Below are positions 1 through 64,000 of a DNA stretch of 64,000 nt, in pieces. The notes below the pieces were generated by a model. It did not search any database. It saw only the letters and a program-made list of their open reading frames with translations, and was not told the DNA's origin. The position numbers and the translations under genes are program-made. The DNA lies in IMG/VR virus record IMGVR_UViG_3300025687_000001, positions 96,862 to 160,861 of that record; one strand, given 5' to 3'. Positions within the stretch are counted from its first letter, which is position 1. The number at the start of each line of letters is the position of its first letter. This DNA is from a virus.

Positions 1-3000
1 TCTCAGCTAGCCCTCGGTGCTTTTTTAGGTCCTGTAGCGCGTAGGCGTTAGCCATGGTCTCGTCACGCAGAACCCGAAGCGCTCCCTTGAGAGTGTCCCT
101 CTTAGGCGCTGCGTTCATGTCCGTGCGGATAGCCGCCCGAATCTGATCATCCAGCGTTAGAGCCCCAGACCTGCGGGCTCGATTTTCAAAATCTCGAGCG
201 TGTCCTAGCTCGTGCGCCAGGAACTCCGGGGTGTGCGCCTGCACTGCCTGCCTACGCGAGTAGTCGTAAGTCGGAGACTCAACCCCCCGGTTCATGGGAT
301 GGTTGCGATCTGCCGTAACCCCGAATCCCCCTTCGGGGCTCACATGTACCAGCCCTCTATCGTTGATGATCTTGCGACCGAAGTCCTGCATGTCAGCTTC
401 GACCTTGGCCTTAGCCTGATCTAAGCTGAACCCTTCGGCCATGATGTCCCGAAGGCGCTTATCGCCGTACTCATTGATCTGCTTGCGGTAGTTGTTTACC
501 GCAGCCATGCTGAGTGGCTTGTGAAGGAAGGGCACGGCCCCTGCTGCGCCTAACCCAAGCCCTGCAGCTACCTCGGGTACAGAGACGTCTTCCGGGTTTA
601 CCTTGGACAGGCCGTAAATAGCTCCAGCACCGCCCAGACCGATGGCTCCGCGAGCGATGTTAGGCGCGTGCCGCAGCAACTTGTCTCGTCGCAGCGCAGA
701 TCGCTGCTGCTTTGCTACCTCAGCAATCGCGTCTTCTGTGGACATGCCGGCTGCGCGCAAATCACGAACAGCACGCGCCTTAGCTTCCTCTGGGTCTGGC
801 GTGTACTCGAGCACCGTCTCCAGGCTGGGGTCGCTGGCAATGTCTCTAGGCAACAGGGAGCTGAGGCTCTTGTTCTGCCGAGCCTTGGACGCCGGGTCCA
901 TAGTCCCACCAGGAAGAACTGTGCAAACCCCCCCGGCGCACCGAACCTCCTCGCCTAGTTGACTAGGAGTCTTAGGCTGCTTGTTGGTAAGCTTCCCCCA
1001 CAGCTTAGCAACGGGGTCTGGCACCAAGATTTCTCGCAGCCCACTCTTGACAGACTTGCCTACGCTGTACGTCGGAGCATCTCCGTGCTGGCCGTACATA
1101 GACTGTAGGAACTTAGCTCGGTCCTGCTCCCCTGTCAGGGACGCCATGGCCGGGTCTTTGTGCCGTAGGATCCGCACTCGGCGCTCAGGATTGATACCCG
1201 CGTCACCTATGTCACTCATGACATGGCGTCGATCTGGCGCAATGTCCAGAACCTTGCCGGGTCCCCACCCCACGTTAGCGTGGGTATAGTCAGCAGACCC
1301 TTGAGTCGCCGCCACTAGATTGCGGATAGGGTCACCTTTGTCAGACCCCGAGAGGACGATATCGCCTGGCTTCAAGTTAGCCGTTATGTAGTCAAAGTTG
1401 TGGGTGCTGGTACCCGGCGTGTGCAGCGGAGCCCGACGATTAGTAAGCGCAGTAACCGCAGGCACCCCCGCCGCTACCCCCATGAGGGAGTTGCGTAGCG
1501 CGTGGGACTCCTCATCTTGCTGCCAGGGCAAGGCAGCACCCGTCTTCTCCCCCTCGCGACCTTTGCTGTACTGAACCCCTGCTCCGATGCCACCAATGCC
1601 CGCGCCGATACCTAGTTGCGCCAAGAAGGTGTTATACCCAGACTGCGCTGCGGGCTGCATAGCCCTAGCCACTTCAGGTGGGAGGTGCCCTTTGTCTAAC
1701 TGCTGAAGAGGAGTCAAGGCGGACATGTCCCCCGCCTCAATAGCCTCCCGGACTTTCCTTGAGGCACTGGGAGTACCGAGGTTTCCGCCAGTCTCCATCA
1801 CAGTAGACACTGGCGTCTGCCCAGTAATGAACTCCAGAGAGTCCTTCTCCGGCCGTGTAAGCTTACGACTGTAGCCTTTAGGAGCGCGAGCTGCTTCATC
1901 CAACAGCTTAGTAGCCCGTCTCCCATGATAAACTCCTCGGAAGGGCATAGCAGCGCCCTCCAGGAAACCGCGCCCGAGACCCCGCCAACCCCCCTTAGCT
2001 CCACCCTTGAAACCCTCGATGAGCCCAGTCACCATGCTAGGGACCAACAACCCGCCTCCCGCTAATCCTCCAGCAATGCCCACGCCCTGCTTGAGGTTAT
2101 GCTCTCCCTCAGAGATACCTGCCCGCTGGTTACGTGCCCCATACTCAGACGTCCAGACGCCAAAGGGGCCCAGACCCGCAGCAAAGTCCTGTCCTAGATT
2201 GGTAGGCTTCTCGGACTTCCAGAACGCACTCGTCTTTACGCGCGTAAGCAGCCACTTCCCGTCCTTCGTACGCAGCAGCCGCATCTTTCCCTGGTCAGGC
2301 ACATCGAACTCCACTTTACCTGGCGCAGACGACACCATAGTGTCCGCGTCAAGTATAGCGTCAACCTTGCCTGCCCCGTACGTTCCCTCCGGGATTTCCC
2401 CCGACCACCCCGCGTAGTCCGCTGTGTGGGTAGGCTGAAGCAAAGCAAGCAGCTTCTGTCGCTTCTCGTCGGGCCACTGAGCTCGAGGCACCGCCCAAGA
2501 GTGAGCACGGCTGGTCTCCGGATCAACCAGGCGAAGGTCCCAGTGCTTTCCCGCGCGGTTTGCGTTGTGGAGCTGGGTGGTTAGGCGCCAGTTGGCGTCT
2601 TGGACCTCTGGGATTGGGTGGATTTGGCGGGAGGCGGGGATGCCTGGGGCGAATTCTTCGGAGGACTGCTTCTTCCGAAACCAATTGCCCCCACCCCACC
2701 GATCTTCATAGTCGCCCTCCTCGAAACCCGCTGCAAGGAACGCCTTCCGAGAAGGCTCGTTGCTCGTCTCAATGAACGCAATGCCGTCCCCATGTTTTGC
2801 GACGTGCTCCCGGATGGCCTGCGCGGCCAAGCCCTTCCCTCGGTGCTCCGGCTGAACGTAGATGGCGCCCACCCGGTGCATCCCCGAACCCCTGGACTGG
2901 CGCGGAGTGTGGAACCCCACGATCTCACCATCGACTGTGATTGGAACCCGAACTCTATCCTTGTCCCTGGGGCGTACGTACCCGCGTAGATAAGGCTCCT

Positions 3001-5116
3001 GATTAGCCTCGAGGAGGAGTTTGTAAGGGATACCGGGGGCGAATTCCCCCTGCGGTAACCCTGCCTCCTCCGAGAACTTCTTCAGCTCAGACCTAGCCCA
3101 TGGTGATTCGACTACGTCGTAGTGTCCGCGAAGCTTATCCGCCAGGGTGGTCTTACCAGCGGCCACGTCCCCCATGAGGAAGTTGATCTCGGAGGTCTTA
3201 GTCCGGAGAAGCTCCGCAAAAGGGGCTCCACCAACAGTTCGTACCGCGAAGGCAGGGTTGCCCTGAACATCCCTAGCGGGGCGAACTCGGTACTCCCCCA
3301 AAGGGGCCTCTAGCTCCCGTCTGAATAGAGGCACCTCATACGTAGGGTTCCTAGTGCTAACAACGCTAGTAGGGTCCGCCGTCCTGTTTGAGTCGCGGAC
3401 AAACCTTTCGTAATAGGGTCGATCCCATAAATCAGAGGCCTTGGTTACTGCGTGACTGTGCACCTCCGGGTAACTACCCGCCGCACCAGACCTGGAATAC
3501 GCAAACAACTTACCATCTACAGGTGCCCAGGATGGCTCCCCCACAATTCCAGTGGCATACCCCGCCGCTACGTCCGGGTGTCGAGTAGTGAAGACCAACT
3601 TACCGCCCTCTTCCGGCAGAGCATTGCCCCTGAAGAGCACGTCAGTAGGGCTGCTAGGGTTAGCTAAGATCTCAGCGGACCCTGTACTGGGCAGCAACAC
3701 CTCGTCCGCTGCCGGCAAGTGCTTCCCCTTAGCTCGCTCCCGAATAGAGTCAGTAGCTGCCGCTATGTCCCTACGCACTTGATAGGCAGGCTTGCTTCCA
3801 CTCCATGCATGCGCGCGATAAAGCTCTCTTGCGGCAGAGTCAGCTCTGGCACCTACCCGCCTGCGTTGCGCGTTACCCTCGATTAGCTCGTCTACAACAT
3901 CCCCGGCCCCCCGGCCCGGCTTACCGCTCTCTGGAACACCAAACCGCCTTTCTAGCGCGCCATACCAGTCCTTGCGCTCCTGCCTAGTAGTAGGGTTCAA
4001 CAAGTCCGCTATAGCGGCGTTGGACTTAGGCCCCACATCAGGCCCAGCCGCATGGAGGCGCTTGATCTCCTTAGTAATCCCCGGTCGGACCTCTTCTAAT
4101 AGAGCTAGTGCTTGTCTGGTGCTTGCTCGCGCAGCGTACTTGCTAATAGGAGCCGAGGAGCTCTTCTTAAACTCCCTCCACCTCTCCAACTCCTCCCTCA
4201 AACTCTCCGGCACCCCGCCCTCACGCCCAATACGCGCGTAGATCTCATCCAGGTCAGTAATGCTCGGCTCGCCCTCACGGTGAAGGCCGTACCTATTGAA
4301 CGTGTAGCCCTTCTCTTTAGCTAGGCGCTTGTCGTGGATGATGCCCTTGCCCCGAAGCCACTGAGCTAGCGCGGGCTCGAAGTGTTCCTCAGTGGTCTTG
4401 AAGACATCTACGCCAGGCTGCTTGGGCAGGTCAGTGACCCCCTCCTTAGGGACCACCAGGAGGTCAAGGTCTTTTGGGTCGGGGTGGCCCCTCCCGGTGG
4501 AGCCTACAGTAGCCTGGTAGCGAATTTGGTCTGCTAGGGACTCTGGGGCCGCACCACTCTGCTTAGGAAACAGCGAAGTATACCCAGACCTAAAAACCTC
4601 GGGCAGCGACCCCACGGTGGCCCCCGCCCCCGCCCCACCAAGAAGCGCGATCAGCTTGTGCTTGGGGAGCAGCTTTGTGAAGCCCTTGTTGGGGTGAGCT
4701 GCTTCCCAAATTGCGCCAGACAACGCCCCTGCTGCCGGCGCTACCCCTAGGGCTCGGTCCGTTAGCGTCGGCTCCTGCGATCCCGTGTTCCAGAACGCTT
4801 TCTTCTCCTCCTGCCCGCCAAACAGCGCCCGCACCGCCAAAGCTTCCTCGTCGCTGTACCCGCGCTCGGACCCCTTGTGAGCTCCGCCTACCCAGAGCCT
4901 GTCAGGGTAGAGATGAACCTGCCCCCGCTCAGTGTGCAGTCCGTAGTGCGGGCCGCGCTTGGACTCTCCGAAGTGCGCTCGAGGACCGAACTTGAGATGC
5001 ACCGGTTCGTACTTAGAGCCAGGGCTCCGCTTAGCCGCGCGCTTCTTCTTGAGGCGCTCGATTTCCGCTATGAACTGTAGGAGCTCGTTCTGAGTCGGGG
5101 TACCTTGGTCGTTCAC
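1..5116 (-). CDS. Giant multidomain (polyvalent) protein, >1700 aa, truncated at left edge; PolX-like, ART, P-loop stub, GNAT, LigD phosphoesterase, permuted papain-like, zincin and Gly-rich hydrophobic modules
   Basis: Hand translation from GTG at 5116 gives no stop down to position 1 in one frame. Motifs: GSTGRGHPDPKDLDLLV...AKEKGYTFNRYGL; VLFRG...FTTRHPDVAAGYA...YEV; GDVAAGKTT; IYVQPEHRGKGLA; HNANRAGKHWDLRL...SWAVP...GEIPEGTYGAG; LKPGDIVL...YTHA...VCT...LLPRD; LAHELGH. Confidence 0.9.
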   Translation of the reverse strand, partial: MNDQGTPTQNELLQFIAEIERLKKKRAAKRSPGSKYEPVHLKFGPRAHFGESKRGPHYGLHTERGQVHLYPDRLWVGGAHKGSERGYSDEEALAVRALFGGQEEKKAFWNTGSQEPTLTDRALGVAPAAGALSGAIWEAAHPNKGFTKLLPKHKLIALLGGAGAGATVGSLPEVFRSGYTSLFPKQSGAAPESLADQIRYQATVGSTGRGHPDPKDLDLLVVPKEGVTDLPKQPGVDVFKTTEEHFEPALAQWLRGKGIIHDKRLAKEKGYTFNRYGLHREGEPSITDLDEIYARIGREGGVPESLREELERWREFKKSSSAPISKYAARASTRQALALLEEVRPGITKEIKRLHAAGPDVGPKSNAAIADLLNPTTRQERKDWYGALERRFGVPESGKPGRGAGDVVDELIEGNAQRRRVGARADSAARELYRAHAWSGSKPAYQVRRDIAAATDSIRERAKGKHLPAADEVLLPSTGSAEILANPSSPTDVLFRGNALPEEGGKLVFTTRHPDVAAGYATGIVGEPSWAPVDGKLFAYSRSGAAGSYPEVHSHAVTKASDLWDRPYYERFVRDSNRTADPTSVVSTRNPTYEVPLFRRELEAPLGEYRVRPARDVQGNPAFAVRTVGGAPFAELLRTKTSEINFLMGDVAAGKTTLADKLRGHYDVVESPWARSELKKFSEEAGLPQGEFAPGIPYKLLLEANQEPYLRGYVRPRDKDRVRVPITVDGEIVGFHTPRQSRGSGMHRVGAIYVQPEHRGKGLAAQAIREHVAKHGDGIAFIETSNEPSRKAFLAAGFEEGDYEDRWGGGNWFRKKQSSEEFAPGIPASRQIHPIPEVQDANWRLTTQLHNANRAGKHWDLRLVDPETSRAHSWAVPRAQWPDEKRQKLLALLQPTHTADYAGWSGEIPEGTYGAGKVDAILDADTMVSSAPGKVEFDVPDQGKMRLLRTKDGKWLLTRVKTSAFWKSEKPTNLGQDFAAGLGPFGVWTSEYGARNQRAGISEGEHNLKQGVGIAGGLAGGGLLVPSMVTGLIEGFKGGAKGGWRGLGRGFLEGAAMPFRGVYHGRRATKLLDEAARAPKGYSRKLTRPEKDSLEFITGQTPVSTVMETGGNLGTPSASRKVREAIEAGDMSALTPLQQLDKGHLPPEVARAMQPAAQSGYNTFLAQLGIGAGIGGIGAGVQYSKGREGEKTGAALPWQQDEESHALRNSLMGVAAGVPAVTALTNRRAPLHTPGTSTHNFDYITANLKPGDIVLSGSDKGDPIRNLVAATQGSADYTHANVGWGPGKVLDIAPDRRHVMSDIGDAGINPERRVRILRHKDPAMASLTGEQDRAKFLQSMYGQHGDAPTYSVGKSVKSGLREILVPDPVAKLWGKLTNKQPKTPSQLGEEVRCAGGVCTVLPGGTMDPASKARQNKSLSSLLPRDIASDPSLETVLEYTPDPEEAKARAVRDLRAAGMSTEDAIAEVAKQQRSALRRDKLLRHAPNIARGAIGLGGAGAIYGLSKVNPEDVSVPEVAAGLGLGAAGAVPFLHKPLSMAAVNNYRKQINEYGDKRLRDIMAEGFSLDQAKAKVEADMQDFGRKIINDRGLVHVSPEGGFGVTADRNHPMNRGVESPTYDYSRRQAVQAHTPEFLAHELGHARDFENRARRSGALTLDDQIRAAIRTDMNAAPKRDTLKGALRVLRDETMANAYALQDLKKHRGLAE

Positions 5117-5168
5117 GGCTTATCAGCCCCACATTAAGACTAATTCAGTTATAAGATAATTGACCGAG

Positions 5169-5642
5169 ATGAACATCTTTGTATTGGACTCGGACCCCGC
5201 AAAAGCGGCTGAATTCCACTGTGATAACCACGTCGGAAAGATGCTGCTGGAGTCCGTGCAAATGCTCTCCACGGTGCGTCGACTCTACGGGTATACCGCG
5301 CCCTACAGAGCTACGCACCCAAACCACCCTGCGACTGTGTGGGTCAGGGAATCCAGAGCCAATTACGTTTGGCTGTATGACCTGGCTCGAGAACTAGACA
5401 TCCAGCACGTCGCACGCTTTGGCACACGGCACAGCTCCGGCAAAGCACTGAGCAAAGTGCTCCTGGTGCCCGCTGAGCTCCCGGACACTCCGCGTACAAA
5501 GTTCGCTCAGTGCATGCCGCCCAAGTACCAGCACGCTGACGCGGTCGTGGCCTACCGAAAGTTCTACGCTGGGGAGAAGGCGCACTTTGCTACCTGGCGC
5601 AACGAAGAGCCGTATTGGTGGCGAATTATGTGTCATAAGTGA
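5169..5642 (+). CDS. Pyrimidine-dimer DNA glycosylase / endonuclease V (DenV)-like protein
   Basis: N-terminal MNIFVLD...HCDNHVGKMLLESVQMLST, HPNHPATVWVRES, AYRKFYAGEK match this phage family. Confidence 0.8.
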   Translation: MNIFVLDSDPAKAAEFHCDNHVGKMLLESVQMLSTVRRLYGYTAPYRATHPNHPATVWVRESRANYVWLYDLARELDIQHVARFGTRHSSGKALSKVLLVPAELPDTPRTKFAQCMPPKYQHADAVVAYRKFYAGEKAHFATWRNEEPYWWRIMCHK

Positions 5643-5646
5643 ACAC

Positions 5647-5916
5647 ATGGAAGCAATGCCAGCGTTGTTGGCTCTCACTGCGCCGTCTCTGGCGCGCGGG
5701 CCCAACTACCGCCCTTCGCGGCTACACCAAGCCGCTGTAGAATACTACCTGGGGTGCATACCTACTCAGTACGCGCCCCAGCTTGTCAAAACCTGCCGTG
5801 CCTGGCTCCGCCGCCAGCTCACCTGGAGCCACGTTGTCGCTGCTTGGGCTGCTGCGTGGGAGAACTACTACCGAACTTCTCCGCCGCACCTCATTCGAGA
5901 AGTACGATGCCCATAG
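5647..5916 (+). CDS. Hypothetical protein
   Basis: ATG 7 nt after a GTCATAAG motif; overlaps the next gene. Confidence 0.5.
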   Translation: MEAMPALLALTAPSLARGPNYRPSRLHQAAVEYYLGCIPTQYAPQLVKTCRAWLRRQLTWSHVVAAWAAAWENYYRTSPPHLIREVRCP

Positions 5917-6203
5917 CGTACACCGGGTGCGAATGCGGCACTTGTACGCGCGTAAAGGTCTCCGGCAGCTCCCTAAGCATGAACCACGTGAGCTTTGTAA
6001 CCTTCGGGATCGGATCCAAGGGGCTGCCGACCTTATTTGGCATCTCCGCACTGAAGCCCGGGGCGAAATACGTCAAAGAAATGGCAGTGGCGTACAGTAG
6101 GCTGAAGAAGCGTAACTGGGCTCCGGAGAACATGGTCTGCTGGGACTGTGGTGCCCCTGTGGAACTGGTAGGAGATCTGGATGGCGGGGCTGCTAGCGCT
6201 TAG
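5907..6203 (+). CDS. Small putative Zn-binding protein
   Basis: CECGTC and CWDCG Cys pairs. Confidence 0.5.
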   Translation: MPIAYTGCECGTCTRVKVSGSSLSMNHVSFVTFGIGSKGLPTLFGISALKPGAKYVKEMAVAYSRLKKRNWAPENMVCWDCGAPVELVGDLDGGAASA

Positions 6204-6459
6204 CGCTTTCCTGGGTTTCCTGGCTGGTGCTGCTTGCGCTGCTTTCAGCCTGGTCAGGGTCTGGTCTCCACAACGCAATAAGTACTTGGAGCGCCGAGCA
6301 CGCCTCAAGGTCATCGAGGACCTGCGCTTCGAGGCTCGCGCCTACGACGCCAAAGCTCGCTCTGCGTGGCAGCCGTTTTACATGAACAAATATGCTGCGC
6401 GCGCAGAGCAACTACGTCAGCAAGCACAAGACCTAGCGTACAAGGAAGAGTCCCTTTAG
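6181..6459 (+). CDS. Small membrane-anchored protein
   Basis: Hydrophobic N-terminal helix followed by a charged helical tail. Confidence 0.55.
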   Translation: MAGLLALSAFLGFLAGAACAAFSLVRVWSPQRNKYLERRARLKVIEDLRFEARAYDAKARSAWQPFYMNKYAARAEQLRQQAQDLAYKEESL

Positions 6460-6476
6460 GACTCCTTCCTTTTAGC
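6443..6476 (+). terminator. Intrinsic terminator
   Basis: aggaagagtcc/ggactccttcct stem followed by tttag. Confidence 0.55.
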
Positions 6477-6489
6477 CTAGACTTAGGCT

Positions 6490-7002
6490 ATGCGATTTAC
6501 TCCGTACCTAGCTGCAATCGTTAGCGCGTGGCCCGGCCTGACTTTAGCTCAGGCTACAGCTGCTTCTGTCAACAAGGGCACCACGTTCACCCTGGAGCTG
6601 GTGCTTGCACTTGGTACTGCACTCCTAGCCGTGGGAGCCTTTGTCCAGAAGTCGAGGCAGATGGAAAAGTCGCTGGAAGAAGCCAGCAAAGAACGCAGGC
6701 TACTCTCCGACACAGCGACCAAGATCGAGAAGGACATCATTCAGATGGGCAACAGGGCCACAGAGCACGGCCTGGCCGAAGTCGCAACCAGTGTGGCTCA
6801 GGCGATGATCATGATGGGGGGAGTGGCGGAGCGGTTAGAACGGTCTCAGGAGGCCTTAGAGACCCGCCTGCGAGAATGCGAACGTAACGCCGACCAGACA
6901 ACTGCGGCATTCCGGGAATTGGCCAAAGCCGCGGGCAACGCCGATGAGATGTACCGGCAGCTCAACGCAATGGAGAGGCGTATCGACCGGTTGGAGAGGT
7001 AG
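6490..7002 (+). CDS. Membrane protein with cytoplasmic coiled coil, first gene of the two-component operon
   Basis: Signal-like N-terminus, TM helix LVLALGTALLAVGAFV, long heptad-rich C-terminus. Confidence 0.65.
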   Translation: MRFTPYLAAIVSAWPGLTLAQATAASVNKGTTFTLELVLALGTALLAVGAFVQKSRQMEKSLEEASKERRLLSDTATKIEKDIIQMGNRATEHGLAEVATSVAQAMIMMGGVAERLERSQEALETRLRECERNADQTTAAFRELAKAAGNADEMYRQLNAMERRIDRLER

Positions 7003-7004
7003 CA

Positions 7005-7358
7005 GTGTCCAGCGTAGAAATCCCGCTGGTGCTGGTTGTTGAGGATAACAACACCGACTACGATCTTCTGGTTGAGCAGCTAGTTACTGAGTACCTGCTT
7101 GTTCGAGCCAAGGATGGCTCTGCCGCTATTGAGATGCTCCTCGGCGGGGCAACCTACTACGCCGCTATCATTGACCTATTGCTTCCGGGGACCAAGACGG
7201 GGGCTGATGTGTCCCTAGTCGCAGCGGACCTCGGGGTGCCTGTACTCATGCTCACTACCACACCAGCGCTAGCGCAAATGTCAGGTTCACTGGGCAGTAT
7301 CATGGAAAAGGGGGCTGCGCCGGAGGCGGTCCTTACTTGGTTACGGAGTCTGACGTGA
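7005..7358 (+). CDS. Single-domain response regulator (receiver)
   Basis: LVVEDN acidic pocket, IIDLLLP phospho-Asp, MLTT, EK. Confidence 0.85.
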   Translation: MSSVEIPLVLVVEDNNTDYDLLVEQLVTEYLLVRAKDGSAAIEMLLGGATYYAAIIDLLLPGTKTGADVSLVAADLGVPVLMLTTTPALAQMSGSLGSIMEKGAAPEAVLTWLRSLT

Positions 7359-7744
7359 GAGTGCTTCTGATCGAGGACTGCCCAGACGATGAGGTCAGGT
7401 CCCTAGCAGCTTTGCAGGCGACAGAGATGCCCCTGAACGTAACGGTGGCGCATAACAGCGGTGATGCGAAGAAGTCCCTGGAGGAGTCCGGTCCCTGGGA
7501 CATAGTCCTTGTGGACTTTCGACTGCCTGGGAGCATCGACGGGGTGACGCTGGCCGAGCTGGCTATGGAGTTGTACCCCGACGCACGGGTCGCGATGTTG
7601 ACCGGACTCCCCGAAGCAGCGTCTCGTGCGTTAAAAGACAACCGTATCCTGGTGTTTGGTAAGGACATCTTCTTGCGTGGGCACGTCGCAGCGCTGGTCC
7701 ACGACGCTTCTATCCAGCCGGGCACGTTGTACGCGGTAGGCTGA
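7355..7744 (+). CDS. Single-domain response regulator (receiver)
   Basis: LLIEDCPDD, LVDFRLPG..DG, MLTG, GK; GTGA overlap with the previous gene. Confidence 0.85.
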   Translation: MRVLLIEDCPDDEVRSLAALQATEMPLNVTVAHNSGDAKKSLEESGPWDIVLVDFRLPGSIDGVTLAELAMELYPDARVAMLTGLPEAASRALKDNRILVFGKDIFLRGHVAALVHDASIQPGTLYAVG

Positions 7745-9027
7745 TGTTTCGGTTAACTGTTGACGCGAAGGGGGTTATTGTCGAGGCGGATGCAGCCGCC
7801 TCGCGTCTCCTCGAGAGAGAGCTTGTCGGCGTCTCTGTAGACGTCCTGGCCGGAGGAGACCACGCCCGTCTACGAAAAGCTGTTGCCCCGGACGAGGCCC
7901 GGCCAATGGCGCGGACGCTAAAGCTCGGTCAACGGTATGTGGACGTCGCGTTTGGTGCTGCCGACGTAAGCAGCAGCCGCCACGTTTGGGTCGCAGACCG
8001 AACAACAGAGACCACCGTGTTGCGGCTTTTAGAGCTTGGCTTGGATCTGGCCTGTACCGCAACAGACGGCTTACATTTTGATTACCTTTCTCCGTCCTGG
8101 GAAAAAACACTAGGCTGGTCGCTGGAAGAACTTCGAGCGCGGCCGTTTGTAGAGTTCGTACACCCGGAAGACGTCCCAGCCACAGCGGCGGTGGCCGAAG
8201 AGATGCTCGCTAGTCAAGGTGTGGTGCAGCTGTTCCGCAACCGCTACCGGCACAAGAGCGGTTCCTGGGTCTGGCTGGAGTGGATGGCGCGGGTCGCGGA
8301 CAACATGTTTTGGGCGAGTGCTCGCGACGTGACTCGTTTGGTCGAGGTCGAAGCTCGACAGACACGCACCTTACGAGAGATGGAGCAGTTCAGTTACGCC
8401 GCCGCCCATGATCTGAAGGCGCCGTTACGCCGCATTACCAGTCTCGCCAGGAGCGCCGTGATGGCGCTGGAAGCCGGTGATAACGAGAAGCTGGTCAAGC
8501 GGCTGGAGCAGATCGCTGCCGCCGGAGAAGACGGGTCCTCGGTCGTCGAGGCAGCGTTGGAGTACGCATGCCTCGGGGGCGAAGTCACGACTGCCCCGGC
8601 GGATGTGGAGGATGCCATAGGCGCAGCTCTGAGGCGATCGGGTGTCCTTCACGGCGGTGCCCCCCTTTCCGCTAAAGGTCCCGAGGGGGTCACTGTGCGG
8701 TACCACAAGGAGGGGCTCGTCGCGGCTATCACTAATCTGCTCGACAACGCGAAGAAGTACGGTGACGGTTCTGCCATCTCCATCACGTGGGACAATAGTG
8801 CGCACGGCGGTGCGTGGATTGCCGTGGCAGACCAAGGCCGCGGTTTCGACCCCGAGTGGGCAGAGCGGGTGTGGGAGCCGGCGTGGAGAGGGCATAGTGA
8901 CGTGGCAGGACACGGCTTCGGACTGGCCAAAGTACGAAAGCTGATTGAATCAATGGGCGGCGCCGTGCGGGCGTCGTCCCCCGGTCCGGGCAAGGGGGCC
9001 GTCTTTGTGATCGAGTTGGAGCTATGA
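7744..9027 (+). CDS. Cytoplasmic PAS-domain sensor histidine kinase
   Basis: PAS/PAC (SPSWEKTLGWS...FVHPED...NRYRHKSGSWVWLEW), H-box FSYAAAHDLKAPL, N-box NLLDNAKKY, G1 DQGRGFD, G2 GHGFGL. Confidence 0.93.
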   Translation: MFRLTVDAKGVIVEADAAASRLLERELVGVSVDVLAGGDHARLRKAVAPDEARPMARTLKLGQRYVDVAFGAADVSSSRHVWVADRTTETTVLRLLELGLDLACTATDGLHFDYLSPSWEKTLGWSLEELRARPFVEFVHPEDVPATAAVAEEMLASQGVVQLFRNRYRHKSGSWVWLEWMARVADNMFWASARDVTRLVEVEARQTRTLREMEQFSYAAAHDLKAPLRRITSLARSAVMALEAGDNEKLVKRLEQIAAAGEDGSSVVEAALEYACLGGEVTTAPADVEDAIGAALRRSGVLHGGAPLSAKGPEGVTVRYHKEGLVAAITNLLDNAKKYGDGSAISITWDNSAHGGAWIAVADQGRGFDPEWAERVWEPAWRGHSDVAGHGFGLAKVRKLIESMGGAVRASSPGPGKGAVFVIELEL

Positions 9028-9028
9028 A

Positions 9029-9466
9029 ATGGGTGGGTACGCAGAGCCGCTGCATGTAGTCGTCTGCGACGACGACGACGTGGATGCTGAGCTAATAGTA
9101 GAAGCGTTGGAACGTGAAAGTGTCGCGGACAGCTATACTCATGTAGACAGCGGTCCAGCACTACTTGCTTACTTGCGAGACCCGAAGACTCCGAGACCTT
9201 GCCTCATCCTGCTCGACCTCTCCATGCCGGGTATGAACGGTCACGACACCCTAAGGGCCGTACGCGGTGACCGCAGCATTCGCGACATCGTAGTCTGCGT
9301 TTACTCGACGTCAGGCGAGCTACGAGATGTGCGCGAGGCACACGAGATCGGCGTCCAAGGCTATCTCAAGAAACCAGGCACAGCACCGAACGAGACGGAG
9401 CGGGTGGTGCGCGGCATCATGGCGCACTTAGAGTACTTCATCCTGCCGCACCCTCCGAGGGTGTAG
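9029..9466 (+). CDS. Single-domain response regulator, Rcp1-like
   Basis: VVCDDDDVD, PCLILLDLSMPGMNG, VYSTS, GYLKKP. Confidence 0.9.
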   Translation: MGGYAEPLHVVVCDDDDVDAELIVEALERESVADSYTHVDSGPALLAYLRDPKTPRPCLILLDLSMPGMNGHDTLRAVRGDRSIRDIVVCVYSTSGELRDVREAHEIGVQGYLKKPGTAPNETERVVRGIMAHLEYFILPHPPRV

Positions 9467-9538
9467 TCGGACCCCCACTACCCCCCTACGCCCGCAAAAC
9501 CCTATACTTGCTGCACCAGACCATAGTGGGCGGTCAGT

Positions 9539-9847
9539 ATGCAGCGATTGTGGATGATTGCACAGGCAGATAACGGGTTTACCTGCTCTGACGTAACTGG
9601 GTCAACTAGAACGGTGCACGCCGGGGAACCCGCTGAGGCCTTGGCTGATTTGCTGTTTGAGCACTTTGAGAGCCTGTTCCGAACCAAGCACCGAGGCGGC
9701 CTGGTTATTCGCGTAGCGGGGCGTCGTACATCGGAAGATGACATCCTGGCAGCCGCCTACGAGGTAATCGACGCCCTGCCTCCGGAACTAAGAAGCCCTG
9801 TAGCTCGGGCGCTCAACCTGCTGCAGGGAGTAGACAGCGATGCGTGA
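9539..9847 (+). CDS. Hypothetical protein
   Basis: ORF coupled to the next gene. Confidence 0.55.
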   Translation: MQRLWMIAQADNGFTCSDVTGSTRTVHAGEPAEALADLLFEHFESLFRTKHRGGLVIRVAGRRTSEDDILAAAYEVIDALPPELRSPVARALNLLQGVDSDA

Positions 9848-11120
9848 AGACTTAGTAGCGACTGCTCGCGAGCTGTACGCACGCTACCAAAGCAGCCGAG
9901 AAGTAGCGCGCCGTATGGGCGTGCACAGGTCCACGGTCTCTCGTTGGTTAGCCGGAACGCAGGCCCCCACAGGTCCCACACAGACCGCAGATTCCTCGCA
10001 GCGCAAAGAGCTAAAAGACAGCATCGAAAACGGCGTACGCACTATTGAGTCCAACGATGTAGCTACGCTCGAGGACCTCTTGGCGGAGGCTAAGGTCGAC
10101 CTGGATGAGTGGTTGGTGGTCAAATACAACGTCGGCTACCACGTCGTAACCATCAAGGCCAAGCAGGCTGACGGTACACACAAACTCATCAAATCTAGGA
10201 ACCCTAAAATCAACGCGGTCCTAGAGCGCCGTCCCTCCTTCTTTGCCCCTGTTGTACGACCTGTAACACCACTAAAGCGCCGTGCAGTCCCGACCACTCC
10301 TGACGGAGTGGCACTAATTCTCCCGGACTCCCAGCACGGTTTTCGCCGCAAACCTGGCGGAGAGTTGGACCCTCTGCACGATGTACGCGCGTGCGACGTA
10401 GCCCTGCAGACCGCGGAGTTGCTTCAGCCGGATGAAATCGTGCTCTTGGGTGACATGTTGGATCTAGCCCCGTGGAGTTCGTACGCGCAGGAGCCCGAGC
10501 TCAAGTACACTACGCAACCCGCTATCGAGGCTCTCGCTGCCTGGCTGGGCGGCTTGAGGAAAGCGTGCCCCTCTGCGAAAATCACGTACCTCGAGGGCAA
10601 CCATGAGCACCGAATCATTAAGAAACTCAACGACGTACATGACGAAGCCTCTACTCTCCGCGGACCTGACTCAGACCTGCCTCTTCTTTCCATCCCCTAT
10701 TTACTATCTCTCAGCTCCTTGGATATCGACTATGTCGGACCGTACGGAGCTAGCTACTGGCTCTGGGGGGTTAGAATTCATCACGGCAATGTGGTCCGTG
10801 CACGCGGTGGGGACACCGCGGGGGCAATGTTAGCTCGAGCTACACACAGCCAGATCGTAGGGCACATCCATCGCCGTGAGGTGGCCTCCCGACGCATACG
10901 CACCGAGCACGGGCCGCAGACTGTTACAGCCCTAAGCCCTGGTTGCTTATGCCGGGTGGACGGCGCAGTGCCCCACAAGCAGGGGGCGGAGGTAGACTGG
11001 CAGCAGGGAATGGCGCTGGTCTACAGGCACGAAACTCGTGCTCAGTCTGTGCAACTCGTACCTATCAACGACGGCGTCGCGTACGTCCATGGGCACAAAA
11101 TTGAATCCAAAAACGATTAG
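9840..11120 (+). CDS. N-terminal HTH + calcineurin-like metallophosphoesterase
   Basis: HTH SSREVARRMGVHRSTVSRWL; motifs PDSQH, GDMLD, EGNHE, HHG, GHIH. Confidence 0.88.
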   Translation: MREDLVATARELYARYQSSREVARRMGVHRSTVSRWLAGTQAPTGPTQTADSSQRKELKDSIENGVRTIESNDVATLEDLLAEAKVDLDEWLVVKYNVGYHVVTIKAKQADGTHKLIKSRNPKINAVLERRPSFFAPVVRPVTPLKRRAVPTTPDGVALILPDSQHGFRRKPGGELDPLHDVRACDVALQTAELLQPDEIVLLGDMLDLAPWSSYAQEPELKYTTQPAIEALAAWLGGLRKACPSAKITYLEGNHEHRIIKKLNDVHDEASTLRGPDSDLPLLSIPYLLSLSSLDIDYVGPYGASYWLWGVRIHHGNVVRARGGDTAGAMLARATHSQIVGHIHRREVASRRIRTEHGPQTVTALSPGCLCRVDGAVPHKQGAEVDWQQGMALVYRHETRAQSVQLVPINDGVAYVHGHKIESKND

Positions 11121-11496
11121 CACTGTCCTCGGAGCGGTCACGGCTCTCTTTTTAGCCTGGTCTCAGCTAAAAGAAGTGCAAGTGCGCGCACAGAAGACGG
11201 CGATAGAAGTTGCAGGCGCTGCTCGCGCTGAAGCGCTAGCCACAGCTGCCCCCGTCACAAACGCGTGCGCTCGGGAGGTAGAAGCTCTTCGTGCCGAGTT
11301 TGACCTGGAGCGGCAGCTTCACATTAAGACCCGCATAGAGGTGCGTCGATTGCAGAGCTCTGCTCTGGTACGCCGGGACTCTCTGGAATGGGACGCTAGA
11401 GAGCTTCGCGAGGCGCGCGGCGAAGTATTCACCGGCCCCGAAGTTGACCTGGACTCACTGAAGCCTCCCGAGCGGGTCCTCCTGCCTAAGCTTTAA
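11089..11496 (+). CDS. Membrane-anchored coiled-coil protein
   Basis: TM ISTVLGAVTALFLAW followed by a helical charged region. Confidence 0.55.
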   Translation: MGTKLNPKTISTVLGAVTALFLAWSQLKEVQVRAQKTAIEVAGAARAEALATAAPVTNACAREVEALRAEFDLERQLHIKTRIEVRRLQSSALVRRDSLEWDARELREARGEVFTGPEVDLDSLKPPERVLLPKL

Positions 11497-11515
11497 TCTG
11501 GTATAAGCGGTTAGC

Positions 11516-11866
11516 ATGGAACCATGTAACTGCACCACTCGTCGTGTGGACCGACGCAGCACCTGCTCCAACGCAGTTGCGCTAAACCTGACCTACGGCG
11601 AATTCAATCTTTTCGGCGCCTGGCCTGAAGACACTGATGAGCAGCCTCTAGCTGGAAGCCTGACCGGCACCATGAGCCGTATTACACCGGCCAACCCCGA
11701 CTACGTTTTCATAGCGCGCGCAATGCTGCACGCCATCCTACGCAAGGGCTGGGTAGAGCGTATCAGCCCTTGCAAGGTTCGCATCACCGAGTCTGGCAAA
11801 GCTCTTCGCGAGCAAATCCGCTCTACGCCACACTGGCAAAAGACCGAGCCTAGACGAGAAGAGTAG
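11516..11866 (+). CDS. Hypothetical protein, possible winged-helix
   Basis: Preceded by GGTATAAG; LRKGWV...VRITESGK resembles a wHTH wing. Confidence 0.5.
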   Translation: MEPCNCTTRRVDRRSTCSNAVALNLTYGEFNLFGAWPEDTDEQPLAGSLTGTMSRITPANPDYVFIARAMLHAILRKGWVERISPCKVRITESGKALREQIRSTPHWQKTEPRREE

Positions 11867-11961
11867 TGGAGCTGACCCTGACAGACCCTGCCACCTTGTT
11901 CTTGGTGGTGGTTTGTTCCGGGTTGCTTGCTCGCGCGATCAGCAGCTATCTTGGCTGGTAG
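11866..11961 (+). CDS. 31-aa hydrophobic peptide
   Basis: MELTLTDPATLFLVVVCSGLLARAISSYLGW; start overlaps the previous stop. Confidence 0.35.
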   Translation: MELTLTDPATLFLVVVCSGLLARAISSYLGW

Positions 11962-11964
11962 AGT

Positions 11965-12014
11965 GCTGGGGGCTAGTTTGCCAGCTACGGGTACAACCCA
12001 AACTAGCCCCCAGC
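11965..12014. repeat. Perfect 16-bp inverted repeat
   Basis: gctgggggctagtttg / caaactagcccccagc with an 18-nt loop and no U-tract. Confidence 0.85.
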
Positions 12015-12115
12015 CGCTGGGAACTCGGACCGCGGAGGGACTAGGCGGGGGTGGGGCGACGCAGCGAGATACCCGTTAGCCCGCGACCTCCTACTATTTA
12101 GCTCAGGAGAATTAG

Positions 12116-12400
12116 GTGGCCCAGGACAGTCATCTAGGCATGTCTTCTTTCGAGAAACGCGAAGCACTAGGCATTGTTGTGCTGTTTGCTCTGCTGATGT
12201 CGTTGACCTGTAGCGTAATCACCTGCGGAACACCCAACAACACGGTCACTAAGTGCAGGGAGTGTAGTGTCGCTGCAGACTGCTACTACGGCGAAAAGTG
12301 CGGCTGCCCCATCGTAAGCGTAGGCGGCCGAAACCAGCGCCACTGCGGCGTGTGCGAGCCTAGCCTCTCCTCCGCTGAGAGCTACACCTGCGAGCTCTAG
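12116..12400 (+). CDS. Membrane-anchored Cys-rich protein
   Basis: RBS caggag; TM helix then ECSVAADCYYGEKC...CGVC. Confidence 0.6.
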   Translation: MAQDSHLGMSSFEKREALGIVVLFALLMSLTCSVITCGTPNNTVTKCRECSVAADCYYGEKCGCPIVSVGGRNQRHCGVCEPSLSSAESYTCEL

Positions 12401-12736
12401 TTTCTGGTAAAAGAAGGGGATGGAGACATCCACTTCGGCCTCGTTGGAGGCCAAAAAGAGACACACTAAAACGGAGCTAGAAGGTGGCTGACCCCCGCCT
12501 ACTCCACCCCCTAAACCGTCCCCCTCCAAGTCTGCGTAGCCTGTACTCGTTCACCGAGTTCGAGAAGCTCATCTACGCCGCCTCGTACGCTTCCTGGTAC
12601 GCCAGGGAGGTTGCCCAGCACGTGGACCAAGGCCGCGGCTACCCAGACTCTGGGTACCAGGTTCGGGCTGCTGAGGAAGCCCACACTCACGCTATAGATG
12701 CGGTCCTGGCTCTCCGCGCACAGGTTGCAGGCGTTG

Positions 12737-13090
12737 ATGAGTTCTAGCCAGCCTGACCCGGAGGACTTCGCTGACTTCGACATCGAGCGGGGTCCTCGTT
12801 ACACCCGGCATGCGCTGCTGCGTGCTAAGCAGCGATTCTCTGACCTACGCGCGTACAACGAAGACAGGATTCTTCGTGTTTTGGACGCAGCTCTGCTTGG
12901 AGGCGCCATAGTGGAAGACCCACTGCCCGGCACCTACCACGTCCGCAACCGTGCCTACGCCTGGTGCCCCGAGGAGCGAACTGTTACCGTTCGAGGACAC
13001 ATCAAGGGCAAAGCCGCGGACTTCATCATTGACCGTGACTCGGGCGTGGTGATTACCATCACTGACCCGTACTATGTGGAGCCTAAGTGA
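12737..13090 (+). CDS. DUF4258/RelE-like (BECR-fold) protein
   Basis: YTRHALLRAKQR N-terminal motif and C-terminal VVITI strand. Confidence 0.45.
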   Translation: MSSSQPDPEDFADFDIERGPRYTRHALLRAKQRFSDLRAYNEDRILRVLDAALLGGAIVEDPLPGTYHVRNRAYAWCPEERTVTVRGHIKGKAADFIIDRDSGVVITITDPYYVEPK

Positions 13091-16000
13091 GCAAGACCGA
13101 TAGCTACGCTACCCACCACGAAGGCGGGACGTACACTACCAACACTGACCCCGAAGAATGTGAGATCCTTCGTACTGCTGACACTGCTGGCACCGCCATC
13201 CAGGTCAACCAGTGGGACGTACGCCGACAGAACGGGCATTGGGCCTGGCAGCGCTGGCGGGGGCGTATGTGGCGCCTCACTGTGCTGCTGCTTCCGGTGC
13301 TGTACCTGACCTTCGCTCCCTTCGCTATGGTGGAGTTGGGCTTTGACGCTGGTTGGCGGCCCCTGACCGAGGAGAGCTTGTCCGGGGTTTGGATACGGGG
13401 GCTGCCTGCCACTTTCGCAGCAGTCTTCGTTAGCTTTTTCTGCTACGTAGTAGTGGTCCCGCTCTTGGGCGACCTCGCCCTCTGGGTCTGGAAGGGTTGA
13501 GGCTGTGTCAGCCCTAGGCAAAGCCTCGGCTATCTTGAAAGGCCAAGGGTGGGAGAACACCTTCACTGGAGCCATCCAGCACCCGAAAATCCACAGCATG
13601 GATCTTCCGGTGCACAAGAGCGTCTACGCCCACCCTGACGGGCGCGCCATGCACCTTCGGATGTTCTACAACGACTACGACACGGTAATCCTCGAGACCC
13701 CAGAAGGCCCCTCCATGCTGCACCACACGCAGCTTACTCGGGAGACGCTGTGCCCACACTAACCGACATGAGCAAGCCCCTTCAGGTACGCGTTGCTCGA
13801 GAGGACTTCCGCACAGACCCCGACGACGGGCTGTGCCCGTACCACTCTCTGTGCGAAAAGCGCGCGGGGCACCACGGACGCTGTGCTAACGGCAACCTGT
13901 CCTGGCTCACGAACAAGGCTCGCCCTGAGTTGTATTGGGGCGCTGACTTCGCTGATGCCTGGATGGAGCGCCACAAGCCGTACCTGAGAAAGAAGAAGCG
14001 CAAGTGACGCACGCCTGGCTTGCCAGCACGTACAGCATCTGTGGTCTACTGGCTTACTTCGGTATCCTGATGACCGCCGTGCTGGCTGTGCACCAGAACC
14101 CTCCCGCTACAAGTGACAAGGAGTCGCGTGGAGAGCAGATCGTGCTGCTCTTCATGCTAGCGCTGGTTTGCATGGTCACGTGGCCTTTGCTGCTTGCGCT
14201 GCTTCTTGGGAAAACCACAAAGGATGGGAGCCTGGATTGACTCCCTATCTTTCATAAGAAACCGAGATGAGTAAGATCAACCTCTGCATCCACCTCGTGG
14301 TGGATGGAAAACCTGTTTACAAGACCCAAACCGCTAGCGTCGAAACCACTCGCATGGCCAGCACCGTACTGCAGGTGATGGTCGACGAACTCTTCGCGAG
14401 CTCCGAGGAGTGGGACGACAGCGCTGTCGAGAAGCTGTTGGAGGCCGCGAAGGGGGCGGAGCCTAGCTCCTGCGACCACAGACCTTCTTGGGCCCCAGAC
14501 TTGGGCAAGATGTTCTGTGTGTATTGTGGCATGGCTTGGGACGTGCCAGAAGCCGCGGCGAACACAGAGCCCGCAAAGCCTCGCTACTGCTACACCCCCG
14601 CGGACTCCAGGTTTCACCGGCTGACCGCGGACAAACGCATAGCTTGCACTGGGGTGCCCAACCCCTCCGGCGGAGGCTACGAGGTGGCCTCGGTGTTCGA
14701 AGAATCTCTGTGTACCGAGCCCGAGTGCCGGGAAGGGTGGGAGAAGAAGTCCTGCGAACCACGGTGTGAAGACATCGTCACACATCTGGGGGAGGAGTGA
14801 GCAGCGCCCGCGCCGAGACCGGCGTAATGCAGTTTGGGGATGACTGGCCGGGATACTTCATCCGCGGCGACAACGTCATCCACATAAGGTTCGTTCTCAA
14901 GGGTCTGAGCGACGACCCGCCCGAAGGCATCGGGGTCCTGGAGTGGGCGCAGTTCCGCGCCGCCCTCGAGGACATGACCCGGTGCCTGCACAACGATAAC
15001 CCTGAGCAGAAGCTCAAGGATTGGAAAGATGTCGTCGCGGGTGTGGAGTAGCAAATGGCAGCCCACCACTCCGCCCGAGGGCAAGACTGACATCCCCAAC
15101 CACACTCGATACTGGCCACGCACCGCTAAATGCAGTTGTTGTGGCCAGCGTCGGGTTGTGTGGATGAACGACGAGAGCCGACAAGGCCCAGACGGTGTTC
15201 TCTACTCCAAACGTCCGGGGTGCCAGAAGTGCTGTGAGAAGGGGGCGTGGAGAGCGGTGGAAGAGACTAGCGATGAGTAAGAAGCTTAGCCTCCGCCTCG
15301 GCTGGAAGCGCAACGCCGGCCTCGTTTGCGTTGCCTACAAGGCCTACACTGTTCACCTTGGTGTGCAGCCTCGAGACTGGCTGTGGGGCCCTGCGTACAG
15401 CTGGTACGATGGGTCCCTCCTGGAGTTTGGTCTTGGGCCGTGGATGCACGCAAATTGGTGCGAGTGTGCCAGTGAACCTGGGGACGTAGAACCTCCTGGT
15501 TGGCTGCAGGACTGGGTGGAGAAGCATGGCTGCCGGTGAGTACGGGTTGTACGAGCATGTGGCTACCGGCAACCGCGACGGGTGGGTGTGGTCCTAGTGT
15601 CGACGCCCCCCGCACCGGTAAACCCAGGGGCGCAGCCTGCGTCTACCAACAACGCTAACCTCGCAAGAGGCTTCAAGAATTTGGAGATGGATTGCCCCGC
15701 CCACGACACCTCTTCCTAGCACTAGCAGCGTCAGCAGAGCTACGCACTGCTTTGGCTGAGAGCGACGCAAACCTGAAGCTCTCGGAACCCCTGGAAGCGC
15801 TGCACCTCGCTGCTTGCGTTGTGAAAACGCTCGATAGCCAGCGGGGGGCTCCTCTGACAGCCGAGGATTCTCGGCTGTACAGAGAGCTACGCTGCTTGCC
15901 CCGCAACCACCCCTTGCGCCCCAGGCATCGTAGCTACTAGGAAGCGGAGGCCTCGCCTCTCCTTCCTTTTATGTGGCACAAGATAAGGACATGTACGACC

Positions 16001-17512
16001 ACTACTTGTGGACAAAGGCACAAGAGAACATTCGGATCGCTCTCGGCCTACACCCACCGCACATAGTTTTTTGGATGTGGCACAGAGAGTGGGCTCCTGC
16101 GGGAGCTCGCGACTACCGCATCCTGCGAGCTAAGCTGGATCTCAAAGCATGCCAGGCAGCAGCCGCTACGATGCGTACCCAGGAAGACAACCTGGTGCGC
16201 TTATTTGATGAGACAGGGGACGCAGAGTTCCGCAGGAAAGCGGAGAAGCTGCGTAAGCATCGAGAGGGGGCGCTTACTCGGGAGTTGCGTCTAAGGCACC
16301 TGGCGCTGGGCTTTCTTCGGGAGAAACCGCGGTCTCTTGTAGCGCCTCGCGGGAGCTTTACGGGCAGACGCCGTGTGTGGTACTTAGTGCCCTCTGGAGA
16401 AATCCTCTCCTACGCGTACTTAGCCACTATGAACTGCAGTATGGTGGATACGGAGCACGGTCTACACGCAGACAACATCAGCGGCCACGTGACCACCTCA
16501 CTTAACTCCACTAAATTTTTCGTTAGAGCGCTAGACTCTTGGTTGAGAGAGACGTGAAATACCTCTACACAAACCCACACAAGGTCTATGAGTTTCTATC
16601 TAGGGCCCAGCACAAAGCTACTGCTTAAGACCACTGCGGGCGTCGGGGGCATCGCCATTCTCATTGGTGTAGTATAGCTGGAAGTACGTGCCTGGACTGT
16701 CTCACATTACGCTGCGAGTGCTAAACGCCACTCAGCTGCTCGAGCAGCTACTCGAGGCTAAAGAAACTTGCAGTAAGATCGAGGAAGAAGATTTTGAGGC
16801 GTACCTCTACCACCAAGCCTCCAGCAAACATGATATATAACAGCCACTACTACTCAGGAGAATCCTCCAGTGTCTGATATCGCTATTGATACCGCCGAGA
16901 CCCCGGCTCCGGAAGCCGAGTCGGGCCCTGCTCGTCCGGGTATTGCTCCTCCGCCTAACGGGACCCCCTGTGTGCTCACTGTCGTGTTCAAGGACACGCA
17001 CATCACGATGGAGCTGCAGACTCGGTGCTTCCAGGGGTTCAACCCCTTCAACGTTCCCGCTGTTCACGCTGCTACGCTGCGTCAGGGTGGCGGGGCTATG
17101 GTGTTCTCGCTCAACCCTGAGGGCACCGAAAGCGTGTCCTTTGAGTCCGAGAGCGTAGCCAGCATCTGGGCGCGGGTGCCACAGCCCAAGAGCGCTCCTA
17201 CGCCGATGCCTCAGCCCAAGCCTCGAGTTCGTAAGCGTAAGTGAGCCTTCCCAAGGCAGTTGCCGGAAGGGCGGCAGGGCCCTCGATGTACAGACTGTGG
17301 AGGCAAAATAGATGGGTAGCGAAGCGTCCCACACCCGGTACGTAGTGCAAGCCAAGGAAGGCTGGTACATCGCCGGAAACACGGAAAAGACGTTGGCTAG
17401 CTTAGGCAGAGCCCGGCAGTGGAGCACCAAGGCTGAGGCTGATGCCTGGGCTAAGCCCTACGGCGGCGAGTACCGCGTGCTAGAAATCACAGTCCACATC
17501 AAGGTTGCGTGA
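13087..17512 (+). CDS. Run of short hypothetical genes (13087-13500, 13505-13762, 13750-14007, 14004-14240, 14267-14800, 14797-15051, 15029-15280, ~15273-15539, 15692-15940, 15973-16557, 16870-17244, 17312-17512)
   Basis: Tightly packed same-strand ORFs with overlapping stop/start codons; several are TM or Cys-rich; no family recognised. Confidence 0.5.
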
Positions 17513-17530
17513 AACCTGGCACAAGAGAGT

Positions 17531-20500
17531 ATGACAAGCCTAGTAAGGCAGATTGACGCTGCCCTACAGCTTCTTGGTTGGAGTCCCCTTACGGACTTTG
17601 GAGAGATTAGTCTCTGCAGTTTACGTGAAGAGTGGGTGGCCGATATGACGGCTAATCTCTCCTGGCCGAGGGACGCCCAGATTAGTAGATGGTGCAGCAG
17701 CGCTACCCGTGGCGTAGGGAAAGAGGCGGGTACCACAATCTACGTCCTAGCCAACCTAAAAGACCCGCACATGGTGTTCCTGGCCTCCCTCACACACCTA
17801 GGCCCAAGCAAGTTCAGCAGCGAACACGCAGTGCTTCACGCAAACTACCCAAACTGGGAATGGCTGCTCAACCACACTGCAGCCCAGTAGAAAACCCCGA
17901 CGTGTCGTGCCTGCTACAACTAATCCATTGGGATACTTAAGTAAGTTAGCGGGTGTCATGGACCTCGCGGGCTTTACCTACGTTGATCGGTGGCTAACGC
18001 CTCAACTGATCGGGGGGTTGCCCACCGACATGGCCCACAACCCTAGCAGGGTAGACTATGTACTCGGAGAGTCCGTGCATGTAGTGGCGTGTGTCGTAGA
18101 AGTAGGGTTCCAGGTCAAGCAGGCCAAGCTGGCCATCTACGTCTACAGCCCTGAAAAGCCTGAAGTACCCGGCTACCACGCTGTGCTCGACAACGCTGTT
18201 GCCGCTTTCGGCGTTGTTGCTGCTTTCATTGAGGACATGAGATGAGCCTGATTGACCTTAGCAACTGGGACCCCGCCTTCATCAAGGCTAGCGCTGCTGC
18301 GCTGCTTACGCTGCCCGTTGACCCAGCAGAGGTGCAGGTCCAGCTGCGTGCTAGTGAGTTGAATACGTATTCCTCGGAAGGGGTGATGACATGGCCCTAC
18401 TCAAAGGATGTCCTCTCTAGCTATGGCGACACTCCGTGGGTCAGTGCAATCTGGTTAGACCTGGCCAACCTGCCAGGTCTTCACTTTCGGTCAGCCAGTT
18501 ACGACCTCTGGTACATCAATACTCGCTGGATCGTGGGGTGCAACGTCCACCCAGACCATCCAGGGCTGCCGGAGATATCCTGGTGCAAAGAAGTCAGCAC
18601 TCCCTACGAAGTCTACGAGGGCGGCGTGAGAGCACTCAATGAGCTCTGGTCCTGTGGATAGCCCGCCCTTGCACGGACGGCTGTTCGACCGTACATGGGC
18701 GCCACGGCCTGGTGCTGTACGTGTTTGTGCGGCTGAGCAGTGGTAGCGCCTACGTGGTCAGCAACGTGTCGTGGGCGCAAATGTTCAAGCGCCCTTCAAG
18801 ACAGGGAAATATGCTTCACGTAGGACGCCCTAGCTGGGAGCTGAAGCGCGAGCGTACGCGCGTAAGCCTTGAGCACCCCGCAGAAGTGCAGCAACACATC
18901 CTCAAGGAACTCGACCGGCCTCACAGGCATGCAAAACGAATTAGCGCTCAACGCTAAGCTGCTCCTGAGAGCAGCAGAGCTGTTAGGGTGGGAAGCGCCG
19001 GTGCAGGTAGCCACAAGCTCCCTGGACAAGCACATCGGGGCAGGGATCTACTACACTATTGGGCGGTTCTCAGGGCGAGGCATCACCATAAGCGTAGCTA
19101 CGAGCACCGACAACGTCTGGAAACCCCTGCTAACTTACGGACCCTGCGAGCGGCGCGAGCCTACGCACTGGGAAGACCGACAATACAAGCATCCCAAGTA
19201 CGTCTTCATGCCTTCGTATAGGCGAGAACAATGTAACAGCATACAAACACTGTTCGCAGCGACAGACTTTCTCGCAGAGCAAGCAGCGTGGTTCAGGGAC
19301 TGTTCCCGCAAGGGAAGGCTGTATGTACGAAAGGAGTACTCCTCGTGAGTGACCTGAGGACACTGCTTACCTCGCTTGCGCTGCTTGGGTTCCAAGCAAA
19401 CCGCGCGGGCGGCATGATCAGTGGTAGGTTCGAATTCAGCGAGGCCAATACATTGGTGCTAGTCTACGTGCCCGACGACCGAGGCCGCCTGTACTTGTCG
19501 CTGACCATAACGCCTTCCGCCCTAGACTGGGTGGCCTCGACAACTACCCAATTTCCGGTGACCTGGGTGACCCCCCAAGACTTCCCTGCAGTGGCAGCAT
19601 GGCTTCTCAGCGGATTGCCTCGAGATGAGTAAAGCAACGCTCAACGCTACCAATGACCAAGACTGAAGCGCGAGTAGCGCTAGAGGCGCATGGGTACGTG
19701 GCCCGCTACCCCTCCGCTGCTTTCCCTAATCACGCTAACGGGGTACTGGTAGCTAAGCGCGGAGCGCCTACTGTGCTATCGCTGTCCTATAACCCGGACG
19801 TACTGGACCTGGTACTCGAGGTAGGTTCTGCAGATGTGTGGAAACAATCGGGTGGGCTCTTTGTTCAGTGGCATCTTCCGGGTCTTCGACCAATAGGTAC
19901 CCCCTACCACTACCACCACGACGGTTACCTGCCGTCTGAGTACTTCCTGGAGTTCTTGCTGCTGATGAAGAAAGCCTTTCATGACATCACCGGCAGCTGA
20001 GCTCCTTTTTAGCCCGCAAGACCAGGCGGCGTTTGTGGCACAAGCGAGTATGAACCTGACTACCGCGGCACAGGTCTTTGATCTTTGCGGCTACGATGTC
20101 GAAGCCGTCTACCCAACTAGGCCGTCGCTGTTAGCCACCACCCGCGGCGCCTTCTCCACCGGCGGCGCCTTCTCTGGGCAAACTGCGGACACAATAGAGT
20201 GTGAGCTTAGCATCGACTCGTGTGGTTTCCTATTGACAGTCCTCTACGGGAAGGCTTGGTATCCCACTCTTAGAGATCCCTTGCGCACTTGGGTAGACAG
20301 CGAACCCCACATGCAAGAGCTAGAAGTACACACAGCGCAAGAGCTGCTTGCGCTGTGTGCGTGGCTGAAGACAGCGCTGTGAGCCACAACAGATACCCTA
20401 CAAATGAAGAGGCCTGGGAGATGCTAAAGCTCATGGGCTTCCACCAGTCTTACATCCCTAGCCATGTACGCGAATCTCTCTCTGCTGTGTACTGCTATCC

Positions 20501-23500
20501 AAAAGTACACATGCGACACGCGGTCCTTGAGATACGGTGGTTCGAAGGCGCAGGGAACCTTTTCGCCCATTTGAGCGGTGGCTGGGTCAGCAACACACTT
20601 ACGTCACCGTGGGAGATAATGTTTGTTCGGTGGGACCCGTGGGAGCCAGGCCTTCCACACACTCTCGCTGGAGTAGCGCTAACGCTGCCCAAGCTGCAAG
20701 CTCGGCTCGCCGAGCTCATGCAGCAATTCAAGGAAGCCAATGCTTCGCTGTACGCCTGACCGAGCTTGTCTTGTCTTTGAGCTGCTAGGGTTCGCCAACC
20801 TGGCGTACTACACCCGGGACCCCCAGCGCCGAGCCGCCACGGGATTTCACAGCGCGGGAGGCCACCTCTACGCTCTCGTAGTGGCCTGGGACGCGGAGGT
20901 GGAAGAGTTTTTCTCCGAAGCAGGCCTCGGCATGATCCTCGACACTTCGGATCCCCCCACGCAGCCTCCGACAGTGGTTTGGTCCGCGATGTATCCTCCG
21001 GAGCCCTTGCTCCCAGCAATAGAAGTGAAGACAGTGCAAGAGCTGCTCAACGCTACTTGCGCTGCTTTCGCTGCTTTCCATGAAAAATACGGAGATGACT
21101 AGAACAGAGTTTGAGATGCTGGCCACGATGTGTGGTTACAGAGTGATTACGAGAGACAAAAACGTGTCTAAGTCGTCTGTCGTGGCCTTCGCTACTTGCT
21201 ATGACACAGGACGAACTAAGCGCGGTGACACGCCCGCAGTGCTAGTCAAGTGGCTAGCGCCTCCGCCTACATACTTAGGGGTCACCGCAGGCTACGCCCG
21301 CCTAATTCCCCTCATCCACGAGGGTAGACTGACACACTGGACTCACTGGACGAGGCAGGTATACTCCTCTGGGATCCCCCCGCTGCCTGATGCCAAAGAG
21401 CTAGCAGCGCTGTTTGCGTGGTTGGCGGAAGGAGTCCTAAGTGTTGAGACCTAGTGTCCTCCGGGAGGTGCTTGCGCTAGCTGGGTACCACCCTGCTTCC
21501 ATCCGACACTGGTTTGTGCTGACTTCTCGAGGCACGTCTGTCCCCCACCTGGCAGAGTCTGACTGTTTTGTCTTGAGTGTAGATATCACCATGCAGGGAT
21601 CACTGCGCTTCGAGGCAGGCACTGCTATAGTTGCTTTCTCTGCTGAAGACGACCCAGGCTGCTGCGCAAAACTCTTTCGCTACGGCCGCGCTTCTCTGGT
21701 GGAAAGCCTAGACACACCAGACACACCCGAAGAGCTCCTCGAGCTCCTGGTAAACAAGGCGGAAGCCTTTTACAGGGAGTACAGTGCCAAGCATTGAGCT
21801 GAGTGACAGTAGGAAAGAGTGGCTGCTACAGCTTGCCGGGTTTGAGATGGTGTACTTAGCTCCACGGCAATACATTGGTAGTCTTAGGCTGCCCGCAACC
21901 GGACAACTCTTGCTGGCACAACCACTGACAACAGAGCTACGCATGTGGCACGGCGTGGGAGGTACTCACCAGACGTCTTACGGTCGCAGGTCCTACAGCT
22001 GGCAAAGCATACCAGTCTTTATCCACTGGCAATATCAAGGCCCAACAGAGTGGGCAGTGTACGCACAGCTGGTAGAGGCAGCCAACGAGTTTATGGAGAC
22101 TGGTGTCATCGAGATGTGTTGTGACCAGGACTGAGATGCGAGCGCCGCTAGCGCTGCTTGGCTTTCGCGTTTTGAGCAAGGAAGGCCCCTTGGAGTGGGA
22201 GGTAGCGGCGAAACAGCTGCCTGGTAGGCCAAAGCTTATCTACGTAGATATGGCAAAGGCCGGACCTCCGCATAAGCTCAATGTGTACATAGGTGACGGG
22301 GTAATCCTCGGAGTAGAGACAGACGCATACCTGAGGGGAATTAGGTGGGGCTCCCCTCCTAAGATAAACCGCAGCGACTGAAGTGTCAGCACTCCGATAC
22401 AGTTGGCCATTGTGTTAGCCAACCAAGTAAGGCTTGCTCATGACTAGGACTGAGATTGGTATTGTCTACCTTGCCTTAGGCATAGAGACTACCACACCCA
22501 AGCCCACACACTACTATCCCTGGTTCCTCGGGGTTAGAGAAGTGGGTCCCTGCGTTTTGTGGGTAGAGACCAGCAACTCTGACGCAAGTGGCGTGAGAAG
22601 CCACATCAATGCTTACTGGGGCCCAGGAGTGTTAGAAGGCTCCGTGGGTCGCAGACGACCTGACCGCGGATGGGACGTTGTACACCGCAGACACTTCAAC
22701 TGTGACACCCCGCAAGAACTCTACGATCTCCTGGTACAAGTAATAGGTGAGATCGCAAAGCATGACTCGAACTGAGCAATGTAGCCACTACCAGCTGCTC
22801 CTGGAAATCACAGACCGCTTCGTTAGATATGCCTCTCGTGACTAAGCAAGAGCTAGCAATGACATTGTCGCTGACAGGGTTTACCCGGACACACCCTGCT
22901 GACGCTGTTTGGGTTGGCGGCGCTAAAGGTGTAGGAGACAACCTGCTGTGGGTTACCATCACTGATGTCATAGGCGAGTGGTACACCCGAGCTGAGTGGG
23001 GGACTGGCTCCTTAGCCAATCGCTCGACTTTGACTCACTACTCCCATAGGGACGGCTACACGGGCACGGAATACTACCCTAGGTGGGCGTACCGCCGAGA
23101 CGGGGGCTTCTTCCCAAGGCGCAAGCAGGTCAAAGCAACGTCAGCAACGCCAGCAGCGTTCCTCGCTGAGCTCGCTGAACTCACTGCTCGCGCTGCTGCC
23201 TACGACCCCACAAAGACAGCATGACACGCGCAGAAGCAGAGCTGGCGCTGACTTGCGCTGGCTACACGCTGATGTTGTGGCCTGGGGTGTTCTTAAGGAA
23301 AATCGAGGGATCCTTACATAGCGTGGGAAGGCGAACGCAGGTACCCGCTTTACCGGCTAAAGAAAAGACACGACGTGACCAGCTTACGCGGCTTCGCTGA
23401 TTTCCTTGTTGCGCTGAGAGAGCAGTACTTGCAGGAGGTTGGGTGCTGAGCCCAGCTCAAGCAGCGCTAGCAATGCAAGGGGCGGGGTTGATGCTGACTA

Positions 23501-24227
23501 GCGAACGAGCTGCCCCGATCCTCCGCGTCGGGAGTCTGCTTCGAATACCATGGGCCCCCGCGGACACTCGGGAATACGCCCCCGGCCTCGGGGCCACCTA
23601 CACCGAGAATAGTCACGGTGAGGGCAGGCTGTACGTGCGCACTGGACCAGCGCGATGGACGCCTCGAGTTTCCGTGGGAGGTCAGCCCTACGCCACAATT
23701 AGCTGGAAGCTAGATGGCGCGTTGATGCAACAAATACCCTGGGACTCCAACGACCCTGTTGAGCTGACGCGCTTCTTGCGCTGGTTCGTTGATTGGTTTG
23801 TCGAGACACAGGCTAAAGAAAAGTGATCAGCGCAAGCAGCGTTAGCCTGATTTTAGAGGTACTAGGGTTCAGGCTAGCTTACCCGTACCAGCCAAAGTTA
23901 GTTGTCGGTGGGGGGTTGCAAGTGCCCTTTACCGGTAAGCTAGCCACTAGTCTAGTCGTGGAGCACTACCGCTTAGCCAACGTCTTGTACCTTTACTGCG
24001 GTAACGCCTTGGTTTGGGATCCTGAACCAGGCATCACTGTCGTGGAGGTCAAGGACGACATAGACCAACTGGGCCTGTACACCAACGCACCTGAGGATCC
24101 CACAGAGCTCTATAACTTCTTGTTATGGATCGTCGACTGGTTCGTTTCAACCAGACATGCCGCGACGAGCAGCCTCAGCGAAGGCAGAGAAGGCAGCGTC
24201 AGCCCGGTGTCGGCCCAGACCACTTAA
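17531..24227 (+). CDS. Left arm of an array of ~17 diverged paralog-like small proteins (95-140 aa)
   Basis: Recurrent N-terminal helix ending L-x-G-[WFY] (LQLLGW, AELLGW, ALLGF, EAHGY, DLCGY, KLMGF, ELLGF, TMCGY, ALAGY, QLAGF, SLTGF, EVLGF) and C-terminal T/D-P-x-E-L helix (TAQELL, TVQELL, TPEELL, TPQELY, DPVELT, DPTELY). Confidence 0.65.
22121..22447 (+). pseudogene. Array member interrupted by in-frame TGA (22379-22381)
   Basis: Reading through gives SVSTPIQLAIVLANQVRLAHD, the family C-terminal motif, ending overlapped with the next start. Confidence 0.55.
23221..23449 (+). pseudogene. Truncated/frameshifted array member
   Basis: MTRAEAELALTCAGY start; C-terminal-like VTSLRGFADFLVAL lies in another frame. 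Confidence 0.45.
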
Positions 24228-24330
24228 CAGGTACTGGGCTGACACCGGAAGTTGCGCTAGTTCTCGCTTTAGATTTACCGGGCCAGGCTGTTGCGGAGTA
24301 CGCGCGTAGTACGACTCCTTGACAATGCCT

Positions 24331-25140
24331 CTAGCGCTCAGCTCCCCCCGGTAGGGCGTTTCTTTTAGCTCCGACATGGTCTAAGTCTAGGGCTGCGGTG
24401 GGGGGAAAGGCAAGCTTACGCTGCTGCTCTGCTTGCTTGAGAAAAGCGAGGGGGTCGGGGTGCTGCTGGAGCTGCCTAAGCAGCTTAGCGTCTAAAGAAT
24501 CATCAACAGCGAAGGCAGCGTCGAAGGCGTGTCCATACGAGACGTCATCGTCGTATAGCAGCTCCTGCAGCTTATCGTAGGTGAACTGCTCCCAATTTGG
24601 GTGCTGCTTGCGCCAGAGCACGCGGAGCTTGGTGATTGGATCGCCGTCTCGGTCGTCTAGGACATCAAAGTACGAGTCGTCCCAGCAGGCGCGGAATTCT
24701 CTGTCGGTTGAGCTAGTAAAGGCCAGCAGCGCCTGCCAGGCAGCAAGGCCAGCTTCTTTTAGGTCGGGGAGCGAGGAGGGCGTTGCTTGCGCTGCTGCTC
24801 TGAGGGCTTCTAAGGCGTCGAGCAGCTGACCATAGGCAGGGGTAGGGACTTGGTCTCTTCGTGGGCCTACGCTGACGAGGGCCGCATCTACGCGCTTTAA
24901 CACCTCCAAGCCTATGGAGACGTTTATGCTTTGCAACCTGCCCACCTTACGACCTGCTTTGCTGCTTCGTTGTTTGACCGCGCCCTGGAGCCAAGTAGCG
25001 AGGATCGCATGGGCGCGTTGAGGATTTACGTAGGGCATATACCGATGATTCGTGTCTGGGGTTTCGAGGGTAGAAAAAGCATATCGCAGAGGAAGTGAGT
25101 AAGAAACAGCGCAAGCAGCGCCAGCAACACTTTCATCCAC
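24331..25140 (-). CDS. Hypothetical helical protein next to the origin-like region
   Basis: 269-aa ORF against the local gene direction; start uncertain. Confidence 0.6.
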   Translation of the reverse strand: MDESVAGAACAVSYSLPLRYAFSTLETPDTNHRYMPYVNPQRAHAILATWLQGAVKQRSSKAGRKVGRLQSINVSIGLEVLKRVDAALVSVGPRRDQVPTPAYGQLLDALEALRAAAQATPSSLPDLKEAGLAAWQALLAFTSSTDREFRACWDDSYFDVLDDRDGDPITKLRVLWRKQHPNWEQFTYDKLQELLYDDDVSYGHAFDAAFAVDDSLDAKLLRQLQQHPDPLAFLKQAEQQRKLAFPPTAALDLDHVGAKRNALPGGAER

Positions 25141-26260
25141 ATCAATGATATCCTCTATTACTTCTAACAGAGAACCCCTGTTTTCAATGATTACGCGGAC
25201 TTAGCCAGTAAGCTTCGAAATTTTCGAACGCGCTCTAAGTACTGGAATCTATTGGGAAATCAGACACAAGTCTCACGTTATAACTAACAATCCTTTTTTC
25301 CCTTTAATTTCAAGGGTTTCGACTTTTGGTTTTCGATTGTCAATAAGTTTCAAGTACTTAGGCGTTGCCCTGCGCGAGCAGCCGCCTCGAAAAGTGGCCC
25401 TAATGCGCTGATTTCATTGAGAAATTCGCTGCATCTATATCTTTATGGGAGAGGTTTTGCGCACCATAACCTAATACCCAAAACCCTGGCTACTAGAGTA
25501 GCCGACAAAAGAGCGGCATAGAATTGTAAAATTCCATAAGCAAATCTTATGGTAACCCAACACTGCAAGCTCAAGCAGCGCTAATAGGCTTTCTCGACCC
25601 TCAGGAGAAAATTTTGACTTTTGAGATTACTAACACAAATAACAAATAAGCTTTAATGAGTAATAAAAGCTTCTACTTCTTATGCATTGAGACATAAATG
25701 TCCCAGCAGATTTCGTTTGTAAGCTCTTTACCCAGTACTCTCTCATAAAGATATAGATATAGGTAAAAAGGTAATAGTTTTAGTTAGTTAGGGTCACTTT
25801 TGCAGGCGGCTGCTCGCGCAGGGCAGTCTCTAACTACCCGGAATCTATGCGCATTTGCTTTTCGAAAGTCGAACTCGTTGAAATCATTAAGAATTTCCCG
25901 ATTTTCAGCTATGCAAAAAGTATAAGGTGTAACTTTACCGTATGACTAGATTTTGAAATCTCTACTATTCCTCACAAGCTTCTATTCCCGCGGACGTTTT
26001 TGCTCTAATACTTCTACGCCGACATGTAGGTATAGAAACTACTTCTACTGAGACCTTAGCACCTCACTTTTTGCAGCACACGCACCTACATGTACTGCGC
26101 TGTCGTATCAGCGTTCACATCAAAAACAGTGCTCTCGCCCTCCGCACTTTCTAAATCCCCCAAATCCTCCACCAACCCCCTCCCTCGCTCAAATTCCGCC
26201 CCCGACCCAAATCGCGCTACTCTTTCCGCACAACAACAACCGGCTTCCTGGTAAAAGAAC
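25141..26260. other. AT-rich non-coding region with a long imperfect inverted repeat; putative replication origin or packaging/terminal site
   Basis: 25366-25403 pairs with 25788-25825 (35/38) and 25433-25453 with 25738-25758 (20/21) about the same centre (25595.5); weaker symmetry extends to about 25300/25890. Confidence 0.7.
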
Positions 26261-26263
26261 ACG

Positions 26264-28746
26264 ATGAGCAACCCCCCAACTCCACCCTGGGTCCGAACTA
26301 CCGCGCGACTCGTTCGCACGAAGGAATTCAAGACCCTCCTGGAGTCGTTGATGCCCCCACACAAGGCACGCATCCTCGCTGAGGCATTGACGAACTACTA
26401 CTCTGTAGACAGAAACCCAGAAGCCCGAGAGAACTACTGGGATGAGTTCACTGATCCGGGCCTAGAGCTGTGCTTTGACAAACACGGCCCCCGCTTCGAA
26501 GGCAGCGCAGGCAGCGCAAGCAGCGCAAGCAGCGCAAACAAGGCCCTCCAAGCAATCGTGGCCACCGTAGCCCCCTCTCACCCCTCTACCCGCCCCCCAC
26601 ACTCCGCTCAAACCCCCGCGCCCACGCCCACCCAACTCTCTGCTAGCCCTAATGAGCGCAAGTAAGACGTACGCGCGTACAACCGAGCAAGTTTCTGCCA
26701 CCCCCAGCACCTCCGCCACCCCCGACCCCATCGACTGGCTCACCACCGACGCAGGGTTGGCGTGGCTTCGCTGGCTCACCCTGCCTGTAGTCGTACGCCC
26801 GTGGTTCCCTACGGGAGTAGTGGCAGTTGCCGCAAACCCTATAACCACCACCTCCGCCAGCGCTTTGCGAGACTTCGCCGCCAAGCTCCACGACACCAGC
26901 CGCTTGTTGTTGGCAGTCTTGCCCTCCTCCGCAGATAACCTATTGGCGGGCGCTTACTTGGACACAAGCACAGCCCGATTATTCACTCGAACAATGCGTA
27001 ACGTAACTCTCGCCAATACCGCCTCTCTCTGCGACCTCCAGGACCCCCTCGAGCTCCACAAATGGCTGACAGAGCAAGCAGCGCTAGTGCACCAACAGCA
27101 CTAGCACCACACCTAAGCGACGAAGAAGAGCTAGCCTGCCTGGTGCGTACCCTGGCACCCACTACTCTCCTGGCTGGCTACGAGCTCGTGCACCAAGACC
27201 TTACAGACAAGAGGTACTGGCGCTTCGTGTTGGATGACGTAGCTGGCGAGTTCAGCCAGACTTCCACCGACCTCGACGTCTGGCAGCTCCCCTGCACCTC
27301 CGCCACACACCCCACCCCCGCCTGCATAATGGCAATCAATCCTTACGCTGACTGCATGCGAGTCGTTTGGATTGAGGGAGACCCGTCACGTGAGCTTATG
27401 GGACCAAGCATCAAGCTAGCTACATTCGACTTCCCGGAACCTCTCTTCCCGGTCACCCCCACCACCCAGCTTGAGTTTTACACGTGGCTAGTAGAGTGCA
27501 AGAAGAAGTACCTGGCGCCATCCAGAACACAGTCGCCCAGTTAGCTGGGTTTGTGTACTCTTACGAAGAGGCCACGTTACCTGCTTACTGGGAGACCTTC
27601 CTTGATCACTACCCAGACCGCGCTTTCTCCACAGCGGACTGCGCGTTTTATGTCTGGGAATACACCATAAAGCGATAGTGTCGCTCAACCCCTACCCACC
27701 CCCAGGCCGCAGTCCCTACTTGGTTAGCCCCTCCGTTCCACACGGGACTTTTCCTCTTCAGGTCTCTCAGGATTCTCCAAACCCATTGGACACCCAGCAC
27801 TACCTGGATTTCTATGTAGGGCTGACCCGTCTGCGCCTGGCAGTGTTCCCAGCGCCGCCAGGAGCACCATGACCCCAGAAGAAATCGCAGCAGCACTAAC
27901 AGCGCTAGCACCGACAGCAGCGCTAGCAGGGTACGTCTCTACAAAACCTACCAGCGTCTCTGCTGGCCTCGGTGCCAACGCCCACTATGACCCGCGGTTC
28001 TGGCAGCGCACGTTGGACAATTACCAGGGGTTTAATGAACAGGTAGCTGTGTGGGATATCTGGGTATACGAAGCAACTGGCAATGACACCGGAAGCAACG
28101 ACTTACGGGCAGTCATCATTGCTGTAAACCCATATGCCCGCGCCCTACAGTGGGTGTGTGCTTTCCCAGCTACGCCAACCCTAATAGAAGCAAGGTTCCG
28201 ACTCCCTACTAACACCAGCACCAACACACCCTACCCACCCTTTTTCCACTGGGAACTATACACGTGGCTATGTACCTGTCGAAAGAAAAGCCTTACGGCG
28301 ACCTTCCAAACCCAGTAAGATACAAACTCCTGGTCGACTTCGTAAACATGGCAGAGAAGGTCCTGCTACTCACTGCCTTGCCAGTGCGGCTGGGCGACTC
28401 TCCAGAGTATTACAGGCATATCTTGTTGCCTACGTACGAGACATGGAAGCGGGATGTGTTCAACCGCTGTGCGCGCAACCCCGTCCCTAGCCCCAGCGGG
28501 CATCCCTGTGCTGATTACTACAACCACCTGGCTTTGGTGTACACAGAGCCGGAAGGCGAGCGCGCCTCGAACACTCAGACAGAATCCTGGGTCTTCTGTC
28601 TGAGTGTGGTTGACTTGACTCTGTGCACCTTCAGCAGCAGCATATCGGGCCCAGCATACATCCGTCCCATGCCAGACCCACGCACCCCCAATGCTCCGAC
28701 AGAGCTACTGGAATACATCCTAATGTGTCATAAGGCACTAACATGA
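26264..28746 (+). CDS. Hypothetical genes incl. a closely related triplet (27062-27544, frameshifted 27484-27872, 27869-28318)
   Basis: Shared LAPT..LAGY, W...LD, VW, A(I/V)NPY and YTWL..C.KK motifs. Confidence 0.6.
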
Positions 28747-29618
28747 CACCAGCAATACTGCTCAACCCCTTCTTCACTGCCATCACGCAAAGCACGCAGC
28801 GTACGGCAACGTTCTACATGTTTCAGTACTCGCCGGAGTCTTACCCGCCGGCGCCAGCCCCGGTGGCCAACACTTTGCTCCAGTACACAGTGCACACGCC
28901 GCCCTCTCTCGCGAGCACTGCTCTCGCAGCTGTTCCTTCTCCAACAGCAGCGCTAGCAGCGTACGTTCCCTCCCCACTAAGAGAGCTAGCGCTGCTAAAC
29001 ATGGTAAACGTGGGGGGACTCCCGCTCTTTGTACCTTGCGTAGACATGAAGACGGCCTCTTTTCGCACTGCCGGGCTCACGCCGGGCGCTTACATGACCA
29101 TCGTACAAGACGTCGCAGAGATGGAAGACTACCTTGGGTTGCCAGCCATGATTTTCGACACGGGCAATTCTTATCATGTGTACTTCGAAGGGCTGTTGAC
29201 TCAGAGTGCGCACGAGACGTGGTTGGGGTGGCTACGCGACCTGGCTGAATCGGCGCAGTCGGACATTCGCTCACCGCAGATAGACTACACTTGGGTCAGG
29301 AACACCATCGACCGCAGGGTAGCAACGCTTCGGTGGACGCACACCACGCGGAGCAAGCAGCAAATCAAGCATTTGCCAACGCTTGCGTACATGCCACACG
29401 CGTCTGACAGCTCTCCGCTGGTCCCGCGGACCTGGCTGGACCCTGAACACCCCGAAAACCCGTTCACTGCCCACCCAGCCCTCGGTCACAGCAGGTATTA
29501 TGACGCGCGAACGCTGCCGCTGCCTCCGAACCCAGACCCGGATTTGCGGCCTGTTTTTGCTCGCACCAAAGCCGCCAGCATCTCCACCCCCAAAGCGAAC
29601 TACACATGGACTCTCTGA
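28743..29618 (+). CDS. Divergent archaeo-eukaryotic primase (AEP)-like protein
   Basis: hhhD motif (VPCVDMK), motif II IFDTGNSYHVYF, QIDYTW...ATLRWT. Confidence 0.5.
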   Translation: MTPAILLNPFFTAITQSTQRTATFYMFQYSPESYPPAPAPVANTLLQYTVHTPPSLASTALAAVPSPTAALAAYVPSPLRELALLNMVNVGGLPLFVPCVDMKTASFRTAGLTPGAYMTIVQDVAEMEDYLGLPAMIFDTGNSYHVYFEGLLTQSAHETWLGWLRDLAESAQSDIRSPQIDYTWVRNTIDRRVATLRWTHTTRSKQQIKHLPTLAYMPHASDSSPLVPRTWLDPEHPENPFTAHPALGHSRYYDARTLPLPPNPDPDLRPVFARTKAASISTPKANYTWTL

Positions 29619-30511
29619 GCTACATCCTCAAGACGCGCATGCCGGAGCACCTGGACACGTTCAAGAGGCACTCTCTGCCACTGGAGTGGTCACGGCTCAC
29701 GCAGAAGCGCTTGCTGTACCACCCGGACACGCGTGCGATCTGGAACCAGCTGAGGTACTACGGGCTGCCAATGTACGCAGCGCAAGCAGCGCATGCAGCG
29801 AAAGCAGCGCTCATGCCGCTCTCAAGCCACAAACACACACCTGCCATCTACGAGGGCCTGAACTTTGACCTGATGGACCTCTCCCGCACGGTGTGGGGTA
29901 CGCTTGAGCTTCCGGCGTGCAGCTTTGTTGGAGCAGACCTCTCCCACTCCAACTTCTCTCGAGCCAATCTCACCAACACCGACTTCACGTACGCCAAAGC
30001 CACCAACGCGAAGTTCTCTCGTACGTTGGACCTGAGGCACATTTCGTACCTGCGTAGCCGTACTCCGGCAATCAATAAGCGCCCCACCATGTACCACGAC
30101 CGAGCGCGAGACGGCTCGGCAACACTATGGCCTTTGGAGGACTTTCAGCGCGCCCCCGACGCCCCGCCCCCCAAGCCACTCCCACCATCGCCAAAAGCGC
30201 CAGCGTCGCGGTCGGTGTTGTGCTTGTGTACACTGCACCACTGGCATGCACGAGCCTTTCTGGCTCGACGAGCGTTGCGCACGTGGAAGTGGAAGTACCA
30301 ACACGAGTGGGTGATTCACTTCCCGACAGGCTTTACCCCCGAAACCCGTCAAGCCGTCCGCATTCTACGCGCGTACGGGTACATTCCACACCTGCTGGCC
30401 GTCGAGTTGCACAGCGCGGGCTGGGAAGCTGGAGTGTTTTCGAGCTTTCTGCCGATGCCGGTTAGCGGTACTGAGTGGGAGACAGTGCGGGTGGTAGAGC
30501 GGCGGTTGTGA
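29606..30511 (+). CDS. Pentapeptide-repeat-containing protein
   Basis: ACSFVGADLSHSNFSRANLTNTDFTYAKATNAKFS. Confidence 0.7.
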   Translation: MDSLSYILKTRMPEHLDTFKRHSLPLEWSRLTQKRLLYHPDTRAIWNQLRYYGLPMYAAQAAHAAKAALMPLSSHKHTPAIYEGLNFDLMDLSRTVWGTLELPACSFVGADLSHSNFSRANLTNTDFTYAKATNAKFSRTLDLRHISYLRSRTPAINKRPTMYHDRARDGSATLWPLEDFQRAPDAPPPKPLPPSPKAPASRSVLCLCTLHHWHARAFLARRALRTWKWKYQHEWVIHFPTGFTPETRQAVRILRAYGYIPHLLAVELHSAGWEAGVFSSFLPMPVSGTEWETVRVVERRL

Positions 30512-33500
30512 GTACCAAACCGGGCCTATGGGCAGGCGGCATTCACGCAGCGCAAGTCAAGTTTGACGCCTGCTGCGAGGTGCTGTGGATGTTGGGGTGG
30601 CAAGACATTCACGGTCCTCAGATTATTCTTCACACAGGGTACGATCGAATGAAGCGCGTGTTTCGGCTCTCTACAAACCCCGCGATTTTGCTCCCCCACC
30701 GAGCTCGAGTGTTTTTTTGGGCACGGCGCCGCAGACTACAGCCGAGGGGCCTATGTCCGCGTGGAGGTGGTAGTGACCACACCGCCAGAACCGGGCCAAC
30801 ACCCCTACCTGCTCTACGACGGTGACGGGTGTCCCCGACCTCCTAGCTTTGTTGTCGTACAATGGGACAACCTACAAGCCCTAGGAGAAGCACTCTATGA
30901 ATACACTGCTGCAGCGATTAGCGGACGCATTTGAGCTGATGGGGTGGGAGGAGACTCCTCCTCCGTCTCGTAGGTACAACCAAGACGCGCCTCTCGACAA
31001 TCCAGGGAGGTTTAAGTTTCCGGAGTCCCTGACAACCAAGAAGACCCCCAACACGCCGGTAGCGGTGCGAAGGTTTTCGCCGCCGCCAGAGTCCCCTGCC
31101 TACCCGCTAACAGCGCTAGCAACGCAAGTAGCGTCAGGCAAGATTCGCGTGTCCGTCCGAGCACTAAGGCTCTCCCCCGAAGTCTGGGAAGACTTTGTGT
31201 TTGACGAGCTGGACGACATGTCTCCGAAGCTGCACGAGGCTGTGCAGAAATTGGCTGCCCTGCTCCCCCCTAAAGAAGCCGCCACCGAGAACCACATCGT
31301 CTCTATGACGCTTGGTGGCGGCTGTACCGTGTCTAGCTTCACGGGATCGGGGTCCGTGACCGCACTTGCAACCCATATGACCTCGGAGGACTCCTACACG
31401 GTAACGATGAACGTCGAGTGCCCGAGGTGTGGATTGCAACATGTAGCTAGCCCCAAATAAGCTCCACTAGCTCTAGACGCACGTATGCACGAGCCTGTTA
31501 CAGGCTCACTGTGGCCTTCTGACAAACCACGAGGGCTCTGACCATAAGAAACTCACCTCCGGCCCTGGCCGGCGGTTGCGTAGTTTCACCACTTACCGAC
31601 GGCAGCAGAAGCCGGAGGGAAGTCGTAGAGCTAGACACAGACACATTAGCCGGTGTCGACAGGCACCACGAGCTTGTAACGAGCTCACTGCGGGGGTACG
31701 GAGGTTGGTTTACATCATATCCCGACCACAACCTAGTCATTTCGCAAAAGTGACTCGCTCCGCCCCGCTCCTCTCGTCACTCTGTCCGCTGCGCGGCCAG
31801 AGCGACCGATTATACCCATGCCGGGTCTAATAGGTCTGTTTTGCGAAATAGATCGTAATGTGTCTCAAAACGCCTAAGTTTTTAGGCCGTCAGCAACAGC
31901 AGCACTGCTACCACCAACACGACGGCCACAACCTGGTATAAGTCAATGCGAGTTATGTACAGAGATCCTTCCAAAGCACTCAGCCACGCAGGCCTGGGAC
32001 GAGGCTGGCGCATTGTGGGGAACACCCCGCTTCAAATGCGCAAGTACGTCACCGACCACGCATACGTGGAAATGAGCGCACACGACAAAGTCAGTGTCTT
32101 CGAGTTGAGGACATCTCCCCCCACGTCTTCCAACGCAAGGCGGTTTACGACCAAACACGTCTGGGCGGAGACTCACAGGACCCTAAGCAATTTCTCCGAA
32201 CAGGAGCTAGCCGAGTTCCTGCCCCGTCTGGAGGCTAGAGCAAGAGACCTTGCCAGATCACCGACCGCCGCCCCACCAGATCCCGAAGCGCCTCGTTCTT
32301 AGATTTACGGAGCTAACGAAGACGCTGACTGAGCTATCAGGGTGGAATTTCCCCCCGGCGCTGTCCTGGCCCAACGTGTCAATGAGCTACACCACGCTCT
32401 ACGACTCGCCCCTGCGATACGGTCAGCTCTTCCATCGACAGCCTGATGGCGACTTAACTGGAGGAGCGGATCTCTGGTACGTCCCAGAGGACGCCACCAC
32501 TCGGCTGGCAGTTTTTCGTTGCGACCTCACCCCTGGCGGGCAGCGCAGGTATTTCACAAAGCACCTCCGCCCAGCGCTAACAAACAGACTCTGTTACGTG
32601 CAAACCTGGCCTTTTCTAACGGAGGGCATGCTCGACCCGGACACCCCACCTACGCCCAGCATCGAGTACCTGGCGGAGTGCCACGCACATCTGGTAGAAG
32701 CGCGCCACGTAGCGTTGGAGTTGCTAGAGGGGTTGTGCAACCAGAAGAGCTAGTCGAGCATTTTCGACAAGCAATCCTTTTGGCGCCTAGCGCAGGCTGG
32801 CACTGTCCGCAGGCTCTGAGCGCCGCAAAGATCCGGTATGATGGGCCTACTTCGAGGCGGATTACGGGAGAGCGGCTGGCGGTGAAGCTGTTGTACCGAG
32901 CTGGTAGCCCAACAGGACGACTGTACCGTGCTGGTCTGCACCCGGCCTCCGCGCCAACCAAGATCCCCGGAGAAGCGTGCATCGCACTGCTAGTAGTAAA
33001 GCGCCCCCAGATGCGCAGGCTGACTATTTATAGCGCTCAGGAGTCCTACGGGATGCACCTGACCCTGAACAAGGCCCGTCGTCGAGAGCTCCGCGACCCA
33101 CCCGACTCAGCGCTAGCAGCGTATGAAATCCTACTGAGGCTAGACATGCTCGCTGAAGGCGCGTGGGCCCGGTACACTCCTTACACGGACCAGTTGGTGT
33201 GGCGCGGCTAGACACAGAGCGCAAGCAGCTCGCTCCGCTCAACAAAACAACGCAGGACTTGTTCAAGCAGGCATTGGTGTCTGGGTACTTGCCGAGCTGG
33301 TGTGCCTGGGACCACTTACCTTCGCGGCTTTCTTACCTTCGCGTATCCCCCCAGAAGTCTGGCGCTTTTATCGCTGCCCGCCTAGGGTGGGTTCCGACGC
33401 CGCCTTCCCGATTCCTCGGCAGTGGCATACTAAAGGTGGAGACCTTGCGTCCCCTGGTGGTTGTGGCTAGCCGAGCTAAGTCTAGGCGGCTGACGCTGTA

Positions 33501-36500
33501 CACCTTGAGTTTTGACCCCCTCACGCTCATACCCACCGCACTAAAGCAGCGAGCAGCGTATCAGCGTCTGGCAACGCGCCCAACAACAGCGTACGCAGCG
33601 CACGCAACGCTAGTAGAGTTGGAGAGTATAGTTCAGGAGATGTGGCCCGGCCTCGAGCCTTACCAAGCGGCTGATGACAGCTATGACATCTGACGACAAG
33701 CTCAGCGCAGAACCTAAACCCCGAAAGCGCGTAGAAACCGGGCCGCCAGCAGCGAACACCTATCTGCTCATGCAGCGGGTGATAGTTACCGCGGCATTCC
33801 CGCATTGGCGAGTTCCTGGCAGCGGATGGAGCTACGCGCTAGCGGGTACTCCCGTGGCTAAGCGCATGCGGCCCAACTCCCCTTCTCTTACAACACCTGA
33901 CACTCTACCGTGGGTGCCCGGCTTAATCGTGTGCCACCGGAGTAAACAGCGGACGCTTACAACGTACGCTCTACACTTTGTGACCCCCGGGGAGTGGGGG
34001 GCTGTGCCACAGTCTACGCTACGAATCCTAGCTCCTACTACGCCAGCGGAAGCGCTAGCAGCGCTAGCAGCGCTAGAGGAGTTTGCCCAAAAGCTATGGA
34101 CTTGAAGTCCGCAGAGGAAACCGCCCTGCGAGTGCAGCTAGTAGCCGAGCTACAAGGCTTGCAGTGTTACGATCTGCGCGAGGCGAACCTCAGACTTCTC
34201 ACCCACAACGAAGGCGTGTTGTACCTGGTGCTGCTAGCTAAACGCACCCGGGAACCTATGACTCGCTTACAATTAGAGTTGTACAGCGCAATGCCAATAG
34301 CAGAGCTAGCGTTGCGCGGGGACGGCAAGATTTGCCTGCTAGCAGGGCACGGCGCGCACCCCGACACGATAGCTACCTGTAGAACGCCAACAACGCCAGC
34401 AGCGCTAGCAGCGCTAATAGCGCAGTGGCGTGTACGCGCGTGGGAGTACATATGACGCCCATAGAGACCACCGAGCGCTTAGTCCGGCAACTACTAGACC
34501 TGGGCCCCATGGCAGGGTGGTCAGTGGTCACGTGGTTGCAAGACAAGTTGCACGCCAAGGAGCTGTTCCCCGGGGGGCTATACAGTGACCGCCAGGGAGT
34601 GTTGTACGCCTACGAAAACAACTGTCTCTGATTTGTGGGCTTTCGTCACGGAGAGTCGGAAGTTTGCTTGTACGTGCCAGAGATCACAGGCGGAGTCTTT
34701 CTACGCGAGACAGCAATTTTGCCCTCGCACAGAAACGTAGCCTACCCGCTAGGAAGTCTGGAGCTGGGGACTTTGCTGCTCAACTGGCGGCTGTCCCTAG
34801 CGGACGTTATGTTCCAGGCACGCAAACGGGAGCTAGAGTTAGCTGCGCCCAACTTCCAAATAGAAATAGGCGAAAGCAAGTTGAACTCTCCCCTTCACGA
34901 GACTAAGGTCTAGTCACAACCTAGAAGGACCCTGAGATGCCCCGTCGTAAGACTTCTACCCCCTCTCCTACGTCCAGCAGCGCTACCACCTCCAAGCCGA
35001 AGTCGGCGGAGCCTGTCATGGAGCAGCTTGAGCTAGAGCTAGCGCTGTCGGAGCCGGCGGTCCCCACTCAGCTCGAGCAGCTCGAGGCGGACATCATGCC
35101 CGTGATAGCTGCAGGTCCCGAGTACAAGAACTTCGTGGTCTTCGGTACCAAGTCCGGAGACCGCGCGGAGTCGTACTACTACTACCGCGCGCAAGACCAG
35201 CGAGAGCTGGAGAGCGTACTTCTTTCCACGCCGCTGTCCGATGGCGGCTTCGTCAACTTCACCTACAACGAGGTGGACGTTTTCCCGGAGGATGTTTTCG
35301 TTAAGTGTCCGCACTGCAACGAGACTCACCTGAACGAGTCGATGGTAACAACGATCTCCCCCCAGAGCTAAAGCCCTCGGCGCTCTACAAGCACGTAGAG
35401 ATTGCCAGCCTGGGCTTTCAGCTGATGGGGTGGGAGCTTAGGTACCCTCATCCCATACCTTCGCTACGAGACAGCGTTAGGTACCCAGAGCATCAGCTGG
35501 CTCGGGTCCCTACACGACGGCCAAAAGCCTGGCACCCCAACCGGATGGACAGAGTAGTGCTGAGGTTGTCGGGATCGGTGTATATTCCCGCCTGCATCGT
35601 GATACCAGGCTACTACGGGCGCACTTCTTGGATCCAAGAGTTCGGGCCGCAGTTGCCCAACCCGACACCAGAAGCCTCCGTACCAACTCCAGCAGAATTG
35701 GTGTTGAGCGTTGTCAGACGACTGGACAACCTCGGTACTTGAGGCGGCGAAGCGGCGGTGGCGTCAAAGGATGCTGAGACGTAAGCAGCCCCCGCCTTCG
35801 CCGCCTTCAGAGCAGCCCCCGCCGCCCACCGATTTCACTGTAGGCGCTACGCTATCGCCCAAATACCCGAAGGTGCATAGCTCCTCCAACCCCGCAGTGC
35901 GCGTTTCCCCCGAGGACATTTACAAAGCCCTGTGTTTACTGGGCTGGAGCTGTCAGCTACTAGAGTCAAAGCTTACCAATGTCGGGACGCCAGGTCAGAA
36001 GGTAGTCACTGGGCTGATCGGGGAAGGCAACCGGAACAACACGTGGGCGTGGGTCTCCATGCGGCTGTGGGACCAGGACACAAACCTGTACCTGTGTGAG
36101 TACACGCCGGACAACTATGGCAGGGACCCTGCGGCCTCCGACTACAAGTCCGGACCAACTCAAATCCTCTTCGCGGACATGGACGCGGTGCTGAACTGGG
36201 TAGCTGCGCGCAGGCACTATCACTTAGCGTGCCTGTACGGGGATAGGGGTGAACATCCATAGTCTAGTGCAGGTTGCGCAGGCCTTAGGGTGGGGAGTTA
36301 TCTACCCGGCAGTCTATGGGACCCTGCCGGCTAACAAGTTGGCTCACGTATCTCGTGTAACGCTAGTGCTGCCCCTGGTAGTACCAGACGACGTTGATGA
36401 ACCGTACCTAGTTCTCGCTGCTTCGGGGCGCCTGGAAGCCTCACTGTACAAGAGGATTAGCTCCACCGACAGAGAGACTATACGACTTGTGCCTCGTACA

Positions 36501-37409
36501 ACCGCTGAGTTCGGGGAGTGGTTGCTGGCACACACGCGGGGCGCAATGCAATGAGCCCACAGTTTGCTCAGTTCACAGAACTGTACCATACTCGACAGCG
36601 TCTGATTAGGGCGTTGACCACCGCGTTCCCTGTCATTGCGGTGAGCCCGCAAACAACGCAGGTAGACTTAACTATCTACAGCTGGACCATCCCGTTTGTG
36701 CGTATCAAAGGATTGCCTGAGGAGTTTTTGTACTGCAACATAGACGCGGTAAGCTTGCGGGTTACCTACACTAGTAATAGCCTACCTCGTAGCGCCCGGT
36801 ACCCCCAGGGCGTGCTGGAGCGTCGAGCATTCACGACCCTCCGGGACAAGTCCCCAATCAAGATGATAGACTGGGTCCTCCAGCAAAGGAACGCGTTGCA
36901 TGAGCACCTGGAAGCTGCACGACGGGATTAGGCACGTTCTTCATGTGCCTACTGGTCTCAGTGTAGGGCGCAACCTAACAACGCAAGCAGCGCTAGCACT
37001 ACTTGCATACCTACAAGAGCACCTACCTGACCCAGACCTAAACGACCCCGAATTGCGAGCACAGCTAGAAGCTGCCGTGTGCCACGCCAGGTCCTATCTA
37101 CCGGTAAAAGACCTGGAACACGTCGTAGTTCGGGTGTCGTATGAGTTTTCCGTTTACGCGGACAGTACGACGCAGGCTATACGGGCCACCAAGGCGTCTC
37201 TTTCTGCGCATCCGCAACTGGGCCCGGCTCGAGTACAGGCATATCAGGTATCCCACCCAACGCGCACTAAAGCGCTGGTGCCTATAAAGCTGCCTCCCAC
37301 CCCCACACAGGTAATCTCACCGGAGAAACTTCAGATTGTCACTCTGGACGAGGTGGCGTTTGTTCCGCGAGTTGCGGCGAACTCACCGACACCTTCTAGT
37401 AAGAACTAA
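30508..37409 (+). CDS. Right arm of the diverged paralog-like array plus hypothetical genes
   Basis: WMLGW, ELMGW, ELSGW, PSAGW, PMAGW, QLMGW, CLLGW, QALGW starts; TTPAEAL, TTPAAL, PTPAELV, TTAEFGEW ends; subfamily RRLT(I/L)Y at 32735, 33163, 33674. Confidence 0.6.
34452..34913 (+). pseudogene. Array member split by in-frame TGA (34629-34631)
   Basis: ORFs 34425-34631 and 34635-34913 are in the same frame: ENNCL*FVGFRHG. Confidence 0.5.
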
Positions 37410-37514
37410 CTCCCTGCTAGTAACTCCTGACCTGGTTACGCTCTCCCGTGAGCGTAGACTTTTGGTCCTGGCTCTACTAGAGCACACAAATTCGCCAAAA
37501 TTTGGCAAAAGGTT

Positions 37515-38159
37515 GTGATGACGTACCTCATACTAATCGCACTATCATATTTTAGTGCAGGAACAGCTACGCGCGTACACGATGCGATGTTGTGCGCGTT
37601 CAGCATCAAACACCCAACCACATACCTGGGTAATCCGGAGATGACTCGAGACGCCTTCTTCGTATGCATGGAGATGGTAGCGGAGTCTCGCAGACAGCGG
37701 GTACCCCCGTTTTGGACGCTATCAGTAGCGTACACCGAGACGCGGTGGCGCCACGGACTTGTGGGCTCTCTAGGAGAGATCGGCCCGCTACAGATCATGC
37801 CAAAGTACTACTGCCCCGCAGACCCCACTACTCCGTACCCTAAGGGATCCGCTAAGATGTGCGGGGATCGCACTGTGTACTACGGCGTAAAGGCTCTCAA
37901 AAACCACCTGCTAAAGTACGGAAACGAAGACCTGGCTACGTGCCACTACAAGCAAGGGAATACCTGTGGCCCGGAAGGCAGAGAAGCAGCGGCAAGAGTT
38001 AGGAGAAAGACTATGGCGCTTAGGGGGGCCTGGCACCGAACCAAAGCGCGACGCAACAAGCTGCAGCCTCTGTGGTCGCCCATTGCCGCAACCAGTAAAC
38101 GTGGACGCCTACGCAAGAACCGTATGGTTCGGCCCCCCGCGGGGCGGCGGAGCATGTAG
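37515..38159 (+). CDS. SLT-like lytic transglycosylase with N-terminal signal/anchor
   Basis: SVAYTETRW (catalytic E), GEIGPLQIMP, YGVKALK, LATCHYKQG. Confidence 0.75.
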   Translation: MMTYLILIALSYFSAGTATRVHDAMLCAFSIKHPTTYLGNPEMTRDAFFVCMEMVAESRRQRVPPFWTLSVAYTETRWRHGLVGSLGEIGPLQIMPKYYCPADPTTPYPKGSAKMCGDRTVYYGVKALKNHLLKYGNEDLATCHYKQGNTCGPEGREAAARVRRKTMALRGAWHRTKARRNKLQPLWSPIAATSKRGRLRKNRMVRPPAGRRSM

Positions 38160-38162
38160 ACA

Positions 38163-38654
38163 TTGCGTCGAAGAGTGCCGCGCTCTGCGCAGGTAGGAGC
38201 TGTCCTGACGGTAGGCCGGCTCGTGGAGCACCTGACTCACCACAGAGGACTTGGGTTTTGGGACTATGCCAAGGCTTGGGCCATTTTCAACGGCCTGGTC
38301 ATTGTGGACCCTGAAGACTCCGGGATGACAGGCATGGTCATCAACGCCCGCAGCGAAGGCAATCCCTGGTTGGTCTACCGCAGCAGCACGGACAAAGACT
38401 CGGCCGAGATTTTTCAGGTGCCGTACCAGCGAGTAGTGGAGTGGGTGCTCAGCAAGTCCTCAAAGCACAACTACTGGCAGTTGATGGGGATGGCTGGCGC
38501 TCATAAGCAAGAAGACTGCTATGCGTTGATTCCCATGATGGAGTGCGACACGTCAAGTCGGTACCGTCACTACGCGCTCAACTCGCTCGTTGATCCCTAC
38601 TCAACCAATACGCTAACGGCCGAGAAGCTCTTTCGGCACATCGCCGAGAACTGA
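38163..38654 (+). CDS. Hypothetical protein
   Basis: 163-aa ORF in operon orientation. Confidence 0.55.
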   Translation: MRRRVPRSAQVGAVLTVGRLVEHLTHHRGLGFWDYAKAWAIFNGLVIVDPEDSGMTGMVINARSEGNPWLVYRSSTDKDSAEIFQVPYQRVVEWVLSKSSKHNYWQLMGMAGAHKQEDCYALIPMMECDTSSRYRHYALNSLVDPYSTNTLTAEKLFRHIAEN

Positions 38655-39028
38655 GCCTCTTACAGCTCCGGTTCGACCGTACGGTCGAGGCAGCGCAACG
38701 CTGCTGCTGGTCAGTAAGTGTACCCAGAAAGAAATATTGAGAGGGTACAGCCTCGCAATTTTCCCTCTGTGTTCAGGGAAAACTGCAAGGTCGCGGAGCT
38801 AAGTTTCTTATCGGGCTGATCCCCCGATGTCTTGGTTTGCTTTTTACAGCAACGAGCTCGCAACGAGCTCATCGCAGTGCTGGGGCGCTGCGCGCCCTTG
38901 ATCTAAGCTGATCATAACCACTTTGCTGCGTTGAAACCGTAATGATTTCAAGGAGTTACACGGGCTGCCTATCGGCATTAGGTGCCAAAGGGGATCGTAA
39001 TTAGCCGCAGCAAATCGCAAGACAAAAA

Positions 39029-40009
39029 ATGCTCTACATAGACTTGCCCAACGGGCAAAGAACCCATTGGCCTCCAGTCAGGGACAAAAACGCTAATTAC
39101 GGTTGGTCGCAAACGCGCGCGCTTGAGGAAAGCTTTGCCTTCTTCCAGCGCCGCAAACACCTACACCGGACGGGTCCGGGGGAGATTACCGGCACCAACC
39201 GGCACCACCTGGTCCACGAACTGAGCTCGAAAACCACCAGCTACGTGTTCCGTCGCAAGACAGGCGGGGTGTACAAGAACAACAGGGGGCGTGCGGTGTG
39301 TTACCTGGCCTTCCGAGTGGACCTGAGTGGTTTCGCGACCCGCGCACAGGACGAAGAAACTATCTACCTCCGGTTGGACCGGGGCTGTATTTTCTCGCGG
39401 CTCTCCAGGGCTATGGAGTCGACCGTTCGGTCGACCGCCAGCCATAGAGCAAGAGAGCGCAAGCTGGCGGAGGCGGTGACTCAGCTTGAGGAGCGAACTG
39501 GGTGTGCTCTGTGGGCTACCCACAGAGCTGATTCGGAGAAAAAAACAGTCTGGTCCTGCAAAGACACCGCCTCTCGCTTGGAGGTGACTTCGGTGTACGA
39601 AAGGGACCTCGCCACTGACTACCCGGCGATACATAGGTTGCCAGAAGAGCTAGCTCAACAGCTACAGCGTTGCGCCCAGTTAAACGCTCGCGGCTGGCGG
39701 ATTCAACGACAGTTGAACGCAGCGCGCTACCTGTGGGTAAACCACATGGTGTATCCGCAGCTCCCAAGTTTGCGGGGCCTGGAGTACCAAGAGGTACCGA
39801 CGTACGCGGTGATCACCTATCCAGGAAAACAAGTCCAGGTACTCCTTGCTGACATGTTCCGCCACAGCGCCAGCACAGTTGAGTTTGAATGGTTGTCGCA
39901 ACCCACCAGCACACAAAGAGGCGTGGGCGGCGGGGATCCGGTTCTTGGTCCCGCGTGGTTTTTTGAGTATGATGCGGACTCCATGCAGTTACGCAGAGTA
40001 AATGAGTAA
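39029..40009 (+). CDS. Hypothetical protein
   Basis: 326-aa ORF; no motif recognised. Confidence 0.65.
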   Translation: MLYIDLPNGQRTHWPPVRDKNANYGWSQTRALEESFAFFQRRKHLHRTGPGEITGTNRHHLVHELSSKTTSYVFRRKTGGVYKNNRGRAVCYLAFRVDLSGFATRAQDEETIYLRLDRGCIFSRLSRAMESTVRSTASHRARERKLAEAVTQLEERTGCALWATHRADSEKKTVWSCKDTASRLEVTSVYERDLATDYPAIHRLPEELAQQLQRCAQLNARGWRIQRQLNAARYLWVNHMVYPQLPSLRGLEYQEVPTYAVITYPGKQVQVLLADMFRHSASTVEFEWLSQPTSTQRGVGGGDPVLGPAWFFEYDADSMQLRRVNE

Positions 40010-40213
40010 GTGATGTCTGACGATACGCCGCACTACGAAAGCCAAGACCGATTTCGCTACAAAGTACTTGTGGGCGAGTGGCGAGACCCCGGAGCGCTAG
40101 TGAAGCGCCTCAACCACTTAGGTGCTAGGGGCTGGGAAGTAGTGCAGCTATCGGAGACTGATGGCGCGGTAACACGCGTGTACCTCAAGATGCTGGTGGA
40201 CGGTGAGCCCTAA
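40010..40213 (+). CDS. DUF4177-like protein
   Basis: YKVL...LNHLGARGWEVVQL...YLK. Confidence 0.65.
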   Translation: MMSDDTPHYESQDRFRYKVLVGEWRDPGALVKRLNHLGARGWEVVQLSETDGAVTRVYLKMLVDGEP

Positions 40214-40526
40214 GCGGCGCAGGGCCCTAGACAAAGTTCTAGCTGAGATCGACCAGTGCCCCGACATCCGCGCGAGCAAGTCCTCCCGGAGAGTGTCCGC
40301 AGGAGGTAAGCTACACGAGATTTTTCTCAGCTGGGACGACGATGAGCCGTGTCCTGCTGCGGTGTTGGTGACTCGAGAGAACCCGACTGGCGGCAGAGAG
40401 CTACTGCGGCCCTGCATGGGTGCTCCCGATGACTGGCACAAAACGTGGGCACGGTACTTAGTAGCGGTGTTTCGAGAGGCAGGGCGGGACACTACCGCGC
40501 CCCACTACCTGAATGTGCTATCATAG
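40203..40526 (+). CDS. Hypothetical protein
   Basis: Coupled ORF. Confidence 0.5.
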   Translation: MSPKRRRALDKVLAEIDQCPDIRASKSSRRVSAGGKLHEIFLSWDDDEPCPAAVLVTRENPTGGRELLRPCMGAPDDWHKTWARYLVAVFREAGRDTTAPHYLNVLS

Positions 40527-40729
40527 CCGGATGCAAAATCCTAGTTGTGATGTCTGTGCTGCCCTCGACAGAACCCATGTCCCCGTAGTCTTTGGGTACA
40601 AAGAGGGCTACGAGTACCCTCTGAAAACCATAGAGTTTAGGGACGCGCGTGTCTGCAGCACTGGATGCGCCGTTTCTTTAGCCTCGGATTTCCTACATCC
40701 GTCGTACACCTGGAGGGTAGAGATACACA

Positions 40730-41413
40730 GTGTTAGTGAACTTCAACAAAGCGCTGGACGCTCTGACACACCGCATGGAGACGCAGGGAGTAAAAACAGT
40801 GTGGAAGGAGACCAGCAAGCTTAACCAGCTTTTCGCCTGGTTCCTGAAACCGGTTAACCCTGACTACATGGCTCGCATGGTTACGACTATCGGGTCCACT
40901 ATTTACTGGCCTAAGCAACGCTGGGAAGAGGCTTACGCGTGGCAACGCTTTGCTACGCAAGCACACGAGATGCAGCACGTGCTAGACCACCGAAAGTACT
41001 GGTACGTGTATGTGTGGAGCTACCTGCTGCCCCAAGTAGCAGCGCTGTCGATATTTTTAGCCTTCGGCGCATTCTGGAATCCCCTCTGGTGGTTCAGCCT
41101 GTTTGGCCTGGTGTTTCTAATCCCTGGGATACCTAGCCCCAGGGCCTTTTGGGAACTACGCGCGTACAAGGTCAGCCACGCCATTTACAGCCTGAAAAAG
41201 GGCTACAACGACGGCGATTACGCTGACTACCTGGCGGAAGTATTCGCAGGGCCCAAGTACATGTGGATGTACCGGGACCGAGACCACATCGTGCAGAGTC
41301 TCACAGCTAGTACTGCTGCGGTGCTTCGAGGCGAGCCGGACCCGTCTATGCCGTGGCTTCGAGAGGTCATCGCAATCATAGAGGAGAATAGGTTAAAAGA
41401 GAGGGATGAATAG
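40730..41413 (+). CDS. Membrane-associated zinc metallopeptidase-like protein
   Basis: TTIGSTIY, AHEMQH (HExxH), TM hairpin, ELRAY third ligand. Confidence 0.7.
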   Translation: MLVNFNKALDALTHRMETQGVKTVWKETSKLNQLFAWFLKPVNPDYMARMVTTIGSTIYWPKQRWEEAYAWQRFATQAHEMQHVLDHRKYWYVYVWSYLLPQVAALSIFLAFGAFWNPLWWFSLFGLVFLIPGIPSPRAFWELRAYKVSHAIYSLKKGYNDGDYADYLAEVFAGPKYMWMYRDRDHIVQSLTASTAAVLRGEPDPSMPWLREVIAIIEENRLKERDE

Positions 41414-41792
41414 TATGCGTTCTTCCTCGACAACCTACTTGGACTGCAACACGGTCCGTCTGACTGAGCTCAGCACTTCGGTCCAGCCGGAGCCCAAGAC
41501 CAGCGACAACTCCCGCAACGTAGCGTTTCAAGCTATGCAAGAGCTGAGGCAGTTGCACACGGCTGATTCGGTGGTCTCCATGCTAGACCAGCGCCGCGAG
41601 TTTGGGCGTCGGAAGTACGGGACTCCTCTGCTCAGCCACAATGGGCGCGACGCTAACTGCGATGCAGCGCAAGAGATGCTAGACGCGCTGGTCTACGTAA
41701 CCCAGGCTAAGATGGAAGGCCGGGACACTCGAGAGTTACTTCCCTTGGCCCAGACCCTGCTCAGGGTGGTCATCAGTGGGTGCGAAGAGTAA
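41406..41792 (+). CDS. MazG-like all-alpha NTP pyrophosphatase
   Basis: RREFGRRKYGTPL..NGRD...DAAQEMLDALVY. Confidence 0.65.
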   Translation: MNSMRSSSTTYLDCNTVRLTELSTSVQPEPKTSDNSRNVAFQAMQELRQLHTADSVVSMLDQRREFGRRKYGTPLLSHNGRDANCDAAQEMLDALVYVTQAKMEGRDTRELLPLAQTLLRVVISGCEE

Positions 41793-43123
41793 CCCAACCG
41801 ACTACAAGCTTCCCCTCAACCTGGTAACAGCGCAAGCAGCGCTAGCAGCGTGTGGCTGGGAACCACACCTCTATCCTCGAGAGCCAATAGGCCAAGAGGA
41901 GCTAGTCTACTTTAGGATAAAGCAGCGGAATCCTTTCGCGGAGTTGCGGCTAAAGCTAAGCCTGGGCGATGACTGGTGCCGCATGTACTTCAGCGCTGTA
42001 TCGGACTTCCGAGGCCAGCCACCTAACTCGTACCAGCAGTACGCCTCCACAGAGAGGGTGGCTCACAGTATGGCGGAGTTTGTAGCGCACGCCACGCGCG
42101 TACCGCACGAGTACCTCTATGAGGGAAAGTATGTCAAAAACGTCCGTTGACCACCAAACCGCCCTGCTTGCACTGTCCTTGCACGGCTGGGAGACAGTAG
42201 AGCTCTCCAACGGAGGTAAATACCAACACCGTTTCGTGGGGGGCCAATACTACACGGTTAGCGTGGTCTCCCCGACCGCGCATCCAGGTCTCATGGAAGT
42301 CTTTGTTAGCAGCGCGACTAGGCTGTCTTCGAGGGCCGTTGACCTCGTAGCTCATGCTACGGTCTACAGTATCCCCGAGCTTCTAGGAACCACCGCCAAA
42401 AACCTAGAGGAGCACCGCCAAAAACCTAGAGGAGCACCTACATGAATGAGAACACAACCAGTGCTAGACGCGTAGGACTGACTCCTCTTTTAGCTCGCTT
42501 AGCCTGGTACTACGCGAAAAAGGGAGAGGGTCAGTACTACATCGACCACAAGGAATACGACAACGTCGTGGTGTCTCAGCGCTACGATTGGACCGTCGTA
42601 GACGGCGTGGGCCAGGGCTGCCTAGAAGTTTCGTTTCGCCTCGGTAGGGAGAAAATTCGTAGTATTGAGCTAGGTGTACACATTGTTGGGGCGAGAGGGG
42701 AGCCTCTAGTCCGGGAAACGTAGCGCAATGGGTGTTGTGGCTTTTACAGTGCCGATCCTCTCTAGGATTTCCCACAACACTGCGCTGATGGACCTCTTCC
42801 TGGACATGGACCGGGACTTTCAGCTAGACCAGTTGCTCATAGCCGACCGCTACAAAAACGGCGTACTCAAGCTAGTACAGCTCCACAAGGAGCGGTTTGG
42901 GACGCAGGATGGCTGCACGCGTGACAGCCAGAATAAACTGCACTACTGGTGGTTTACGGACAGCGGATGCGTTGTTTACGTCAACAACCACCACGGCATC
43001 GACTTCCAGGTGCCTGCCTCCATGACCGCAGAAGAAGCCTTCGACGCCTGGCAGCGCTACCGGAGTCAGGTAGTTTGCTTGATTGGTGACGAGGATGGCG
43101 GGGACCCTGACTGGGTCAGCTGA
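41776..43123 (+). CDS. Two further array-type paralogs (41776-42150, 42131-42445) and two hypotheticals (42442-42723, 42728-43123)
   Basis: AACGW...SMAEF and SLHGW...SIPELL motifs. Confidence 0.55.
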
Positions 43124-43126
43124 ACG

Positions 43127-43156
43127 CGCAAATCCGTAGTTAAATTCAGGCATAAG
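43127..43156 (+). promoter_or_regulatory. Bipartite phage promoter CGCAAAT-N15-GGCATAAG
   Basis: Same motif and spacing recur at 44170, 44917, 45282 and 46924. Confidence 0.7.
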
Positions 43157-43217
43157 TATATGCGCACCCGAAAACTACATATGGCCTTACTATGGCCGTG
43201 AGAAAGGATAAGTCGAC

Positions 43218-43451
43218 ATGGGCCTCGAAAGCCTGGAGTGCTGCGAGTACGACTTGGAGGGCCTGGTCAAGGACCCCGTCAAGGGTCTGACCCAGATCCT
43301 GGAGCTGGACTACGAGGTCCTCGGCGACCTCATTGAGGATCTCGAGTGGTGGCTCGAGAACCTCGAGGACGAGGAAATCCCCACCGCCAACAAGGTGTTC
43401 GCGGAGAGCCTGATCTCCGCGGCCCGTAAGCGCCGGGCGCAGCTCGCCTAA
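43218..43451 (+). CDS. Small acidic protein
   Basis: RBS aagga; D/E-rich, strongly GC3-biased codons. Confidence 0.65.
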   Translation: MGLESLECCEYDLEGLVKDPVKGLTQILELDYEVLGDLIEDLEWWLENLEDEEIPTANKVFAESLISAARKRRAQLA

Positions 43452-43454
43452 TCA

Positions 43455-43496
<42 letters not shown>

Positions 43497-43508
43497 GGAG
43501 GGCTTACT

Positions 43509-43928
43509 ATGCCTCGCCTCGCCTCGCCGGTCGTCGTGGAGTTCCACGACGACCACCGTGCCCAGTTGAACTCGGACATCTCGTCCGGAATCCTGTTTGT
43601 CGGCCTTCGGGCCGACAACCCCCACAAGATTTTCTTCCCGGGGTACGAGGGGGGACGCTTCTGTGTCAACCCCCTCTACCGCGGGGACAAGGGAGAGGTC
43701 CGACTCTCCCGCTGGTCGGTGGCCGGCGTCATCTCCCCTAAGGAGATGGACCGGCTGGTCTCGGGCGAGGTTCGCTGGGTCGCCCAGGGTGATTGGTTGT
43801 TCTTCCTAGCCAACAACCCCGCCACCCCCGAGCAGATCGGCAGAGCCCACGACAAATTCATGGACCACCACCACGGGCGGGGGGTCTCCGACGACCTCCC
43901 GCTGCTGATCGGTCTGGAACGCCGCTAG
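43509..43928 (+). CDS. Hypothetical protein
   Basis: Strong RBS, GC3-biased codons, followed by a terminator. Confidence 0.7.
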   Translation: MPRLASPVVVEFHDDHRAQLNSDISSGILFVGLRADNPHKIFFPGYEGGRFCVNPLYRGDKGEVRLSRWSVAGVISPKEMDRLVSGEVRWVAQGDWLFFLANNPATPEQIGRAHDKFMDHHHGRGVSDDLPLLIGLERR

Positions 43929-43980
43929 CCTTCGGGCTAGCGGCAGCGACGGGGGCTAACTACCCCCGCTCGTTTTTAGC
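43925..43980 (+). terminator. Double hairpin / intrinsic terminator
   Basis: ctagcc-ttcg-ggctag then cggggg/cccccg stem + tttttag. Confidence 0.65.
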
Positions 43981-44169
43981 TTCTACTTCCCCCCACTCCC
44001 ACGACCAGAAGAGCTCGCAGGGTAGACACTCGGACCAGGGAGCTTAGGCTTCTCGGCTTCTTCCTTCTTGCGCCGCTCACGTCGTACTTTACGCTCCCAT
44101 TCAATTAGCTCACCGAGGGACATCATGGGGTGAAGGAACTCCTGTTGTTGTGTGAGTAAAGTATATACA

Positions 44170-44199
44170 CGCAAATCGGCGGTGGGAAGATGGCATAAG
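44170..44199 (+). promoter_or_regulatory. Bipartite promoter
   Basis: cgcaaat-N15-ggcataag, GTG 5 nt downstream. Confidence 0.7.
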
Positions 44200-44204
44200 T
44201 ATAC

Positions 44205-44666
44205 GTGAAAGGAGGAAGCTTGCTGTCCGAGACTCTCTCGGCAGAGGCGGCTCTCCTGGTGCGCGCGGCTCTCCTCTCGAAGGAAGCAGTCCGCCCGTTC
44301 ACGGATCGGTACCGCCAGGCTTGCGCCTGGACGACCAAGGTCCGTAACGGGAGGGTGCTTACCCCCGAGGTGGAGCAGCGGCGGCTCGAGGGGCTTCTCC
44401 TCGAGGGCTTCTTGGCGGAGGTTCGTGACTTCGTCAAGGGGCTCGAGAGGGAGGCCGTTCGCCTGAGGGCTCTCGCGAGAGATGCCAAGAAGGCGGAGAC
44501 CGAGGCTGCCCGTAAGGCCTACGCCGAGGCTCACACCGACGACTCGCCCCGTAAGGGGCGCGTCCGCGGTGGGAACCGGGCGAAGGGCGGGTATCCGAGG
44601 TGGTCGAGCGCGGCGGTCGACCCGGTCATGTACGAGGCCGGGATCGTCGCCTGGCGGCGCCAGTAG
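44205..44666 (+). CDS. Hypothetical protein
   Basis: Follows the promoter; helical and basic. Confidence 0.55.
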   Translation: MKGGSLLSETLSAEAALLVRAALLSKEAVRPFTDRYRQACAWTTKVRNGRVLTPEVEQRRLEGLLLEGFLAEVRDFVKGLEREAVRLRALARDAKKAETEAARKAYAEAHTDDSPRKGRVRGGNRAKGGYPRWSSAAVDPVMYEAGIVAWRRQ

Positions 44667-44916
44667 GGTCCCTCTGGACCCGTACACGGCGGTTGTACGG
44701 CGTAGAGTGCACATGGCACGGAGGAGAAATTCCGTGTGAGGATGTGCTGAGCCAATTAGCGTTTGGCTCGGAAAAAGAAGGGGTGTACTCGCGTACAGCG
44801 AGAGTTCCCCCAAACGTAGGCGCCCAGGATGGGGGCCGGAGAGAAGAGGCTGTGCGAGTTCTTTGGGCAGAGCGCCTCTGCGGAACAACACCAAGTTCCG
44901 CCTTCTCTTTAGCCGG

Positions 44917-44946
44917 CACAAACCAGTAAGCCCTTTCGGGCATAAG
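44917..44946 (+). promoter_or_regulatory. Bipartite promoter
   Basis: cacaaac-N15-ggcataag, ATG 5 nt downstream. Confidence 0.65.
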
Positions 44947-44951
44947 ATAGT

Positions 44952-45290
44952 ATGAGCAAAGTAAAGCTCGCTCCCTCTAGGGGAGCAGAAACCATTAGAC
45001 TCCTCCTCGACGAGGAGTACGGCTACCGCTCCTGGGTGTGGGACAGCGGTATGTCAGCGAAGGAGCTGATCTCCTGGTGGAAGAACCTCCACTCGGTGAT
45101 GATCGGCTTCTTCGACCCCAGGAAGCTGCCCGGAAGCTTCATGGAGATCGAGGACAAGGTCTTCGATCAGTTGGACGTGGACCCGCGTTGGTGGCGGGGG
45201 CACATCCACACGGATGAGGACAGCTTCATCCGTGCGCCGATTGCAGAGGGGCATACCCTGTATCGGCACGCTGGCTACCGGCGGAAATAG
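44952..45290 (+). CDS. Hypothetical protein
   Basis: Follows the promoter; no RBS (possibly leaderless). Confidence 0.65.
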   Translation: MSKVKLAPSRGAETIRLLLDEEYGYRSWVWDSGMSAKELISWWKNLHSVMIGFFDPRKLPGSFMEIEDKVFDQLDVDPRWWRGHIHTDEDSFIRAPIAEGHTLYRHAGYRRK

Positions 45291-45311
45291 CCTGTCGTAT
45301 CCGGGCATAAG
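45282..45311 (+). promoter_or_regulatory. Bipartite promoter upstream of the candidate ncRNA
   Basis: cggaaat-N15-ggcataag. Confidence 0.65.
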
Positions 45312-45314
45312 TAT

Positions 45315-45715
45315 GTGAATCGCCAGAGCCCCTGGCTGAAACCACCACAGCCCCATGAGGCAACGCAAGGTGATAAACGCCTGCGAAGCCTGCACCTAGT
45401 ACGGCATGGGGTGGCCCGGGGACATGTGCGTAGCGCTGGCAAGGTGGGCACTCCGGTAAAGCTCTAGACCCCCGGATATCGCGGTGATACCCGCGCAGTA
45501 CTCTCAGTACTGGGGAGTTAATGGCAGAACTCCTATTGCTGAGCCCAAAAGGCGAGGCAGAGAGATTCCTAGTTTCGCGCAGTTCTGCCTGAACCAGCTG
45601 CGCCGAACCACGAACAGCGAGAATCCGGGAACACGAGAGGAGCCGCCTGCCGGCGTGACAGGCAGAGACGCGCGGACGCCCTGAGGCCCCAGGGAATAGC
45701 GTCTTTTTAGCTTTT
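45315..45715 (+). ncRNA. Candidate ~400-nt structured non-coding RNA
   Basis: Lies between a promoter and a terminator with no convincing ORF; many nested stems (ccccatg/catgggg, cagtact/agtactg, ggcagaact/agttctgcc). Confidence 0.55.
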
Positions 45716-45735
45716 ACCTGGCATAAGTAAGCACA

Positions 45736-46143
45736 ATGGGTGACTACATCCCTCTAGAAAACTGCGTAAAAGGGCGCCTCTACAAGCTCCACTCCCGCAA
45801 TCTCGCTGCTGGCGTTTTTGACGGTAAAAGGGGCTTTATTGGCATCCGAGAGAAGTTCGACCAGCGGTACTTGTTCACGGAGTACCACTGGGACAGCCCG
45901 GCGTTTGCAACGGCGAAACCTATAGAAGACCTAGGCGTAGACGTGCCTGAAGACATCCCCGTCCAGGAATCGCTGGGGAGCTTCGACCAGATCACGCAAC
46001 GCCCAACCGCTTTCGACAAGCCTGTCGCAGATGGTGGCAGGGGCTGGTACTTCACCGACACAGGCGAGGCCAGCCGGGACATCAGGTCCTACAGTAAAAG
46101 CAACGAAGAACTCTTCAAGTGGATACAAAGCACCACGTCATAG
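45736..46143 (+). CDS. Hypothetical protein
   Basis: Preceded by ggcataag; 135 aa. Confidence 0.65.
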   Translation: MGDYIPLENCVKGRLYKLHSRNLAAGVFDGKRGFIGIREKFDQRYLFTEYHWDSPAFATAKPIEDLGVDVPEDIPVQESLGSFDQITQRPTAFDKPVADGGRGWYFTDTGEASRDIRSYSKSNEELFKWIQSTTS

Positions 46144-46409
46144 CGACAGTTTTCACCTGTCCGCTATGCGAAGACACCATTGTTTCTCGAGCCACGCACG
46201 ACATGCACAGCTGCTCTTGTGGCGCTGTTAGCATCGACGGCGGGTTCGAGTACTTACGCGGAGCCTGGGACCCCAAGAGGGTCGAGATGCCCGAGGGGCG
46301 CAAGGTAAAGCTGCCCTATACCAAGAAAGAGCTTTACGAAGACTGGGCCAACGGGGCTGACAGGCTTGGAGTGTTCCCGAAGGGGACGGTGTTGGTGGAA
46401 GCCGATTAG
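46119..46409 (+). CDS. Small phage Zn-binding protein
   Basis: CPLCEDTIVSRATHDMHSCSCGAVSIDGGFEY. Confidence 0.7.
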   Translation: MDTKHHVIATVFTCPLCEDTIVSRATHDMHSCSCGAVSIDGGFEYLRGAWDPKRVEMPEGRKVKLPYTKKELYEDWANGADRLGVFPKGTVLVEAD

Positions 46410-46553
46410 TAAAATCGTCTACCAGGCATTAGGCCTGCCTATACATCTGGGTCCGCTGTCACGTTCGACGTCCCCCGCGATATCCTACTGTGGCTACTCG
46501 GCGTCCGCAGAGCGGATCCTGAGACGCCGTTTAACGATCTAAGGAGCAAGTGA

Positions 46554-46868
46554 TTGGAACTCCTCTACGACGGTAAGACCGTTGAGTTCGAAGACTTCGA
46601 TGGTGGGGAGGTCATCAAGATCAACCTCCACTTCGACGGCGAAGACGGCGAGGGCATCTGGGCGATGTTGCGCCCTGATGACCAGAAGGCCTACGACAAC
46701 GACGAGAGCGGCAAGCTCGTCGTCTGCTCCCTGCGAAACAAGAGCCTTCACGGCGTACCGTGGGGCGCGTTCATCCTGGCGGAGTTGCAGGGGTCGGGGC
46801 GTCCCTCGACCAACCTGAGTCTGATGGACGGGAAAATGCTGGTGAGCGAGCTAGCTCGCAAATCCTGA
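46554..46868 (+). CDS. Hypothetical protein
   Basis: RBS aaggag; GC3-biased. Confidence 0.65.
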   Translation: MELLYDGKTVEFEDFDGGEVIKINLHFDGEDGEGIWAMLRPDDQKAYDNDESGKLVVCSLRNKSLHGVPWGAFILAELQGSGRPSTNLSLMDGKMLVSELARKS

Positions 46869-46880
46869 CCCAGCCGGGGG

Positions 46881-46921
46881 AACTCCTGGGCCTGCGTGAG
46901 TAGGCCTGGGAGTTTCTTTAG
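46881..46921 (+). terminator. Intrinsic terminator
   Basis: aactcctgggcctgc/gtaggcctgggagtt stem + tctttag. Confidence 0.65.
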
Positions 46922-46923
46922 GT

Positions 46924-46953
46924 CGCAAATCCGGATAGCAAATCAGTCATAAG
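46924..46953 (+). promoter_or_regulatory. Bipartite promoter
   Basis: cgcaaat-N15-gtcataag. Confidence 0.65.
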
Positions 46954-46974
46954 TAAGTAAGCGCAACAATCTGG

Positions 46975-47295
46975 GTGCGCGCCTTTGTTTCAGCCACCAC
47001 CAACCATCAATGGGGAGGTACAATCTTGGCTCACGGAGCCTGCGAAGACTGTGTGTGCTCGCACGCCGAGTGTGAGTGCCCCACCGTCGTGGAGCACTTC
47101 GACGACTGGGACCCGGCCCGCGCGCGGGTCTTGGTGTCCCAGTTGGCAGGGTGCCCCTTCGAAGACGTCCTGGCCTTCCGGCCGGGGCGAGATGAGATCC
47201 TGGGGCTGCTCGGCAGCTTCAGGGTCAAGACCCGCACCTACTCCGTGGTGCGGACGCAGCGTGGGGTGGCCTGGAGGGGCCGGTCCAAGCTGTGA
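46975..47295 (+). CDS. Hypothetical Cys-containing protein
   Basis: Follows the promoter. Confidence 0.45.
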   Translation: MRAFVSATTNHQWGGTILAHGACEDCVCSHAECECPTVVEHFDDWDPARARVLVSQLAGCPFEDVLAFRPGRDEILGLLGSFRVKTRTYSVVRTQRGVAWRGRSKL

Positions 47296-47347
47296 GAGTC
47301 GGGAGCGCTGCGTAAACCCGCGCGGCGCTCCCGGTTCGTTTTTAGAC

Positions 47348-47728
47348 ATGAAGGTTTACGATTACTGGCGGGTGCACGCAGAGTTAGACCTGTGTGGGTT
47401 CCCTGCCAAGGACGTTTGGAAGGACGCCTACCATCTAGCGCGGTGGGTATGCAGAATTCCGTGTAAGAACGGGCAGTGGGTGCTCTCGGTATTAGCCGGG
47501 GCTAGCGTGTACTCCTCGCCCAGGGACTTGCTCAGAAACCCAGCTGAGTACTTTGACGTAGAGGTTGCTATCCTGCCCGGAGTAGAAAACCCCAATCAGG
47601 GCCAATGGGCGAGCCGTGCAGACTTACCGGATGCGCTCAAGACCCTTATGGAGCCTGGTGGAAATAAGGGCGTTCTACCCTATGTCTCCTGGGAAGACGT
47701 GCAGCGCATCTATGACTGGTTTGCTTAG
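47348..47728 (+). CDS. Hypothetical protein
   Basis: MKVYDYWR... start inside a longer ORF; converges on the structural operon. Confidence 0.5.
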   Translation: MKVYDYWRVHAELDLCGFPAKDVWKDAYHLARWVCRIPCKNGQWVLSVLAGASVYSSPRDLLRNPAEYFDVEVAILPGVENPNQGQWASRADLPDALKTLMEPGGNKGVLPYVSWEDVQRIYDWFA

Positions 47729-49863
47729 CAGGCGCTGCCTTCGTCACTGTGCCGAGTCACCACGCCCATGTCCTCGCCGAAAGCGGAGCCGGCTTCAACG
47801 TCAGCAGCGTCAACAGCACCCACGATGTTGAAAGCTGCGTCGAAGACCGGCTCCGCTCGGCCGTCCCCTCCGCCCTCTAGTAGGACGTCGACCTGGTACT
47901 GCAACTCCGGTGTGGACGAAGTGCTAGAACCAATGCCGAAGAGAGTTTGGAAGATGCGGTAAGTATCTAGAGCTGCTTGCATGCTGGCGTCCCCAGCGAG
48001 GAAAGCAAGGCCACCAACGGTATCTTCGTCTCCGAACTTTGGCACGCGGTTGTCGGCTACGAAGTCCGTGAAGCTAGTTTTTTCTAGCCTTTCGGAGAGG
48101 CGCTCGCTGAGCGAAGCGTCGCCGTCTACGGGAGTGGGATCATTTAAGTTGCTCGCTGGGGCGTTCTGGACGCTGTCTTTTAGCACGTCCACCATGAACG
48201 CGTTGCCTCCGAGACCAAAGAAGCTCAGAGCGTGGAACCCTGCGCTGATGTTGAAAAGGTCTCGGACCATTGCCAGAAGGGCGTTTAGACGACGAGCAAG
48301 TGCAACCCACTTTTCTACCTCCGCTACCATGGAACTTACCAAATCAGAGAACAGCCCAGCTGTATCAACGGGTAGGTCTAACAGCTGGTTAAGCACAACT
48401 CGCAGCTCGTCAATGAGAGCCACTAGCCCTGCTGGTAAGAAGTCTGATACGCGGCCGGAGACCCAGTCCGGCGGGATACCCCCAGAGCTGGCGCCCCTTT
48501 CTTTAGGTAGTAGCACGCTAACTGGCGCAGAGAGAACCTCTACCTCGAAATCTGAGGTGAGGCTGGAGCTTAGCTTTTTCTTGTAGACGCGGCCCACCCG
48601 GTAGACCCACGTGTCACCCGCGTCTCCGGGTACGAAGTCTTCGTCGATGTACGTTTTGGACCAGAGGTCGGTATCCACGCGCGTACGCTCGAATGCTGCT
48701 ACGGGCTTGCCTCGGTCGTGGAACTTAACAAAGTCAGCAATGCCAGCAGCCCACTCAGCGCTAGCAGGGCTAGCAGTGTTGAGATCTTTAGTAGCGTACA
48801 GGATGTCGCGCTGCGGCTGCCAGGCCGGATAGTACCCAGAGAGCTTGAAGCTCACTTTGGGGCGGTCCCAGTGAGCAGCAGTCTTAGGCGCGTCCGTGGC
48901 AGACGCCAGAGCTTCTACGCGCAGCCCGGTGGGTGCCGGAGGCAGATCTAGCCCAGCGTTGCTACCAATGAAGTCCCCAAAGAGCGCTAAGAGGTCTAGC
49001 CACTTCTGGTGCAGCAGGCCGAGGTCCGTGCCTCCGTACACAATGATGATGCCGCCAACCCAGGCGTTGGAGCTGAGCTGCGGGCGTTCCAGATCGTCGA
49101 CGTCATTAAGAGAAGCTTCAAAGGTGTCAATGAAGCCGTTCATCCCTCCCCGGGAGGCCGTCTTATTCGCAGCAGTAGGAACCACGCCAGCACTAATACG
49201 ATTACGTATGTCGCTAGCAGAAGTAGAGTAAGAAGATCCGATACCGAGTGCGGATCCGACAGCCTCTCGAAGATTGACCGTTGTGGCCTCAAGTTTGGCC
49301 ACGCGTTTGGCAGCGTCAGGTCCGGGCGGGGCCTGAAGAGGCACACTAAGTGCGTAAACACCTGTAGTACCAGTAAAGAGCCCCAGGACATCCTCAATCT
49401 CCGCCTTCACTGCGTTGACAATGGCCGACAGCGCATCAACGCGAGCGAGCTGCGCTGCCTCTATAAGCTTGAGGATTGTTAGTACTGCTTCAAGCAGGGA
49501 CTTAACGGTGTTGACAATGTCTGCCAACGCATCAACGCCAGAGGCAAAGGCGTTGGGCAGCTTCAAGCTCAGTCCGTCCCACCGCCACGCTGCTACTGTG
49601 CTGTCCAGCACACCCAGCGCAGCAGTGAGAGCGTCGCCAGTCTCGTCAGCGATTACGCCCTGCTCTGCATTGCTATTGGTTACGGCAGCGTAGTTACGGT
49701 ATTGAGCGACCTCGAGAGCACGTTTCTCCGTGGCCAGCAACACGTCGTCAACAGCGATGCCGAAGACAGGCTTCATCTGCTGGTCAAACCCCACCCGCTG
49801 GGACTGGTTGGTCGGGTAGGAGTTCTTGCCTACGTTGTCTGGTTTGTAGGGTCGGCGGGCCAT
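47725..49863 (-). CDS. Putative baseplate/tail-associated structural protein (helical repeats + FN3-like segment)
   Basis: 712 aa, downstream of the spike gene; PPAPTGL...YRVG Ig/FN3-like insert between amphipathic helices. Confidence 0.55.
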   Translation of the reverse strand: MARRPYKPDNVGKNSYPTNQSQRVGFDQQMKPVFGIAVDDVLLATEKRALEVAQYRNYAAVTNSNAEQGVIADETGDALTAALGVLDSTVAAWRWDGLSLKLPNAFASGVDALADIVNTVKSLLEAVLTILKLIEAAQLARVDALSAIVNAVKAEIEDVLGLFTGTTGVYALSVPLQAPPGPDAAKRVAKLEATTVNLREAVGSALGIGSSYSTSASDIRNRISAGVVPTAANKTASRGGMNGFIDTFEASLNDVDDLERPQLSSNAWVGGIIIVYGGTDLGLLHQKWLDLLALFGDFIGSNAGLDLPPAPTGLRVEALASATDAPKTAAHWDRPKVSFKLSGYYPAWQPQRDILYATKDLNTASPASAEWAAGIADFVKFHDRGKPVAAFERTRVDTDLWSKTYIDEDFVPGDAGDTWVYRVGRVYKKKLSSSLTSDFEVEVLSAPVSVLLPKERGASSGGIPPDWVSGRVSDFLPAGLVALIDELRVVLNQLLDLPVDTAGLFSDLVSSMVAEVEKWVALARRLNALLAMVRDLFNISAGFHALSFFGLGGNAFMVDVLKDSVQNAPASNLNDPTPVDGDASLSERLSERLEKTSFTDFVADNRVPKFGDEDTVGGLAFLAGDASMQAALDTYRIFQTLFGIGSSTSSTPELQYQVDVLLEGGGDGRAEPVFDAAFNIVGAVDAADVEAGSAFGEDMGVVTRHSDEGSAC

Positions 49864-50049
49864 TTACTTAAGTTTAGTTTCCGCCTTCTTCAGCTCCAAC
49901 CTTGCCTGCTCCACCAGCTGAGTAATCCTGCCAGCCATGGCCTTCTGGATGACCTCGTTGGCCTTCTCTAGTGACTGGAGGGCGGGGGAGTCAAAGCCGT
50001 CCGGATTCTTGGTCCACTTAGCGTCTTCTACGGGGATTTTGGGGGTCAA
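49864..50049 (-). CDS. Small hypothetical protein
   Basis: RBS aggag; fills the gap in the operon. Confidence 0.55.
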   Translation of the reverse strand: MTPKIPVEDAKWTKNPDGFDSPALQSLEKANEVIQKAMAGRITQLVEQARLELKKAETKLK

Positions 50050-50059
50050 GAGAAGTCTC

Positions 50060-51676
50060 CTAGGTTGCTAAAGCTACAGACAAGGAAGCAATGGGAGTCA
50101 CAAGCCCCGACAGCGAAGGCGTGAAGGGCACAGCGGGAGTCCCGGTAGGCCCAGCGCTAGAGGGGTGCGTATGCGCGTCTAGTAGCAGGTGTAGCTGGTT
50201 GAGGTACGCCAGCAGCATGTTGTACTTGCACGCAGGGTCGCCGGGGCCTGTGGGGATTAGGCCTCCCGGAACTCCACCCAAGAGGACTCGAGGTGCGTTG
50301 AGTACGATGCCAAACGTGGCAGCCTTGCCTAGAGTAGACGGTACCCCCGTAACCGCGTTAACGACGAAGGAGCCGGCCTGGTTGATGGTGGCGAGTACAT
50401 CGCCCGTGTGCACGTCCAGTTTGATCGAGGGGTAGGAGGCGGGGTAACCGAGAGATCCCACAGCCGAAGTAGGGTTTCCCACATCGAGCTCGAAGTTTCC
50501 ATTGACTACCTCGATTTTCTTGCCTCGGACCTGGCCGGGGGTGGGGGTTACGTCTTTCTCTACGCGATACCCAGAGACGGTCTCGGTGCTGGTATGCGAC
50601 GCGGTAACGCTGAAGTCACCGGTAGAGATGCTGTGCTTAGTGCCGGACTGGTCTTGGATGCCCGAGCCAGCGGACCGGCTAACCGTAGTGGCCTTACGCG
50701 CGTAGGCCCCGCCGATTTCTTTAGTATCGTTGCCCCGGATGATTTCGTTGGCTTCCTGGCGGCTACGAGCTCCTGCAGTAGCCTTGGCTTTCTCGCGTTC
50801 GCTGATGGTGCGCCCCTCTATCTGGATGTCTCCAGCCGGCGACACGTTTAGCCCAGCAATGACGTTCTTTCCGGCGTCCAAGAAGCGCAAGTAGAACAGC
50901 GAGCCTGCCTCGCCCAGACCACACTCAATGTCCCAGTTTTCTCGAGTAGGGTGGGCTTCTCGGACGTTGGTAGCGCCTCTGAAACTCATCGAGGCCTTGC
51001 CGTTGTCCGACACTATCCGGAACTCACCCATGTCGGTGAAGAGCTCAAAGTTGCGAGCTACTACGCGGATGAGGTCCCCGAGCTTGAAACCCAGAATCTG
51101 AGCTAGGTCGCTAGCTCTGAAGATGTTGACTCCACCCTCGAAGACTCCGAGACCATTGCCGTCCCCAGCCTGTAGGAGCCAATCTCCGGGCCCGGCGTCC
51201 CGGCCCTGCCCCTCCGAGTAGTCAGCGCCCCCAGTACGTGAGAAAAGCGGGTCCTGCGCGCCTCCCAGGTCTTCGCGGGCTAGGGGCACTGCGGTAGTCT
51301 TGGCCACGTCGCCTACTGTAGTAGGAGTGCTAGACTCCCCGGACCCCGCTTGACGAGCTGCTCCTTCCCCCAGGTACCCGACAACGAAAGGAGATTCGCC
51401 GTCGATGCGAGAGGTGACCGCCACTGCTCCTGGTTTGGGGAGGTGGATTTGGCCCCCACGCAGGTCGGGGTCTAGAGCGGAGCGCATGATGGGAATAGAG
51501 TCTTTGACCGCACCGGACCCCAGGTACTGCAGGGTACAGGTGTGTGTTGCTGGGTCTACGGCTATTACGGTGGCCTTAGCGAAGCCTACAGGGTGCTCAA
51601 AGGTATCATCCGTAGACGGGACGGACGCTCTAGGCTGGTAGGTGCCTACTAAGGGCTTAGCGGGTCGGCGCTGCAT
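50060..51676 (-). CDS. Baseplate central spike (gp5/gpV/VgrG-like)
   Basis: N-terminal OB-like ATVIAVDPATHTCTL...LPKPGA, beta-rich body, C-terminal HTH (HxH) metal-apex motif DAHTHPSSAGPTGTP. Confidence 0.75.
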   Translation of the reverse strand: MQRRPAKPLVGTYQPRASVPSTDDTFEHPVGFAKATVIAVDPATHTCTLQYLGSGAVKDSIPIMRSALDPDLRGGQIHLPKPGAVAVTSRIDGESPFVVGYLGEGAARQAGSGESSTPTTVGDVAKTTAVPLAREDLGGAQDPLFSRTGGADYSEGQGRDAGPGDWLLQAGDGNGLGVFEGGVNIFRASDLAQILGFKLGDLIRVVARNFELFTDMGEFRIVSDNGKASMSFRGATNVREAHPTRENWDIECGLGEAGSLFYLRFLDAGKNVIAGLNVSPAGDIQIEGRTISEREKAKATAGARSRQEANEIIRGNDTKEIGGAYARKATTVSRSAGSGIQDQSGTKHSISTGDFSVTASHTSTETVSGYRVEKDVTPTPGQVRGKKIEVVNGNFELDVGNPTSAVGSLGYPASYPSIKLDVHTGDVLATINQAGSFVVNAVTGVPSTLGKAATFGIVLNAPRVLLGGVPGGLIPTGPGDPACKYNMLLAYLNQLHLLLDAHTHPSSAGPTGTPAVPFTPSLSGLVTPIASLSVALAT

Positions 51677-51710
51677 GACGAAATACTACATGATTCAGGT
51701 ATAAGGAAGT

Positions 51711-52997
51711 ATGCCAATCAACGATGACGAGCTGGTCAGGTCGACCAGACGTCGATACAATAAGCTTGTTTTGGAGTTATCGGCCCTGGAAGGGCCGTAC
51801 TCCGTGCTGATCTCGCGCCGAGAGGCGCTCAACGCCGAGATATCGGCGGCTGAGGCCAAACTCGAGCAGGTACGCACGCAGATTCGCGCACTGCATGACG
51901 TCATGGCCTCGTTTGGCGAGGAGGAGTTGCCTCCGCCTCCTGCTCGCACCGTCCAGGAAGTCGCTGCTCCCGAGCCACCACCAAGCTCGGCCGCGGAGAA
52001 TCCTTGGGCGTCGTTTGTGGTGCCAACGGTTTCTACGTTGGTGCCTCAGGCTCCGCCGCAGCCCGTCCCTGCCAGGCTCAAGAAGCCCGCTGCGCCGGTA
52101 GTTCCTCGCGCTACTCCAATTGCACCCGAGGAGTGGCCTACGCAGGCGTCTCAGGAGCCGCAGGAGTCCCCGGAGCCCAAGGCTACGCCAGCAGCGGGGG
52201 CGTGTCCCCGGTGCCACGAAGCCACCGGGCTCTCCAAGAAGGCTACGCGGCGTGAGCTGCGCAAGTTCTGTCGGTCGTGCGTCAACGCGGCGGACACGTT
52301 CCTGCGGCGTAACAAGCTGCCTGCTTTCTTGGCGGGGCAGTACCTCCTGGAGGTACCTTCGCAGAAGGTTGAGCGGGCTAGCCTCGTGCGCGAGCTGGGC
52401 GTAGCGTTCCTCCAGCGGCTCGATGTCATGCCGCTGATAAGCACCCGGGAGACCTACACGGGCCACGTACCGCCGCTTCGTACGAAGAAGGGGGAGCCGG
52501 AGAAGCCAGCAGCGCCTTCAACCCCACCCGCCCGGCAGCGCAAGAGCCCGCACCCCGATGACATCCGGGCCGCGGCAGCTCTAGTGGCTGAAGGCTCGAC
52601 GTGGGAAGAGGTAGCGAAGTTCCTGGGGATCTCCGTGCTGGCGCTGCAGGAATATGTGGCGGAGCTGGAGAAGATAGTTCCTCCGGAGGAGCCGCTGGTC
52701 GTTCCGGAAGTTCTGGAAGCCGAAGCGGAAGTTCCGGCCCCGGCGGAGAGCGCTAAGCTCAATTACACCGAGCTGGTGTTGCAGTACATGCGAAACCACC
52801 CGAGGGCCAGCTACATGGCGGCGGACGTGGCTAACCGCGTGCTGCCGGGCAAGGTCAACCGGAAGGAGATCAGCACCGTCCGGAAGATCCTCGAGGACAT
52901 GGTTCACTCCGGTGTGCTACACCGTAACAGCAACAGCGGCGGGCGCGGCGTGACCTACACCATCCGCCTTCCGCCCTCGAACCGAAAGGCGGGTTGA
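51711..52997 (+). CDS. Putative DNA-binding regulator: coiled coil, Zn finger, HTH and winged-HTH
   Basis: CPRC...FCRSC; TWEEVAKFLGISVLALQEY; VRKILEDMVHSGVLHR...GRGVTY; ggtataag upstream. Confidence 0.6.
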   Translation: MPINDDELVRSTRRRYNKLVLELSALEGPYSVLISRREALNAEISAAEAKLEQVRTQIRALHDVMASFGEEELPPPPARTVQEVAAPEPPPSSAAENPWASFVVPTVSTLVPQAPPQPVPARLKKPAAPVVPRATPIAPEEWPTQASQEPQESPEPKATPAAGACPRCHEATGLSKKATRRELRKFCRSCVNAADTFLRRNKLPAFLAGQYLLEVPSQKVERASLVRELGVAFLQRLDVMPLISTRETYTGHVPPLRTKKGEPEKPAAPSTPPARQRKSPHPDDIRAAAALVAEGSTWEEVAKFLGISVLALQEYVAELEKIVPPEEPLVVPEVLEAEAEVPAPAESAKLNYTELVLQYMRNHPRASYMAADVANRVLPGKVNRKEISTVRKILEDMVHSGVLHRNSNSGGRGVTYTIRLPPSNRKAG

Positions 52998-53206
52998 TGC
53001 CCCGGTTTGCTGTAACGGTGAAGCGCACCTTCGTACGCGAGTACGAGTTCGCCGTAGACGCTGCTGACCAGGCGGACGCCGAGGCCCAGGTCTCTCAAGC
53101 CATGCAGCTGCTGGAACAAACCAGCCGCTGCGACTCCTTCGTAGAAGAGGAGTGGGCGGTAGGGGAGACCCGGGTCCTGCGGGCGGTAACGAGCAGCGAA
53201 GAGTGA
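52994..53206 (+). CDS. Small hypothetical protein
   Basis: Coupled to the previous gene; F(A)VDAADQADAE motif. Confidence 0.55.
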   Translation: MMPRFAVTVKRTFVREYEFAVDAADQADAEAQVSQAMQLLEQTSRCDSFVEEEWAVGETRVLRAVTSSEE

Positions 53207-53310
53207 GGTTCTCAACACCCAGGCAGCGCAAGCGACCCCCGTTCGGGGGTAACGCTGATGCTCCGCCCGACCCGTGCAGTATGGGCGCTGTCTGGGTGTT
53301 GTTTTTTAGG

Positions 53311-53685
53311 TTAGCGAGTCAGTTTCTGCCAGGCGCTGTCACCTTCACGCGAGATGGCGGAGCCCTTGGCGGCGCCGTAAGTGCCCCCCAGGCCAGCACC
53401 TAGCAGACCGGCCAGCATTGCGCCTCTCCCCCCTCCAGCGAGGCCTCCCAGCGCTCCCGCCCCCAAGCCGCCTGCGGCCCCTCCCAAGAGACCGCCGCCC
53501 GTCATATGCCCCCACCGGCTCAAGCCTCGACCCTCAGGAGCATTAAACGCTGCGAGCAGAGGCCCGCCTAACAGCGCGTTCCCTACGTCCGTGGAATCAA
53601 TGTCGGCAGCCGCCTTAACAACCCCAGCATCAATCAGCGCCTGCTGCGCGCCAACGTCGTATGCCTGCTTAAGAAACGGGTTCAT
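53311..53685 (-). CDS. Leader-family glycine-zipper protein 1
   Basis: MNPFLKQAYDVGAQQALIDAGVVKAA then GxxxG-rich hydrophobic helices. Confidence 0.75.
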   Translation of the reverse strand: MNPFLKQAYDVGAQQALIDAGVVKAAADIDSTDVGNALLGGPLLAAFNAPEGRGLSRWGHMTGGGLLGGAAGGLGAGALGGLAGGGRGAMLAGLLGAGLGGTYGAAKGSAISREGDSAWQKLTR

Positions 53686-53698
53686 TTTAGCTCCTAAA

Positions 53699-53761
53699 CT
53701 ACAGATTTTCTTCTTTGACTAACGAGTCAGTGTCGTATGCCTGCTTAAGAAACGGGTTCAT
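53699..53761 (-). pseudogene. Deletion remnant of a duplicated leader-family gene (20 aa)
   Basis: 53732-53770 is identical to 53656-53694 (39 bp incl. RBS and start); encodes MNPFLKQAYDTDSLVKEENL. Confidence 0.7.
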
Positions 53762-53772
53762 TTTAGCTCCAG

Positions 53773-54450
53773 TTAGAAACCAATTGCATCGTCGATGGCG
53801 TCCGAGCCCTGGTGGCCGTCCTGCTTAGCGCCGGGGTCCCACGGGAGAAGCCTATCACACATGCCGGAGACGTTCTCCATGATCATGTTCTGCCCGGCGT
53901 TAAGCCCAACAGTCCACTGGTTCATGCAGCACAGCTCTAGGTAAAATCCCCCCAAAGTGTTGTGGCTCTTGTCGCGGAAAGCGATAGCCATCCCGAAGGG
54001 GATGAGCAGAAGCTCCGAGTCAAGGTTAACGAAGTAATCTGTTTGCTTTCCGCGAGGGTGAATGGGCTCATCGAAAGTATCCGGGTCTACCCCGGCTTCG
54101 ATAGCATTACGGTACAGAGCCTTCACCATGTTACGGCCCTTAACGAAGAGCCGCCCCATCTGCCAGGTTAGCGAGCTTTTACCCGATAGGAAAAAGCTGC
54201 GCCCCGACCCGATGGTCTGCACAGGCACGGTAGGCTTAGCCTGCGCCACCTGGAACGCTTGCATCATGCCCACGGCGTACAGCTTGCGCCCCGCAACGTT
54301 GTCGTTGCGCAGCTTCATGCGCGGAGGACCAATCATGACGAGAGTGTCATCCGGGTGCGCGGCTGTGTAGGCCGCGTTGTCCATGATACGCTCTACGTAC
54401 TGGTCCTGGTAGAGCCACGAGTTGAGGTCCTCGGTTACCTTATCAGCCAC
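53773..54450 (-). CDS. Probable tail tube protein
   Basis: 225 aa, downstream of the sheath; beta-rich AVGMMQAF...QTIGSGRSFFLSGK...LELC...IMENVS. Confidence 0.65.
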   Translation of the reverse strand: MADKVTEDLNSWLYQDQYVERIMDNAAYTAAHPDDTLVMIGPPRMKLRNDNVAGRKLYAVGMMQAFQVAQAKPTVPVQTIGSGRSFFLSGKSSLTWQMGRLFVKGRNMVKALYRNAIEAGVDPDTFDEPIHPRGKQTDYFVNLDSELLLIPFGMAIAFRDKSHNTLGGFYLELCCMNQWTVGLNAGQNMIMENVSGMCDRLLPWDPGAKQDGHQGSDAIDDAIGF

Positions 54451-54931
54451 GGTTGTCCTCCGGGTTCATTTCCTTGAGACGCTGGCGGTACCAGTGGGTC
54501 CCGTAGCCGCTGCCTCCAAGGCTACCTAGGATTGCGGGAAGCGCAATCATCTTTGCTCTAGTGTCGTCGCTCAGGTCTGCGCCGAGAGCGTTAGCGAGGG
54601 CGCCTGCGCCCCAGCCTCCAAAAGCGCCTCCGAGGGCTCCTAGCGCTCCACCGCCGATACCCGCACCGGTACCTCCGACAGCGTGCATGATGCGGTCATT
54701 GGGCGCCGTAGCCCCGCTAACGATGCCTCCAGCAAGGGGGCTCAGCAGAGCGCTGGCGGCCGGAGCAGCGTAATCGCCTGCGGTGACCAGCGCGTTTTGC
54801 CCTTTGGGCTTAGCCTTGGGCTTGGACTCAGACTTAGGCTTCTTTTTAGCCTCGTCGTCGGACTTTGCCGCGAACTTCTGGAAGTCCTCCAGCGCCTGCC
54901 GGGCCCCTAACTGGTAAGCAACGTGAAGCAT
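54443..54931 (-). CDS. Leader-family glycine-zipper protein 2
   Basis: MLHVAYQLGARQALEDFQKFAA then Gly-rich hydrophobic helices. Confidence 0.7.
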   Translation of the reverse strand: MLHVAYQLGARQALEDFQKFAAKSDDEAKKKPKSESKPKAKPKGQNALVTAGDYAAPAASALLSPLAGGIVSGATAPNDRIMHAVGGTGAGIGGGALGALGGAFGGWGAGALANALGADLSDDTRAKMIALPAILGSLGGSGYGTHWYRQRLKEMNPEDNRG

Positions 54932-57294
54932 TACTGCGACACCAGGTGCACAATGAGTTTGTTGAGTACCTTGGGCAGCGTTACCTCAACATAGGTCTCC
55001 ATGGCGGAGCTGTCCGCAGCGGAGGCGCCGATGCTGCTGATCTTGCCGCTAAGCAGCGGCGACCCGATCTTCGGACGGAAGTCGGTTCGCAGGCTCTCGA
55101 TGGCGGAGTTGATGGTGTCGCTGACCGAGTTGACAGCCTCAGGGATGAAGTTCCACACACCAACGAACGGCTCCAGCCGGCCTTTCATGACCAGGGAGAC
55201 GTAATCGAAGTTGCGAACCACGCTGAGCTCTGCATACTCCTGAACGCCAGGGTTGTCGATCTGGCCCGTGGTGACCTGGTGCACAACGTAAGGCAGGCCA
55301 GCAACGCTGTCCTGGACAAAGACGTAGTACCCGCCGTCACCGAGAGCATCGATCTCGTCGTCCGAGAAGTGCAGGTTGGTGTCGAAGACCTGCTCGACGC
55401 CAGCAATGCCAATCTGGTTGAAGGGCTGATGCGGCGCCAGCGAGGCGTTCATGCCCCCCACAGCAGCCGCCAGGTAGTACGCCGGGAGCCCGGTAGTGCC
55501 GAGCACCTTGCAGCTACCCGCGTACACCATGGTGAGGCGCTTGCTGCCAGCGCTAGCAATGCGAGCAAGGAGCTCGTCCTTTTGCTGGGTTGTGCTGGAG
55601 CTAATGCTGCGCTGGACGGTGTAGGTAAGGCTGTTAGCGGTCTCAGCAACCTCGCCCCCACCAACGTCGGTGATGGTGAGCGCGTTCTCGTTGACTACAG
55701 CGGAAACAACGTAGGTCTCGCCGCCAGTGACAACAAGGGTGTCTCCTACGACCACGCCATCAGTAACAAACTGCGCGTTGAGATCAGAGAAGGTCCCTGG
55801 GTTCCCAGCGACCACCGATCCAGTATCCGTCTCCGCCCCCAGCACCGGGCCAACATATTTGAAGCTAGGCAGCCCAGCACTGGCACCGATGACGTGGCGG
55901 AAGTTGCCCTTCTCAGGAGCCGACTGCGCAACCGCGGCATTCTTAAAAGGAGCAATGACGTTAGCCAAATCCGTGCTCAGGGGCACTATGCAGTAGATGC
56001 TCTTGTTGGCGTTGATCTTCGACCGAGCAGCGGTGTACCCGGCAGTGTCGTCGCTGGCGATGGCCAGGCACTGCAGGTTGGTAGCGCCAGCGTTGCTAAG
56101 CGCCACGTACATGGCCAGGCCGAGAGGGTTCTTGTGGTGAACCTTCCCGATGTCAGCGAACTCGTTGTTCGAGGGGATGCTCGAGTGCGTGATGAAGTCG
56201 GCCAGATTGTTGATAAGGCCCCGGGCCTCGACCTGAACCGTGGCGCGGGTGACTACGGCTGTGCCCTCAGGGACGGCCATGGAAATCTGGTTGTTACCGC
56301 CACCTCCGAGGACAATATTGGTGTCGTCGAAGGCCACCTCTCCGGCAGGGACGGCCCAGCCGGGTGCGTTGCCGTTGGTGCTGGCCGCGAGGGAACGCTC
56401 GATGTAGCAGGAGGCCCGGCTGCCTGCGTCGTTGCTGGTCTTGAAGCGAAGATTTGCAGCCACAACCAGCTCTGTTTGGCTAGAAACAGACTGGACCGCC
56501 ACTGCGACCGGGACGTGCTTCAGAAGACTCGCCCTCTGATCCACGACGGCGAGAGCGCCGATGGTGTACCCGAACCGGGAATCCCCGCCACCAGAGTCCG
56601 CGTTCAGCTCCGCCCCCGCCAGAGTGTCAAAAACACCTCCAGCGCCGTCTGCGTCTGCCAGCAGGAGGCGGTTGTCATCGATTACCTGAAGCACCGTAAA
56701 GGCCCCGGCACCGACAGCATCAAGAACCGTAGAGTCGTTCTGCGTATTGTTGAACGTAACGACGTCCCCCACGGACACATCCGTCAGGAACGCGGCGGAC
56801 GCGTCTAGGTCCACCAGTACCTGAGGCATGTTGGACTGGATTACAACCTTGTCCCCGATCTTAACACCCCCTGCGGGGCTAGTGCTGGAGAGGTCGGCCG
56901 CTGCGAAAGTCAGCGTGTGCGCGTCCGCGCCAATGGTAACGTCATTGGCAGCGATGTCATTCTTTACTAGGTAGTAAACGGCCTCGAGGAACGCAGCCGG
57001 AGGGTGGTCCCCCGCAGTGTCGATATCGTGCTCAGCCCCAAACCCAAACGCAGACCACGCAATCGTGCTCGCCGGGCCATCCGGGTCAGGCCATGCTCCG
57101 GCGGTAATGGTGAACGAGTTATCCCCCCACCCTCCGGAACCATTAGGAGCGTAAGCAACGCCCGCCCCGCGGTTCTCGGGATACTCGACCACCTTGTAAG
57201 CGGGGCCCACGATGCACGTAGACAGGTCGGGGTTTGCCGGAGTCAGAATGACGTTGGCAACTTCCTGTCGGATTTCAACTAAAGGACGCGGCAT
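54931..57294 (-). CDS. Contractile tail sheath protein
   Basis: MPRPLVEIRQ...TCIVGPAY N-terminus; YYLAAAVGG, HQPFNQ, FSDDEIDAL..GGYYVFVQ, ELSVVRNFDY, YVEVTLPKVLNKLIVHL C-terminus. Confidence 0.88.
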   Translation of the reverse strand: MPRPLVEIRQEVANVILTPANPDLSTCIVGPAYKVVEYPENRGAGVAYAPNGSGGWGDNSFTITAGAWPDPDGPASTIAWSAFGFGAEHDIDTAGDHPPAAFLEAVYYLVKNDIAANDVTIGADAHTLTFAAADLSSTSPAGGVKIGDKVVIQSNMPQVLVDLDASAAFLTDVSVGDVVTFNNTQNDSTVLDAVGAGAFTVLQVIDDNRLLLADADGAGGVFDTLAGAELNADSGGGDSRFGYTIGALAVVDQRASLLKHVPVAVAVQSVSSQTELVVAANLRFKTSNDAGSRASCYIERSLAASTNGNAPGWAVPAGEVAFDDTNIVLGGGGNNQISMAVPEGTAVVTRATVQVEARGLINNLADFITHSSIPSNNEFADIGKVHHKNPLGLAMYVALSNAGATNLQCLAIASDDTAGYTAARSKINANKSIYCIVPLSTDLANVIAPFKNAAVAQSAPEKGNFRHVIGASAGLPSFKYVGPVLGAETDTGSVVAGNPGTFSDLNAQFVTDGVVVGDTLVVTGGETYVVSAVVNENALTITDVGGGEVAETANSLTYTVQRSISSSTTQQKDELLARIASAGSKRLTMVYAGSCKVLGTTGLPAYYLAAAVGGMNASLAPHQPFNQIGIAGVEQVFDTNLHFSDDEIDALGDGGYYVFVQDSVAGLPYVVHQVTTGQIDNPGVQEYAELSVVRNFDYVSLVMKGRLEPFVGVWNFIPEAVNSVSDTINSAIESLRTDFRPKIGSPLLSGKISSIGASAADSSAMETYVEVTLPKVLNKLIVHLVSQ

Positions 57295-57373
57295 GAGTAG
57301 ACTCCGCTAGGTAAACGGTCTTCGTCAGTGAAATTATAGGGGGGCTCTGTAGCCCAGCAACCCCGCGAGATAA

Positions 57374-58021
57374 CTACTCCCCCAAATCCACTCTAGCCAG
57401 GCTATCAAACGCCAGCTGGTGGTAATCAACGTTGTTGGAGTGGGTGATACGAGTGTCGAGGCTTTGGATCTTCCGGGCTACCGGGCGCTCCGCCCACTTG
57501 ACGTCGAACGAGATCTCCGAAGTTACGCGCGTAGAGTAGAGCCGGTTGTCCTTCTCCCAGACCGTGGTGGGCCCCAGCGTAATCGGCGTATTGTCGCGGA
57601 TGTTGTAAACGCGGAGGATCTCGTTGGAGCTCATCAGCAGGAAGCCCTGCACAATGTCACCCAGGACAGCGCTCTCTCCTCGGTTGCTCGAGACGCAGTC
57701 CACCAGGATTTGCCCGTTACCTACGCAGTAGTACCCCTTGAGACCCGTGTGGTTCTGCTGGCCCGCAAAGTCACCCACCGTGACCTGGGGAAAGATGATG
57801 GCAGCGCGGTCTACGTAAAGAGCCGGACGAGCGTCGTTTTTCTTTAGCTCATCGCCCGCGCCAGCTTCGATGTAGATGCGAGAGAGGTGGTCCTCCTCGT
57901 TGTAGAACCACTGAAAGGTCTCTCCAGGCGAAGAGAACCGCTCACGCAGCGTAGCTAGGTAAACCCCGATGATGTGGAGAGGGGATTTGACGAGGACGTA
58001 TGGGTGTTCGGTGGCGGGCAC
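57374..58021 (-). CDS. Probable tail terminator/completion protein
   Basis: Position between neck and sheath; PALYVDR, VDCVSSNRGES. Confidence 0.55.
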   Translation of the reverse strand: MPATEHPYVLVKSPLHIIGVYLATLRERFSSPGETFQWFYNEEDHLSRIYIEAGAGDELKKNDARPALYVDRAAIIFPQVTVGDFAGQQNHTGLKGYYCVGNGQILVDCVSSNRGESAVLGDIVQGFLLMSSNEILRVYNIRDNTPITLGPTTVWEKDNRLYSTRVTSEISFDVKWAERPVARKIQSLDTRITHSNNVDYHQLAFDSLARVDLGE

Positions 58022-58024
58022 AGG

Positions 58025-58384
58025 CTACTCCCGCATGGCTTTCTCTGTAACGGCACCTGTTAGGGCGCCGCCGAGAATGCCTCCTCCTAGCACCGGCAGA
58101 CCAACAAGCTCGAACATATCAGAGTCCGGCATCCGCTTAGCCCACCGACCCAGGGCCAAGGCGGTAGCAGCGCCCCCTAGGCCTGCGCCTATAGTTGTCC
58201 CGGCCGGGTACGGTGTGTCGCTGTCCTTCTTGTAACTGGCGTAGCCCATAAGCCCGGCCCCAGAGCCCCCTCCGAGGAGAGCGGCAACCAGGTTGGGGTT
58301 GTCCCCCACCCAGGACCGGAACCCTGCTTCCTTAACCGCCAGCTCTACGCCCGCCTCGTAGGCCCGTTTGAGGAAGTAGTTCAT
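58025..58384 (-). CDS. Leader-family glycine-zipper protein 3
   Basis: MNYFLKRAYEAGVELAVKEAG + three Gly-rich helices. Confidence 0.75.
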   Translation of the reverse strand: MNYFLKRAYEAGVELAVKEAGFRSWVGDNPNLVAALLGGGSGAGLMGYASYKKDSDTPYPAGTTIGAGLGGAATALALGRWAKRMPDSDMFELVGLPVLGGGILGGALTGAVTEKAMRE

Positions 58385-59172
58385 TCGGTCAAATCCAGTT
58401 CAACAGCGTAAGCAGCGTCAGCGCGGCTTAGCTCGCTGATCTGCAAATCTTGGTGCACCGTGATCCTGCTGGACTCGGTGGGGATTTTTTGCCTGACGAT
58501 GAAGCGCCGGTTAGTGCGCATCTCCACCAGGACGTCTTCGGGCTCCATCAAAGGATAGTCCAACATGGTAGCACTGAACATAGCACTATCAGTGAGACCA
58601 GTGTTGTCAGCGCGCTGGCTGACTACTGCGGGGTCTAGCTTAGCCCAGATAGTGACGGGGTCGTGGTAGCCGCCGTCGAAGCTGGTGCCGTAGCACTTCC
58701 CACAAGAGCTGAGTACTACGTCTTTAGTGCGGGGGTTGTAGCAGACCGAGCAGCGAGTACCGAACCGCTTGCGCTTGAGAGCTACCAGCTTTACGCCATT
58801 GAGCTTGCGTAACTGGATGTCCAGGTCTCTGCGAGCTTTGCGACCAATACGGCCACGCCACTTGTCTTCCTGGTGAAAGACTGTTTGCGGCGCTGACGCT
58901 GCTGCGTTGTCTGGCCCTGTCTCGGGGATGGCCTGGACAATGTACCAGGCCCGGTTGGTAAGGTTGAGCTGCGGGACGGGCTGGTCCATGTAGAAGAAGT
59001 TGTTGTCGCGAACCTCTTCTTCGGAGACCTGCTCGAAGGGGCCGGTAGGAGACCCGGACCTAAAAATCTTGAAGGTGTAGGGTGTGTTGTCGGGGTTCTC
59101 CATCGTCCACTGGATGAAGACCTCGTGGGGGTAGACGGGCAGTACGCGCGTAATGGTGATTTTGGCGGCCAT
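58381..59172 (-). CDS. Probable neck/head-closure protein (FN3-like + Zn-binding)
   Basis: IQWT...KIFRSGSP..PF; RCSVCY...CGKCYGTSFDGGY; PLMEPEDVLVE..NRRFIV. Confidence 0.6.
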   Translation of the reverse strand: MAAKITITRVLPVYPHEVFIQWTMENPDNTPYTFKIFRSGSPTGPFEQVSEEEVRDNNFFYMDQPVPQLNLTNRAWYIVQAIPETGPDNAAASAPQTVFHQEDKWRGRIGRKARRDLDIQLRKLNGVKLVALKRKRFGTRCSVCYNPRTKDVVLSSCGKCYGTSFDGGYHDPVTIWAKLDPAVVSQRADNTGLTDSAMFSATMLDYPLMEPEDVLVEMRTNRRFIVRQKIPTESSRITVHQDLQISELSRADAAYAVELDLTE

Positions 59173-59597
59173 CAGTCCTCAGTAAGTAGCTTACCTATCC
59201 CCCACCCAGCCCCCGCTCCGGCCCCCAGACCTAGGAGGCCAAGCAGAGATCTGGGTCTTCCTATGTACCTGCCGTGATTCACATCGCGGAAGGCTTCCCC
59301 ACCCTGCACGGATTTACGTAGGTAATGTTGTATTTTGGCGTCATTCGGGTCTATGTCACCCTTAGTTAAGGGCTCTTGTATCCAATTTTCGTACGCCCGG
59401 TCTAGGTTAGAAGCGCCCAGGGACGCTCCTGCCATAGCTGCGGGTACCCCCACCATTGGGGCCCCGATTAATGCTCCTAAGTACGCATCTTTATTATCCT
59501 CATCCATACCCCGGGAGACGTGGCTTAGCATACCCGCCTCCTTAACCGCCAACTCAACCCCAGCAGCGTAGGCCTGCTTCAGGAACTCACTGTTCAC
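59172..59597 (-). CDS. Leader-family glycine-rich protein 4
   Basis: MNSEFLKQAYAAGVELAVKEAG + Gly-rich helices. Confidence 0.75.
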   Translation of the reverse strand: MNSEFLKQAYAAGVELAVKEAGMLSHVSRGMDEDNKDAYLGALIGAPMVGVPAAMAGASLGASNLDRAYENWIQEPLTKGDIDPNDAKIQHYLRKSVQGGEAFRDVNHGRYIGRPRSLLGLLGLGAGAGAGWGIGKLLTED

Positions 59598-59633
59598 GGT
59601 TCGCTCCTAGTGCTGGTAAAGCAATAGCTGGCA

Positions 59634-59951
59634 TCAGAAGGAGGACACTATATCTGACAAGCCCCACCCAAACTGCCCCCAAGGAGACTTCGCCTCATGG
59701 ATAGTTCTCCCAGATAGGCCAGCAAGCCTAGACAGCCCATACCCGGCTCCCGCGCCGATAGCTCCCCCCGCTAAACCTCGCCCCAGGGCTTCCCCAGGAC
59801 TATCCGCAGAGGCTACCCCCACGCTAGCGCCTAGGCCACCCCCTAACACAGGGACAACGGCGTTAGGGTTGCGTAGGAAGTTACCCACCCCGGCCTCCTT
59901 CAGTGCCATAGCGCATCCGGCCTCGTAGGCCTGCTTTAGGAAGTCATTCAT
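59634..59951 (-). CDS. Leader-family glycine-zipper protein 5
   Basis: MNDFLKQAYEAGCAMALKEAG; ATGA overlap with the upstream gene. Confidence 0.75.
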   Translation of the reverse strand: MNDFLKQAYEAGCAMALKEAGVGNFLRNPNAVVPVLGGGLGASVGVASADSPGEALGRGLAGGAIGAGAGYGLSRLAGLSGRTIHEAKSPWGQFGWGLSDIVSSF

Positions 59952-60424
59952 ATGTGGTACCACCCCCGCCAAAGGGGCGACCTAATGAATCCGCTAGCAG
60001 CCATGTTAGACGCGATCTTCATCTGCGAGACATGAGCCCGGAACTCCTGCTTGAGAGACCCCGCTAGCTGCAGGTACTGACCGTACTTGTCATCAATGCC
60101 CACGGGCTGGATGTTGCCGTCCTGGTAGCTGGCCTGGTTGCGCAGCTGACGGAAGGCCTCGCTCTGCATGAGGTAGTGAGCGGCCCCCGTTAGAAGCACA
60201 TACTTGTTAGGGAACGTAGCAGAAGTCCAGTTAGTGGCGCGATCCACAACATTGGCAATGTCCACAGCGCGGTCGATGGCGGTAGCGAGCTCAGTGTCAG
60301 AGAACTCTACGTCATCGAGCAGGGGGTTGTGGCCAGTGTAGTCCCGCAGAAAGTCACGCACCTCTGTTGTCGAGATGATTCCCGCGGGTGCTGGTGACGC
60401 TACTGGAGTTGCTACTACTGGCAT
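59948..60424 (-). CDS. Probable head-tail adaptor (neck) protein
   Basis: EVRDFLRD...NPLLDDVEFSDTEL, helical, RNQASYQDG; position in the neck module. Confidence 0.65.
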   Translation of the reverse strand: MPVVATPVASPAPAGIISTTEVRDFLRDYTGHNPLLDDVEFSDTELATAIDRAVDIANVVDRATNWTSATFPNKYVLLTGAAHYLMQSEAFRQLRNQASYQDGNIQPVGIDDKYGQYLQLAGSLKQEFRAHVSQMKIASNMAASGFIRSPLWRGWYHI

Positions 60425-60427
60425 TGG

Positions 60428-61357
60428 TTACACTAAGACTTCCTGAGCGTCAGGCCCGTAGGACCCCTGCTTCTCAAAAACAATGGTGTAGGTGTTGCCC
60501 GTGGGCAAGTACACCGGCACAGCCCAACGGCCATTGTTGTCTGTGTAAGTAATAGCCTGCACCAGGCTCAGGTTACCAGCGTCGTAGTCGGCCTTCTTGT
60601 ACGCGCGTATGGTAGCGCCAGCAACGGGGTCACCGCCCGCAGTGACGTAGCGTAAGTTGTCTGCGTCGCCGCCTGTGTTGTGGTTGATCGCGGTTTCCCC
60701 GAGGCCAACGCCAGTGATGACCTGGTTGTCCTCAACGAGAGCAGTGTACTCCTGGACCGCCTCGGTCTCCAGGACGCCAACCTTCTCTCTAGACTGGATG
60801 ACGTAGATGCCATCCGGGAAGTTGCTGAGGTTGATGGCCCACGAGTAGTTCTCGGCTACGCCTTCAGCGAAGGCCACGCGGAACGTTGCTCTCGTGGCTT
60901 CCGGGTCTGAGACGATATCAAACGCAGCGAAGTCATTGGTGGCAGGGCGCCAGTACTCTCCAGACTCCTGGCGCTTGATGTACGAGAAGAGAGTCTTGCC
61001 TGTGGCGTAGACCAGGTTGGCTTCAAGCTGGGACTCGACTTCATTGCCGTTGTCGATGACAGTGCTAGTGGTCCCAAACGGCCCGTACTCTGTACCCCCA
61101 GACAGCTCGTAGCTGTTGTAGGTGTAGGTACCGTCTGTCCAGTCGGAGGCGTCTAGGGACCAGTCGTAACTGGTGTCAGCATTGTCGGTGAAGTCCACCC
61201 GAAACGGGTCTCGAGTGGCCTCGTTAGCAGTAGCGGGGTCGAATACCTGGAACTGCTCGTCTACTGTATGCCAGTAGCGACCGTCAGAGTCTCTGCGCAC
61301 AAACGAGAAGAGTGCGCGCCCGACAGGACGGTTAGTCGTTGCTGTCAGTAGGCCCAT
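60428..61357 (-). CDS. Structural protein with two internal repeats and a C-terminal Ig-like domain
   Basis: Duplicated G(R/K).LFS..R..G.YW...F..FD...EATR..FRV.F unit; PVAGATIRAY...TDNNGRW C-terminus. Confidence 0.6.
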   Translation of the reverse strand: MGLLTATTNRPVGRALFSFVRRDSDGRYWHTVDEQFQVFDPATANEATRDPFRVDFTDNADTSYDWSLDASDWTDGTYTYNSYELSGGTEYGPFGTTSTVIDNGNEVESQLEANLVYATGKTLFSYIKRQESGEYWRPATNDFAAFDIVSDPEATRATFRVAFAEGVAENYSWAINLSNFPDGIYVIQSREKVGVLETEAVQEYTALVEDNQVITGVGLGETAINHNTGGDADNLRYVTAGGDPVAGATIRAYKKADYDAGNLSLVQAITYTDNNGRWAVPVYLPTGNTYTIVFEKQGSYGPDAQEVLV

Positions 61358-61676
61358 CGCCCATTACCTTCTGCTCGAGTAACTGCACTCCCAGGTCAAT
61401 AGTATACGAAGCGGCCGCTCCGGCGAACCCACTAAGCAAGATGGTTGCCGCGTCTTGGGGCTGTAGTAGGGTAGGCGAGGAGCTTAGTCTGTGCAGTACC
61501 AGTACTAGAACTCCAGACCAAAACCCCGTGCAGAAAGAGCAGGACAGCAGTTCATCGAAGAACTTTAGCTTTCTGAGCTGTCGCCTAGGCCACTCAGAGA
61601 GCTTAGCATCCTTAATGCCAAAGGTAGTGCCGTACACGGCAGCGGCCCACAGCAGGAAATCACCTAGAGTGTACAT
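61332..61676 (-). CDS. DUF1360-like membrane protein
   Basis: FFDELLSCSFCTGFW with three TM helices. Confidence 0.65.
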   Translation of the reverse strand: MYTLGDFLLWAAAVYGTTFGIKDAKLSEWPRRQLRKLKFFDELLSCSFCTGFWSGVLVLVLHRLSSSPTLLQPQDAATILLSGFAGAAASYTIDLGVQLLEQKVMGDGPTDSND

Positions 61677-62077
61677 TATCGTCCTTTAGGCTTTGATTGG
61701 CGGTCCGTACGCGGCTCACGCCGCGGCGTAGTAGCTCGGACTTGCTTAGGCGTAGCTCCGCTAATCCTGCAGCAGTTAGTTTCTGCAGACTTTTGAATGA
61801 GCTCCATAGAAGTGGGGGCTTCTGCTGCTACTGCATCTTCAATGAGTGTGCTAGCGGTTTCGATATCACACTCAAAAGATACGTGCAGCACGAAAGCATT
61901 AAGTGCTTCCTGCAGGGTGTGCACTTCATTTAGAAGGCGGGCGTTTACTACTGAGCTGGGGGTGGCCAGGACGCTATGCTGCGCCCGGATAAGCCGCACG
62001 ATCGCGGTACCTAAGGGAAGTTCTTCTTTAGGCCGCTTTCGCTGAACAACCGATGGGTTGGTGGGGTTAGCAGGCAT
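61676..62077 (-). CDS. Hypothetical protein
   Basis: RBS gaagg; coupled to the next gene. Confidence 0.55.
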   Translation of the reverse strand: MPANPTNPSVVQRKRPKEELPLGTAIVRLIRAQHSVLATPSSVVNARLLNEVHTLQEALNAFVLHVSFECDIETASTLIEDAVAAEAPTSMELIQKSAETNCCRISGATPKQVRATTPRREPRTDRQSKPKGR

Positions 62078-62091
62078 TTGACCTTCAAAGT

Positions 62092-62128
62092 TTGAGGGGG
62101 GAGTAGGTTAAGCTTACTCCCCCCTCAA
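62092..62128 (-). terminator. 14-bp perfect hairpin after the fibre gene
   Basis: ttgaggggggagta / tactcccccctcaa. Confidence 0.6.
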
Positions 62129-62147
62129 CTATACCCCTATTTGGCGA

Positions 62148-64000
62148 TTAAGCCAGAACGACGGCCTCGCCAGGCTGGATGAAGACAGCGTCTGCGCCGA
62201 TGGCGTACCCAACCTTCAGAACAACGTCCCCCGCGTCCGAGGGAGCGGTCTGGGTCAGTTCACCTGCGGTGAGGCTGAGGAAGACCTCGCCACCCGCGGT
62301 GAACGCCCCGCCGCCCGAGGGGCCACTGACCTTGCCTGCCACCGCGACGCGGATGTCGTCAGCGGTGTTCTCCGCGGAGGAGTCGAGAGCGAAGCCCACG
62401 AACTTGGAGCTGGCTTCCGCGTCCGCGTCACACAGGTTGACGGTACCCGAGCTATCGATGTAGAGGGCATCACCCACCGCGATGGCTGCGTGCGTCGCCG
62501 GGGTGCTGAAGCGCACACAGACGGGAGCGTCAACCGCGCCGGTGGCCCCAACCGTCAGGGCACCGGAACCGAGGAGGTTGAAGTCCGGGTTGGTGGCGGC
62601 GTTACCAAGAACCACGGCCGCACCGGTGTTGCTGGTATCCACCAGGAAGTAGTTGTTAGTCGACTCCGCGACCTTGAAGGCCTGGCCGGAGTCGTCAACT
62701 ACCGCCATGGAGAACGCACCGCCAGAGGTCAGGGCGATGGAATCCGCGTCCAAGGTGTGCGCACCAACGTTGACGTCAAACGCGCCTGTAGTAGTGATGT
62801 CCACCTCGCCAGCGTTGCCAACCAAGTTGACCCCGCCCGCACCGTCCAGGCTAAGAGCCCCGGCTACGGTCGACCAGGTGGCCGCAGCCGCCGAGGTCAG
62901 CGTCAGCGCTCCCGCGGACGTGGTCAGGCTCGAAGCCGCGTTAGCGGTCAGGGTGGCAGCGCCCCCCGAGAGGGTGAGATCGCCACCGCTGACGTCCAGC
63001 CCGGCGTCAGCGTCCAGGTTGGCGCTGGCAGTGATGACGCTGGCCCCGGAGCCCACGACCATCTCCGCCTCGTGCCCCAACCAGACAATGGAGGTGGACG
63101 AGTCCGCACCAGCGTTGTCCGTGCCGTGGAAGTAGAGGAACGCGTCGAGGTCAACGGCGGAATCGGCTGTGAGGCCGATCTGCATGCTGGCCGAGATGGC
63201 GGTGCCATCATCGTCCATGCCGAACTCGATGACGGGAGCCCCGGTGTCGCCCGCGACGTTGTACATGCTGGCCGAGAAGACCGAGTTGGTCTCCCCAACA
63301 GCGTCGCCCGACTTCAGAACGATGCCCGCGTCCTCCTCCGTGCCCTGCGCGGAGTCGTTGTTGACCGTGAACACCAGAGCGTTGGTGCTGGGAACGCTGA
63401 TCTCGCCAGCGTTGAGCGCCCCATCCTTGGTGATCTGGACGAGCCCAGCGTCGCTGTGGAAGAAGAGCTCCTCGTCCGAGCCATCGACGGCAACGTAAAT
63501 CCGACCGTCGCCATCCGCGGGAGCCCCGGGAGCAGCAATGGCGTCGAAATCCATGTAACCCGAGGACTTCACGTTATCCGAGCTGAGGGTACCAGTGGTG
63601 CTCAGGTTCTCGTTGCCGAAGTCAATCGCGCCACTGGAGTCAGTGATGCTCCCGTTCGCCAGGGTCAGGTTGCCGACCGAAGAACCAGAGGCCAGGGTGG
63701 CGACGCCGGCGCCCAGAGTACCAGTGGTGCTCAGGTTCTCGTCGCCGAAGTCAATCGCGCCACTGGAGTCAGTGATGCTCCCGTTCGCCAGGGTCAGGTT
63801 GCCGACCGAAGAACCAGAGGCCAGGGTGGCGACGCCGGCGCCCAGAGTACCAGTGGTGCTCAGGTTCTCGTCGCCGAAGTCAATCGCGCCACTGGAGTCA
63901 GTGATGCTCCCGTTCGCCAGGGTCAGGTTGCCGACCGAAGAACCAGAGGCCAGGGTGGCGACGCCGGCGCCCAGAGTACCAGTGGTGCTCAGGTTCTCGT
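62148..64000 (-). CDS. Fibre/decoration-like structural protein, truncated at right edge
   Basis: Frame stays open from 63572 to the window end; G/A/T/S-rich beta repeats; C-terminal AIAVGDALYI...VGFAL...G.VFLS..AGELT..AP...VGYAI capsid-cement/fibre-like domain. Confidence 0.75.
   Translation of the reverse strand, partial: ENLSTTGTLGAGVATLASGSSVGNLTLANGSITDSSGAIDFGDENLSTTGTLGAGVATLASGSSVGNLTLANGSITDSSGAIDFGDENLSTTGTLGAGVATLASGSSVGNLTLANGSITDSSGAIDFGNENLSTTGTLSSDNVKSSGYMDFDAIAAPGAPADGDGRIYVAVDGSDEELFFHSDAGLVQITKDGALNAGEISVPSTNALVFTVNNDSAQGTEEDAGIVLKSGDAVGETNSVFSASMYNVAGDTGAPVIEFGMDDDGTAISASMQIGLTADSAVDLDAFLYFHGTDNAGADSSTSIVWLGHEAEMVVGSGASVITASANLDADAGLDVSGGDLTLSGGAATLTANAASSLTTSAGALTLTSAAAATWSTVAGALSLDGAGGVNLVGNAGEVDITTTGAFDVNVGAHTLDADSIALTSGGAFSMAVVDDSGQAFKVAESTNNYFLVDTSNTGAAVVLGNAATNPDFNLLGSGALTVGATGAVDAPVCVRFSTPATHAAIAVGDALYIDSSGTVNLCDADAEASSKFVGFALDSSAENTADDIRVAVAGKVSGPSGGGAFTAGGEVFLSLTAGELTQTAPSDAGDVVLKVGYAIGADAVFIQPGEAVVLA
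63589..64000 (-). repeat. 129-bp (43-aa) near-identical tandem repeats, at least 3.2 copies
   Basis: ctcaggttct recurs at 63601, 63730, 63859 and 63988; unit DENLSTTGTLGAGVATLASGSSVGNLTLANGSITDSSGAIDFG. Confidence 0.95.

Follow-up and report, generated by a model that had tools for sequence, protein, structure and literature searches.

Polyvalent proteins are polypeptides of phages or conjugative elements in which between two and fifteen effector or enzyme domains, unrelated to one another, are joined (Iyer, Burroughs, Anand, de Souza and Aravind 2017, PMC5512222). Their typical constituents include GNAT, Pol-beta-superfamily, kinase, ART and zincin metallopeptidase domains, and the proteins are predicted to be delivered together with the DNA (PMC5512222). 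Their ARTs are of the H-Y-D type. LigD phosphoesterases, family X polymerases, the NlpC/papain fold and hydrophobic segments do not feature in the main text of that study. MuF-fused phage toxins and polymorphic cargo proteins combine a conserved N-terminal part, which is linked to the virion, with exchangeable enzymatic cargo (PMC5512222).

Virion-associated lysins and ejection proteins such as phiKZ gp181, T7 gp16, T5 Pb2 and SP-beta CwlP (for review PMC5380687) are a second group of relevance. These proteins are very large, join a wall-degrading domain to membrane-active parts, and act at DNA entry. Phage T4 packages an ART of the R-S-E type, Alt, which is delivered from the head. Alt and the T4 internal proteins carry an N-terminal capsid-targeting leader that is cut by the prohead protease.

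Here we describe a 2222-aa protein, a variation on the phage polyvalent-protein theme with a duplicated C92 and glycine-zipper unit and with cassette-swapped cargo. It is encoded by an uncultured, very divergent freshwater tailed phage of approximately 161 kb. The stretch of DNA analysed (the window, 64,000 nucleotides) corresponds to positions 96862-160861 of the 160,861-bp phage record, which has direct terminal repeats. The phage encodes a portal, a terminase, a prohead protease homologue (without a Pfam match) and pieces of a phiKZ-like multisubunit RNA polymerase. The portal, prohead protease and multisubunit RNA polymerase genes lie on the same strand as the ORF described here.

A previous reading of the window, made from sequence alone, had recognized one uninterrupted minus-strand frame that starts with a GTG at position 5116 and reaches the window edge, with its stop outside (2..5116; 1705 aa; open at the 3' end). 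Extension of the frame in the full genome bore this out, as it runs 1.55 kb past the window to a stop at genome position 95309. The long frame of more than 1700 aa therefore stands, and the actual length is 2222 aa, not about 1700 (ORF of 6669 nt; L002:11310-17978, minus strand). Residues 1-1705 lie in the window (2..5116) and residues 1706-2222 to the left of it (L002:11313-12862); these and all features below are on the minus strand. The N-termini of the relatives align to within 3 residues of the GTG start. An identical protein is present on six JGI contigs, and copies of the same length were found in Logan SRR5468113 (DNA 100% identical) and in ENA ERZ27275027 (2 nt differences), so that the ORF has been recovered in at least three independent datasets. 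The 2222-aa ORF is confirmed as real and intact. With only 0 and 2 nt of difference between the variants, per-domain dN/dS has no power here.

This one ORF combines six enzyme families (PolX, ART-like, GNAT, LigD-type phosphoesterase or LigD-PE, C92 twice, and zincin) with a kinase remnant. Every catalytic motif is intact except in the kinase remnant. The number of unrelated domains is within the two to fifteen of phage polyvalent proteins, and the protein fits that concept, as the sequence-only reading had proposed. All of the features listed by that reading were recovered close to where it had placed them. It had also taken the combination of ART, GNAT, zincin and papain domains to be established for polyvalent proteins, which PMC5512222 supports for the first three and does not back for papain, absent from its main text. 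Its term polyprotein is not justified for the 2222-aa product. A search of 5.8 billion proteins for full-length homologues returned only the protein itself, IMG/VR contained none, and the only piece that matches cultured phages is the GNAT domain.

The protein begins with a conserved domain (aa 1-105; 4802..5116) that is 67% identical to the N-termini of two relatives, P0003 and P0004. This domain has no Pfam or Atlas match and is not MuF by any profile. It is followed by Gly/Ala-rich hydrophobic segments resembling glycine zippers (aa 122-140 and 153-175; 4562..4801), which are also present in P0068. A second set lies with a helical linker further on (aa 1010-1036 and 1163-1183; 1532..2221), and a Pfam search of aa 960-1200 returned nothing. 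About 10 glycine-zipper segments are distributed over the whole protein.

Family profiles and catalytic residues argue strongly for a minimal family X DNA polymerase, consisting of palm and thumb, at aa ~186-325 (4142..4561). The segment contains the GS...RG motif and the carboxylates D216-x-D218 and D237, with the DxD aligned to the DVD of Pol beta. With the window sequence alone the profile match was weak (E 0.0076-0.14). The family profile matched T. thermophilus PolX (4e-14) and ASFV Pol X (1e-12) among PDB sequences, as well as Pol lambda, beta and mu, and DNA_pol_B_thumb was matched by 16 of 17 homologues. Like this segment, the 174-aa ASFV Pol X has only palm and thumb. The third carboxylate is Asn in several homologues; the 2222-aa protein keeps the Asp.

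A LigD-type 3'-phosphoesterase is an equally strong call at aa 828-965 (2222..2635), supported by PF13298 (43.4 bits against a cut-off of 31.1) and TIGR02777 (E 9e-12) and by matches to the solved domains 3p4h (E 3.6e-9) and 3n9b (E 3.4e-6). All six predicted catalytic residues are in place: H850, H858, D860, R862, H897 and Y901 fall on the conserved H..HxDxR..H...Y pattern seen in 3n9b and 3p4h. This is the H-H-D-R-H-Y set of bacterial LigD; in the P. aeruginosa enzyme we take the metal- and phosphate-binding residues to be His42, His48, Asp50, Arg52, His84 and Tyr88. Unlike the cellular repair enzymes of LigD-dependent NHEJ, the phosphoesterase and PolX are embedded in a phage effector. In other metagenomic proteins these two domains occur joined to ligase, UDG and kinase domains. 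Ligase and Ku profiles had no match across the phage, and neither the protein nor the phage has a LigD primase-polymerase domain.

The GNAT acetyltransferase, also strong as a profile-based assignment, forms a cassette (aa 691-827; 2636..3046) flanked by the direct repeat EFAPGIP. The repeat copies (3026-3046 and 2636-2656) are identical at 18 of 21 nt. The domain matches PF00583 (27.7 bits, cut-off 20.7), PF08445 and phrog_1249, and the acetyl-CoA motif A (R/Q-x-x-G-x-G/A) appears as RGKGLA at aa 759. The folds of all three enzymes had been named correctly in the sequence-only reading. The P-loop stub that it had also noted is present at aa 639-672 (3101..3202), with a Walker A motif, GxxxxGKT, at aa 649. 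By alignment this stub is what is left of a kinase: aa 640-671 match, with 84-88% identity, the opening 32 residues of a complete AAA_18 kinase in P0003 and P0004, and the similarity ends after DVVES, with the rest of the kinase domain missing. The 32-residue remnant is dead.

The assignment of the region between PolX and the P-loop as ART-like is moderate. A domain from a family without a Pfam entry (aa 441-638; 3203..3796) is preceded by a helical region (aa 326-440; 3797..4141) that is an N-terminal extension of the same domain, since P0042 aligns over aa 317-637. R496, H513-P514 and E594 are invariant, and T510-T511 closes strand 2. In the structural model (pLDDT 80) R496, T510-T511 and E594 lie on strands 1, 2 and 5 (model residues 74-78, 88-92 and 175-179), an R/TT/E arrangement with xE only in place of the usual ExE or QxE. 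All core-aligned structural matches are ART-fold proteins, with weak scores (Z 2.9-3.9). ART profiles matched none of the 31 family members, and no ART-PolyVal profile matched. A Foldseek search of the model against PDB and BFVD gave nothing significant (E >= 0.09), the family profile found nothing among PDB sequences, and Atlas gave a lead only (score 0.83). In a wide VIA structure search the helical hairpin at the N-terminus of the model dominated the matches. The ART-like domain would differ from the H-Y-D ARTs of polyvalent proteins in being of the R/TT/E type. It recurs in fusions with LigD-PE, PolX, UDG, DNA ligase, SNF2 helicase and kinase domains.

The C-terminal part of the protein consists of a C92 and glycine-zipper unit repeated in tandem (aa 1200-1561 versus 1756-2125; 41% identity, E 3e-80). 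The core of unit 1 (617..1531) combines an 'EESH' hydrophobic helix with a predicted YiiX/YaeF (C92) permuted papain-like domain, in which D1252, H1279, C1393 and C1398 are invariant. A glycine-zipper stretch (aa 1501-1545; 482..616), a zincin-like insert (aa 1546-1690; 47..481) and the start of the tail (aa 1691-1705; 2..46) follow. The tail closes with a glycine zipper, and unit 2 (aa 1756-2222) then lies outside the window. The previously proposed order of Gly-rich module, papain-like domain and HExxH motif is correct for the window, with the amendment that the papain-like module with its Gly-rich tail is present twice and the HExxH segment is inserted in the first copy.

The permuted papain/NlpC-P60 fold suggested for this region is supported well by the model of the unit, which has an overall pLDDT of 45 and 60-78 in the C92 core. 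The best structural match was 3kw0 (Z 8.5 over 127 residues), the sole one at Z >= 8 among 48,161 chains, and YiiX (2if6) aligned with Z 6.8 and 18% identity. BFVD, a viral structure library, corroborates the assignment with matches to YaeF/YiiX C92, OPG091 and NLP/P60 proteins at probabilities of up to 0.99. The order is permuted, His before Cys, with H1279 followed by C1393 and C1398 (CxGGxC), all invariant across four aligned units. C1393 and C1398 are both candidates for the catalytic Cys. Because the unit has no Pfam match at E <= 1 and its profile has no PDB match, the domain is at best a distant, unclassified branch of C92.

The zincin segment is an optional insert within the unit, since it is also present in P0005 and absent from unit 2 and from P0003. 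Its motifs (H1606, H1635-E-L-G-H1639, D1642 and E1686) are all conserved in P0005. Phage-type polyvalent zincins have a His ending strand 2, an HExxH, an Asp at +3 and a Glu in the next helix (PMC5512222), and the pattern of the insert fits this description. No Pfam profile matched the segment and its part of the model is below pLDDT 50; the HExxH zincin call is therefore moderate and made on motifs, and of the folds first suggested for this protein it stands, with the ART-like domain, below the others.

Comparison of domain order among relatives, as had been suggested, revealed constant ends and different cargo. P0003 (917 aa) and P0004 (1106 aa) have in common with the 2222-aa protein the first 100 aa (67%) and the C-terminal unit (41-43%), and differ from it in what lies between. 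P0004 is P0003 with 189 aa added, a GNAT insert flanked by an exact 30-aa repeat; duplicated linkers mark the GNAT cassette insertions. The 458-aa gene after P0003 was considered as a split-off piece of the 2222-aa protein and rejected. Family members span 560 to 2222 aa. The N-domain profile found no further members in IMG/VR, and the profile of the unit found one viral and one metagenome locus. In L013, a record that is 61% complete and contains no cargo homologue, the unit is a stand-alone gene, P0005, inside a tail operon. Conserved ends with exchanged enzymes look like a delivery platform for interchangeable cargo, although the notion of variable cargo is based on three architectures because the searches yielded very few family members. 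The constant-ends family, the tandem duplication and the company that the ART-like domain keeps with DNA-repair domains were all beyond the view of the sequence-only reading.

Taken together with the gene order, these features make it somewhat more probable than otherwise that the 2222-aa protein is an intact polyvalent effector, with a conserved N-domain, cassette-shuffled enzyme cargo and two tandem C92/glycine-zipper units, that is carried in the virion and delivered into the cell alongside the DNA. Such delivery is plausible, as we infer from gene order and domain logic. The glycine-zipper segments along the protein and the portal, prohead protease and RNA polymerase genes on its strand are also counted in favour of a virion link. 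The protein would be built into the virion and enter together with the DNA. Its C-terminal units would open the wall, acting as an amidase on peptidoglycan or lipid, and would insert into the membrane, and the cargo would act at the entry site. There PolX and the phosphoesterase may repair damaged 3' ends of the linear genome as it enters, by healing and filling, and a host ligase would seal them. The ART-like and GNAT domains would modify host or nucleic-acid targets, and the zincin, the cysteine enzyme or both may release pieces.

The most serious alternative, which we consider unlikely though well short of negligible, is that the protein is made after infection and not packaged. Its glycine zippers would anchor it in the inner membrane of the host, where it would be a stationary multi-enzyme complex for DNA-end repair, host modification and wall remodelling in replication or lysis. 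The gene lies at a strand switch beside many small plus-strand genes, 52 nt from the ATG of its divergent neighbour, and this divergent junction is compatible with such a role. So is the fact that the protein lacks a recognisable MuF or portal element and any known capsid-targeting one. The nearby Amidase_2 protein (g082) could be an endolysin, and non-structural genes surround P0013 and further fusions that contain these repair domains. A packaged protein is favoured by the stand-alone unit inside the L013 tail operon and by the orientation that the gene shares with the structural block. It is in a conserved position upstream of g082, g077, g076, g075 (1257 aa), g073 and g072, a block that leads to a baseplate wedge gene. 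The setting is ambiguous all the same, as nine plus-strand genes separate the gene from the tail block in this phage. The two genes just downstream, g096, which overlaps the stop of the ORF, and g095, carry an N-terminal leader found on 9 of 195 phage proteins and also on P0005, which likewise speaks against the non-packaged protein. So does the conserved N-domain with exchanged cargo, the pattern of a delivered effector.

The leader-bearing proteins and the prohead protease homologue recall T4 Alt and the internal proteins, but the 2222-aa protein has no homology to Alt and contains neither the leader motif nor its end. Most leader-bearing proteins are encoded at 47-64 kb of the window, where no PHROG or Pfam match supports a neck or tail identity. 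The gene contexts of P0012 and P0013 are uninformative on packaging. A candidate shared late promoter upstream of the ORF, CTTATA(A/C)C, was rejected; it is actually (T)GGTATAAG on the other strand and serves the divergent plus-strand genes.

A more speculative extension of the virion-borne effector, in our view doubtful, is that the N-domain and the C92/glycine-zipper units form a general vehicle for interchangeable cassettes whose cargo is an injected DNA-end healing kit. Because the ART-like domain is repeatedly fused to DNA-repair domains, it may act on the ends of nucleic acids, as an NAD-dependent modifier or capper, and not be a protein ART.

It is decidedly improbable that the protein is a tail-borne structural component, either tape-measure-like or a cell-puncturing virion-associated lysin in the manner of phiKZ gp181, T5 Pb2 or SP-beta CwlP, with wall and membrane penetration as its main role and the enzymes as add-ons. 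The gene adjoins tail genes, and the great size and the hydrophobic segments with NlpC/P60-type and HExxH domains are as in virion-associated lysins (PMC5380687). However, the usual tape-measure position is occupied by the separate 1257-aa protein, which is kept in relatives, and a family range of 560 to 2222 aa is ill-suited to a length ruler. The protein resembles no tail protein of a cultured phage in sequence, the virion-associated lysins included, and would use a permuted YiiX/C92 enzyme in place of a lysozyme or transglycosylase. More than half of it is cytoplasm-type enzymology, a large cargo that those lysins lack.

Very improbable is a weapon resembling polymorphic toxins, directed at competing phages or bacteria, with the C-terminal units as pore-forming toxins. 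Glycine zippers are common in membrane-active toxins and cargo is exchanged at cassette borders in polymorphic toxins too, but these vary at the C-terminal tip, whereas here, unlike also in the MuF-fused toxins, the C-terminus is conserved, and no immunity-gene pattern is seen downstream. That the ORF is a chimera produced in assembly, or a fusion of formerly separate genes now in decay, as the dead kinase remnant inside it might suggest, is scarcely credible given the identical 6669-nt ORF in JGI, Logan and ENA assemblies and the otherwise intact catalytic motifs.

Because the evidence is wholly computational and the phages are uncultured, the functional claims are offered as hypotheses. Three uncharacterised families are presented for the bench: the ART-like domain, the C92 and glycine-zipper unit, and the short N-terminal leader. 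If the virion-borne effector is correct, the phage would supply PolX and the 3'-phosphoesterase, enzymes for the repair of DNA ends, to the cell together with its genome, a novel way of countering host nucleases that attack incoming DNA ends. The diversification of the family would also be visible, in cassettes that have entered at duplicated linkers while the end modules stay fixed, which would make the family a natural scaffold for cargo exchange.

The final 64 kb of the viral record, which is 160,861 bp long with direct terminal repeats, holds a minus-strand frame that is open from a GTG at window position 5116 to base 2 (1705 aa). Its stop lies outside the window at genome position 95309, and the complete protein has 2222 aa (L002:11310-17978). 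Relatives begin no more than three residues from the GTG. A sequence-only reading had described the frame as an uninterrupted polyprotein, and it is intact at 2222 aa in the independent JGI, Logan and ENA assemblies. Six JGI contigs record the identical protein, the Logan copy is of equal length with 100% identical DNA, and the ENA copy, also of equal length, differs by 2 nt.

The protein has conserved ends and a variable middle. No match to the N-terminal 105 aa was found in Pfam or the Atlas. In the C-terminal half, aa 1200-1561 and aa 1756-2125 are paralogous (41%, E 3e-80). Alignment of both copies with relatives divides the unit into four parts: an 'EESH' hydrophobic helix, a C92 core, a Gly-zipper stretch and a conserved tail, which terminates in another Gly-zipper. 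The model of the unit is poor overall (pLDDT 45) and better in the core (60-78). The core matches 3kw0 (Z 8.5 over 127 residues), the only one of 48,161 chains to reach a Z of at least 8, and E. coli YiiX (2if6, Z 6.8). Its BFVD matches are YaeF/YiiX C92, poxvirus OPG091 and NLP/P60 proteins. An invariant His precedes the Cys, an order that fits the permuted family. The permuted papain proposed earlier has good support. An optional insert within the unit, aa 1546-1690, had been called an HExxH zincin. Its H1606, HExxH (1635-1639), D1642 and E1686 agree with the phage-type polyvalent metallopeptidase signature given in PMC5512222, and are kept in P0005, a stand-alone relative of 560 aa consisting of the unit and zincin; no Pfam profile matches the segment.

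Two shorter relatives, P0003 with 917 aa and P0004 with 1106 aa, resemble the 2222-aa protein at both ends, at 67% in the N-domain and at 41-43% in the C-terminal unit. Between these, P0003 has just a kinase and a small nucleotidyltransferase-like stretch, and P0004 the same two plus a GNAT. Indeed, P0004 (L014:3073-6393) is P0003 (L009:10001-12754) with a 189-aa GNAT insert, flanked by an exact 30-aa direct repeat. The sequences on either side are approximately 99% identical, and these phage variants offer a clean snapshot of domain insertion in the family. The GNAT of the 2222-aa protein is flanked by EFAPGIP repeats (18 of 21 nt identical); by our rough estimate approximately 0.01 repeated 7-mers are expected by chance in 2222 aa.

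The cargo between the ends includes several recognizable enzymes. An exhaustive HMMER search with aa 106-640 returned two homologue groups, PolX (aa ~186-325) and an ART-like domain (aa 441-638). The Pol beta thumb is recognized in 16 of 17 PolX homologues and the palm in 6. The family profile matches T. thermophilus PolX (4e-14), the 174-aa ASFV Pol X (1e-12) and Pol lambda, beta and mu, and the residues D216-x-D218 and D237 are present. The GNAT (aa ~700-812) and LigD 3'-phosphoesterase (PE, aa 828-965) exceed their Pfam cut-offs; the latter resembles solved PE domains (3p4h, 3.6e-9) and retains H850, H858, D860, R862, H897 and Y901. All three assignments of the sequence-only reading hold. 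The P-loop it noted is present at aa 640-671 but comprises only the first 32 residues of an AAA_18 kinase that is complete in P0003 and P0004 (84-88% identical), and by this comparison is a kinase remnant.

The ART-like assignment is of moderate strength. Members of this group are mostly stand-alone proteins of 270-350 aa. Of 31 that were scanned, not one matches a Pfam ART family; the sole Pfam match is one stray DUF6415 (E 0.0048). The predicted model is confident (pLDDT 80, pTM 0.78). No single structural match is significant, but all those covering the beta core are ART-fold proteins (CARDS toxin, Scabin, EcPltA, cholix, Arr-2, tankyrase, PARP10 and CC0527; Z 2.9-3.9), and the BFVD matches that have names are either ADP-ribosylases or domains of polyvalent proteins. 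Of the invariant residues, R496 is on strand 1, T510-T511 on strand 2 and E594 on strand 5. An ART fold is likely. Cargo domains co-occur in other metagenomic proteins: ART-like, PE, DNA ligase and kinase in P0013; PE, ligase OB, PolX and UDG in P0007; PE and PolX in P0027 and P0031; ART-like and SNF2 helicase in P0056; InPase and ART-like in P0009. Such fusions argue for a nucleic-acid context of the ART-like domain's activity. A profile search of the phage proteins found no ligase or Ku. In all, these large metagenomic fusions join PolX or the Pfam-less ART-like domain with LigD-PE, ATP-dependent DNA ligase, UDG, AAA_18 kinase, SNF2 helicase or InPase, and P0022 (2637 aa), from the same HMMER search, is without any Pfam domain.

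The phage is very divergent, its terminase sharing 32.5% identity with the closest cultured phage, and encodes a portal, prohead protease, phiKZ-like RNA polymerase beta/beta' pieces, helicase, primase, DNA polymerase and baseplate wedge. The beta/beta'-like genes (g023, g028; genome 16896-24735) share a strand with the portal and prohead-protease genes and are situated between them, a placement reminiscent of the phiKZ-like phages' virion RNA polymerase. The gene of the 2222-aa protein sits at a strand switch, in the orientation of a block running from g085-g082 (Amidase_2) through g077, g076, g075 (1257 aa), g073 and g072 to the baseplate. This order is kept in L009, the P0003 locus, and in L013 the stand-alone P0005 lies directly within the equivalent operon. 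The divergent neighbour g098 (window 5160-5642, plus strand) has a weak Pyr_excise (pyrimidine-dimer DNA glycosylase) match below the cut-off (E 0.0016) and is possibly another DNA-repair gene adjoining the PolX/PE kit.

The stop of the 2222-aa ORF is overlapped by g096 (83 aa, genome 95061-95312). Its counterpart in the relative is a 458-aa protein (L009:12754-14130, plus strand) that follows P0003, and g096 corresponds to no more than the last 75 residues of it, which are Cys-rich. The pair is another size-variable gene of the same operon. Both g095 and g096 (genome 94685-95312) open with a shared leader, AY..G...AL or more fully (F/L)K(Q/E)AY..G...AL.(D/E)(A/F)G. The motif is nearly always N-terminal: 9 of 195 proteins have it there, and the 49,222 aa searched contain three internal matches. 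The others are g182, g184, g187, g189 and g190 (window 53311-59972), g026 (genome 19672-19902) and g049 (genome 50102-50758). In most of the nine, what follows is Gly-zipper-rich, with up to 25% G. The leader is also found on P0005 and one stand-alone ART-like protein and is absent from the 2222-aa protein; it may serve in virion targeting or in processing. A neck/tail identity for the block with most leader proteins has no PHROG or Pfam support. In addition, GGTATAAG (often TGGTATAAG, extended -10-like) occurs in seven copies that share a single orientation, and there is one variant besides; the sites include window 5147-5154, 11500-11507, 31935-31942 and 51698-51705 and genome 29930-29937. 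Five copies precede, by 4-14 nt, the plus-strand genes at the head of divergent operons (g034, g098, g108, g147, g180), which suggests a candidate promoter giving leaderless or very short-leader mRNAs.

The 2222-aa protein fits the polyvalent-protein concept (PMC5512222), with several differences. The main text of that paper is without LigD, family X, NlpC and papain; the peptidases it names are of the zincin, assemblin-like, DD and LonC kinds, and its ARTs are of the H-Y-D type. A term search of it also found no fixed end modules, tandem C92 and Gly-zipper unit or visible cassette borders.

Approximately ten Gly/Ala-rich hydrophobic segments are spread along the protein. It could be a membrane-anchored enzyme station that is not packaged, which we consider unlikely. 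A tail-borne lysin or tape-measure-like protein is less probable still; virion-associated lysins such as phiKZ gp181, T7 gp16 and T5 Pb2 (PMC5380687) are functional analogues only. A toxin-like weapon is very improbable. An artefact is scarcely credible, and the objection of stops or frameshifts fails at the assembly level because identical or same-length copies occur in independent assemblies.

The architecture and the domain identities are shown, as are the duplication, the modular family and the synteny. As to function, we narrowly favour a virion protein that would enter the cell with the DNA. The C-terminal units would breach the wall and insert themselves into the membrane. As the linear genome comes in, PolX and the phosphoesterase would heal and fill its 3' ends for a host ligase to seal, and the ART-like and GNAT domains would modify host or nucleic-acid targets. 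Release of the parts may fall to the zincin or the cysteine enzyme.

Follow-up and report, generated by a model that had tools for sequence, protein, structure and literature searches.

Lys-x-Ala/Ser at the joints of a giant phage polyvalent protein: a candidate recognition site of the head-maturation protease

The window analyzed here, a stretch of 64 000 nucleotides (positions 96 862 to 160 861 of IMG/VR record IMGVR_UViG_3300025687_000001), opens within a minus-strand open reading frame of an uncultured 161-kb phage that encodes a 2222-aa polyvalent protein. Short segments that carry Lys followed, at the second position, by a small residue connect the modules of this giant protein, and the same signature surrounds the catalytic domain of the head-maturation protease predicted in the same genome and abounds in the head proteins encoded near it. 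The most probable explanation, at about 0.6 by our estimate from the sequence comparisons, is that hydrophobic-x-Lys-x-Ala(Ser)-Ser/Ala is the recognition site of the phage's own head-maturation protease and that the giant protein is packaged and cut at these sites. The original prediction on this DNA, which proposed a Lys-x-small motif as a polyprotein processing site, is supported, on comparative and statistical grounds, by three observations, namely, that the motif is placed at the junctions, that it is conserved and that it is associated with the protease.

Architecture of the giant protein

The gene for the giant protein (genome positions 95309–101977) overruns the start of the window, which contains its first 1705 codons (2..5116, minus strand, with a GTG start at 5116); the remainder reaches genome position 95309, beyond the window. 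Pfam identifies a GNAT domain (residues 721–801) and a LigD_N 3'-phosphoesterase domain (848–919), and the presence of at least two unrelated enzyme domains in one chain fits the definition of a polyvalent protein. The envelopes of 1426 homologues in the database, together with an internal repeat, defined the edges of the modules. The N-terminal half thereby resolves into modules 6–107, 108–185, 186–322, ~323–643 and 644–682, followed by 690–820, 812–964, 961–1193 and then repeats, the C-terminal part being a tandem duplication (1200–1755 and 1756–2222). At least nine modules have their own sets of homologues with shuffled neighbours. No full-length homologue was detected in the phage collection, the viral contigs, a related 162-kb phage or among proteins of similar length, and the joints were compared through module-level homologues in place of full-length ones. 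The 40-aa P-loop remnant, when compared with its homologues, points to recombination exactly at the joints.

An HExxH segment (HELGH, residues 1634–1638) and two Cys-containing repeat units are also present. The HELGH region has no match in Pfam or in a sequence search against solved structures, and sequence searches of the ART-like, papain-like/HExxH and module 3 regions against solved structures returned nothing usable. No capsid-targeting peptide was recognized at the N-terminus. The gene is distant from the head module and is preceded by an ATAAG promoter-like box that is common to 12 mostly non-structural genes; no sigma-70-like site was found upstream.

The motif at the module junctions

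Nine occurrences of the motif had been listed in the giant protein, and each of them starts at the codon given for it, at residues 25 (KRAA), 105 (KKAF), 185 (KQSG), 317 (KKSS), 640 (KTSE), 680 (KFSE), 816 (KQSS), 961 (KTSA) and 1191 (KTGA). The claim that all nine fall at the ends of modules stands for eight and is weaker for KRAA, as there is no verified edge at residue 25. On the minus strand of the window, K105-K-A107 (4796..4804) separates, by homology edges, the N-terminal module from Gly-rich module 1; in the closest homologue, P0009, the matching edge carries K-K-A-A, followed by a different module. K185-Q-S187 (4556..4564, minus strand) joins Gly-rich module 1 to module 3, the homologues of which start at query positions 186–195, and K317-K-S-S320 (4157..4168, minus strand), at the end of module 3, is readable as the overlapping K317-K-S and K318-S-S, K318 being the best-scoring site of the giant protein under a matrix trained on the head proteins of other phages. 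K640-T-S642 (3191..3199, minus strand) is located where the ART-like module gives way to the P-loop remnant; homologue P0041 has L-R-T-K-Q-A-E at the corresponding module end, and in P0009, K-T-A-E precedes the same P-loop module. K680-F-S682 (3071..3079, minus strand) joins the P-loop remnant to the GNAT module, the homologues of which have K-x-[AS] 5–10 residues ahead of the module core.

Further along the chain, K816-Q-S818 (2663..2671, minus strand) marks, by homology edges, the junction of the GNAT and LigD-type phosphoesterase modules and is followed by EFAPGIP; in the AlphaFold model, it opens a coil of 22 residues that links two domains folded with high confidence. Homology edges likewise place K961-T-S963 (2228..2236, minus strand), followed by A-F-W, between the phosphoesterase and Gly-rich module 2, and the AlphaFold model of the phosphoesterase has its last strand extending to residue 959, with coil after it. 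The observation that FW directly follows the motif in both Gly-rich modules (KKA-FWNT and KTSA-FWKS) is confirmed. K1191-T-G1193 (1538..1546, minus strand) coincides with the homology-defined end of Gly-rich module 2 and the start of the first C-terminal repeat unit, and P0009 has K-V-A-A ahead of the same DEESH..RNSLM unit; the paralogous junction, with K1753-T-S1755, is located beyond the window (genome 96713–96721). K25-R-A27 (5036..5044, minus strand) is a doubtful cut site: no homology-defined edge coincides with it, P0009 lacks it and its flanks score poorly (-6.6).

The total number of K-x-[ASG] tripeptides in the giant protein is at the chance level (32 observed compared with 35.6 +/- 5.0 in shuffles), and K-x-A alone is depleted (7 instead of the expected 15, P=0.013). 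An overall enrichment is, accordingly, absent, and only the placement is non-random. The nine homology-defined junctions make up ~6% of the protein and all nine contain K-x-[ASG]; 9 of the 19 K-x-[AS] matches fall within them (binomial p=5.6e-7), as do 8 of the 10 matches of the refined motif K[^PG][AS][ASGE] (p=7e-9). The control motifs are found in the junctions in 0/34 (R-x-[AS]), 0/22 (D-x-[AS]), 0/41 ([LIV]-x-E) and 5/33 ([SAG]-x-E) cases. The boundary enrichment of K-x-[AS] that the original prediction had put forward as a check is thus present relative to both shuffled and control motifs. A flank-scoring matrix trained solely on the flanks of K-x-A sites from other phages ranks the head proteins of this genome at the top and, within the giant protein, separates the junction sites (median -1.1) from the other K-x-[ASG] occurrences (-7.2; Mann-Whitney p=1.6e-4). 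The small residue is Ser at eight of the joints and Gly at one, compared with Ala at the same joints in the closest homologues.

Conservation of the joint motif in homologues

The joint motif is also kept in contexts unrelated to the giant protein. Of 59 homologues of the phosphoesterase (EFAPGIP) module, representing clusters at 50% identity, 37 (63%) show a K-x-[AS] tripeptide among the 12 residues that precede the FAPGI anchor (background, 9.9%; p=6.5e-23), with a peak at positions -4 to -7; some of these homologues have no motif at the joint. For the Gly-rich module, K-x-[ASG] precedes the QDF anchor in 30 of the 36 homologues, with the mode at -9. Of the five largest viral contigs with the phosphoesterase module, four also encode the protease clade described below.

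Glu-based motifs were considered first because the genome encodes a gp21-like protease and carries split, phiKZ-like multisubunit RNA polymerase genes. There is no enrichment of [LIV]-x-E or [SAG]-x-E before the module anchors, and on the junction and anchor statistics together, the T4-type and phiKZ-type sequences, respectively, were rejected as the cut motif. Homologues that lack a leader begin exactly one residue past the position of the motif (Met+6 before QDF; Met+0-2 before EFAPGIP), which favours a cut after the small residue over one after Glu. The scissile bond probably follows the small residue, K-x-A↓S/A, in a P3-x-P1 register.

The prohead protease and the head genes

The prohead protease that the original prediction had proposed to look for is encoded at genome positions 7216–8988, beyond the window, and was recognized by a PHROG match, annotated homologues and fold. 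It matches PHROG 18299, ‘head maturation protease’ (E 1.6e-10), and its tblastn relatives include gp77 of Rhodococcus phage E3, annotated as ‘prohead protease’, and the ‘capsid maturation protease’ of Gordonia phage Stormageddon; a Pfam search gave no match. The AlphaFold model (pLDDT 75, pTM 0.70) is folded only at about residues 39–209, and the top Foldseek hits are the T4 gp21 chains of 5jbl (E 9e-4, probability 1.00, TM 0.58), followed by herpesvirus proteases. The protein is accordingly assigned to the serine proteases of the T4 gp21/herpesvirus assemblin fold, and its candidate catalytic residues H100 and S151 (the latter within A-V-S-M-G) are invariant in 38 sequences. The search for homologues of this protease yielded 2474 sequences, mostly from uncultured phages; the cultured members of the lineage are few, namely, Salmonella phage Arash, Vibrio phage D69 and cluster C mycobacteriophages.

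In an alignment of 120 homologues of the protease, K37 is conserved in all 120, A39 in 115 and S40 in 118, and this K37-x-A39-S40 signature lies in an otherwise variable, gapped N-terminal segment. At the other end of the domain, K220-V-A222 is invariant and is followed by a gapped region, and K240-x-A242 and K253-A-A255 are nearly invariant or invariant.

The protease gene belongs to the head module, between the genes for the portal (portal-like gene, genome 28184–29911) and the major capsid protein (capsid-like g009, 3769–4707), beside the adjoining scaffold-like gene g012 (6591–7142). The same order of head genes is found in Arash, where the major capsid protein is annotated. In seven head-module proteins, Ala occupies the position +2 from Lys in 53 of 115 cases (46%), compared with 6–18% at other offsets, 12% for Arg and 9.7% in the rest of the proteome. 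The three proteins with the strongest K-x-A enrichment genome-wide, g012 (11 of 14 Lys, p=2.7e-5), g020 and g017, are all encoded within the head-gene block that holds the protease gene, and none of the three contains K-x-S. The motif as originally worded, Lys-x-small, is therefore correct with regard to Lys and the small residue but too broad for the head proteins, which have Ala there with few exceptions and Gly only rarely; the frequent Ser of the giant protein departs from this norm. The motif further includes a hydrophobic residue at -2 and Ser/Ala at +3. Enrichment of K-x-A near a homologous protease is also observed in another uncultured phage (L008; p=1e-5 to 5e-5), in gp220, gp223 and gp225 of Arash, and in Vibrio phage D69, so that scaffold-like proteins beside the protease are dense in the motif in four separate phage genomes, the present one included; the enrichment extends to the C-terminal extension of gp94 of mycobacteriophage Rizal.

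Small glycine-zipper proteins

Five small Gly-zipper proteins encoded at 53–60 kb of the window had been described as having leaders that end in K-x-A. In three of the five, the tripeptide falls in a single aligned column (A-[VL]-K-E-A-G): K18-E-A20 (58325..58333, gene 58025–58384), K19-E-A21 (59535..59543, gene 59172–59597) and the K-E-A at 59892..59900 (gene 59634–59972), all on the minus strand. The column does not hold for the other two, in which K24-A-A26 (53608..53616, gene 53311–53685; flank score +3.6) and K19-F-A21 (54869..54877, gene 54443–54931), also on the minus strand, are located 3–4 residues further on. The V-K-E-A-G context of K18-E-A20 is identical to a conserved site near the N-terminus of the major capsid protein in Arash and D69, and in three of the five proteins, another K-x-A occurs right at the beginning (F-L-K-[QR]-A-Y). 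The AY..G...AL pattern of the ‘leader’ occurs inside homologous polyproteins too, and hence is the N-terminal helix of the Gly-zipper module and not only a removable leader. Apart from short motifs, no significant similarity links the small Gly-rich proteins with the Gly modules of the giant protein; searches of Pfam and PHROGs with the small Gly-zipper, scaffold-like and capsid-like proteins returned no match.

Proposed processing pathway

In the proposed pathway, the protease would remove its own segments on either side of the catalytic domain, cut the scaffold-like core proteins down to small fragments, take ~30 residues off the N-terminus of the capsid protein and trim the Gly-zipper proteins. 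The occurrence of the motif at every module joint of the giant protein makes loading into the prohead and cutting its most likely fate, and we infer cleavage to ~10 pieces that would be delivered with the DNA. These would comprise the N-terminal domain, two Gly-zipper membrane modules, a 132-aa module of unknown function, a 323-aa ART-like piece, the 40-aa P-loop remnant, the GNAT acetyltransferase, the LigD-type 3'-phosphoesterase and two large papain-like/transmembrane units, one with the HExxH segment. Given the Ser/Gly at the joints, compared with Ala in the head proteins and homologues, the joints may be poor substrates or relics, and given the remote location of the gene and its ATAAG box of non-structural genes, late co-expression with the proheads is only putative.

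Alternative explanations

That the overall K-x-[ASG] count in the giant protein is at expectation would suit an origin of the motif by chance or from ordinary linker composition, Lys, Ser and Ala being common in flexible linkers; the peaks at particular positions in independent homologues, the negative outcome of the controls with Arg, Glu and Asp, and a motif that does not vary in the protease alignments render this very unlikely on the present statistics, the least probable of the readings considered. Processing of the giant protein by its own embedded peptidases, either the HExxH segment or two papain-like units, with the prohead protease uninvolved, appears highly improbable: although HELGH and the Cys-containing repeat units are present, and zincin-mediated autoprocessing of polyvalent proteins has been predicted (Iyer et al. 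2017, PMC5512222), neither peptidase is matched by a profile or a solved structure, and the same motif is found in head proteins of phages and in proteins that have no such domains and also flanks the prohead protease. The motif could, alternatively, be a docking peptide for the inner capsid surface, the portal or the scaffold that marks proteins for incorporation without being cut. The T4 capsid-targeting sequences work by binding (PMC9026906), and the many copies in scaffold-like proteins and the conserved hydrophobic residue at -2 are what a binding peptide would be expected to show, but the motif brackets the catalytic domain of the protease in disordered, otherwise variable segments, occurs near the N-terminus of the capsid protein, where related systems make maturation cuts, and is the point exactly past which leaderless homologues begin, so that docking alone is improbable.

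It is also conceivable, if unlikely, that K-x-A is a real code for the head proteins whereas the joints of the giant protein are inherited scars, the protein remaining unpackaged or uncut and acting as a single chain in the infected cell. Modules travelling as ‘leader – K-x-A – module’ cassettes would leave the motif between them upon recombination, and the P-loop remnant records recombination at precisely these points. The Ser/Gly in place of the Ala of head proteins and close homologues, the remoteness of the gene from the head genes, its promoter-like box typical of non-structural genes and the lack of a full-length homologue are all in line with such an origin. Conversely, Lys and the small residue are kept at all nine joints, the flanks of the joints still resemble those of head-protein sites, and K-x-A is depleted inside the domains, as expected under selection against stray sites.

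Relation to known processing systems

To our knowledge, experiments have established the specificity of prohead proteases in no more than a few phages, and cleavage in the T4/phiKZ group is always ‘after Glu’. In T4, the substrates of gp21 are the scaffold proteins gp22, gp67 and gp68, the internal proteins IPI–III and Alt, which are cut at L/I-x-E; phiKZ gp175 cuts at S/A/G-x-E, and the maturation and release sites of herpesvirus assemblin are (V/L/I)-x-A↓S. The predicted protease shares the assemblin fold superfamily, and the Ala↓Ser/Ala bond proposed here has a P3-x-P1 register in common with the herpesvirus sites; P3, however, is Lys rather than an aliphatic residue, and the cut after Ala is deduced here only from the starts of the leaderless homologues. 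With T4 gp21, it has in common the fold (5jbl) and a three-residue motif; in both systems, sites are numerous in scaffold proteins and are also found near the N-terminus of the capsid protein and at either end of the protease, and small internal proteins bear short N-terminal peptides. Similarly to IP/Alt-type cargo, the giant protein has the predicted motif of its own protease at its borders (9/9 junctions), without Glu at P1: unlike L/I-x-E (none of the 41 [LIV]-x-E occurrences is at a joint), the motif here is K-x-A/S followed by Ser/Ala. The T4 cargo consists of single enzymes, whereas here it would be a ten-module chain. T4 gp21 reduces scaffold proteins to numerous fragments, takes off N-terminal targeting peptides and also processes Alt, an ADP-ribosyltransferase that is packaged (PMC9026906). 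An ADP-ribosyltransferase-type enzyme is a candidate cargo in both systems.

Like phiKZ and SPN3US, this is a large phage with split multisubunit RNA polymerase genes, and many of its head proteins appear to have propeptides with repeated copies of the motif (PMC10052503). However, SPN3US gp245 cuts after A-x-E (PMC10052503) and P1 is Glu in this group, whereas [SAG]-x-E is only weakly tied to the joints here (5/33). As in the polyvalent proteins described by Iyer, Burroughs, Anand, de Souza and Aravind (2017, PMC5512222), unrelated enzyme domains (GNAT, phosphoesterase, ART-like and peptidase-like) are combined in one phage polypeptide, relatives differ by extensive shuffling of the modules and the protein is predicted to be delivered along with the DNA; that work proposed processing by embedded zincins and described no junction motif, in contrast to the joints analyzed here, which carry the predicted code of the capsid protease.

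Implications

A non-exhaustive literature search found no report of a K-x-A prohead-protease motif. It is possible, at somewhat less than even odds, that the protease of a large, mostly uncultured phage lineage switched from Glu at P1 to a herpesvirus-like K-x-A↓S/A, and that cassettes of enzymes and Gly-zipper membrane modules bounded by this motif recombine freely to form polyproteins, which would be packaged, cut inside the capsid and injected as a mixture. Both Arash and the Vibrio phages have been cultivated, which makes the idea directly testable, and a mass-spectrometry data set exists for the Arash virion, from a study that was not aimed at cleavage (PMC10585845). If correct, the Lys-x-Ala rule would predict the mature virion proteins of thousands of uncultured phages and of cluster C mycobacteriophages, would tie together the specificities of phage and herpesvirus proteases, and would provide a second processing route for polyvalent effectors, beside the proposed embedded zincin peptidases.

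The giant protein and its genomic context

The viral contig of 160,861 bp, of which the window is the final 64 kb, is complete, with direct terminal repeats. The giant protein (2222 residues, minus strand) is encoded from a GTG start at window position 5116 past the window edge to genome position 95309. Pfam identifies a GNAT acetyltransferase (residues 721–801) and a LigD-type 3'-phosphoesterase (848–919); an ART-like region, a short P-loop piece, a HELGH motif (1634–1638) and several hydrophobic Gly-rich stretches are discernible by eye. By the definition in PMC5512222, the giant protein qualifies as a polyvalent protein. Its last 1020 residues form a tandem duplication (1200–1561 matches 1756–2125, and 1681–1758 matches 2138–2216), with the HExxH segment inserted in the first copy only. 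Each of the duplicated units (~470–560 aa; residues 1194–2222, genome 95309–98400, partly window 2–1540) combines DEESH..RNSLM, a Cys-containing papain-like region and two hydrophobic Gly-rich segments; neither the papain-like region nor the HELGH segment was confirmed as a peptidase by profile or solved-structure matches. The P-loop module (Walker A, G-D-V-A-A-G-K-T-T; residues 643–682, window 3071–3199) spans only ~40 residues, and the same start runs on into a full-length kinase-like domain in P0009, the closest homologue; the short module looks like a remnant from recombination at the joints.

The giant gene lies far from the head module. An ATAAG box lies 2–10 nt upstream of the start codon in 13 of the 182 called genes (~1.5 expected), including the giant gene (window 5117–5160), its divergent neighbour and genes starting at, e.g. 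11503, 14254, 31938, 45723 and 51701. Because most genes with this box are non-structural (and plus-strand), the giant gene may fall outside the late structural class. Directly downstream of it, just outside the window (genome 94685–95080, minus strand), lies the gene for a 131-aa small Gly-zipper protein (M-F-K-E-A-Y-D-A-G-C-A-Q-A-L-I-D-F-G), an arrangement that suggests joint expression. The last ORF of the window (62148–63998, continued at genome 29–517) repeats a ~42-aa unit (ENLSTTGTLGAGVATLASGSSVGNLTLANGSITDSSGAIDFG) at least three times in tandem; the unit crosses the contig end into the terminal repeat, so that the copy number may be an assembly artefact.

A lysine motif at the module joints

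The original prediction named nine K-x-[A/S/G] linkers as candidate processing sites for a prohead protease, and all nine motifs begin at the codons where it had placed them. The total number of K-x-[ASG] in the giant protein is at the chance level (32 vs 35.6 ± 5 after shuffling); K-x-A by itself falls below expectation (7 vs 15, P=0.013). Module edges chosen without reference to the motif served to assess its placement. A full HMMER search with residues 1–1200 against 1.8 billion representative proteins yielded 1426 matches with sharp envelopes (6–107, 186/195–317/322, 456–643, 690/699–817/825, 812/821–957/964 and 961/972–1191/1193), which, together with the internal repeat, define nine junctions covering ~6% of the chain. 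K-x-[ASG] is present in all nine; 9 of the 19 K-x-[AS] (p=5.6e-7) and 8 of the 10 occurrences of the refined K[^PG][AS][ASGE] (p=7e-9) fall within junctions, compared with 0/34 for R-x-[AS], 0/22 for D-x-[AS], 0/41 for [LIV]-x-E and 5/33 for [SAG]-x-E. The proposed enrichment at domain boundaries was borne out, with a placement far from chance. One of the nine originally predicted motifs, K25-R-A27, is probably not a cut site. The two glutamate counts contradict membership in the group of proteases that cut after Glu.

In the AlphaFold model of residues 600–1000, K816-Q-S opens a 22-residue coil that connects the GNAT and phosphoesterase domains, both confidently folded, and K961-T-S directly follows the last phosphoesterase strand. 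A matrix derived solely from site flanks in other phages sets the junction sites apart from the other K-x-[ASG] of the protein (Mann-Whitney p=1.6e-4).

The modules recur, differently assembled, in hundreds of other proteins. The phosphoesterase module nearly always starts with EFAPGIP and, among the 59 representatives with sufficient upstream sequence, the 12 residues before this start contain K-x-[AS] in 37 (background 9.9%, p=6.5e-23, peak at −4 to −7) and K-x-[ASG] in 44, irrespective of the upstream context; Arg, Glu, [SAG]-x-E and [LIV]-x-E are there at the background level only, and some homologues have no motif at the joint. In the Gly-rich module family, 30 of the 36 homologues have K-x-[ASG] ahead of the QDF anchor, most often at −9. 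The joints of the giant protein mostly carry Ser, which is almost never used in head proteins; its closest relatives have Ala at these positions, e.g. K-T-A-E ahead of the P-loop module and K-V-A-A ahead of the DEESH..RNSLM unit in P0009, and K-Q-A-E past the ART-like module in another homologue, P0041. The consensus is [L/M]-x-K-[T/L/V/S]-A-[A/S]-[A/E].

The prohead protease and its candidate substrates

Outside the window, the genome encodes phiKZ-like split RNA polymerase, a portal-like protein and a 590-aa protein matching PHROG 18299 ('head maturation protease'), homologues of which in cultured phages bear the annotation of a prohead protease or a capsid maturation protease. The modelled N-terminal domain (folded at ~39–209) best matches T4 gp21 (5jbl, probability 1.00), followed by herpesvirus proteases, so that the search for the protease called for by the original prediction had a positive outcome; fold, context and homology support membership in the gp21/assemblin superfamily. 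Among 120 homologues (57–81% identical), K37-x-A39-S40 is kept in 120, 115 and 118, respectively, in a gapped segment immediately ahead of the fold that varies elsewhere; K220-V-A222, at the end of the fold, is invariant and has a gapped region after it, and K240-x-A242 and K253-A-A255 are conserved as well.

Genome-wide, Ala is not enriched at Lys+2 (1.08-fold). The three proteins most enriched in K-x-A, the scaffold-like g012 (11 of 14 Lys, p=2.7e-5), g020 (12/20) and g017 (8/13), all belong to the head-gene block that contains the protease gene. Across seven head-module proteins, Ala occupies Lys+2 in 46% of cases, compared with 6–18% at other offsets and 12% for Arg, and the flank matrix from other phages ranks the head proteins highest in this genome. 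The same pattern surrounds homologous proteases in L008, a second uncultured phage (four proteins, p=1e-3 to 1e-5), in Salmonella phage Arash (gp220, gp223 and gp225) and in Vibrio phage D69; a common [R/L]-[V/T]-K-E-A stands at residues 26–33 of the capsid protein in the present phage, Arash and D69. The virion proteins of Arash include gp220–225 and a 2548-aa protein (PMC10585845). This protease clade is also encoded by four of the five largest viral contigs bearing the phosphoesterase module. In Mycobacterium phage Rizal (L010, NC_011272), gp94 (8971–13083), encoded two genes ahead of the major head protein, is noted as a 'tape measure', yet carries the domain of this prohead protease at its N-terminal end; the label appears to be a mis-annotation. 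This fusion has a long C-terminal extension that is rich in K-x-A (19 vs 8 expected).

A Gly-rich 200-aa protein (genome 5985–6587, minus strand, outside the window), encoded between the scaffold-like and capsid genes, has S-T-K-E-A-F-W at residues 30–36, the K-x-A-F-W start seen in the two Gly-rich modules of the giant protein; Arash gp224, Gly-rich and similarly placed, is among the proteins found in virions (PMC10585845). A 331-aa protein encoded at a great distance from the head module (genome 50760–51755, minus strand, outside the window) with K-x-A at 8 of 20 Lys (p=8e-3) and three high-scoring sites may be a further substrate.

The five small Gly-zipper proteins encoded at 53–60 kb of the window are part of a family with nine or more members in this genome, among them the 131-aa protein encoded next to the giant gene. 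The claim that K-x-A ends all five leaders holds for the aligned column in three (A-[VL]-K-E-A-G), but in the other two the motif is shifted a few residues towards the C-terminus. In addition, hydrophobic-K-x-A-Y opens the sequence in three of the five and in several further members of the family. The Y..G...L..G helix of these proteins also occurs internally in homologous polyproteins, directly after a K-x-A joint. It is therefore not just part of a removable leader but the helix with which a Gly-zipper module opens.

Proposed processing

Leaderless Gly-module proteins start with Met plus six residues ahead of QDF, equivalent to the product of a cut after K-x-A, and leaderless phosphoesterase proteins start at EFAPGIP. 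These starts favour K(P3)-x-A(P1)|S/A as the inferred bond, a register resembling the aliphatic-x-Ala|Ser rule of herpesvirus assemblin. In T4 and phiKZ/SPN3US, the scaffold is cut many times, the protease cleaves itself, and capsid and internal proteins lose short N-terminal peptides (PMC9026906, PMC10052503); the present protease would perform the same steps with a different three-residue code. For polyvalent proteins, embedded zincin peptidases have been proposed as processing agents, without any junction code (PMC5512222), whereas the joints of the giant protein would carry one. A limited literature search found no publication on a K-x-A prohead-protease motif.

We estimate the probability that K-x-A is the code of this protease at roughly three in four. 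Joint placement, conservation and association with the protease lend comparative support to the predicted Lys-x-small processing of a polyprotein, and cleavage of the giant protein at its joints within the prohead is somewhat more likely than not; it would release pieces of ~80, 80, 132, 323, 40, 136, 145, 230, 562 and 467 residues.

Follow-up and report, generated by a model that had tools for sequence, protein, structure and literature searches.

The 161-kb genome of an uncultured aquatic phage carries a five-gene cassette that probably encodes a two-component phosphotransfer circuit owned by the phage and kept intact by selection. The cassette occupies positions 6490 to 9466 of the window, i.e., the whole 64,000-nucleotide stretch of DNA analyzed here, and comprises, all on the plus strand, genes for a membrane/coiled-coil protein (cc170), two receivers (REC1 and REC2), a PAS-HisKA-HATPase sensor histidine kinase, and a third receiver (REC3). 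The first gene, cc170 (6490 to 7002; 170 aa), is followed by that of the divergent stand-alone receiver REC1 (7005 to 7358; 117 aa), whose GTG start lies 2 nt past the cc170 stop and is served by the ribosome-binding site GGAGAGG. REC1 and the stand-alone receiver REC2 (7355 to 7744; 129 aa from the GTG at 7355, or 135 aa from an alternative TTG at 7337) share a GTGA overlap, REC2 and the gene for the soluble kinase (7744 to 9027; 427 aa) share a single nucleotide (TGATG), and a gap of 1 nt separates the kinase from the canonical stand-alone receiver REC3 (9029 to 9466; 145 aa), the start of which is preceded by GGAG. The five genes are thus translationally coupled and operon-like, and an earlier note on this DNA, which had described a coupled operon, placed its open reading frames exactly. 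A profile scan of the phage genome for other signaling genes returned one HATPase_c match only, that of this kinase, and detected neither Hpt domains nor any additional kinase or receiver beyond the cassette, which is hence a closed set of one kinase and three receivers.

The same five genes recur in the same order in one other uncultured element of 67 to 68% GC, represented by two contigs (L065 and L060) that we joined through a 962-bp overlap at 100% identity. Its proteins of 168, 116, 119, 518, and 145 aa are, respectively, 29, 38, 38 to 41, 46, and 53% identical to those of the phage; the orthologues of cc170 (L065:1845-2351; same layout, identity measured over 150 aa, E 1e-12), REC1 (L065:2348-2698; E 1e-21), and REC2 (P0131; L065:2679-3038) lie on the first contig and that of REC3 (L060:1853-2290) on the second. 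Outside the cassette, we found no genes common to this element and the phage, and searches of PHROG and a phage database for signs that the element is viral gave no match. Although this is the only other copy of the five-gene cassette that we found, the recurrence of the whole order at 29 to 53% protein identity in a second, very different element argues for selection on the unit, the membrane protein included, and suggests that the circuit is probably in use.

The carrier is a genuine, complete phage, as judged from its hallmark genes (head protease, baseplate wedge, helicase, and a split multisubunit RNA polymerase), its 11 tRNAs, and an IMG/VR record with terminal repeats and a CheckV completeness of 100%. 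The sole test of lifestyle, a search of the phage for a tyrosine integrase, found none. As two-component genes are typical of cells and the named sequences most similar to the kinase come from Actinomycetota MAGs (27 to 35% identity), one might suspect a misassembled host fragment or an operon lately captured from a host and without function in the phage. The earlier note had itself raised misassembly, signaled by near-identity to a host locus, as a concern. Neither suspicion survives: identical DNA (99.98 to 100%) was recovered from JGI, ENA, and Logan samples in 16 or more contigs, which were independently assembled and have constant phage flanks, and the GC content, GC3, and codon usage of the cassette are those of the rest of the genome (correlation of 0.936 versus 0.951 +/- 0.022 for random gene sets). 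Further, no close cellular homologue of the kinase was found in 185,579 species genomes or 241 million metagenome records, the best kinase in cellular genomes and MAGs being 35% identical. The flanking genes, which encode a 2222-aa polyvalent protein, a member of phrog_624, and an HTH-metallophosphoesterase in phrog_20266, are those of a phage on both sides, and we detected neither flanking repeats nor mobile-element ends, in agreement with the earlier description. Given the contigs, the phage-like codon usage, and the distance to any cellular kinase, the cassette is neither a chimera nor a recent pick-up from a host; taken with its conservation in the second element, the idea of an artefact or passenger is already refuted as far as the tools used allow. 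That complete sets of kinase and regulator are uncommon in lytic phages, as had also been claimed, is in line with our finding of kinase matches in just 16 of 50,697 deposited phage records, many of them bacterial or fragmentary.

The kinase displays a PAS remnant (residues 1 to 95), a PAS_3 domain (approximately 100 to 197), a DHp domain (197 to 275), and a catalytic ATP-binding (CA) domain (284 to 426). Pfam searches recovered PAS_3 (1.5e-14) and HATPase_c (1.8e-17), along with HisKA (8.8e-4; 19.7 bits) under the cut-off, and the best PDB match by phmmer is to the DHp and CA domains of an EnvZ chimera (7.7e-17). The structural model shows the arrangement PAS-DHp-CA, with a DHp hairpin of two helices (197 to 241 and 248 to 275) and the first ~95 residues poorly modelled. 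The phospho-acceptor, H222 (codon 8407 to 8409), is located in the H-box AAHDLKAPL and is invariant among the aligned relatives, as are N331/N335, D363-x-G365-x-G367, and G391-x-G393-L394, with the N, G1, and G2 boxes all present in the CA domain. From its H-box and ATP-binding domain, the protein is assigned to the class I (HisKA) histidine kinases, with all catalytic motifs retained. The input is of the PAS type only, with no Pfam match to a GAF or PHY domain, and hydropathy revealed no transmembrane-like segment. Because the kinase combines PAS domains with the lack of such a segment, it is a fair inference, made before and retained here, that the cue it reads is cytoplasmic.

All three receivers are single-domain proteins, with no output or effector domain. 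An alignment of 15 receivers shows invariant acidic Asp, phospho-Asp, and Lys residues, with either Thr or Ser closing strand 4; the corresponding residues are E13-D14, D57, T84, and K102 in REC1, E7-D8, D54, T83, and K103 in REC2 (where K-D replaces the usual K-P), and D14-D15, D63, S93/T94, and K115-P116, along with Y112, in REC3. The claim that three output-less receivers retain the phospho-Asp, Thr/Ser, and Lys hence holds for all three and also for their orthologues. REC3 passes the Pfam Response_reg cut-off (1e-15), and the PDB entries that it matches best by sequence are 4zyl (RphyB; 5e-15), 1k66 (RcpB; 2e-13), 1k68 (RcpA), and 1i3c (Rcp1; 2e-11), in a list that also includes 5ic5, 6xvu, and 8avv; the label Rcp1-like given to it previously is apt, its closest PDB relatives being Rcp-type proteins. 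REC1 and REC2 are real receivers despite Pfam scores under the cut-off. REC1 (Response_reg, 18.2 bits; PDB phmmer E values of 0.005 to 0.009 across residues 5 to 113) is recognized by an AlphaFold model with a (beta-alpha)5 fold (pLDDT 94), for which all Foldseek matches listed from the PDB are receiver domains (top match, 2rdm; TM 0.87). For REC2 (29.5 bits, just below the 30.2-bit cut-off; top PDB match, 3luf, 4e-5), the case is made by 1533 matches in a representative library at E<=1e-3. Helix alpha-1, the usual kinase-docking helix of receivers, reads alike in the alignment in REC1 (D-Y-D-L-L-V-E-Q-L) and REC3 (D-A-E-L-I-V-E-A-L), a similarity that fits docking of both on the same kinase. 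In one assembly (L007), a 1-bp deletion frameshifts REC3 beyond residue 91, which reflects either a homopolymer error or dispensability of REC3.

The membrane protein cc170 begins with a signal-peptide-like stretch (residues 1 to 22, ending in LAQA), followed by a transmembrane helix (approximately residues 30 to 55) and then K/R, and by a C-terminal region of ~115 aa that hydropathy suggests to be helical and coiled-coil-like. As the two hydrophobic segments are followed by K/R, the coiled coil is predicted to be cytoplasmic. Its family matches are weak, namely phrog_739 (Rz-like spanins; E 1e-4, with no stretch passing) and a JetC/MukB-like match (1.7e-3), and a word search found no homologue. 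Since cc170 is poorly conserved even with respect to its orthologue and lacks a detectable family, it is solely gene order that links it to the receivers.

Taking these observations together, we infer that the soluble kinase would sense a cytoplasmic cue via its PAS module, autophosphorylate at H222, and pass the phosphoryl group in a branched manner to D57 of REC1, D54 of REC2, and D63 of REC3. As no receiver carries an output domain, the output would have to run through phosphorylation-dependent protein contacts, for which the strongest candidate is cc170, a protein that is anchored in the membrane, is conserved along with the receivers, and has a coiled coil predicted to be cytoplasmic. One or more of the receivers may instead be a phosphate sink or buffer that times the response. 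The likely purpose of such a circuit would be to tune the infection program to host physiology. Tentatively, and as a possibility on which we would place limited weight, the cassette could be a virus-autonomous sensory organ in which the signal of one PAS kinase is split over three specialized receivers, of which one gates a phage membrane protein, one couples to a host machine, and one acts as a timer or sink.

The target could alternatively be lysis, with phosphorylated receivers acting on cc170 as a holin-, antiholin-, or spanin-like factor and thereby advancing or delaying it. The membrane anchoring of cc170, its position as the first gene of the operon, and its marginal Rz-like spanin match are consistent with this proposal, as are language-model look-alikes among small phage membrane proteins (DUF2746 and DUF2730), which are weak, with scores of 0.85 to 0.87, and have the value of leads only. 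However, the sole endolysin-type gene that we found, an Amidase_2 gene (positions 85301 to 86092 of the genome), lies 17 kb away on the minus strand; searches of the genome gave no Phage_lysozyme or Peptidase_M15_4 match and, elsewhere in it, one weak sub-cut-off match to SLT. The early/middle rather than late look of the block that the cassette opens also speaks against lysis, and no match was obtained for a gene ahead of the second copy that had looked lysin-like. An identification of cc170 as an Rz-type i-spanin was rejected, given the marginal match, the distant endolysin, two hydrophobic segments in place of the one N-in/C-out transmembrane helix of such a spanin, and a coiled coil that is predicted to be cytoplasmic and not periplasmic; moreover, no o-spanin lipoprotein frame is embedded in or adjoins cc170. 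Hence, the lysis-timing idea advanced in the earlier note finds no support here, and we regard it as improbable.

Another possibility, of which the cross-talk with host phosphorelays suggested in the earlier note would be a form, is that the cassette takes over host signaling, with the phage kinase phosphorylating host regulators, the phage receivers draining or blocking host kinases as sinks or decoys, or both, which could reprogram pathways such as those of c-di-GMP, the cell cycle, or the envelope. The biochemistry would overlap with that of the phage-owned circuit, and the target would differ. The most similar bacterial-type operon that we found (L064; 67% GC) joins the gene for a PAS kinase to those for a receiver resembling REC3 (42% identity) and for a REC-PAS-GGDEF-EAL protein, a gene content suggesting that in cells such a type of kinase and receiver feeds c-di-GMP turnover. 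REC2 has a helix alpha-1 unlike that of REC1 and REC3, and REC2-like receivers occur as orphans on phage-like contigs that lack a kinase gene in their vicinity; for both reasons, REC2 may be fed by a host kinase instead. The top NCBIfam match of REC2 is CpdR, a protease-adaptor receiver (1e-9, far under the cut-off). A precedent is also available in PIT4, an early protein of Pseudomonas phage LSL4, which interferes with host two-component systems (PMC10714779). Against this stand the kinase, which shares no more than 35% identity with the cellular kinases that we found and so offers no close cellular model for docking on present-day host partners, and the gene content of the cassette, as a plain sink needs neither a sensing PAS kinase nor a conserved membrane protein. 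On balance, host takeover appears unlikely as the principal function, and we retain the phage-owned circuit as the preferred reading.

Several cellular systems provide parallels for this circuit. In the Cph1-Rcp1 and bacteriophytochrome pairs (1i3c, 1jlk, 1k66, 1k68, 4zyl, and 8avv), a HisKA-class kinase is directly followed by a receiver of ~145 aa, as in the phage, and the bacteriophytochrome kinases 8sgk and 8avv are among the PDB matches of the phage kinase. However, the phage kinase has PAS_3 input in place of a GAF/PHY photosensory module, and the virus-encoded cassette adds a membrane protein as well as two receivers; since its kinase matched neither GAF nor PHY, REC3 resembles Rcp1 but by its sequence context belongs to no phytochrome system. 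The ThkA/TrrA and HK853/RR468 pairs of Thermotoga maritima (3a0r, 3dge, and 2c2a, all of which came up in the PDB sequence searches with REC1, REC2, and the kinase) likewise combine a receiver-only regulator with a soluble class I kinase that is PAS-linked or minimal, but these are cellular and one-to-one, and the likeness is at the general family level only. Bacterial circuits with single-domain receivers include CheA with the CheY1/CheY2 phosphate sink, DivJ/PleC with DivK, and CpdR, which serves as a ClpXP adaptor. One-kinase, multi-receiver circuits of this kind share with the phage cassette the logic of output-less receivers acting by contact or as sinks or buffers, whereas the phage proteins score far below the family cut-offs and are accompanied by no CheA, CheW, or Hpt.

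The one-kinase, several-receiver layout also formally recalls Detocs, whose stand-alone receiver DtcB has been proposed to buffer the phosphate signal (bioRxiv 10.1101/2023.01.24.525353). This raises the question of whether the phage receivers soak up phosphoryl groups of a two-component-type host defense such as Detocs, or whether the cassette is itself a defense or exclusion system against other phages. Scans of seven proteins, however, gave no PADLOC defense model match at E<=0.01 except coiled-coil noise, and we identified no other defense or anti-defense gene in the operon; a role of this kind is therefore highly improbable. Membership in Detocs itself (DtcA, DtcB, and DtcC) was rejected, as neither the kinase nor the receivers matched PADLOC models and no receiver is fused to an effector. 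Identity with cREC, a divergent receiver of jumbo phages that is linked to NAD+/ADPr-processing genes and never to histidine kinases (Iyer et al. 2021, PMC7824862), was likewise rejected for the phage receivers, which are translationally coupled to a histidine kinase.

Parallels are also found among viruses, where the genes for a kinase and a stand-alone receiver are neighbors, often preceded by one for a small helical protein with a membrane anchor. One such locus (L006) encodes, in order, a 160-aa coiled-coil/transmembrane protein, a receiver of the REC3 type (143 aa), and a PAS kinase of 625 aa (33% identity to the phage kinase); Microcoleus phage My-WqHQDG (OR578706) has a 545-aa kinase-like protein and a 138-aa receiver, and virus-borne kinase/receiver neighbors occur on a 194.6-kb JGI contig (Ga0615130_000002) and in PHROG families 857, 5982, 10912, and 731. 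These cassettes differ in having one or two receivers instead of three, in kinases of 28 to 33% identity, and in membrane proteins that show no detectable homology (hhalign probability, 1.4%) and are anchored at opposite ends. The present cassette shows the architecture of membrane helical protein, receiver, and kinase in one operon of a large uncultured phage, comparable to that of L006; a literature search found no published description of such phage cassettes.

Phages are known to listen to host or phage signals via single receptors, arbitrium and the VqmA-type quorum receptors being examples. Our literature search found no account of a complete kinase-to-receiver circuit owned and conserved by a phage, and if the cassette is indeed a sensory organ of the virus, it would be the first phage decision circuit made wholly of two-component parts. 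Together with the analogous cassettes of large phages, it would then point to phosphorelay signaling as a recurrent, so far undescribed layer in the control of phage development. Should it work in the way we infer, large aquatic phages would sense the physiology of the cell they infect and respond post-translationally, with consequences for how environmental conditions shape the outcome of infection. With its layout of one kinase and three receivers, the cassette is a compact example of branched signaling from nature, and phosphotransfer profiling should be straightforward in a system this small and soluble, with one kinase and receivers of 117 to 145 aa.

With regard to its setting, the cassette forms the start of a long rightward run of small genes that looks early/middle rather than late. 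Directly upstream, the open reading frame list and hydropathy point to a small plus-strand gene, tm92 (6181 to 6459), for a protein with an N-terminal transmembrane helix and a charged helical tail. It did not match the gene at the corresponding position in L065 and, being without conservation in the second element, probably lies outside the core cassette. Just ahead of the cassette, a consensus scan and reading of the sequence brought out candidate control elements on the plus strand (6448 to 6489): a terminator-like hairpin (6448 to 6464) with a T-rich tail, and then AGCCTAGACTTAGGCT, a palindrome of 16 nt whose end coincides with the cc170 ATG. Each of the two could be an attenuator or translational control element.

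The cassette comprises five plus-strand genes, which ORF calling placed at precisely the position, 6490-9466, where the earlier note had claimed them. The first encodes a 170-aa membrane/coiled-coil protein (cc170; 6490-7002) and is followed by the genes for two stand-alone phospho-receiver proteins, REC1 (7005-7358; 117 aa) and REC2 (from GTG 7355, giving 129 aa, or TTG 7337, giving 135 aa, to 7744), for a soluble PAS-HisKA-HATPase sensor histidine kinase (7744-9027; 427 aa), and for a third stand-alone receiver, REC3 (9029-9466; 145 aa). The cc170 stop and the REC1 start are separated by a 2-nt gap, with GGAGAGG as the ribosome-binding site of REC1; REC1 and REC2 overlap at GTGA, the REC2 and kinase genes have one base in common (TGATG), and a 1-nt gap lies between the kinase stop and the start of REC3, ahead of which stands GGAG. 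By their junctions, the five genes form a predicted translationally coupled operon. Upstream lies the gene for a small membrane protein of 92 aa (6181-6459, plus strand), followed by a terminator-like hairpin and then a palindrome that abuts the cc170 ATG. A consensus scan of positions 4900-12200 found no sigma-70-type promoter, and k-mer enrichment upstream of genes yielded only weak AT-rich hexamers. A very AT-rich 43-bp spacer at 5117-5159, containing TTATAAGATAATTGAC, sits between the divergent starts of the genes for a 2222-aa polyvalent protein and a phrog_624 protein and is likely a divergent promoter region in this 59% GC genome.

The cassette belongs to the phage and is neither a chimera nor a recent capture. 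JGI, ENA, and Logan assemblies contain the identical kinase on at least 16 contigs, and over the cassette and both flanks the five contigs that were compared (7.8-13.3 kb) match the window at 99.98-100% identity. Samples with the phage include JGI 3300007541, 3300007542, and 3300025647, ENA ERZ27275027, and SRR6191717. In GC content, GC3, and codon usage, the cassette matches the phage, and it has no flanking repeats. The most similar kinases elsewhere are distant: one on L006, a 194.6-kb uncultured contig with an analogous cassette, is 33% identical, and those in Actinomycetota metagenome-assembled genomes reach 27-35%; identity over most of the kinase is at most 33% among 185,579 species genomes, apart from short partial segments, and at most 31% in the JGI metagenome collection. 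Searches of IMG/VR with the single protein or a two-sequence profile recovered no relative. The results that the earlier note had named as refuting were thus both negative; the cassette is intact and phage-owned, as the earlier note had supposed, and that it is an artefact is hardly credible.

The kinase is matched in Pfam by PAS_3 (1.5e-14) and HATPase_c (1.8e-17), with a sub-threshold match to HisKA. In an alignment of its relatives, H222 of the H-box AAHDLKAPL is invariant, as are N331/N335, D363-x-G-x-G367, and G391-x-G-L394. The structural model resolves a PAS domain (102-195), a DHp hairpin (197-275), and an ATP-binding domain (284-426), with residues 1-87 poorly modelled; because they align with a genuine PAS domain, the first one in the L006 relative, these residues are probably a shortened PAS domain. 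Hydropathy analysis revealed no hydrophobic segment in the kinase, and the input is therefore expected to be cytoplasmic, which makes the proposal of a cytoplasmic cue a fair one for a kinase of the PAS type. In HisKA kinases, a Thr/Asn at H+4 serves phosphatase activity. The phage H-box presumably lacks such a residue, and, if this reading holds, we infer that the circuit would need a sink or autodephosphorylation by the receivers. The genome yielded no Hpt domain; its sole HATPase_c match is the kinase, and all its Response_reg matches fall within the cassette.

Among the receivers, REC3 matches Response_reg in Pfam at 1e-15; REC2 (29.5 bits; cut-off, 30.2) and REC1 (18.2 bits) were examined further because both score under the curated cut-off. 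REC2 matched 1533 proteins at E<=1e-3 in a library of 1.8 billion representatives, nearly all of them via receiver domains. Residues 5-113 of REC1 match the receiver domains of solved regulators in a PDB sequence search, and its AlphaFold model (pLDDT 94) runs through the strand-helix order five times, with all the Foldseek PDB matches listed being receiver domains (TM 0.87 to 2rdm). When the three receivers are aligned with their orthologues and library matches, the acidic Asp, the phospho-Asp, and the Lys are invariant, and strand 4 ends in Thr or Ser in every row. The earlier claim that all three retain the phospho-Asp, T/S, and Lys and have no DNA-binding domain thus stands, each being intact and free of output domains. 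Their mutual identity is only 20-25%, against 38-53% between each receiver and its own orthologue; hence they are old specialised paralogues or separate recruits, rather than redundant copies. By reading of the alignment, REC1 and REC3 have a similar helix alpha-1, from which that of REC2 differs, a pattern hinting that REC1 and REC3 might be served by the same kinase and that REC2 may have a phosphoryl donor other than the cassette kinase. The best solved relatives of REC3 are the phytochrome-partner receivers RphyB, RcpB, RcpA, and Rcp1, and the label "Rcp1-like" holds as a resemblance in PDB sequence matches. In contrast to phytochrome systems, the phage kinase has no GAF or PHY domain in Pfam and hence is not a phytochrome.

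Two side observations concern the receivers. In L007 (JGI 3300007542 contig, 148,137 bp), one of five assemblies of the phage, a base is missing from a T run at position 9302 (GCGTTTAC to GCGTTAC); this 1-bp deletion frameshifts REC3 after residue 91 and takes away its T/S and Lys, and is either a homopolymer/assembly error or a natural REC3-null variant. Further, REC2-like stand-alone receivers (P0192 and P0146; 36% identity) occur on phage-like contigs in ENA ERZ24794644/ERZ24794645. In each case the receiver gene is preceded by a small gene lacking annotation (180 aa or 99 aa), and no kinase gene lies close by. P0192 comes from a 27-kb contig that also has genes for thymidylate synthase, a lysin of the Peptidase_M15_4 type, and a DNA methylase. 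It may be that orphan receivers are more widespread among phages.

Relatives of REC3 at 54-58% identity include one on L060, a 9.5-kb contig of 67% GC from a second, uncultured element. Directly upstream of it is the gene for a 518-aa PAS kinase (46% identical to the phage kinase and with one extra PAS domain), preceded in turn by a truncated REC2-like gene. The best stand-alone match of REC2 (P0131; 38%) lies on L065, which shares 962 bp with L060 at 100% identity and extends it upstream, where it encodes a 116-aa REC1 orthologue (38%; E 1e-21) and a 168-aa protein with the signal-like segment, TM, and coiled coil of cc170 (29% over 150 aa; E 1e-12). In the second element, then, the five genes are present at near-equal sizes and in identical order, and it otherwise has no gene in common with the studied phage. 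As the five genes and all catalytic residues are kept at high divergence, their retention is best explained by selection on the whole five-gene unit. Nine consecutive genes of this element have no Pfam, PHROG, or phage-record match (50,697 records), and the single viral hint is one weak Phage_cement_2 flag; the element looks viral, although matchless genes prove nothing in this respect. A lysin had been suspected in the partial gene that opens L065, but Pfam and PDB sequence searches matched nothing, and the idea was dropped.

cc170 starts like a signal peptide, up to LAQA; residues 30-55 then form a strongly hydrophobic helix, and K/R and about 115 residues with only weak matches to coiled-coil families follow. 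With the first segment either cleaved or left as a membrane span, this C-terminal part should be cytoplasmic and would then share a compartment with the receivers. A word search found no relatives beyond cc170 itself, and its look-alikes in the atlas all scored below 0.9. Complex prediction for REC1 with cc170 residues 54-170 gave a score of 0.00 (mark, 0.32), which speaks neither for nor against binding. The conservation in the second element is the only evidence tying cc170 to the signalling genes.

In two-component systems, the kinase autophosphorylates on His and then transfers the phosphoryl group to receivers; those without output domains act via partner binding or phosphate drainage. 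We propose that a cytoplasmic cue would elicit autophosphorylation on H222 and that the phosphoryl group would pass to the receivers, which would bind partners by protein contact or drain phosphate. A phage-run branched circuit of this kind, with output by protein contact, is in our view fairly probable; within it, the chances that cc170 is the direct target are about even. A mainly host-directed role, which would not exclude the branched circuit, is rather unlikely. The earlier note had also suggested control of lysis timing through the membrane protein. The cassette adjoins the start of the polyvalent protein gene on the opposite strand and heads a long rightward run of small genes, and the genes around it look early in type. 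Because of this context, the distance of 17 kb to the only endolysin-type gene found, and the poor fit of cc170 to a spanin type, lysis timing was not borne out and appears improbable. One other possibility is counter-defence, which we rate as very improbable because the cassette has no PADLOC match.

Several other loci offer parallels. On L006 (JGI 3300073100, Ga0615130_000002, 194,594 bp), the gene for a 160-aa coiled-coil protein anchored by a C-terminal TM precedes those for a REC3-type receiver and, after it, a PAS-PAS kinase, an order resembling the phage cassette; the 160-aa protein is not homologous to cc170. The contig further encodes RF-1, PCRF (release-factor-like), Rho_N, WGR, CinA, and InPase/DUF5661 proteins alongside many unannotated small genes, and is probably from a huge phage. 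In Microcoleus phage My-WqHQDG, a kinase-like protein is likewise followed by a receiver, a pair of which the preprint makes no mention. On L064 (606-5256; Logan ERR14790953, 67% GC), a bacterial-looking operon joins a PAS kinase to a REC3-like receiver (42%) and a protein of REC-PAS-GGDEF-EAL architecture; among cellular-type contexts it comes closest to the kinase/REC3 pair, and it suggests a link to c-di-GMP signalling. PHROGs contains kinase and receiver families, nearly all annotated as of unknown function, and the kinase has matches in only 16 of 50,697 phage records, many of them bacterial or fragmentary. No description of such phage cassettes was found in the papers searched. Phage kinase/receiver cassettes lie unremarked in databases, the new features here being the three receivers and the conserved five-gene unit.

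A synteny survey via the neighbouring genes found no further copy of the cassette. The phrog_624 protein led to five loci, all unrelated, and the polyvalent protein to none. Beyond the cassette, an HTH domain is fused to a metallophosphoesterase (9840-11120; phrog_20266, 2.9e-51); none of its 39 viral relatives in IMG/VR (25-46% identity) has the cassette or any other neighbour of the studied phage, and hence it has the look of a single-gene module moving among aquatic phages.

The phage is a single 160,861-bp contig of 58.5% GC, of which the window makes up the final 64 kb; it is classed in IMG/VR as having direct terminal repeats and rated 100% complete by CheckV. Its first 200 bases recur 386 bases before its end, and both ends (1-400 and 160475-160861 of the record, the latter 63614-64000 of the window) fall within a 129-bp tandem repeat array in a coding region; because of this, the terminal repeat call may stem from the array or from circular assembly and not from genuine physical ends. 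A search of the genome for a tyrosine integrase came up empty. Among its genes are those for a head maturation protease, a baseplate wedge protein, a helicase, and the split subunits of a multisubunit RNA polymerase; the closest relatives of the polymerase come from Vibrio phage D181 (33%) and Salmonella phage Arash (30%). A cluster of 11 tRNA genes (two each for Leu and Met, and one each for Val, Ala, Gln, Arg, Asn, Lys, and Thr), mostly for A/U-ending codons, closely precedes the window (91.4-94.5 kb of the genome; L005:11438-14531).

Follow-up and report, generated by a model that had tools for sequence, protein, structure and literature searches.

In the compact genomes of phages, large paralogue families are, to our knowledge, uncommon. 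Among large eukaryotic DNA viruses, the MGF110, MGF360 and MGF505 families of African swine fever virus, the host-range families of poxviruses and the poxvirus "gene accordion" form tandem arrays of same-strand paralogues in variable regions of the genome. Their copies are gained and lost between relatives and play roles in countering host defences; homologues of these families abound in related viruses, and the families undergo recent changes in copy number. We found no relevant case of a comparable phage array in the literature, including any "gene accordion" in a bacteriophage. A second precedent is provided by the immunity genes of the SUKH superfamily, which form tandem arrays and lineage-specific expansions in both bacteria and DNA viruses (Zhang, Iyer, Aravind 2011; PMC3113570). 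Such arrays line up several to ~20 strongly diverged paralogues of a small non-catalytic alpha+beta domain, which have been understood as a collection of binders for different partners and which viruses have taken up (PMC3113570).

Here we describe an array of small genes in an uncultured water phage, whose record comprises 160,861 bp (~161 kb); the window, that is, the whole stretch of DNA that was analysed, represents the last 64 kb of this record. Like the SUKH arrays, it places strongly diverged paralogues of one small alpha+beta domain side by side; unlike them, it resides in a phage, is larger (~27 copies), and has no homologue outside the phage for the members searched. With the MGF and poxvirus families it shares tandem same-strand paralogues and the gain and loss of copies between relatives, but its copies lack DNA similarity to one another and the five members looked up are identical in all assemblies of the phage on record.

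Organization of the array

Between ~12.4 and 47.7 kb of the window, nearly every gene is small, lies on the + strand, and is tightly packed against or overlaps its neighbours. The family copies follow one another head to tail within polycistronic units that lie to the left and right of an AT-rich non-coding region. Their runs, which are confined to the + strand, span 17.5-24.2, 27.1-28.3, 32.9-34.5, 35.3-36.6 and 41.8-42.4 kb, the copies at 35-36 kb and 41.8-42.4 kb being outliers. At least three paralogues are adjacent on one strand, as expected of a tandemly duplicated viral multigene family. In total, we count 27 intact members of 81-187 residues, with pI values from 4.5 to 9.9, plus three copies that have decayed and a few of borderline status; the family takes up ~10-13% of the genes of the phage and 6% of its DNA. 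A preliminary description had placed about 30 such genes in the interval 17531-42445, a figure that holds if decayed and borderline copies are counted, although ~19 genes inside this range are not members. The AT-rich region, which is origin-like or promoter-rich, and a primase-like gene are both flanked by family genes.

Shared motifs and statistical support for the family

The same description attributed to these proteins an N-terminal L-x-G-[W/F/Y] motif and a C-terminal [T/D]-P-x-E-L motif, and both turn out to be enriched. We compared 46 small + strand genes in 17531-42445 with 81 elsewhere in the genome, looking for L.G[WFY] in the first 45 residues and [TD]P.EL in the last 45. The N-terminal motif occurs in 17/46 genes in range versus 3/81 outside (Fisher p 1.6e-6), compared with a mean of 1.27 and a maximum of 7 over 1000 shuffles, and the C-terminal motif in 6/46 versus 0/81 (p 0.0018; shuffle mean 0.11). 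A broader N-terminal pattern, h-x-h-h-G-[WFY], is present in 24 of 64 genes, where 2.0 would be expected. When position matrices were evaluated by leave-one-out, 19 in-range genes reached p<0.01 for the N or C motif, versus 3 of ~150 genes elsewhere, which is the chance level. Similarly, held-out members mostly rank 0-5 of ~200 proteins when full-length HMMs are built without that member. Since the codons of the motif differ synonymously between copies, conservation acts on the protein rather than on the DNA, and a shared DNA element is ruled out. Glycine is the sole invariant column in family alignments A2, A3 and A5; aromatic residues are modestly raised (9.8% vs 7.8%, p 3e-4), as is tryptophan (2.7% vs 1.7%).

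The signal over the full length of the proteins is fainter. A full-length HMM sets further members apart only weakly from shuffled decoys, recovers nothing beyond its training set when run on the whole genome, and misses a look-alike gene pair in a related phage, L001. Full-length homology across sub-clusters could not be demonstrated by BLAST, jackhmmer or hhalign; hhalign comparison of two- and three-sequence sub-cluster profiles yielded no links. Unjoined sub-clusters in profile-profile and iterative searches, together with scores of just 5-10 bits for further candidates, would fit unrelated small orphan genes that have each independently come to encode a short amphipathic helix at the N-terminus, closed by Gly-aromatic, and in some cases a TPxEL helix as well; the common piece would then be a docking or sorting signal for a shared partner or an effect of local composition. 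The right arm does have an unusual composition, with a GC skew of -0.25 and proteins rich in Pro, Thr, Ser and Ala, and the DNA word AGCAGCGC, which encodes Ala/Leu-rich helices, recurs. The motif enrichment, the leave-one-out tests and the predicted models support the original proposal of one tandem family on a common helix, beta-sheet, helix plan, and we consider independent orphans improbable. The array is a real orphan family that has expanded in tandem and that gains and loses copies; that its members form one paralogous family with a common fold is likely.

Members along the array

The member list derives from the motifs and was partly picked by eye; helices and strands estimated from the hydrophobic moment proved too noisy for use. 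All features below lie on the + strand, genes are named by their first position in the window, and N p and C p denote leave-one-out values for the N- and C-terminal motifs. To the left of 17531-42445, a borderline member of 85 aa at 13505..13762 was picked up by the pattern scan, with the N motif ..AILKGQGW.. (leave-one-out p 0.019). Within the interval, a 119-aa member at 17531..17890 (N p 0.0009; held-out HMM rank 2 of ~200) and one of 139 aa at 18929..19348 (N p 0.0027) precede the shortest complete form, the modelled 95-aa protein at 19345..19632 (N p 0.0009, C p 0.0005). Next come a 115-aa member starting MTKTE at 19653..20000 (N p 0.0064; held-out HMM rank 0, E 2.6e-4) and two paralogues, of 110 aa at 20050..20382 (N and C p<0.0005) and 120 aa at 20740..21102 (N p<0.0005), which are paired by BLASTP (0.023) and jackhmmer and enclose a 132-aa member at 20361..20759 (N p 0.0073).

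A 124-aa member at 21080..21454, whose likely start is 21095 (MTRTE; C p 0.0005, N p 0.07), is followed by the 118-aa protein at 21441..21797, the first to be modelled (N p 0.0009, C p 0.0005), and by a 116-aa member at 21784..22134 (N p 0.015; held-out HMM rank 1, E 0.0034). The short member at 22121..22381 has 81-86 aa, its GTG at 22121 giving MTRTE; it carries the N motif ..PLALLGF (held-out HMM E 0.02) and has no clear C-terminal helix motif. In the 111-aa member at 22440..22775, which also starts MTRTE, Gly-Ile replaces Gly-aromatic (C p 0.0005; identical on 10 contigs). Translation of its neighbour at 22762..22845 gives a remnant of 27 residues in which only the MTRTE start survives. The 131-aa member at 22829..23224 probably starts at 22838 (MTKQE; C p 0.0023, N p 0.015), and an apparent 218-nt gap is occupied by a truncated copy of 59 aa at 23221..23400, whose translation shows an MTRAE start and a ..LTCAGY motif but no C-terminal helix. 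The left arm ends with a pair, a 127-aa member at 23443..23826 and a 134-aa member at 23823..24227 (C p 0.0005; held-out HMM rank 0).

A borderline member of 150 aa at 26652..27104 retains only the C-terminal ..DPLELHKWL.. (C p 0.02). It is followed by a three-copy tandem consisting of a 133-aa member at 27143..27544, a middle copy at 27484..27872 that is split over two frames (pieces 27484-27678 and 27678-27872), and a 149-aa member at 27869..28318 with the N motif ..AALAGY. The two halves of the middle copy correspond to residues 10-48 and 63-120 of 27143, respectively, and the frame changes near 27670. Another borderline member, of 158 aa at 28270..28746, has only the C-terminal ..APTELLEYIL.. 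(C p 0.010). The longest protein, 187 aa at 30897..31460, has a long C-terminal extension and repeatedly comes top among the hits of the held-out HMMs outside their training sets (N p<0.0005).

The sub-cluster 32882/33199/33674 comprises a 109-aa member at 32882..33211 (jackhmmer 2e-35 and 8e-28 to its neighbours; BLASTP 0.015), a 164-aa member with an N-terminal extension at 33199..33693 (BLASTP 0.004 to 33674; N p 0.047, C p 0.011), and a 143-aa member at 33674..34105 (C p 0.0005), which scores 14 bits with one held-out HMM and leads its hits outside the training set. In the 119-aa member at 34096..34455, Gly-Leu replaces Gly-aromatic (N p 0.0073, C p 0.0005). Two blocks farther right are absent from L001. 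The first contains members of 145 aa at 35305..35742 (N p<0.0005) and 163 aa at 35771..36262 (N p 0.026), both with an N-terminal extension, and one of 101 aa at 36249..36554 (N p 0.039, C p 0.010; held-out HMM rank 2); nearly every held-out HMM has gene 35305 as its best hit outside the training set. The second contains members of 124 aa at 41776..42150 (N p<0.0005) and 104 aa at 42131..42445 (N p<0.0005; held-out HMM rank 0; identical on 10 contigs). To the right of the interval, a 126-aa borderline member at 47348..47728 carries ..ELDLCGF at residue 13 (N p 0.029).

Predicted structures

AlphaFold structures were predicted for two of the ~30 copies, 19345 and 21441. The end helices are confident in both models, and the modelled plan is one of two helices flanking a four- or five-stranded sheet. 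The model of 19345 (pLDDT 68.4, pTM 0.51) has five strands, with elements H3-13, E17-21, E24-32, E35-41, E52-55, E66-69 and H77-90, and that of 21441 (pLDDT 58) reaches 73-83 in the end helices and is poor in the middle (sheet). A Foldseek search of viral and PDB libraries gave no match at E 0.001 or better; both models attract the same kinds of neighbours, namely RWD/UEV/E2-like modules, the TriTu immunity protein, a YbjN-like protein and a type III secretion chaperone. With two of ~30 structures predicted, the proposed common fold, which unrelated folds would have contradicted, is borne out in part.

The nearby two-layer alpha/beta adaptors of the RWD/UEV/E2-like and related kinds include the Med17 C-terminal domain (4h62_Q), Tsg101 UEV (2f0r_A), Knl1 RWD (8q5h_K), Atg10 (3vx7_B) and CBASS Cap2 (7to3_A). 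E2 proteins have a catalytic Cys with HPN, and RWD domains a YPxxxP loop, whereas in alignments A2, A3 and A5 no column of Cys or His and no Pro-rich loop is conserved. TriTu (7zhm_D), the YbjN-like DR_1245 (4h5b_B) and the AvrPphF ORF1 chaperone (1s28_A) are of similar size and align nearly end to end with both models; each of them acts by binding one protein partner.

The M-(T/K)-x-x-E start, the helix and the Gly-aromatic resemble the N-terminus of HicA, and degenerate HicA-like (dsRBD-like) RNA-binding or toxin proteins could share the short N-terminal helix followed by three short strands, which are similarly spaced in the model. The shortest members are also of similar size, and the two N-terminal helices line up in hhalign, but with a probability of 0.4%. 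HicA has a conserved catalytic His after its first strand; in the array, no His is conserved after the Gly, no HicB-like partner is present, and the model, a helix, five strands and a helix, has two extra strands. In addition, HicA_toxin was matched neither by the 38 array proteins (E 0.1) nor by the six-frame genome (E 10), the latter in a scan that did pick up the control genomes, and no HicA or dsRBD chain appeared among the best 50 structure-search matches, with presence further down possible. Membership in the HicA family (PF07927) was rejected on the profile and hhalign results, and even a degenerate relationship appears very remote. The Atlas's own model of 23823 is of low confidence (pLDDT 0.38), and one of its nearest neighbours is a TfoX_N cluster (TM 0.42); TfoX_N (PF04993) was rejected, as it matched neither the proteins nor the six-frame genome at E 10.

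Duplication, decay and comparison with a relative

BLAST or jackhmmer detect just four small clusters, each formed by adjacent genes, and neighbouring members are more similar than distant ones, as the preliminary description had noted. The family grew by tandem duplication, and copies have been lost by frameshift (27484-27872), truncation (23221-23400) and deletion, with the 27-residue remnant at 22762-22845 as a further decayed copy. A metagenome scan provided one usable relative, L001, whose core proteins are 55-75% identical to those of the phage; when viral and genome contig collections were scanned with single proteins or with alignments, no relatives of the neighbouring genes emerged. 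The family occupies positions where this related phage has no gene. In the part of L001 that was covered, to the right of where its main array would lie, seven family genes are lacking, and two blocks of them are missing between conserved genes that are otherwise adjacent. At the second block, for instance, the L001 homologues of 40730 and 42442 abut, without 41776 and 42131 between them.

This comparison bears on the possibility that the proteins serve the phage's own programme, either as transcription or replication adaptors of the T4 MotA/AsiA type or as assembly chaperones, with the copies reflecting many promoters or clients. The position of the genes around the AT-rich region and the primase-like gene would suit such a role, and the weak fold matches include the MotA C-terminal domain and secretion chaperones. 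Conservation would be expected of core functions, yet the seven genes are missing from a phage with so similar a core, and homologues are absent for three members searched; we regard such a role as highly unlikely.

The evidence on the pace of change is mixed for the "gene accordion" that had been suggested. Copies have been gained and lost, as the decayed copies and the blocks absent from L001 indicate, but no DNA similarity is left between copies, so that a recent change in copy number is unsupported. Present-day hypervariability, proposed for the protein surfaces, is not supported: in recent pairs, identity is spread fairly evenly over ends and middle alike, and members 21441, 20050, 20740, 22440 and 42131 are identical in all ~10 recorded assemblies of the phage, so there is no sign of a current arms race. 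The phage encodes a reverse transcriptase. The array was rejected as its diversification target, since no template/variable repeat was found by blastn (word size 9, E 0.1) between the array and the rest of the genome; the identical proteins likewise counter a diversity-generating retroelement.

Database searches and putative function

No sequence nearly identical to the window was found among 50,697 phage records. Searches of 38 array proteins against Pfam, PHROGs, NCBIfam and PADLOC gave no credible match, with weak isolated hits only: two in Pfam to unrelated families (E 0.037 and 0.093) and one in PADLOC (E 5e-4). A search of PDB sequences with the family profile returned chance hits only (E 0.36 or worse). 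In a word-indexed search of 5.8 billion proteins, 21441 had no relative beyond its own cluster and 19653 recovered itself alone, and an exhaustive search with the profile of the 20050/20740 pair, covering 1.84 billion representatives, returned the two queries only. In the Atlas, 20050 has no model, and its feature hits were at 0.84 or less, the chance level.

Apart from the one weak PADLOC hit, the array proteins matched nothing in defence and anti-defence libraries. By the logic of SUKH-type immunity gene arrays, each copy could neutralise a different toxin, delivered by competing bacteria or phages or derived from the large multi-enzyme protein that the phage encodes. Unlike in SUKH systems, the array matches no SUKH or other immunity profile and no recognised toxin gene adjoins it; a scan of the larger neighbours, most of them without an assigned function, revealed no toxin domain. 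We regard such a poly-immunity array as distinctly improbable.

In the explanation that we favour, the genes would be copies of one small cytoplasmic protein that constitute a lineage-specific multigene family. Each copy would keep an N-terminal helix ending in Gly-aromatic, a middle beta-hairpin and a C-terminal helix starting with (T/D)-P-x-E-L, whereas strand sequences, loops, charge and length would be free to differ. As no residue other than Gly is conserved, we infer that the proteins are not enzymes, and because the nearest solved shapes of the model are all small protein-binding adaptors, binding a different partner would be the most likely job of each copy. These partners would probably be host proteins or components of host defence, bound during the take-over of the cell. 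Nearby genes for which a role in host interference is plausible, such as one for a pentapeptide-repeat protein, would fit this reading. A role of the copies as binders or in counter-defence is put forward tentatively, by analogy, and the whole statement, a lineage-specific family with a common fold in which each copy probably binds a different partner, is about evenly balanced. The more specific reading, a private germline-encoded repertoire of ~30 binders on one scaffold found nowhere else, each neutralising a different host defence or take-over target, with specificities arising from duplication and fast divergence, seems unlikely on the present evidence; if true, it would be the phage equivalent of the host-range multigene families of large eukaryotic viruses and would give inhibitor discovery a new class of scaffold.

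Should the copies bind different targets, the array would offer a ready-made set of inhibitors, directed at bacterial proteins or at defence systems and sharing a small scaffold of 95-130 residues that is probably easy to express. It would also provide a clear phage example of a duplicate-and-diverge strategy like that of large eukaryotic viruses. More generally, the array illustrates how quickly small phage proteins may drift past the reach of sequence searches with their fold kept, which bears on the share of viral "dark matter" that represents hidden families.

A family of small proteins defined by ordered motifs

Many of the small plus-strand genes arrayed to the left and right of an AT-rich non-coding region, designated here by their start coordinates, form a tandemly expanded family of orphan, small soluble proteins. 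The motif-sharing gene set noticed in the preliminary description is real. Of 46 small plus-strand proteins at 17531-42445, 17 carry the N-terminal motif, L.G[WFY], among their first 45 residues, compared with 3 of 81 small proteins in the rest of the genome (Fisher p 1.6e-6; 1000 per-protein shuffles gave a mean of 1.3 and a maximum of 7). The C-terminal motif, [TD]P.EL, lies in the final 45 residues of 6/46 and 0/81, respectively, with 0.11 expected. A broader pattern, hydrophobic-x-hydrophobic-hydrophobic-Gly-aromatic, recurs in 24 of 64 proteins, where 2.0 would be expected. Using position matrices built without the scored protein, which limits circularity, 19 genes in the range reached p<0.01 on one or both motifs; elsewhere, 3 of about 150 proteins did, a number expected by chance. 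Similarly, in 16 of 18 cases, full-length HMMs made from 17 members placed the held-out 18th at rank 0-5 of about 200, and the proteins outranking it were nearly always array genes (35305, 30897, 34096, 33674 and 27484).

The motif codons vary freely (CTA/CTT/CTG/TTA/TTG and GGG/GGC/GGT), so conservation acts on the protein, and a shared DNA element is ruled out. Glycine is the one invariant residue of the family, and a catalytic signature is absent. The reported richness in aromatic residues holds at a modest level (9.8% in members vs 7.8%; Trp 2.7% vs 1.7%). Seven left-arm copies begin with M-T-(R/K)-x-E, mostly overlapping the preceding stop codon. At the nucleotide level, the word AGCAGCGC frequently forms runs with a 9-nt period. 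It is over-represented on the plus strand at 23-43 kb (20 forward, 3 reverse), and the reverse complement is more frequent at 13-23 kb. Ala/Leu codons of the family helices account for much of this enrichment; the orientation, in addition, switches across the AT-rich region.

Membership and decayed copies

The estimate of about 30 members is reached only by counting three broken and four to five borderline copies; the intact members, all on the plus strand, number 27. Two borderline genes, 13505 and 47348, fall outside 17531-42445, and about 19 genes inside it are non-members, several of them conserved in a relative. Neighbours are indeed more alike than distant members. Ordinary sequence comparison recognizes only four small plus-strand clusters, each of adjacent genes: 23443/23823 (BLASTP 4e-6), 20050/20740 (BLASTP 0.023, linked by jackhmmer), 32882/33199/33674, and 27143/27869 (30% identity across 140 residues). 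Profile-profile comparison found no links between these sub-clusters, and the family HMM sets additional members apart from shuffled decoys only weakly, so the case for homology of the entire set is made by the ordered motifs and not by full-length statistics. A less likely rival reading, for which the unlinked sub-clusters speak, holds that these are unrelated proteins with a common docking helix. The alignments also show a central hairpin common to members (a hydrophobic strand, an Asp/Asn-x-x-Gly turn, then x-L-Y-L-x-L).

The three broken copies are also on the plus strand. The middle gene of a three-gene tandem (27484-27872) changes frame near 27670 and is thereby divided in two, the first half matching residues 10-48 and the second half residues 63-120 of 27143. 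A 59-residue stump at 23221-23400 still has the MTRAE start and Gly-Tyr motif but none of the rest, and a 27-residue remnant at 22762-22845 retains the MTRTE start only.

Predicted fold

Structures were predicted for two members, with the paralogues themselves as the input alignment. In the model of 21441 (pLDDT 58), the helices at both termini are confident and the region between them is poorly defined. For 19345, the shortest complete member, the model (pLDDT 68.4, pTM 0.51) comprises a helix at residues 3-13, strands at 17-21, 24-32, 35-41, 52-55 and 66-69, and a helix at 77-90. Together, the predictions support a helix/sheet/helix plan. Of the single scaffold proposed earlier, this plan stands for the two members modelled out of 27, which do not present unrelated folds. 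Structural neighbours include RWD, UEV and E2-like modules (Med17 C-terminal domain, Knl1, Tsg101, Atg10, FANCL and CBASS Cap2), YbjN-like DR_1245, the type III secretion chaperone AvrPphF ORF1 and, for 19345 only, frataxin, all with scores that, by the tool's calibration, are no higher than unrelated models attain. Foldseek returned no match at E <=0.001 in the PDB or among predicted viral structures, and these predictions permit no claim of membership in any known fold family.

Searches for relatives

The 38 array proteins compared with Pfam, PHROGs, NCBIfam and PADLOC gave three isolated weak hits and no credible match. In 5.8 billion proteins, 21441 and 19653 each find themselves alone, and an exhaustive HMMER search of 1.84 billion cluster representatives with a profile of 20050 and 20740 returned just those two. 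Degenerate HicA-like proteins are a rival identity suggested by the motif; HicA itself is not supported, with no six-frame genome match at E 10 and an hhalign probability of 0.4% against E. coli HicA. TfoX_N, suspected from the Atlas neighbour list, likewise had no match in a six-frame genome search at E 10.

Variation and copy turnover

This phage is on record in several assemblies: contigs of 160,861, 160,331 and 160,191 bp, together with fragments. For the five members and three neighbours compared, the protein is the same on 4 to 10 contigs, and the variants listed differ in the called start codon only. At the DNA level, the array resembles no other part of the genome, and within the array the only shared DNA is short Ala/Leu-codon words. 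Given these identical proteins and the lack of DNA similarity, there is no sign of ongoing hypermutation or recent duplication. Diversification linked to this phage's own reverse transcriptase was rejected as well, as a template/variable repeat was not found. The suggestion of hypervariable surfaces is not borne out: in the four detectable pairs, identity is fairly even over ends and middle, and the middle becomes unalignable through insertions and deletions, with focused substitution not demonstrable.

A 712-residue neighbour gene has relatives, among them one with 63% identity on the metagenome contig MPMD02308289.1, from a related phage. On this contig, homologues of 34937 and 36900 abut, and in the window 35305, 35771, 36249 and 36518 lie between them; homologues of 40730 and 42442 overlap, and in the window 41415, 41776 and 42131 intervene. 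Family genes thus occupy insertion/deletion hot spots that separate conserved genes. As for the proposed gene accordion, tandem expansion, decayed copies and copy differences from the relative are upheld, and recent duplication is not, there being no DNA similarity between copies.

The relative also carries a minus-strand tandem pair of overlapping ORFs (118 and 157 aa, 14704-15497), at a genome position different from that of the family. Their resemblance is confined to one helix at either end, N-terminal and C-terminal (T-[RK]-AALVA-[RQ]-L-[ML]-EW; BLASTP 1e-4), the same pattern of conserved ends and a free middle; since the family HMM does not detect the pair, it counts as a lead only. Two further ORFs of the contig (7364-7957 and 8994-9572, reverse-complement coordinates) show by eye a candidate HD-type metal-dependent hydrolase signature, ..H..HPLRV..LHD..ED.., resembling (p)ppGpp hydrolases; no counterpart turned up in the window.

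Possible function

The family genes lie in polycistronic units at variable genome positions, and pI spans 4.5-9.9 between copies. The copies may be non-enzymatic binding modules, with partners that differ between them; given the non-structural region of a lytic phage, these partners would most likely be host proteins or defence components. Binding of host proteins or defence components is the best available reading and a tentative one, which we place somewhat short of an even chance; its support comes from comparison with viral multigene families and SUKH immunity genes, which also occur in arrays (PMC3113570), and from the nature of the weak structural neighbours. A less likely rival, following the logic of the SUKH arrays, is a role in toxin immunity. 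Another, also less likely, makes the copies adaptors serving the phage's own programme.

Genome layout and neighbouring elements

The virus record (160,861 bp, GC 58.5%) has terminal repeats and is graded complete by CheckV; the window is its final 64 kb. No near match to the window was found among 50,697 deposited phage genomes, and PHROG matches are absent even for the large structural proteins, so this uncultured phage is very divergent. Our codon-usage gene call gave about 208 genes in the genome. Between about 5.2 and 47.7 kb of the window, nearly all genes are small, on the plus strand, and abut or overlap their neighbours, a run broken by a minus-strand gene (24331-25038) and the 1.3-kb AT-rich non-coding stretch. 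To the right of that stretch, GC skew is strongly negative (-0.25 at 26-28 kb, -0.14 at 28-30 kb); proteins encoded at 26000-30000 have a high content of Pro, Thr, Ser and Ala. The plus-strand block opens with a gene (5169-5642) that has a weak, sub-threshold pyrimidine-dimer DNA glycosylase match (Pfam PF03013, E 0.0015).

Inside the right arm, two plus-strand non-members adjoin: a 291-residue protein (28743-29618) with a weak, sub-threshold archaeo-eukaryotic primase-like domain match (E 2.6e-4) and, just after it, a 301-residue pentapeptide-repeat protein (29606-30511; Pfam PF00805, E 4.5e-10). Pentapeptide-repeat proteins are known as DNA mimics. The near-palindromic 20-mer ACGAGCTYGYAACGAGCTCA has three copies (31489, 31668 and 38852), all within the two largest intergenic gaps of this arm (31460-32015 and 38654-39029). 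A 37-nt motif (..GCAAATC.. then ..CATAAGTATA) lies close to the right-hand end of the array, where each of its four copies (43124, 44167, 45279 and 46921) precedes a gene; it is a putative phage-specific promoter. Among the structural genes, small proteins encoded on the minus strand (53311-53685, 58025-58384, 59172-59597 and 59634-59951), together with those of two genes upstream of the window, begin with a common leader of about 20-25 residues and then diverge (BLASTP down to 6e-10).
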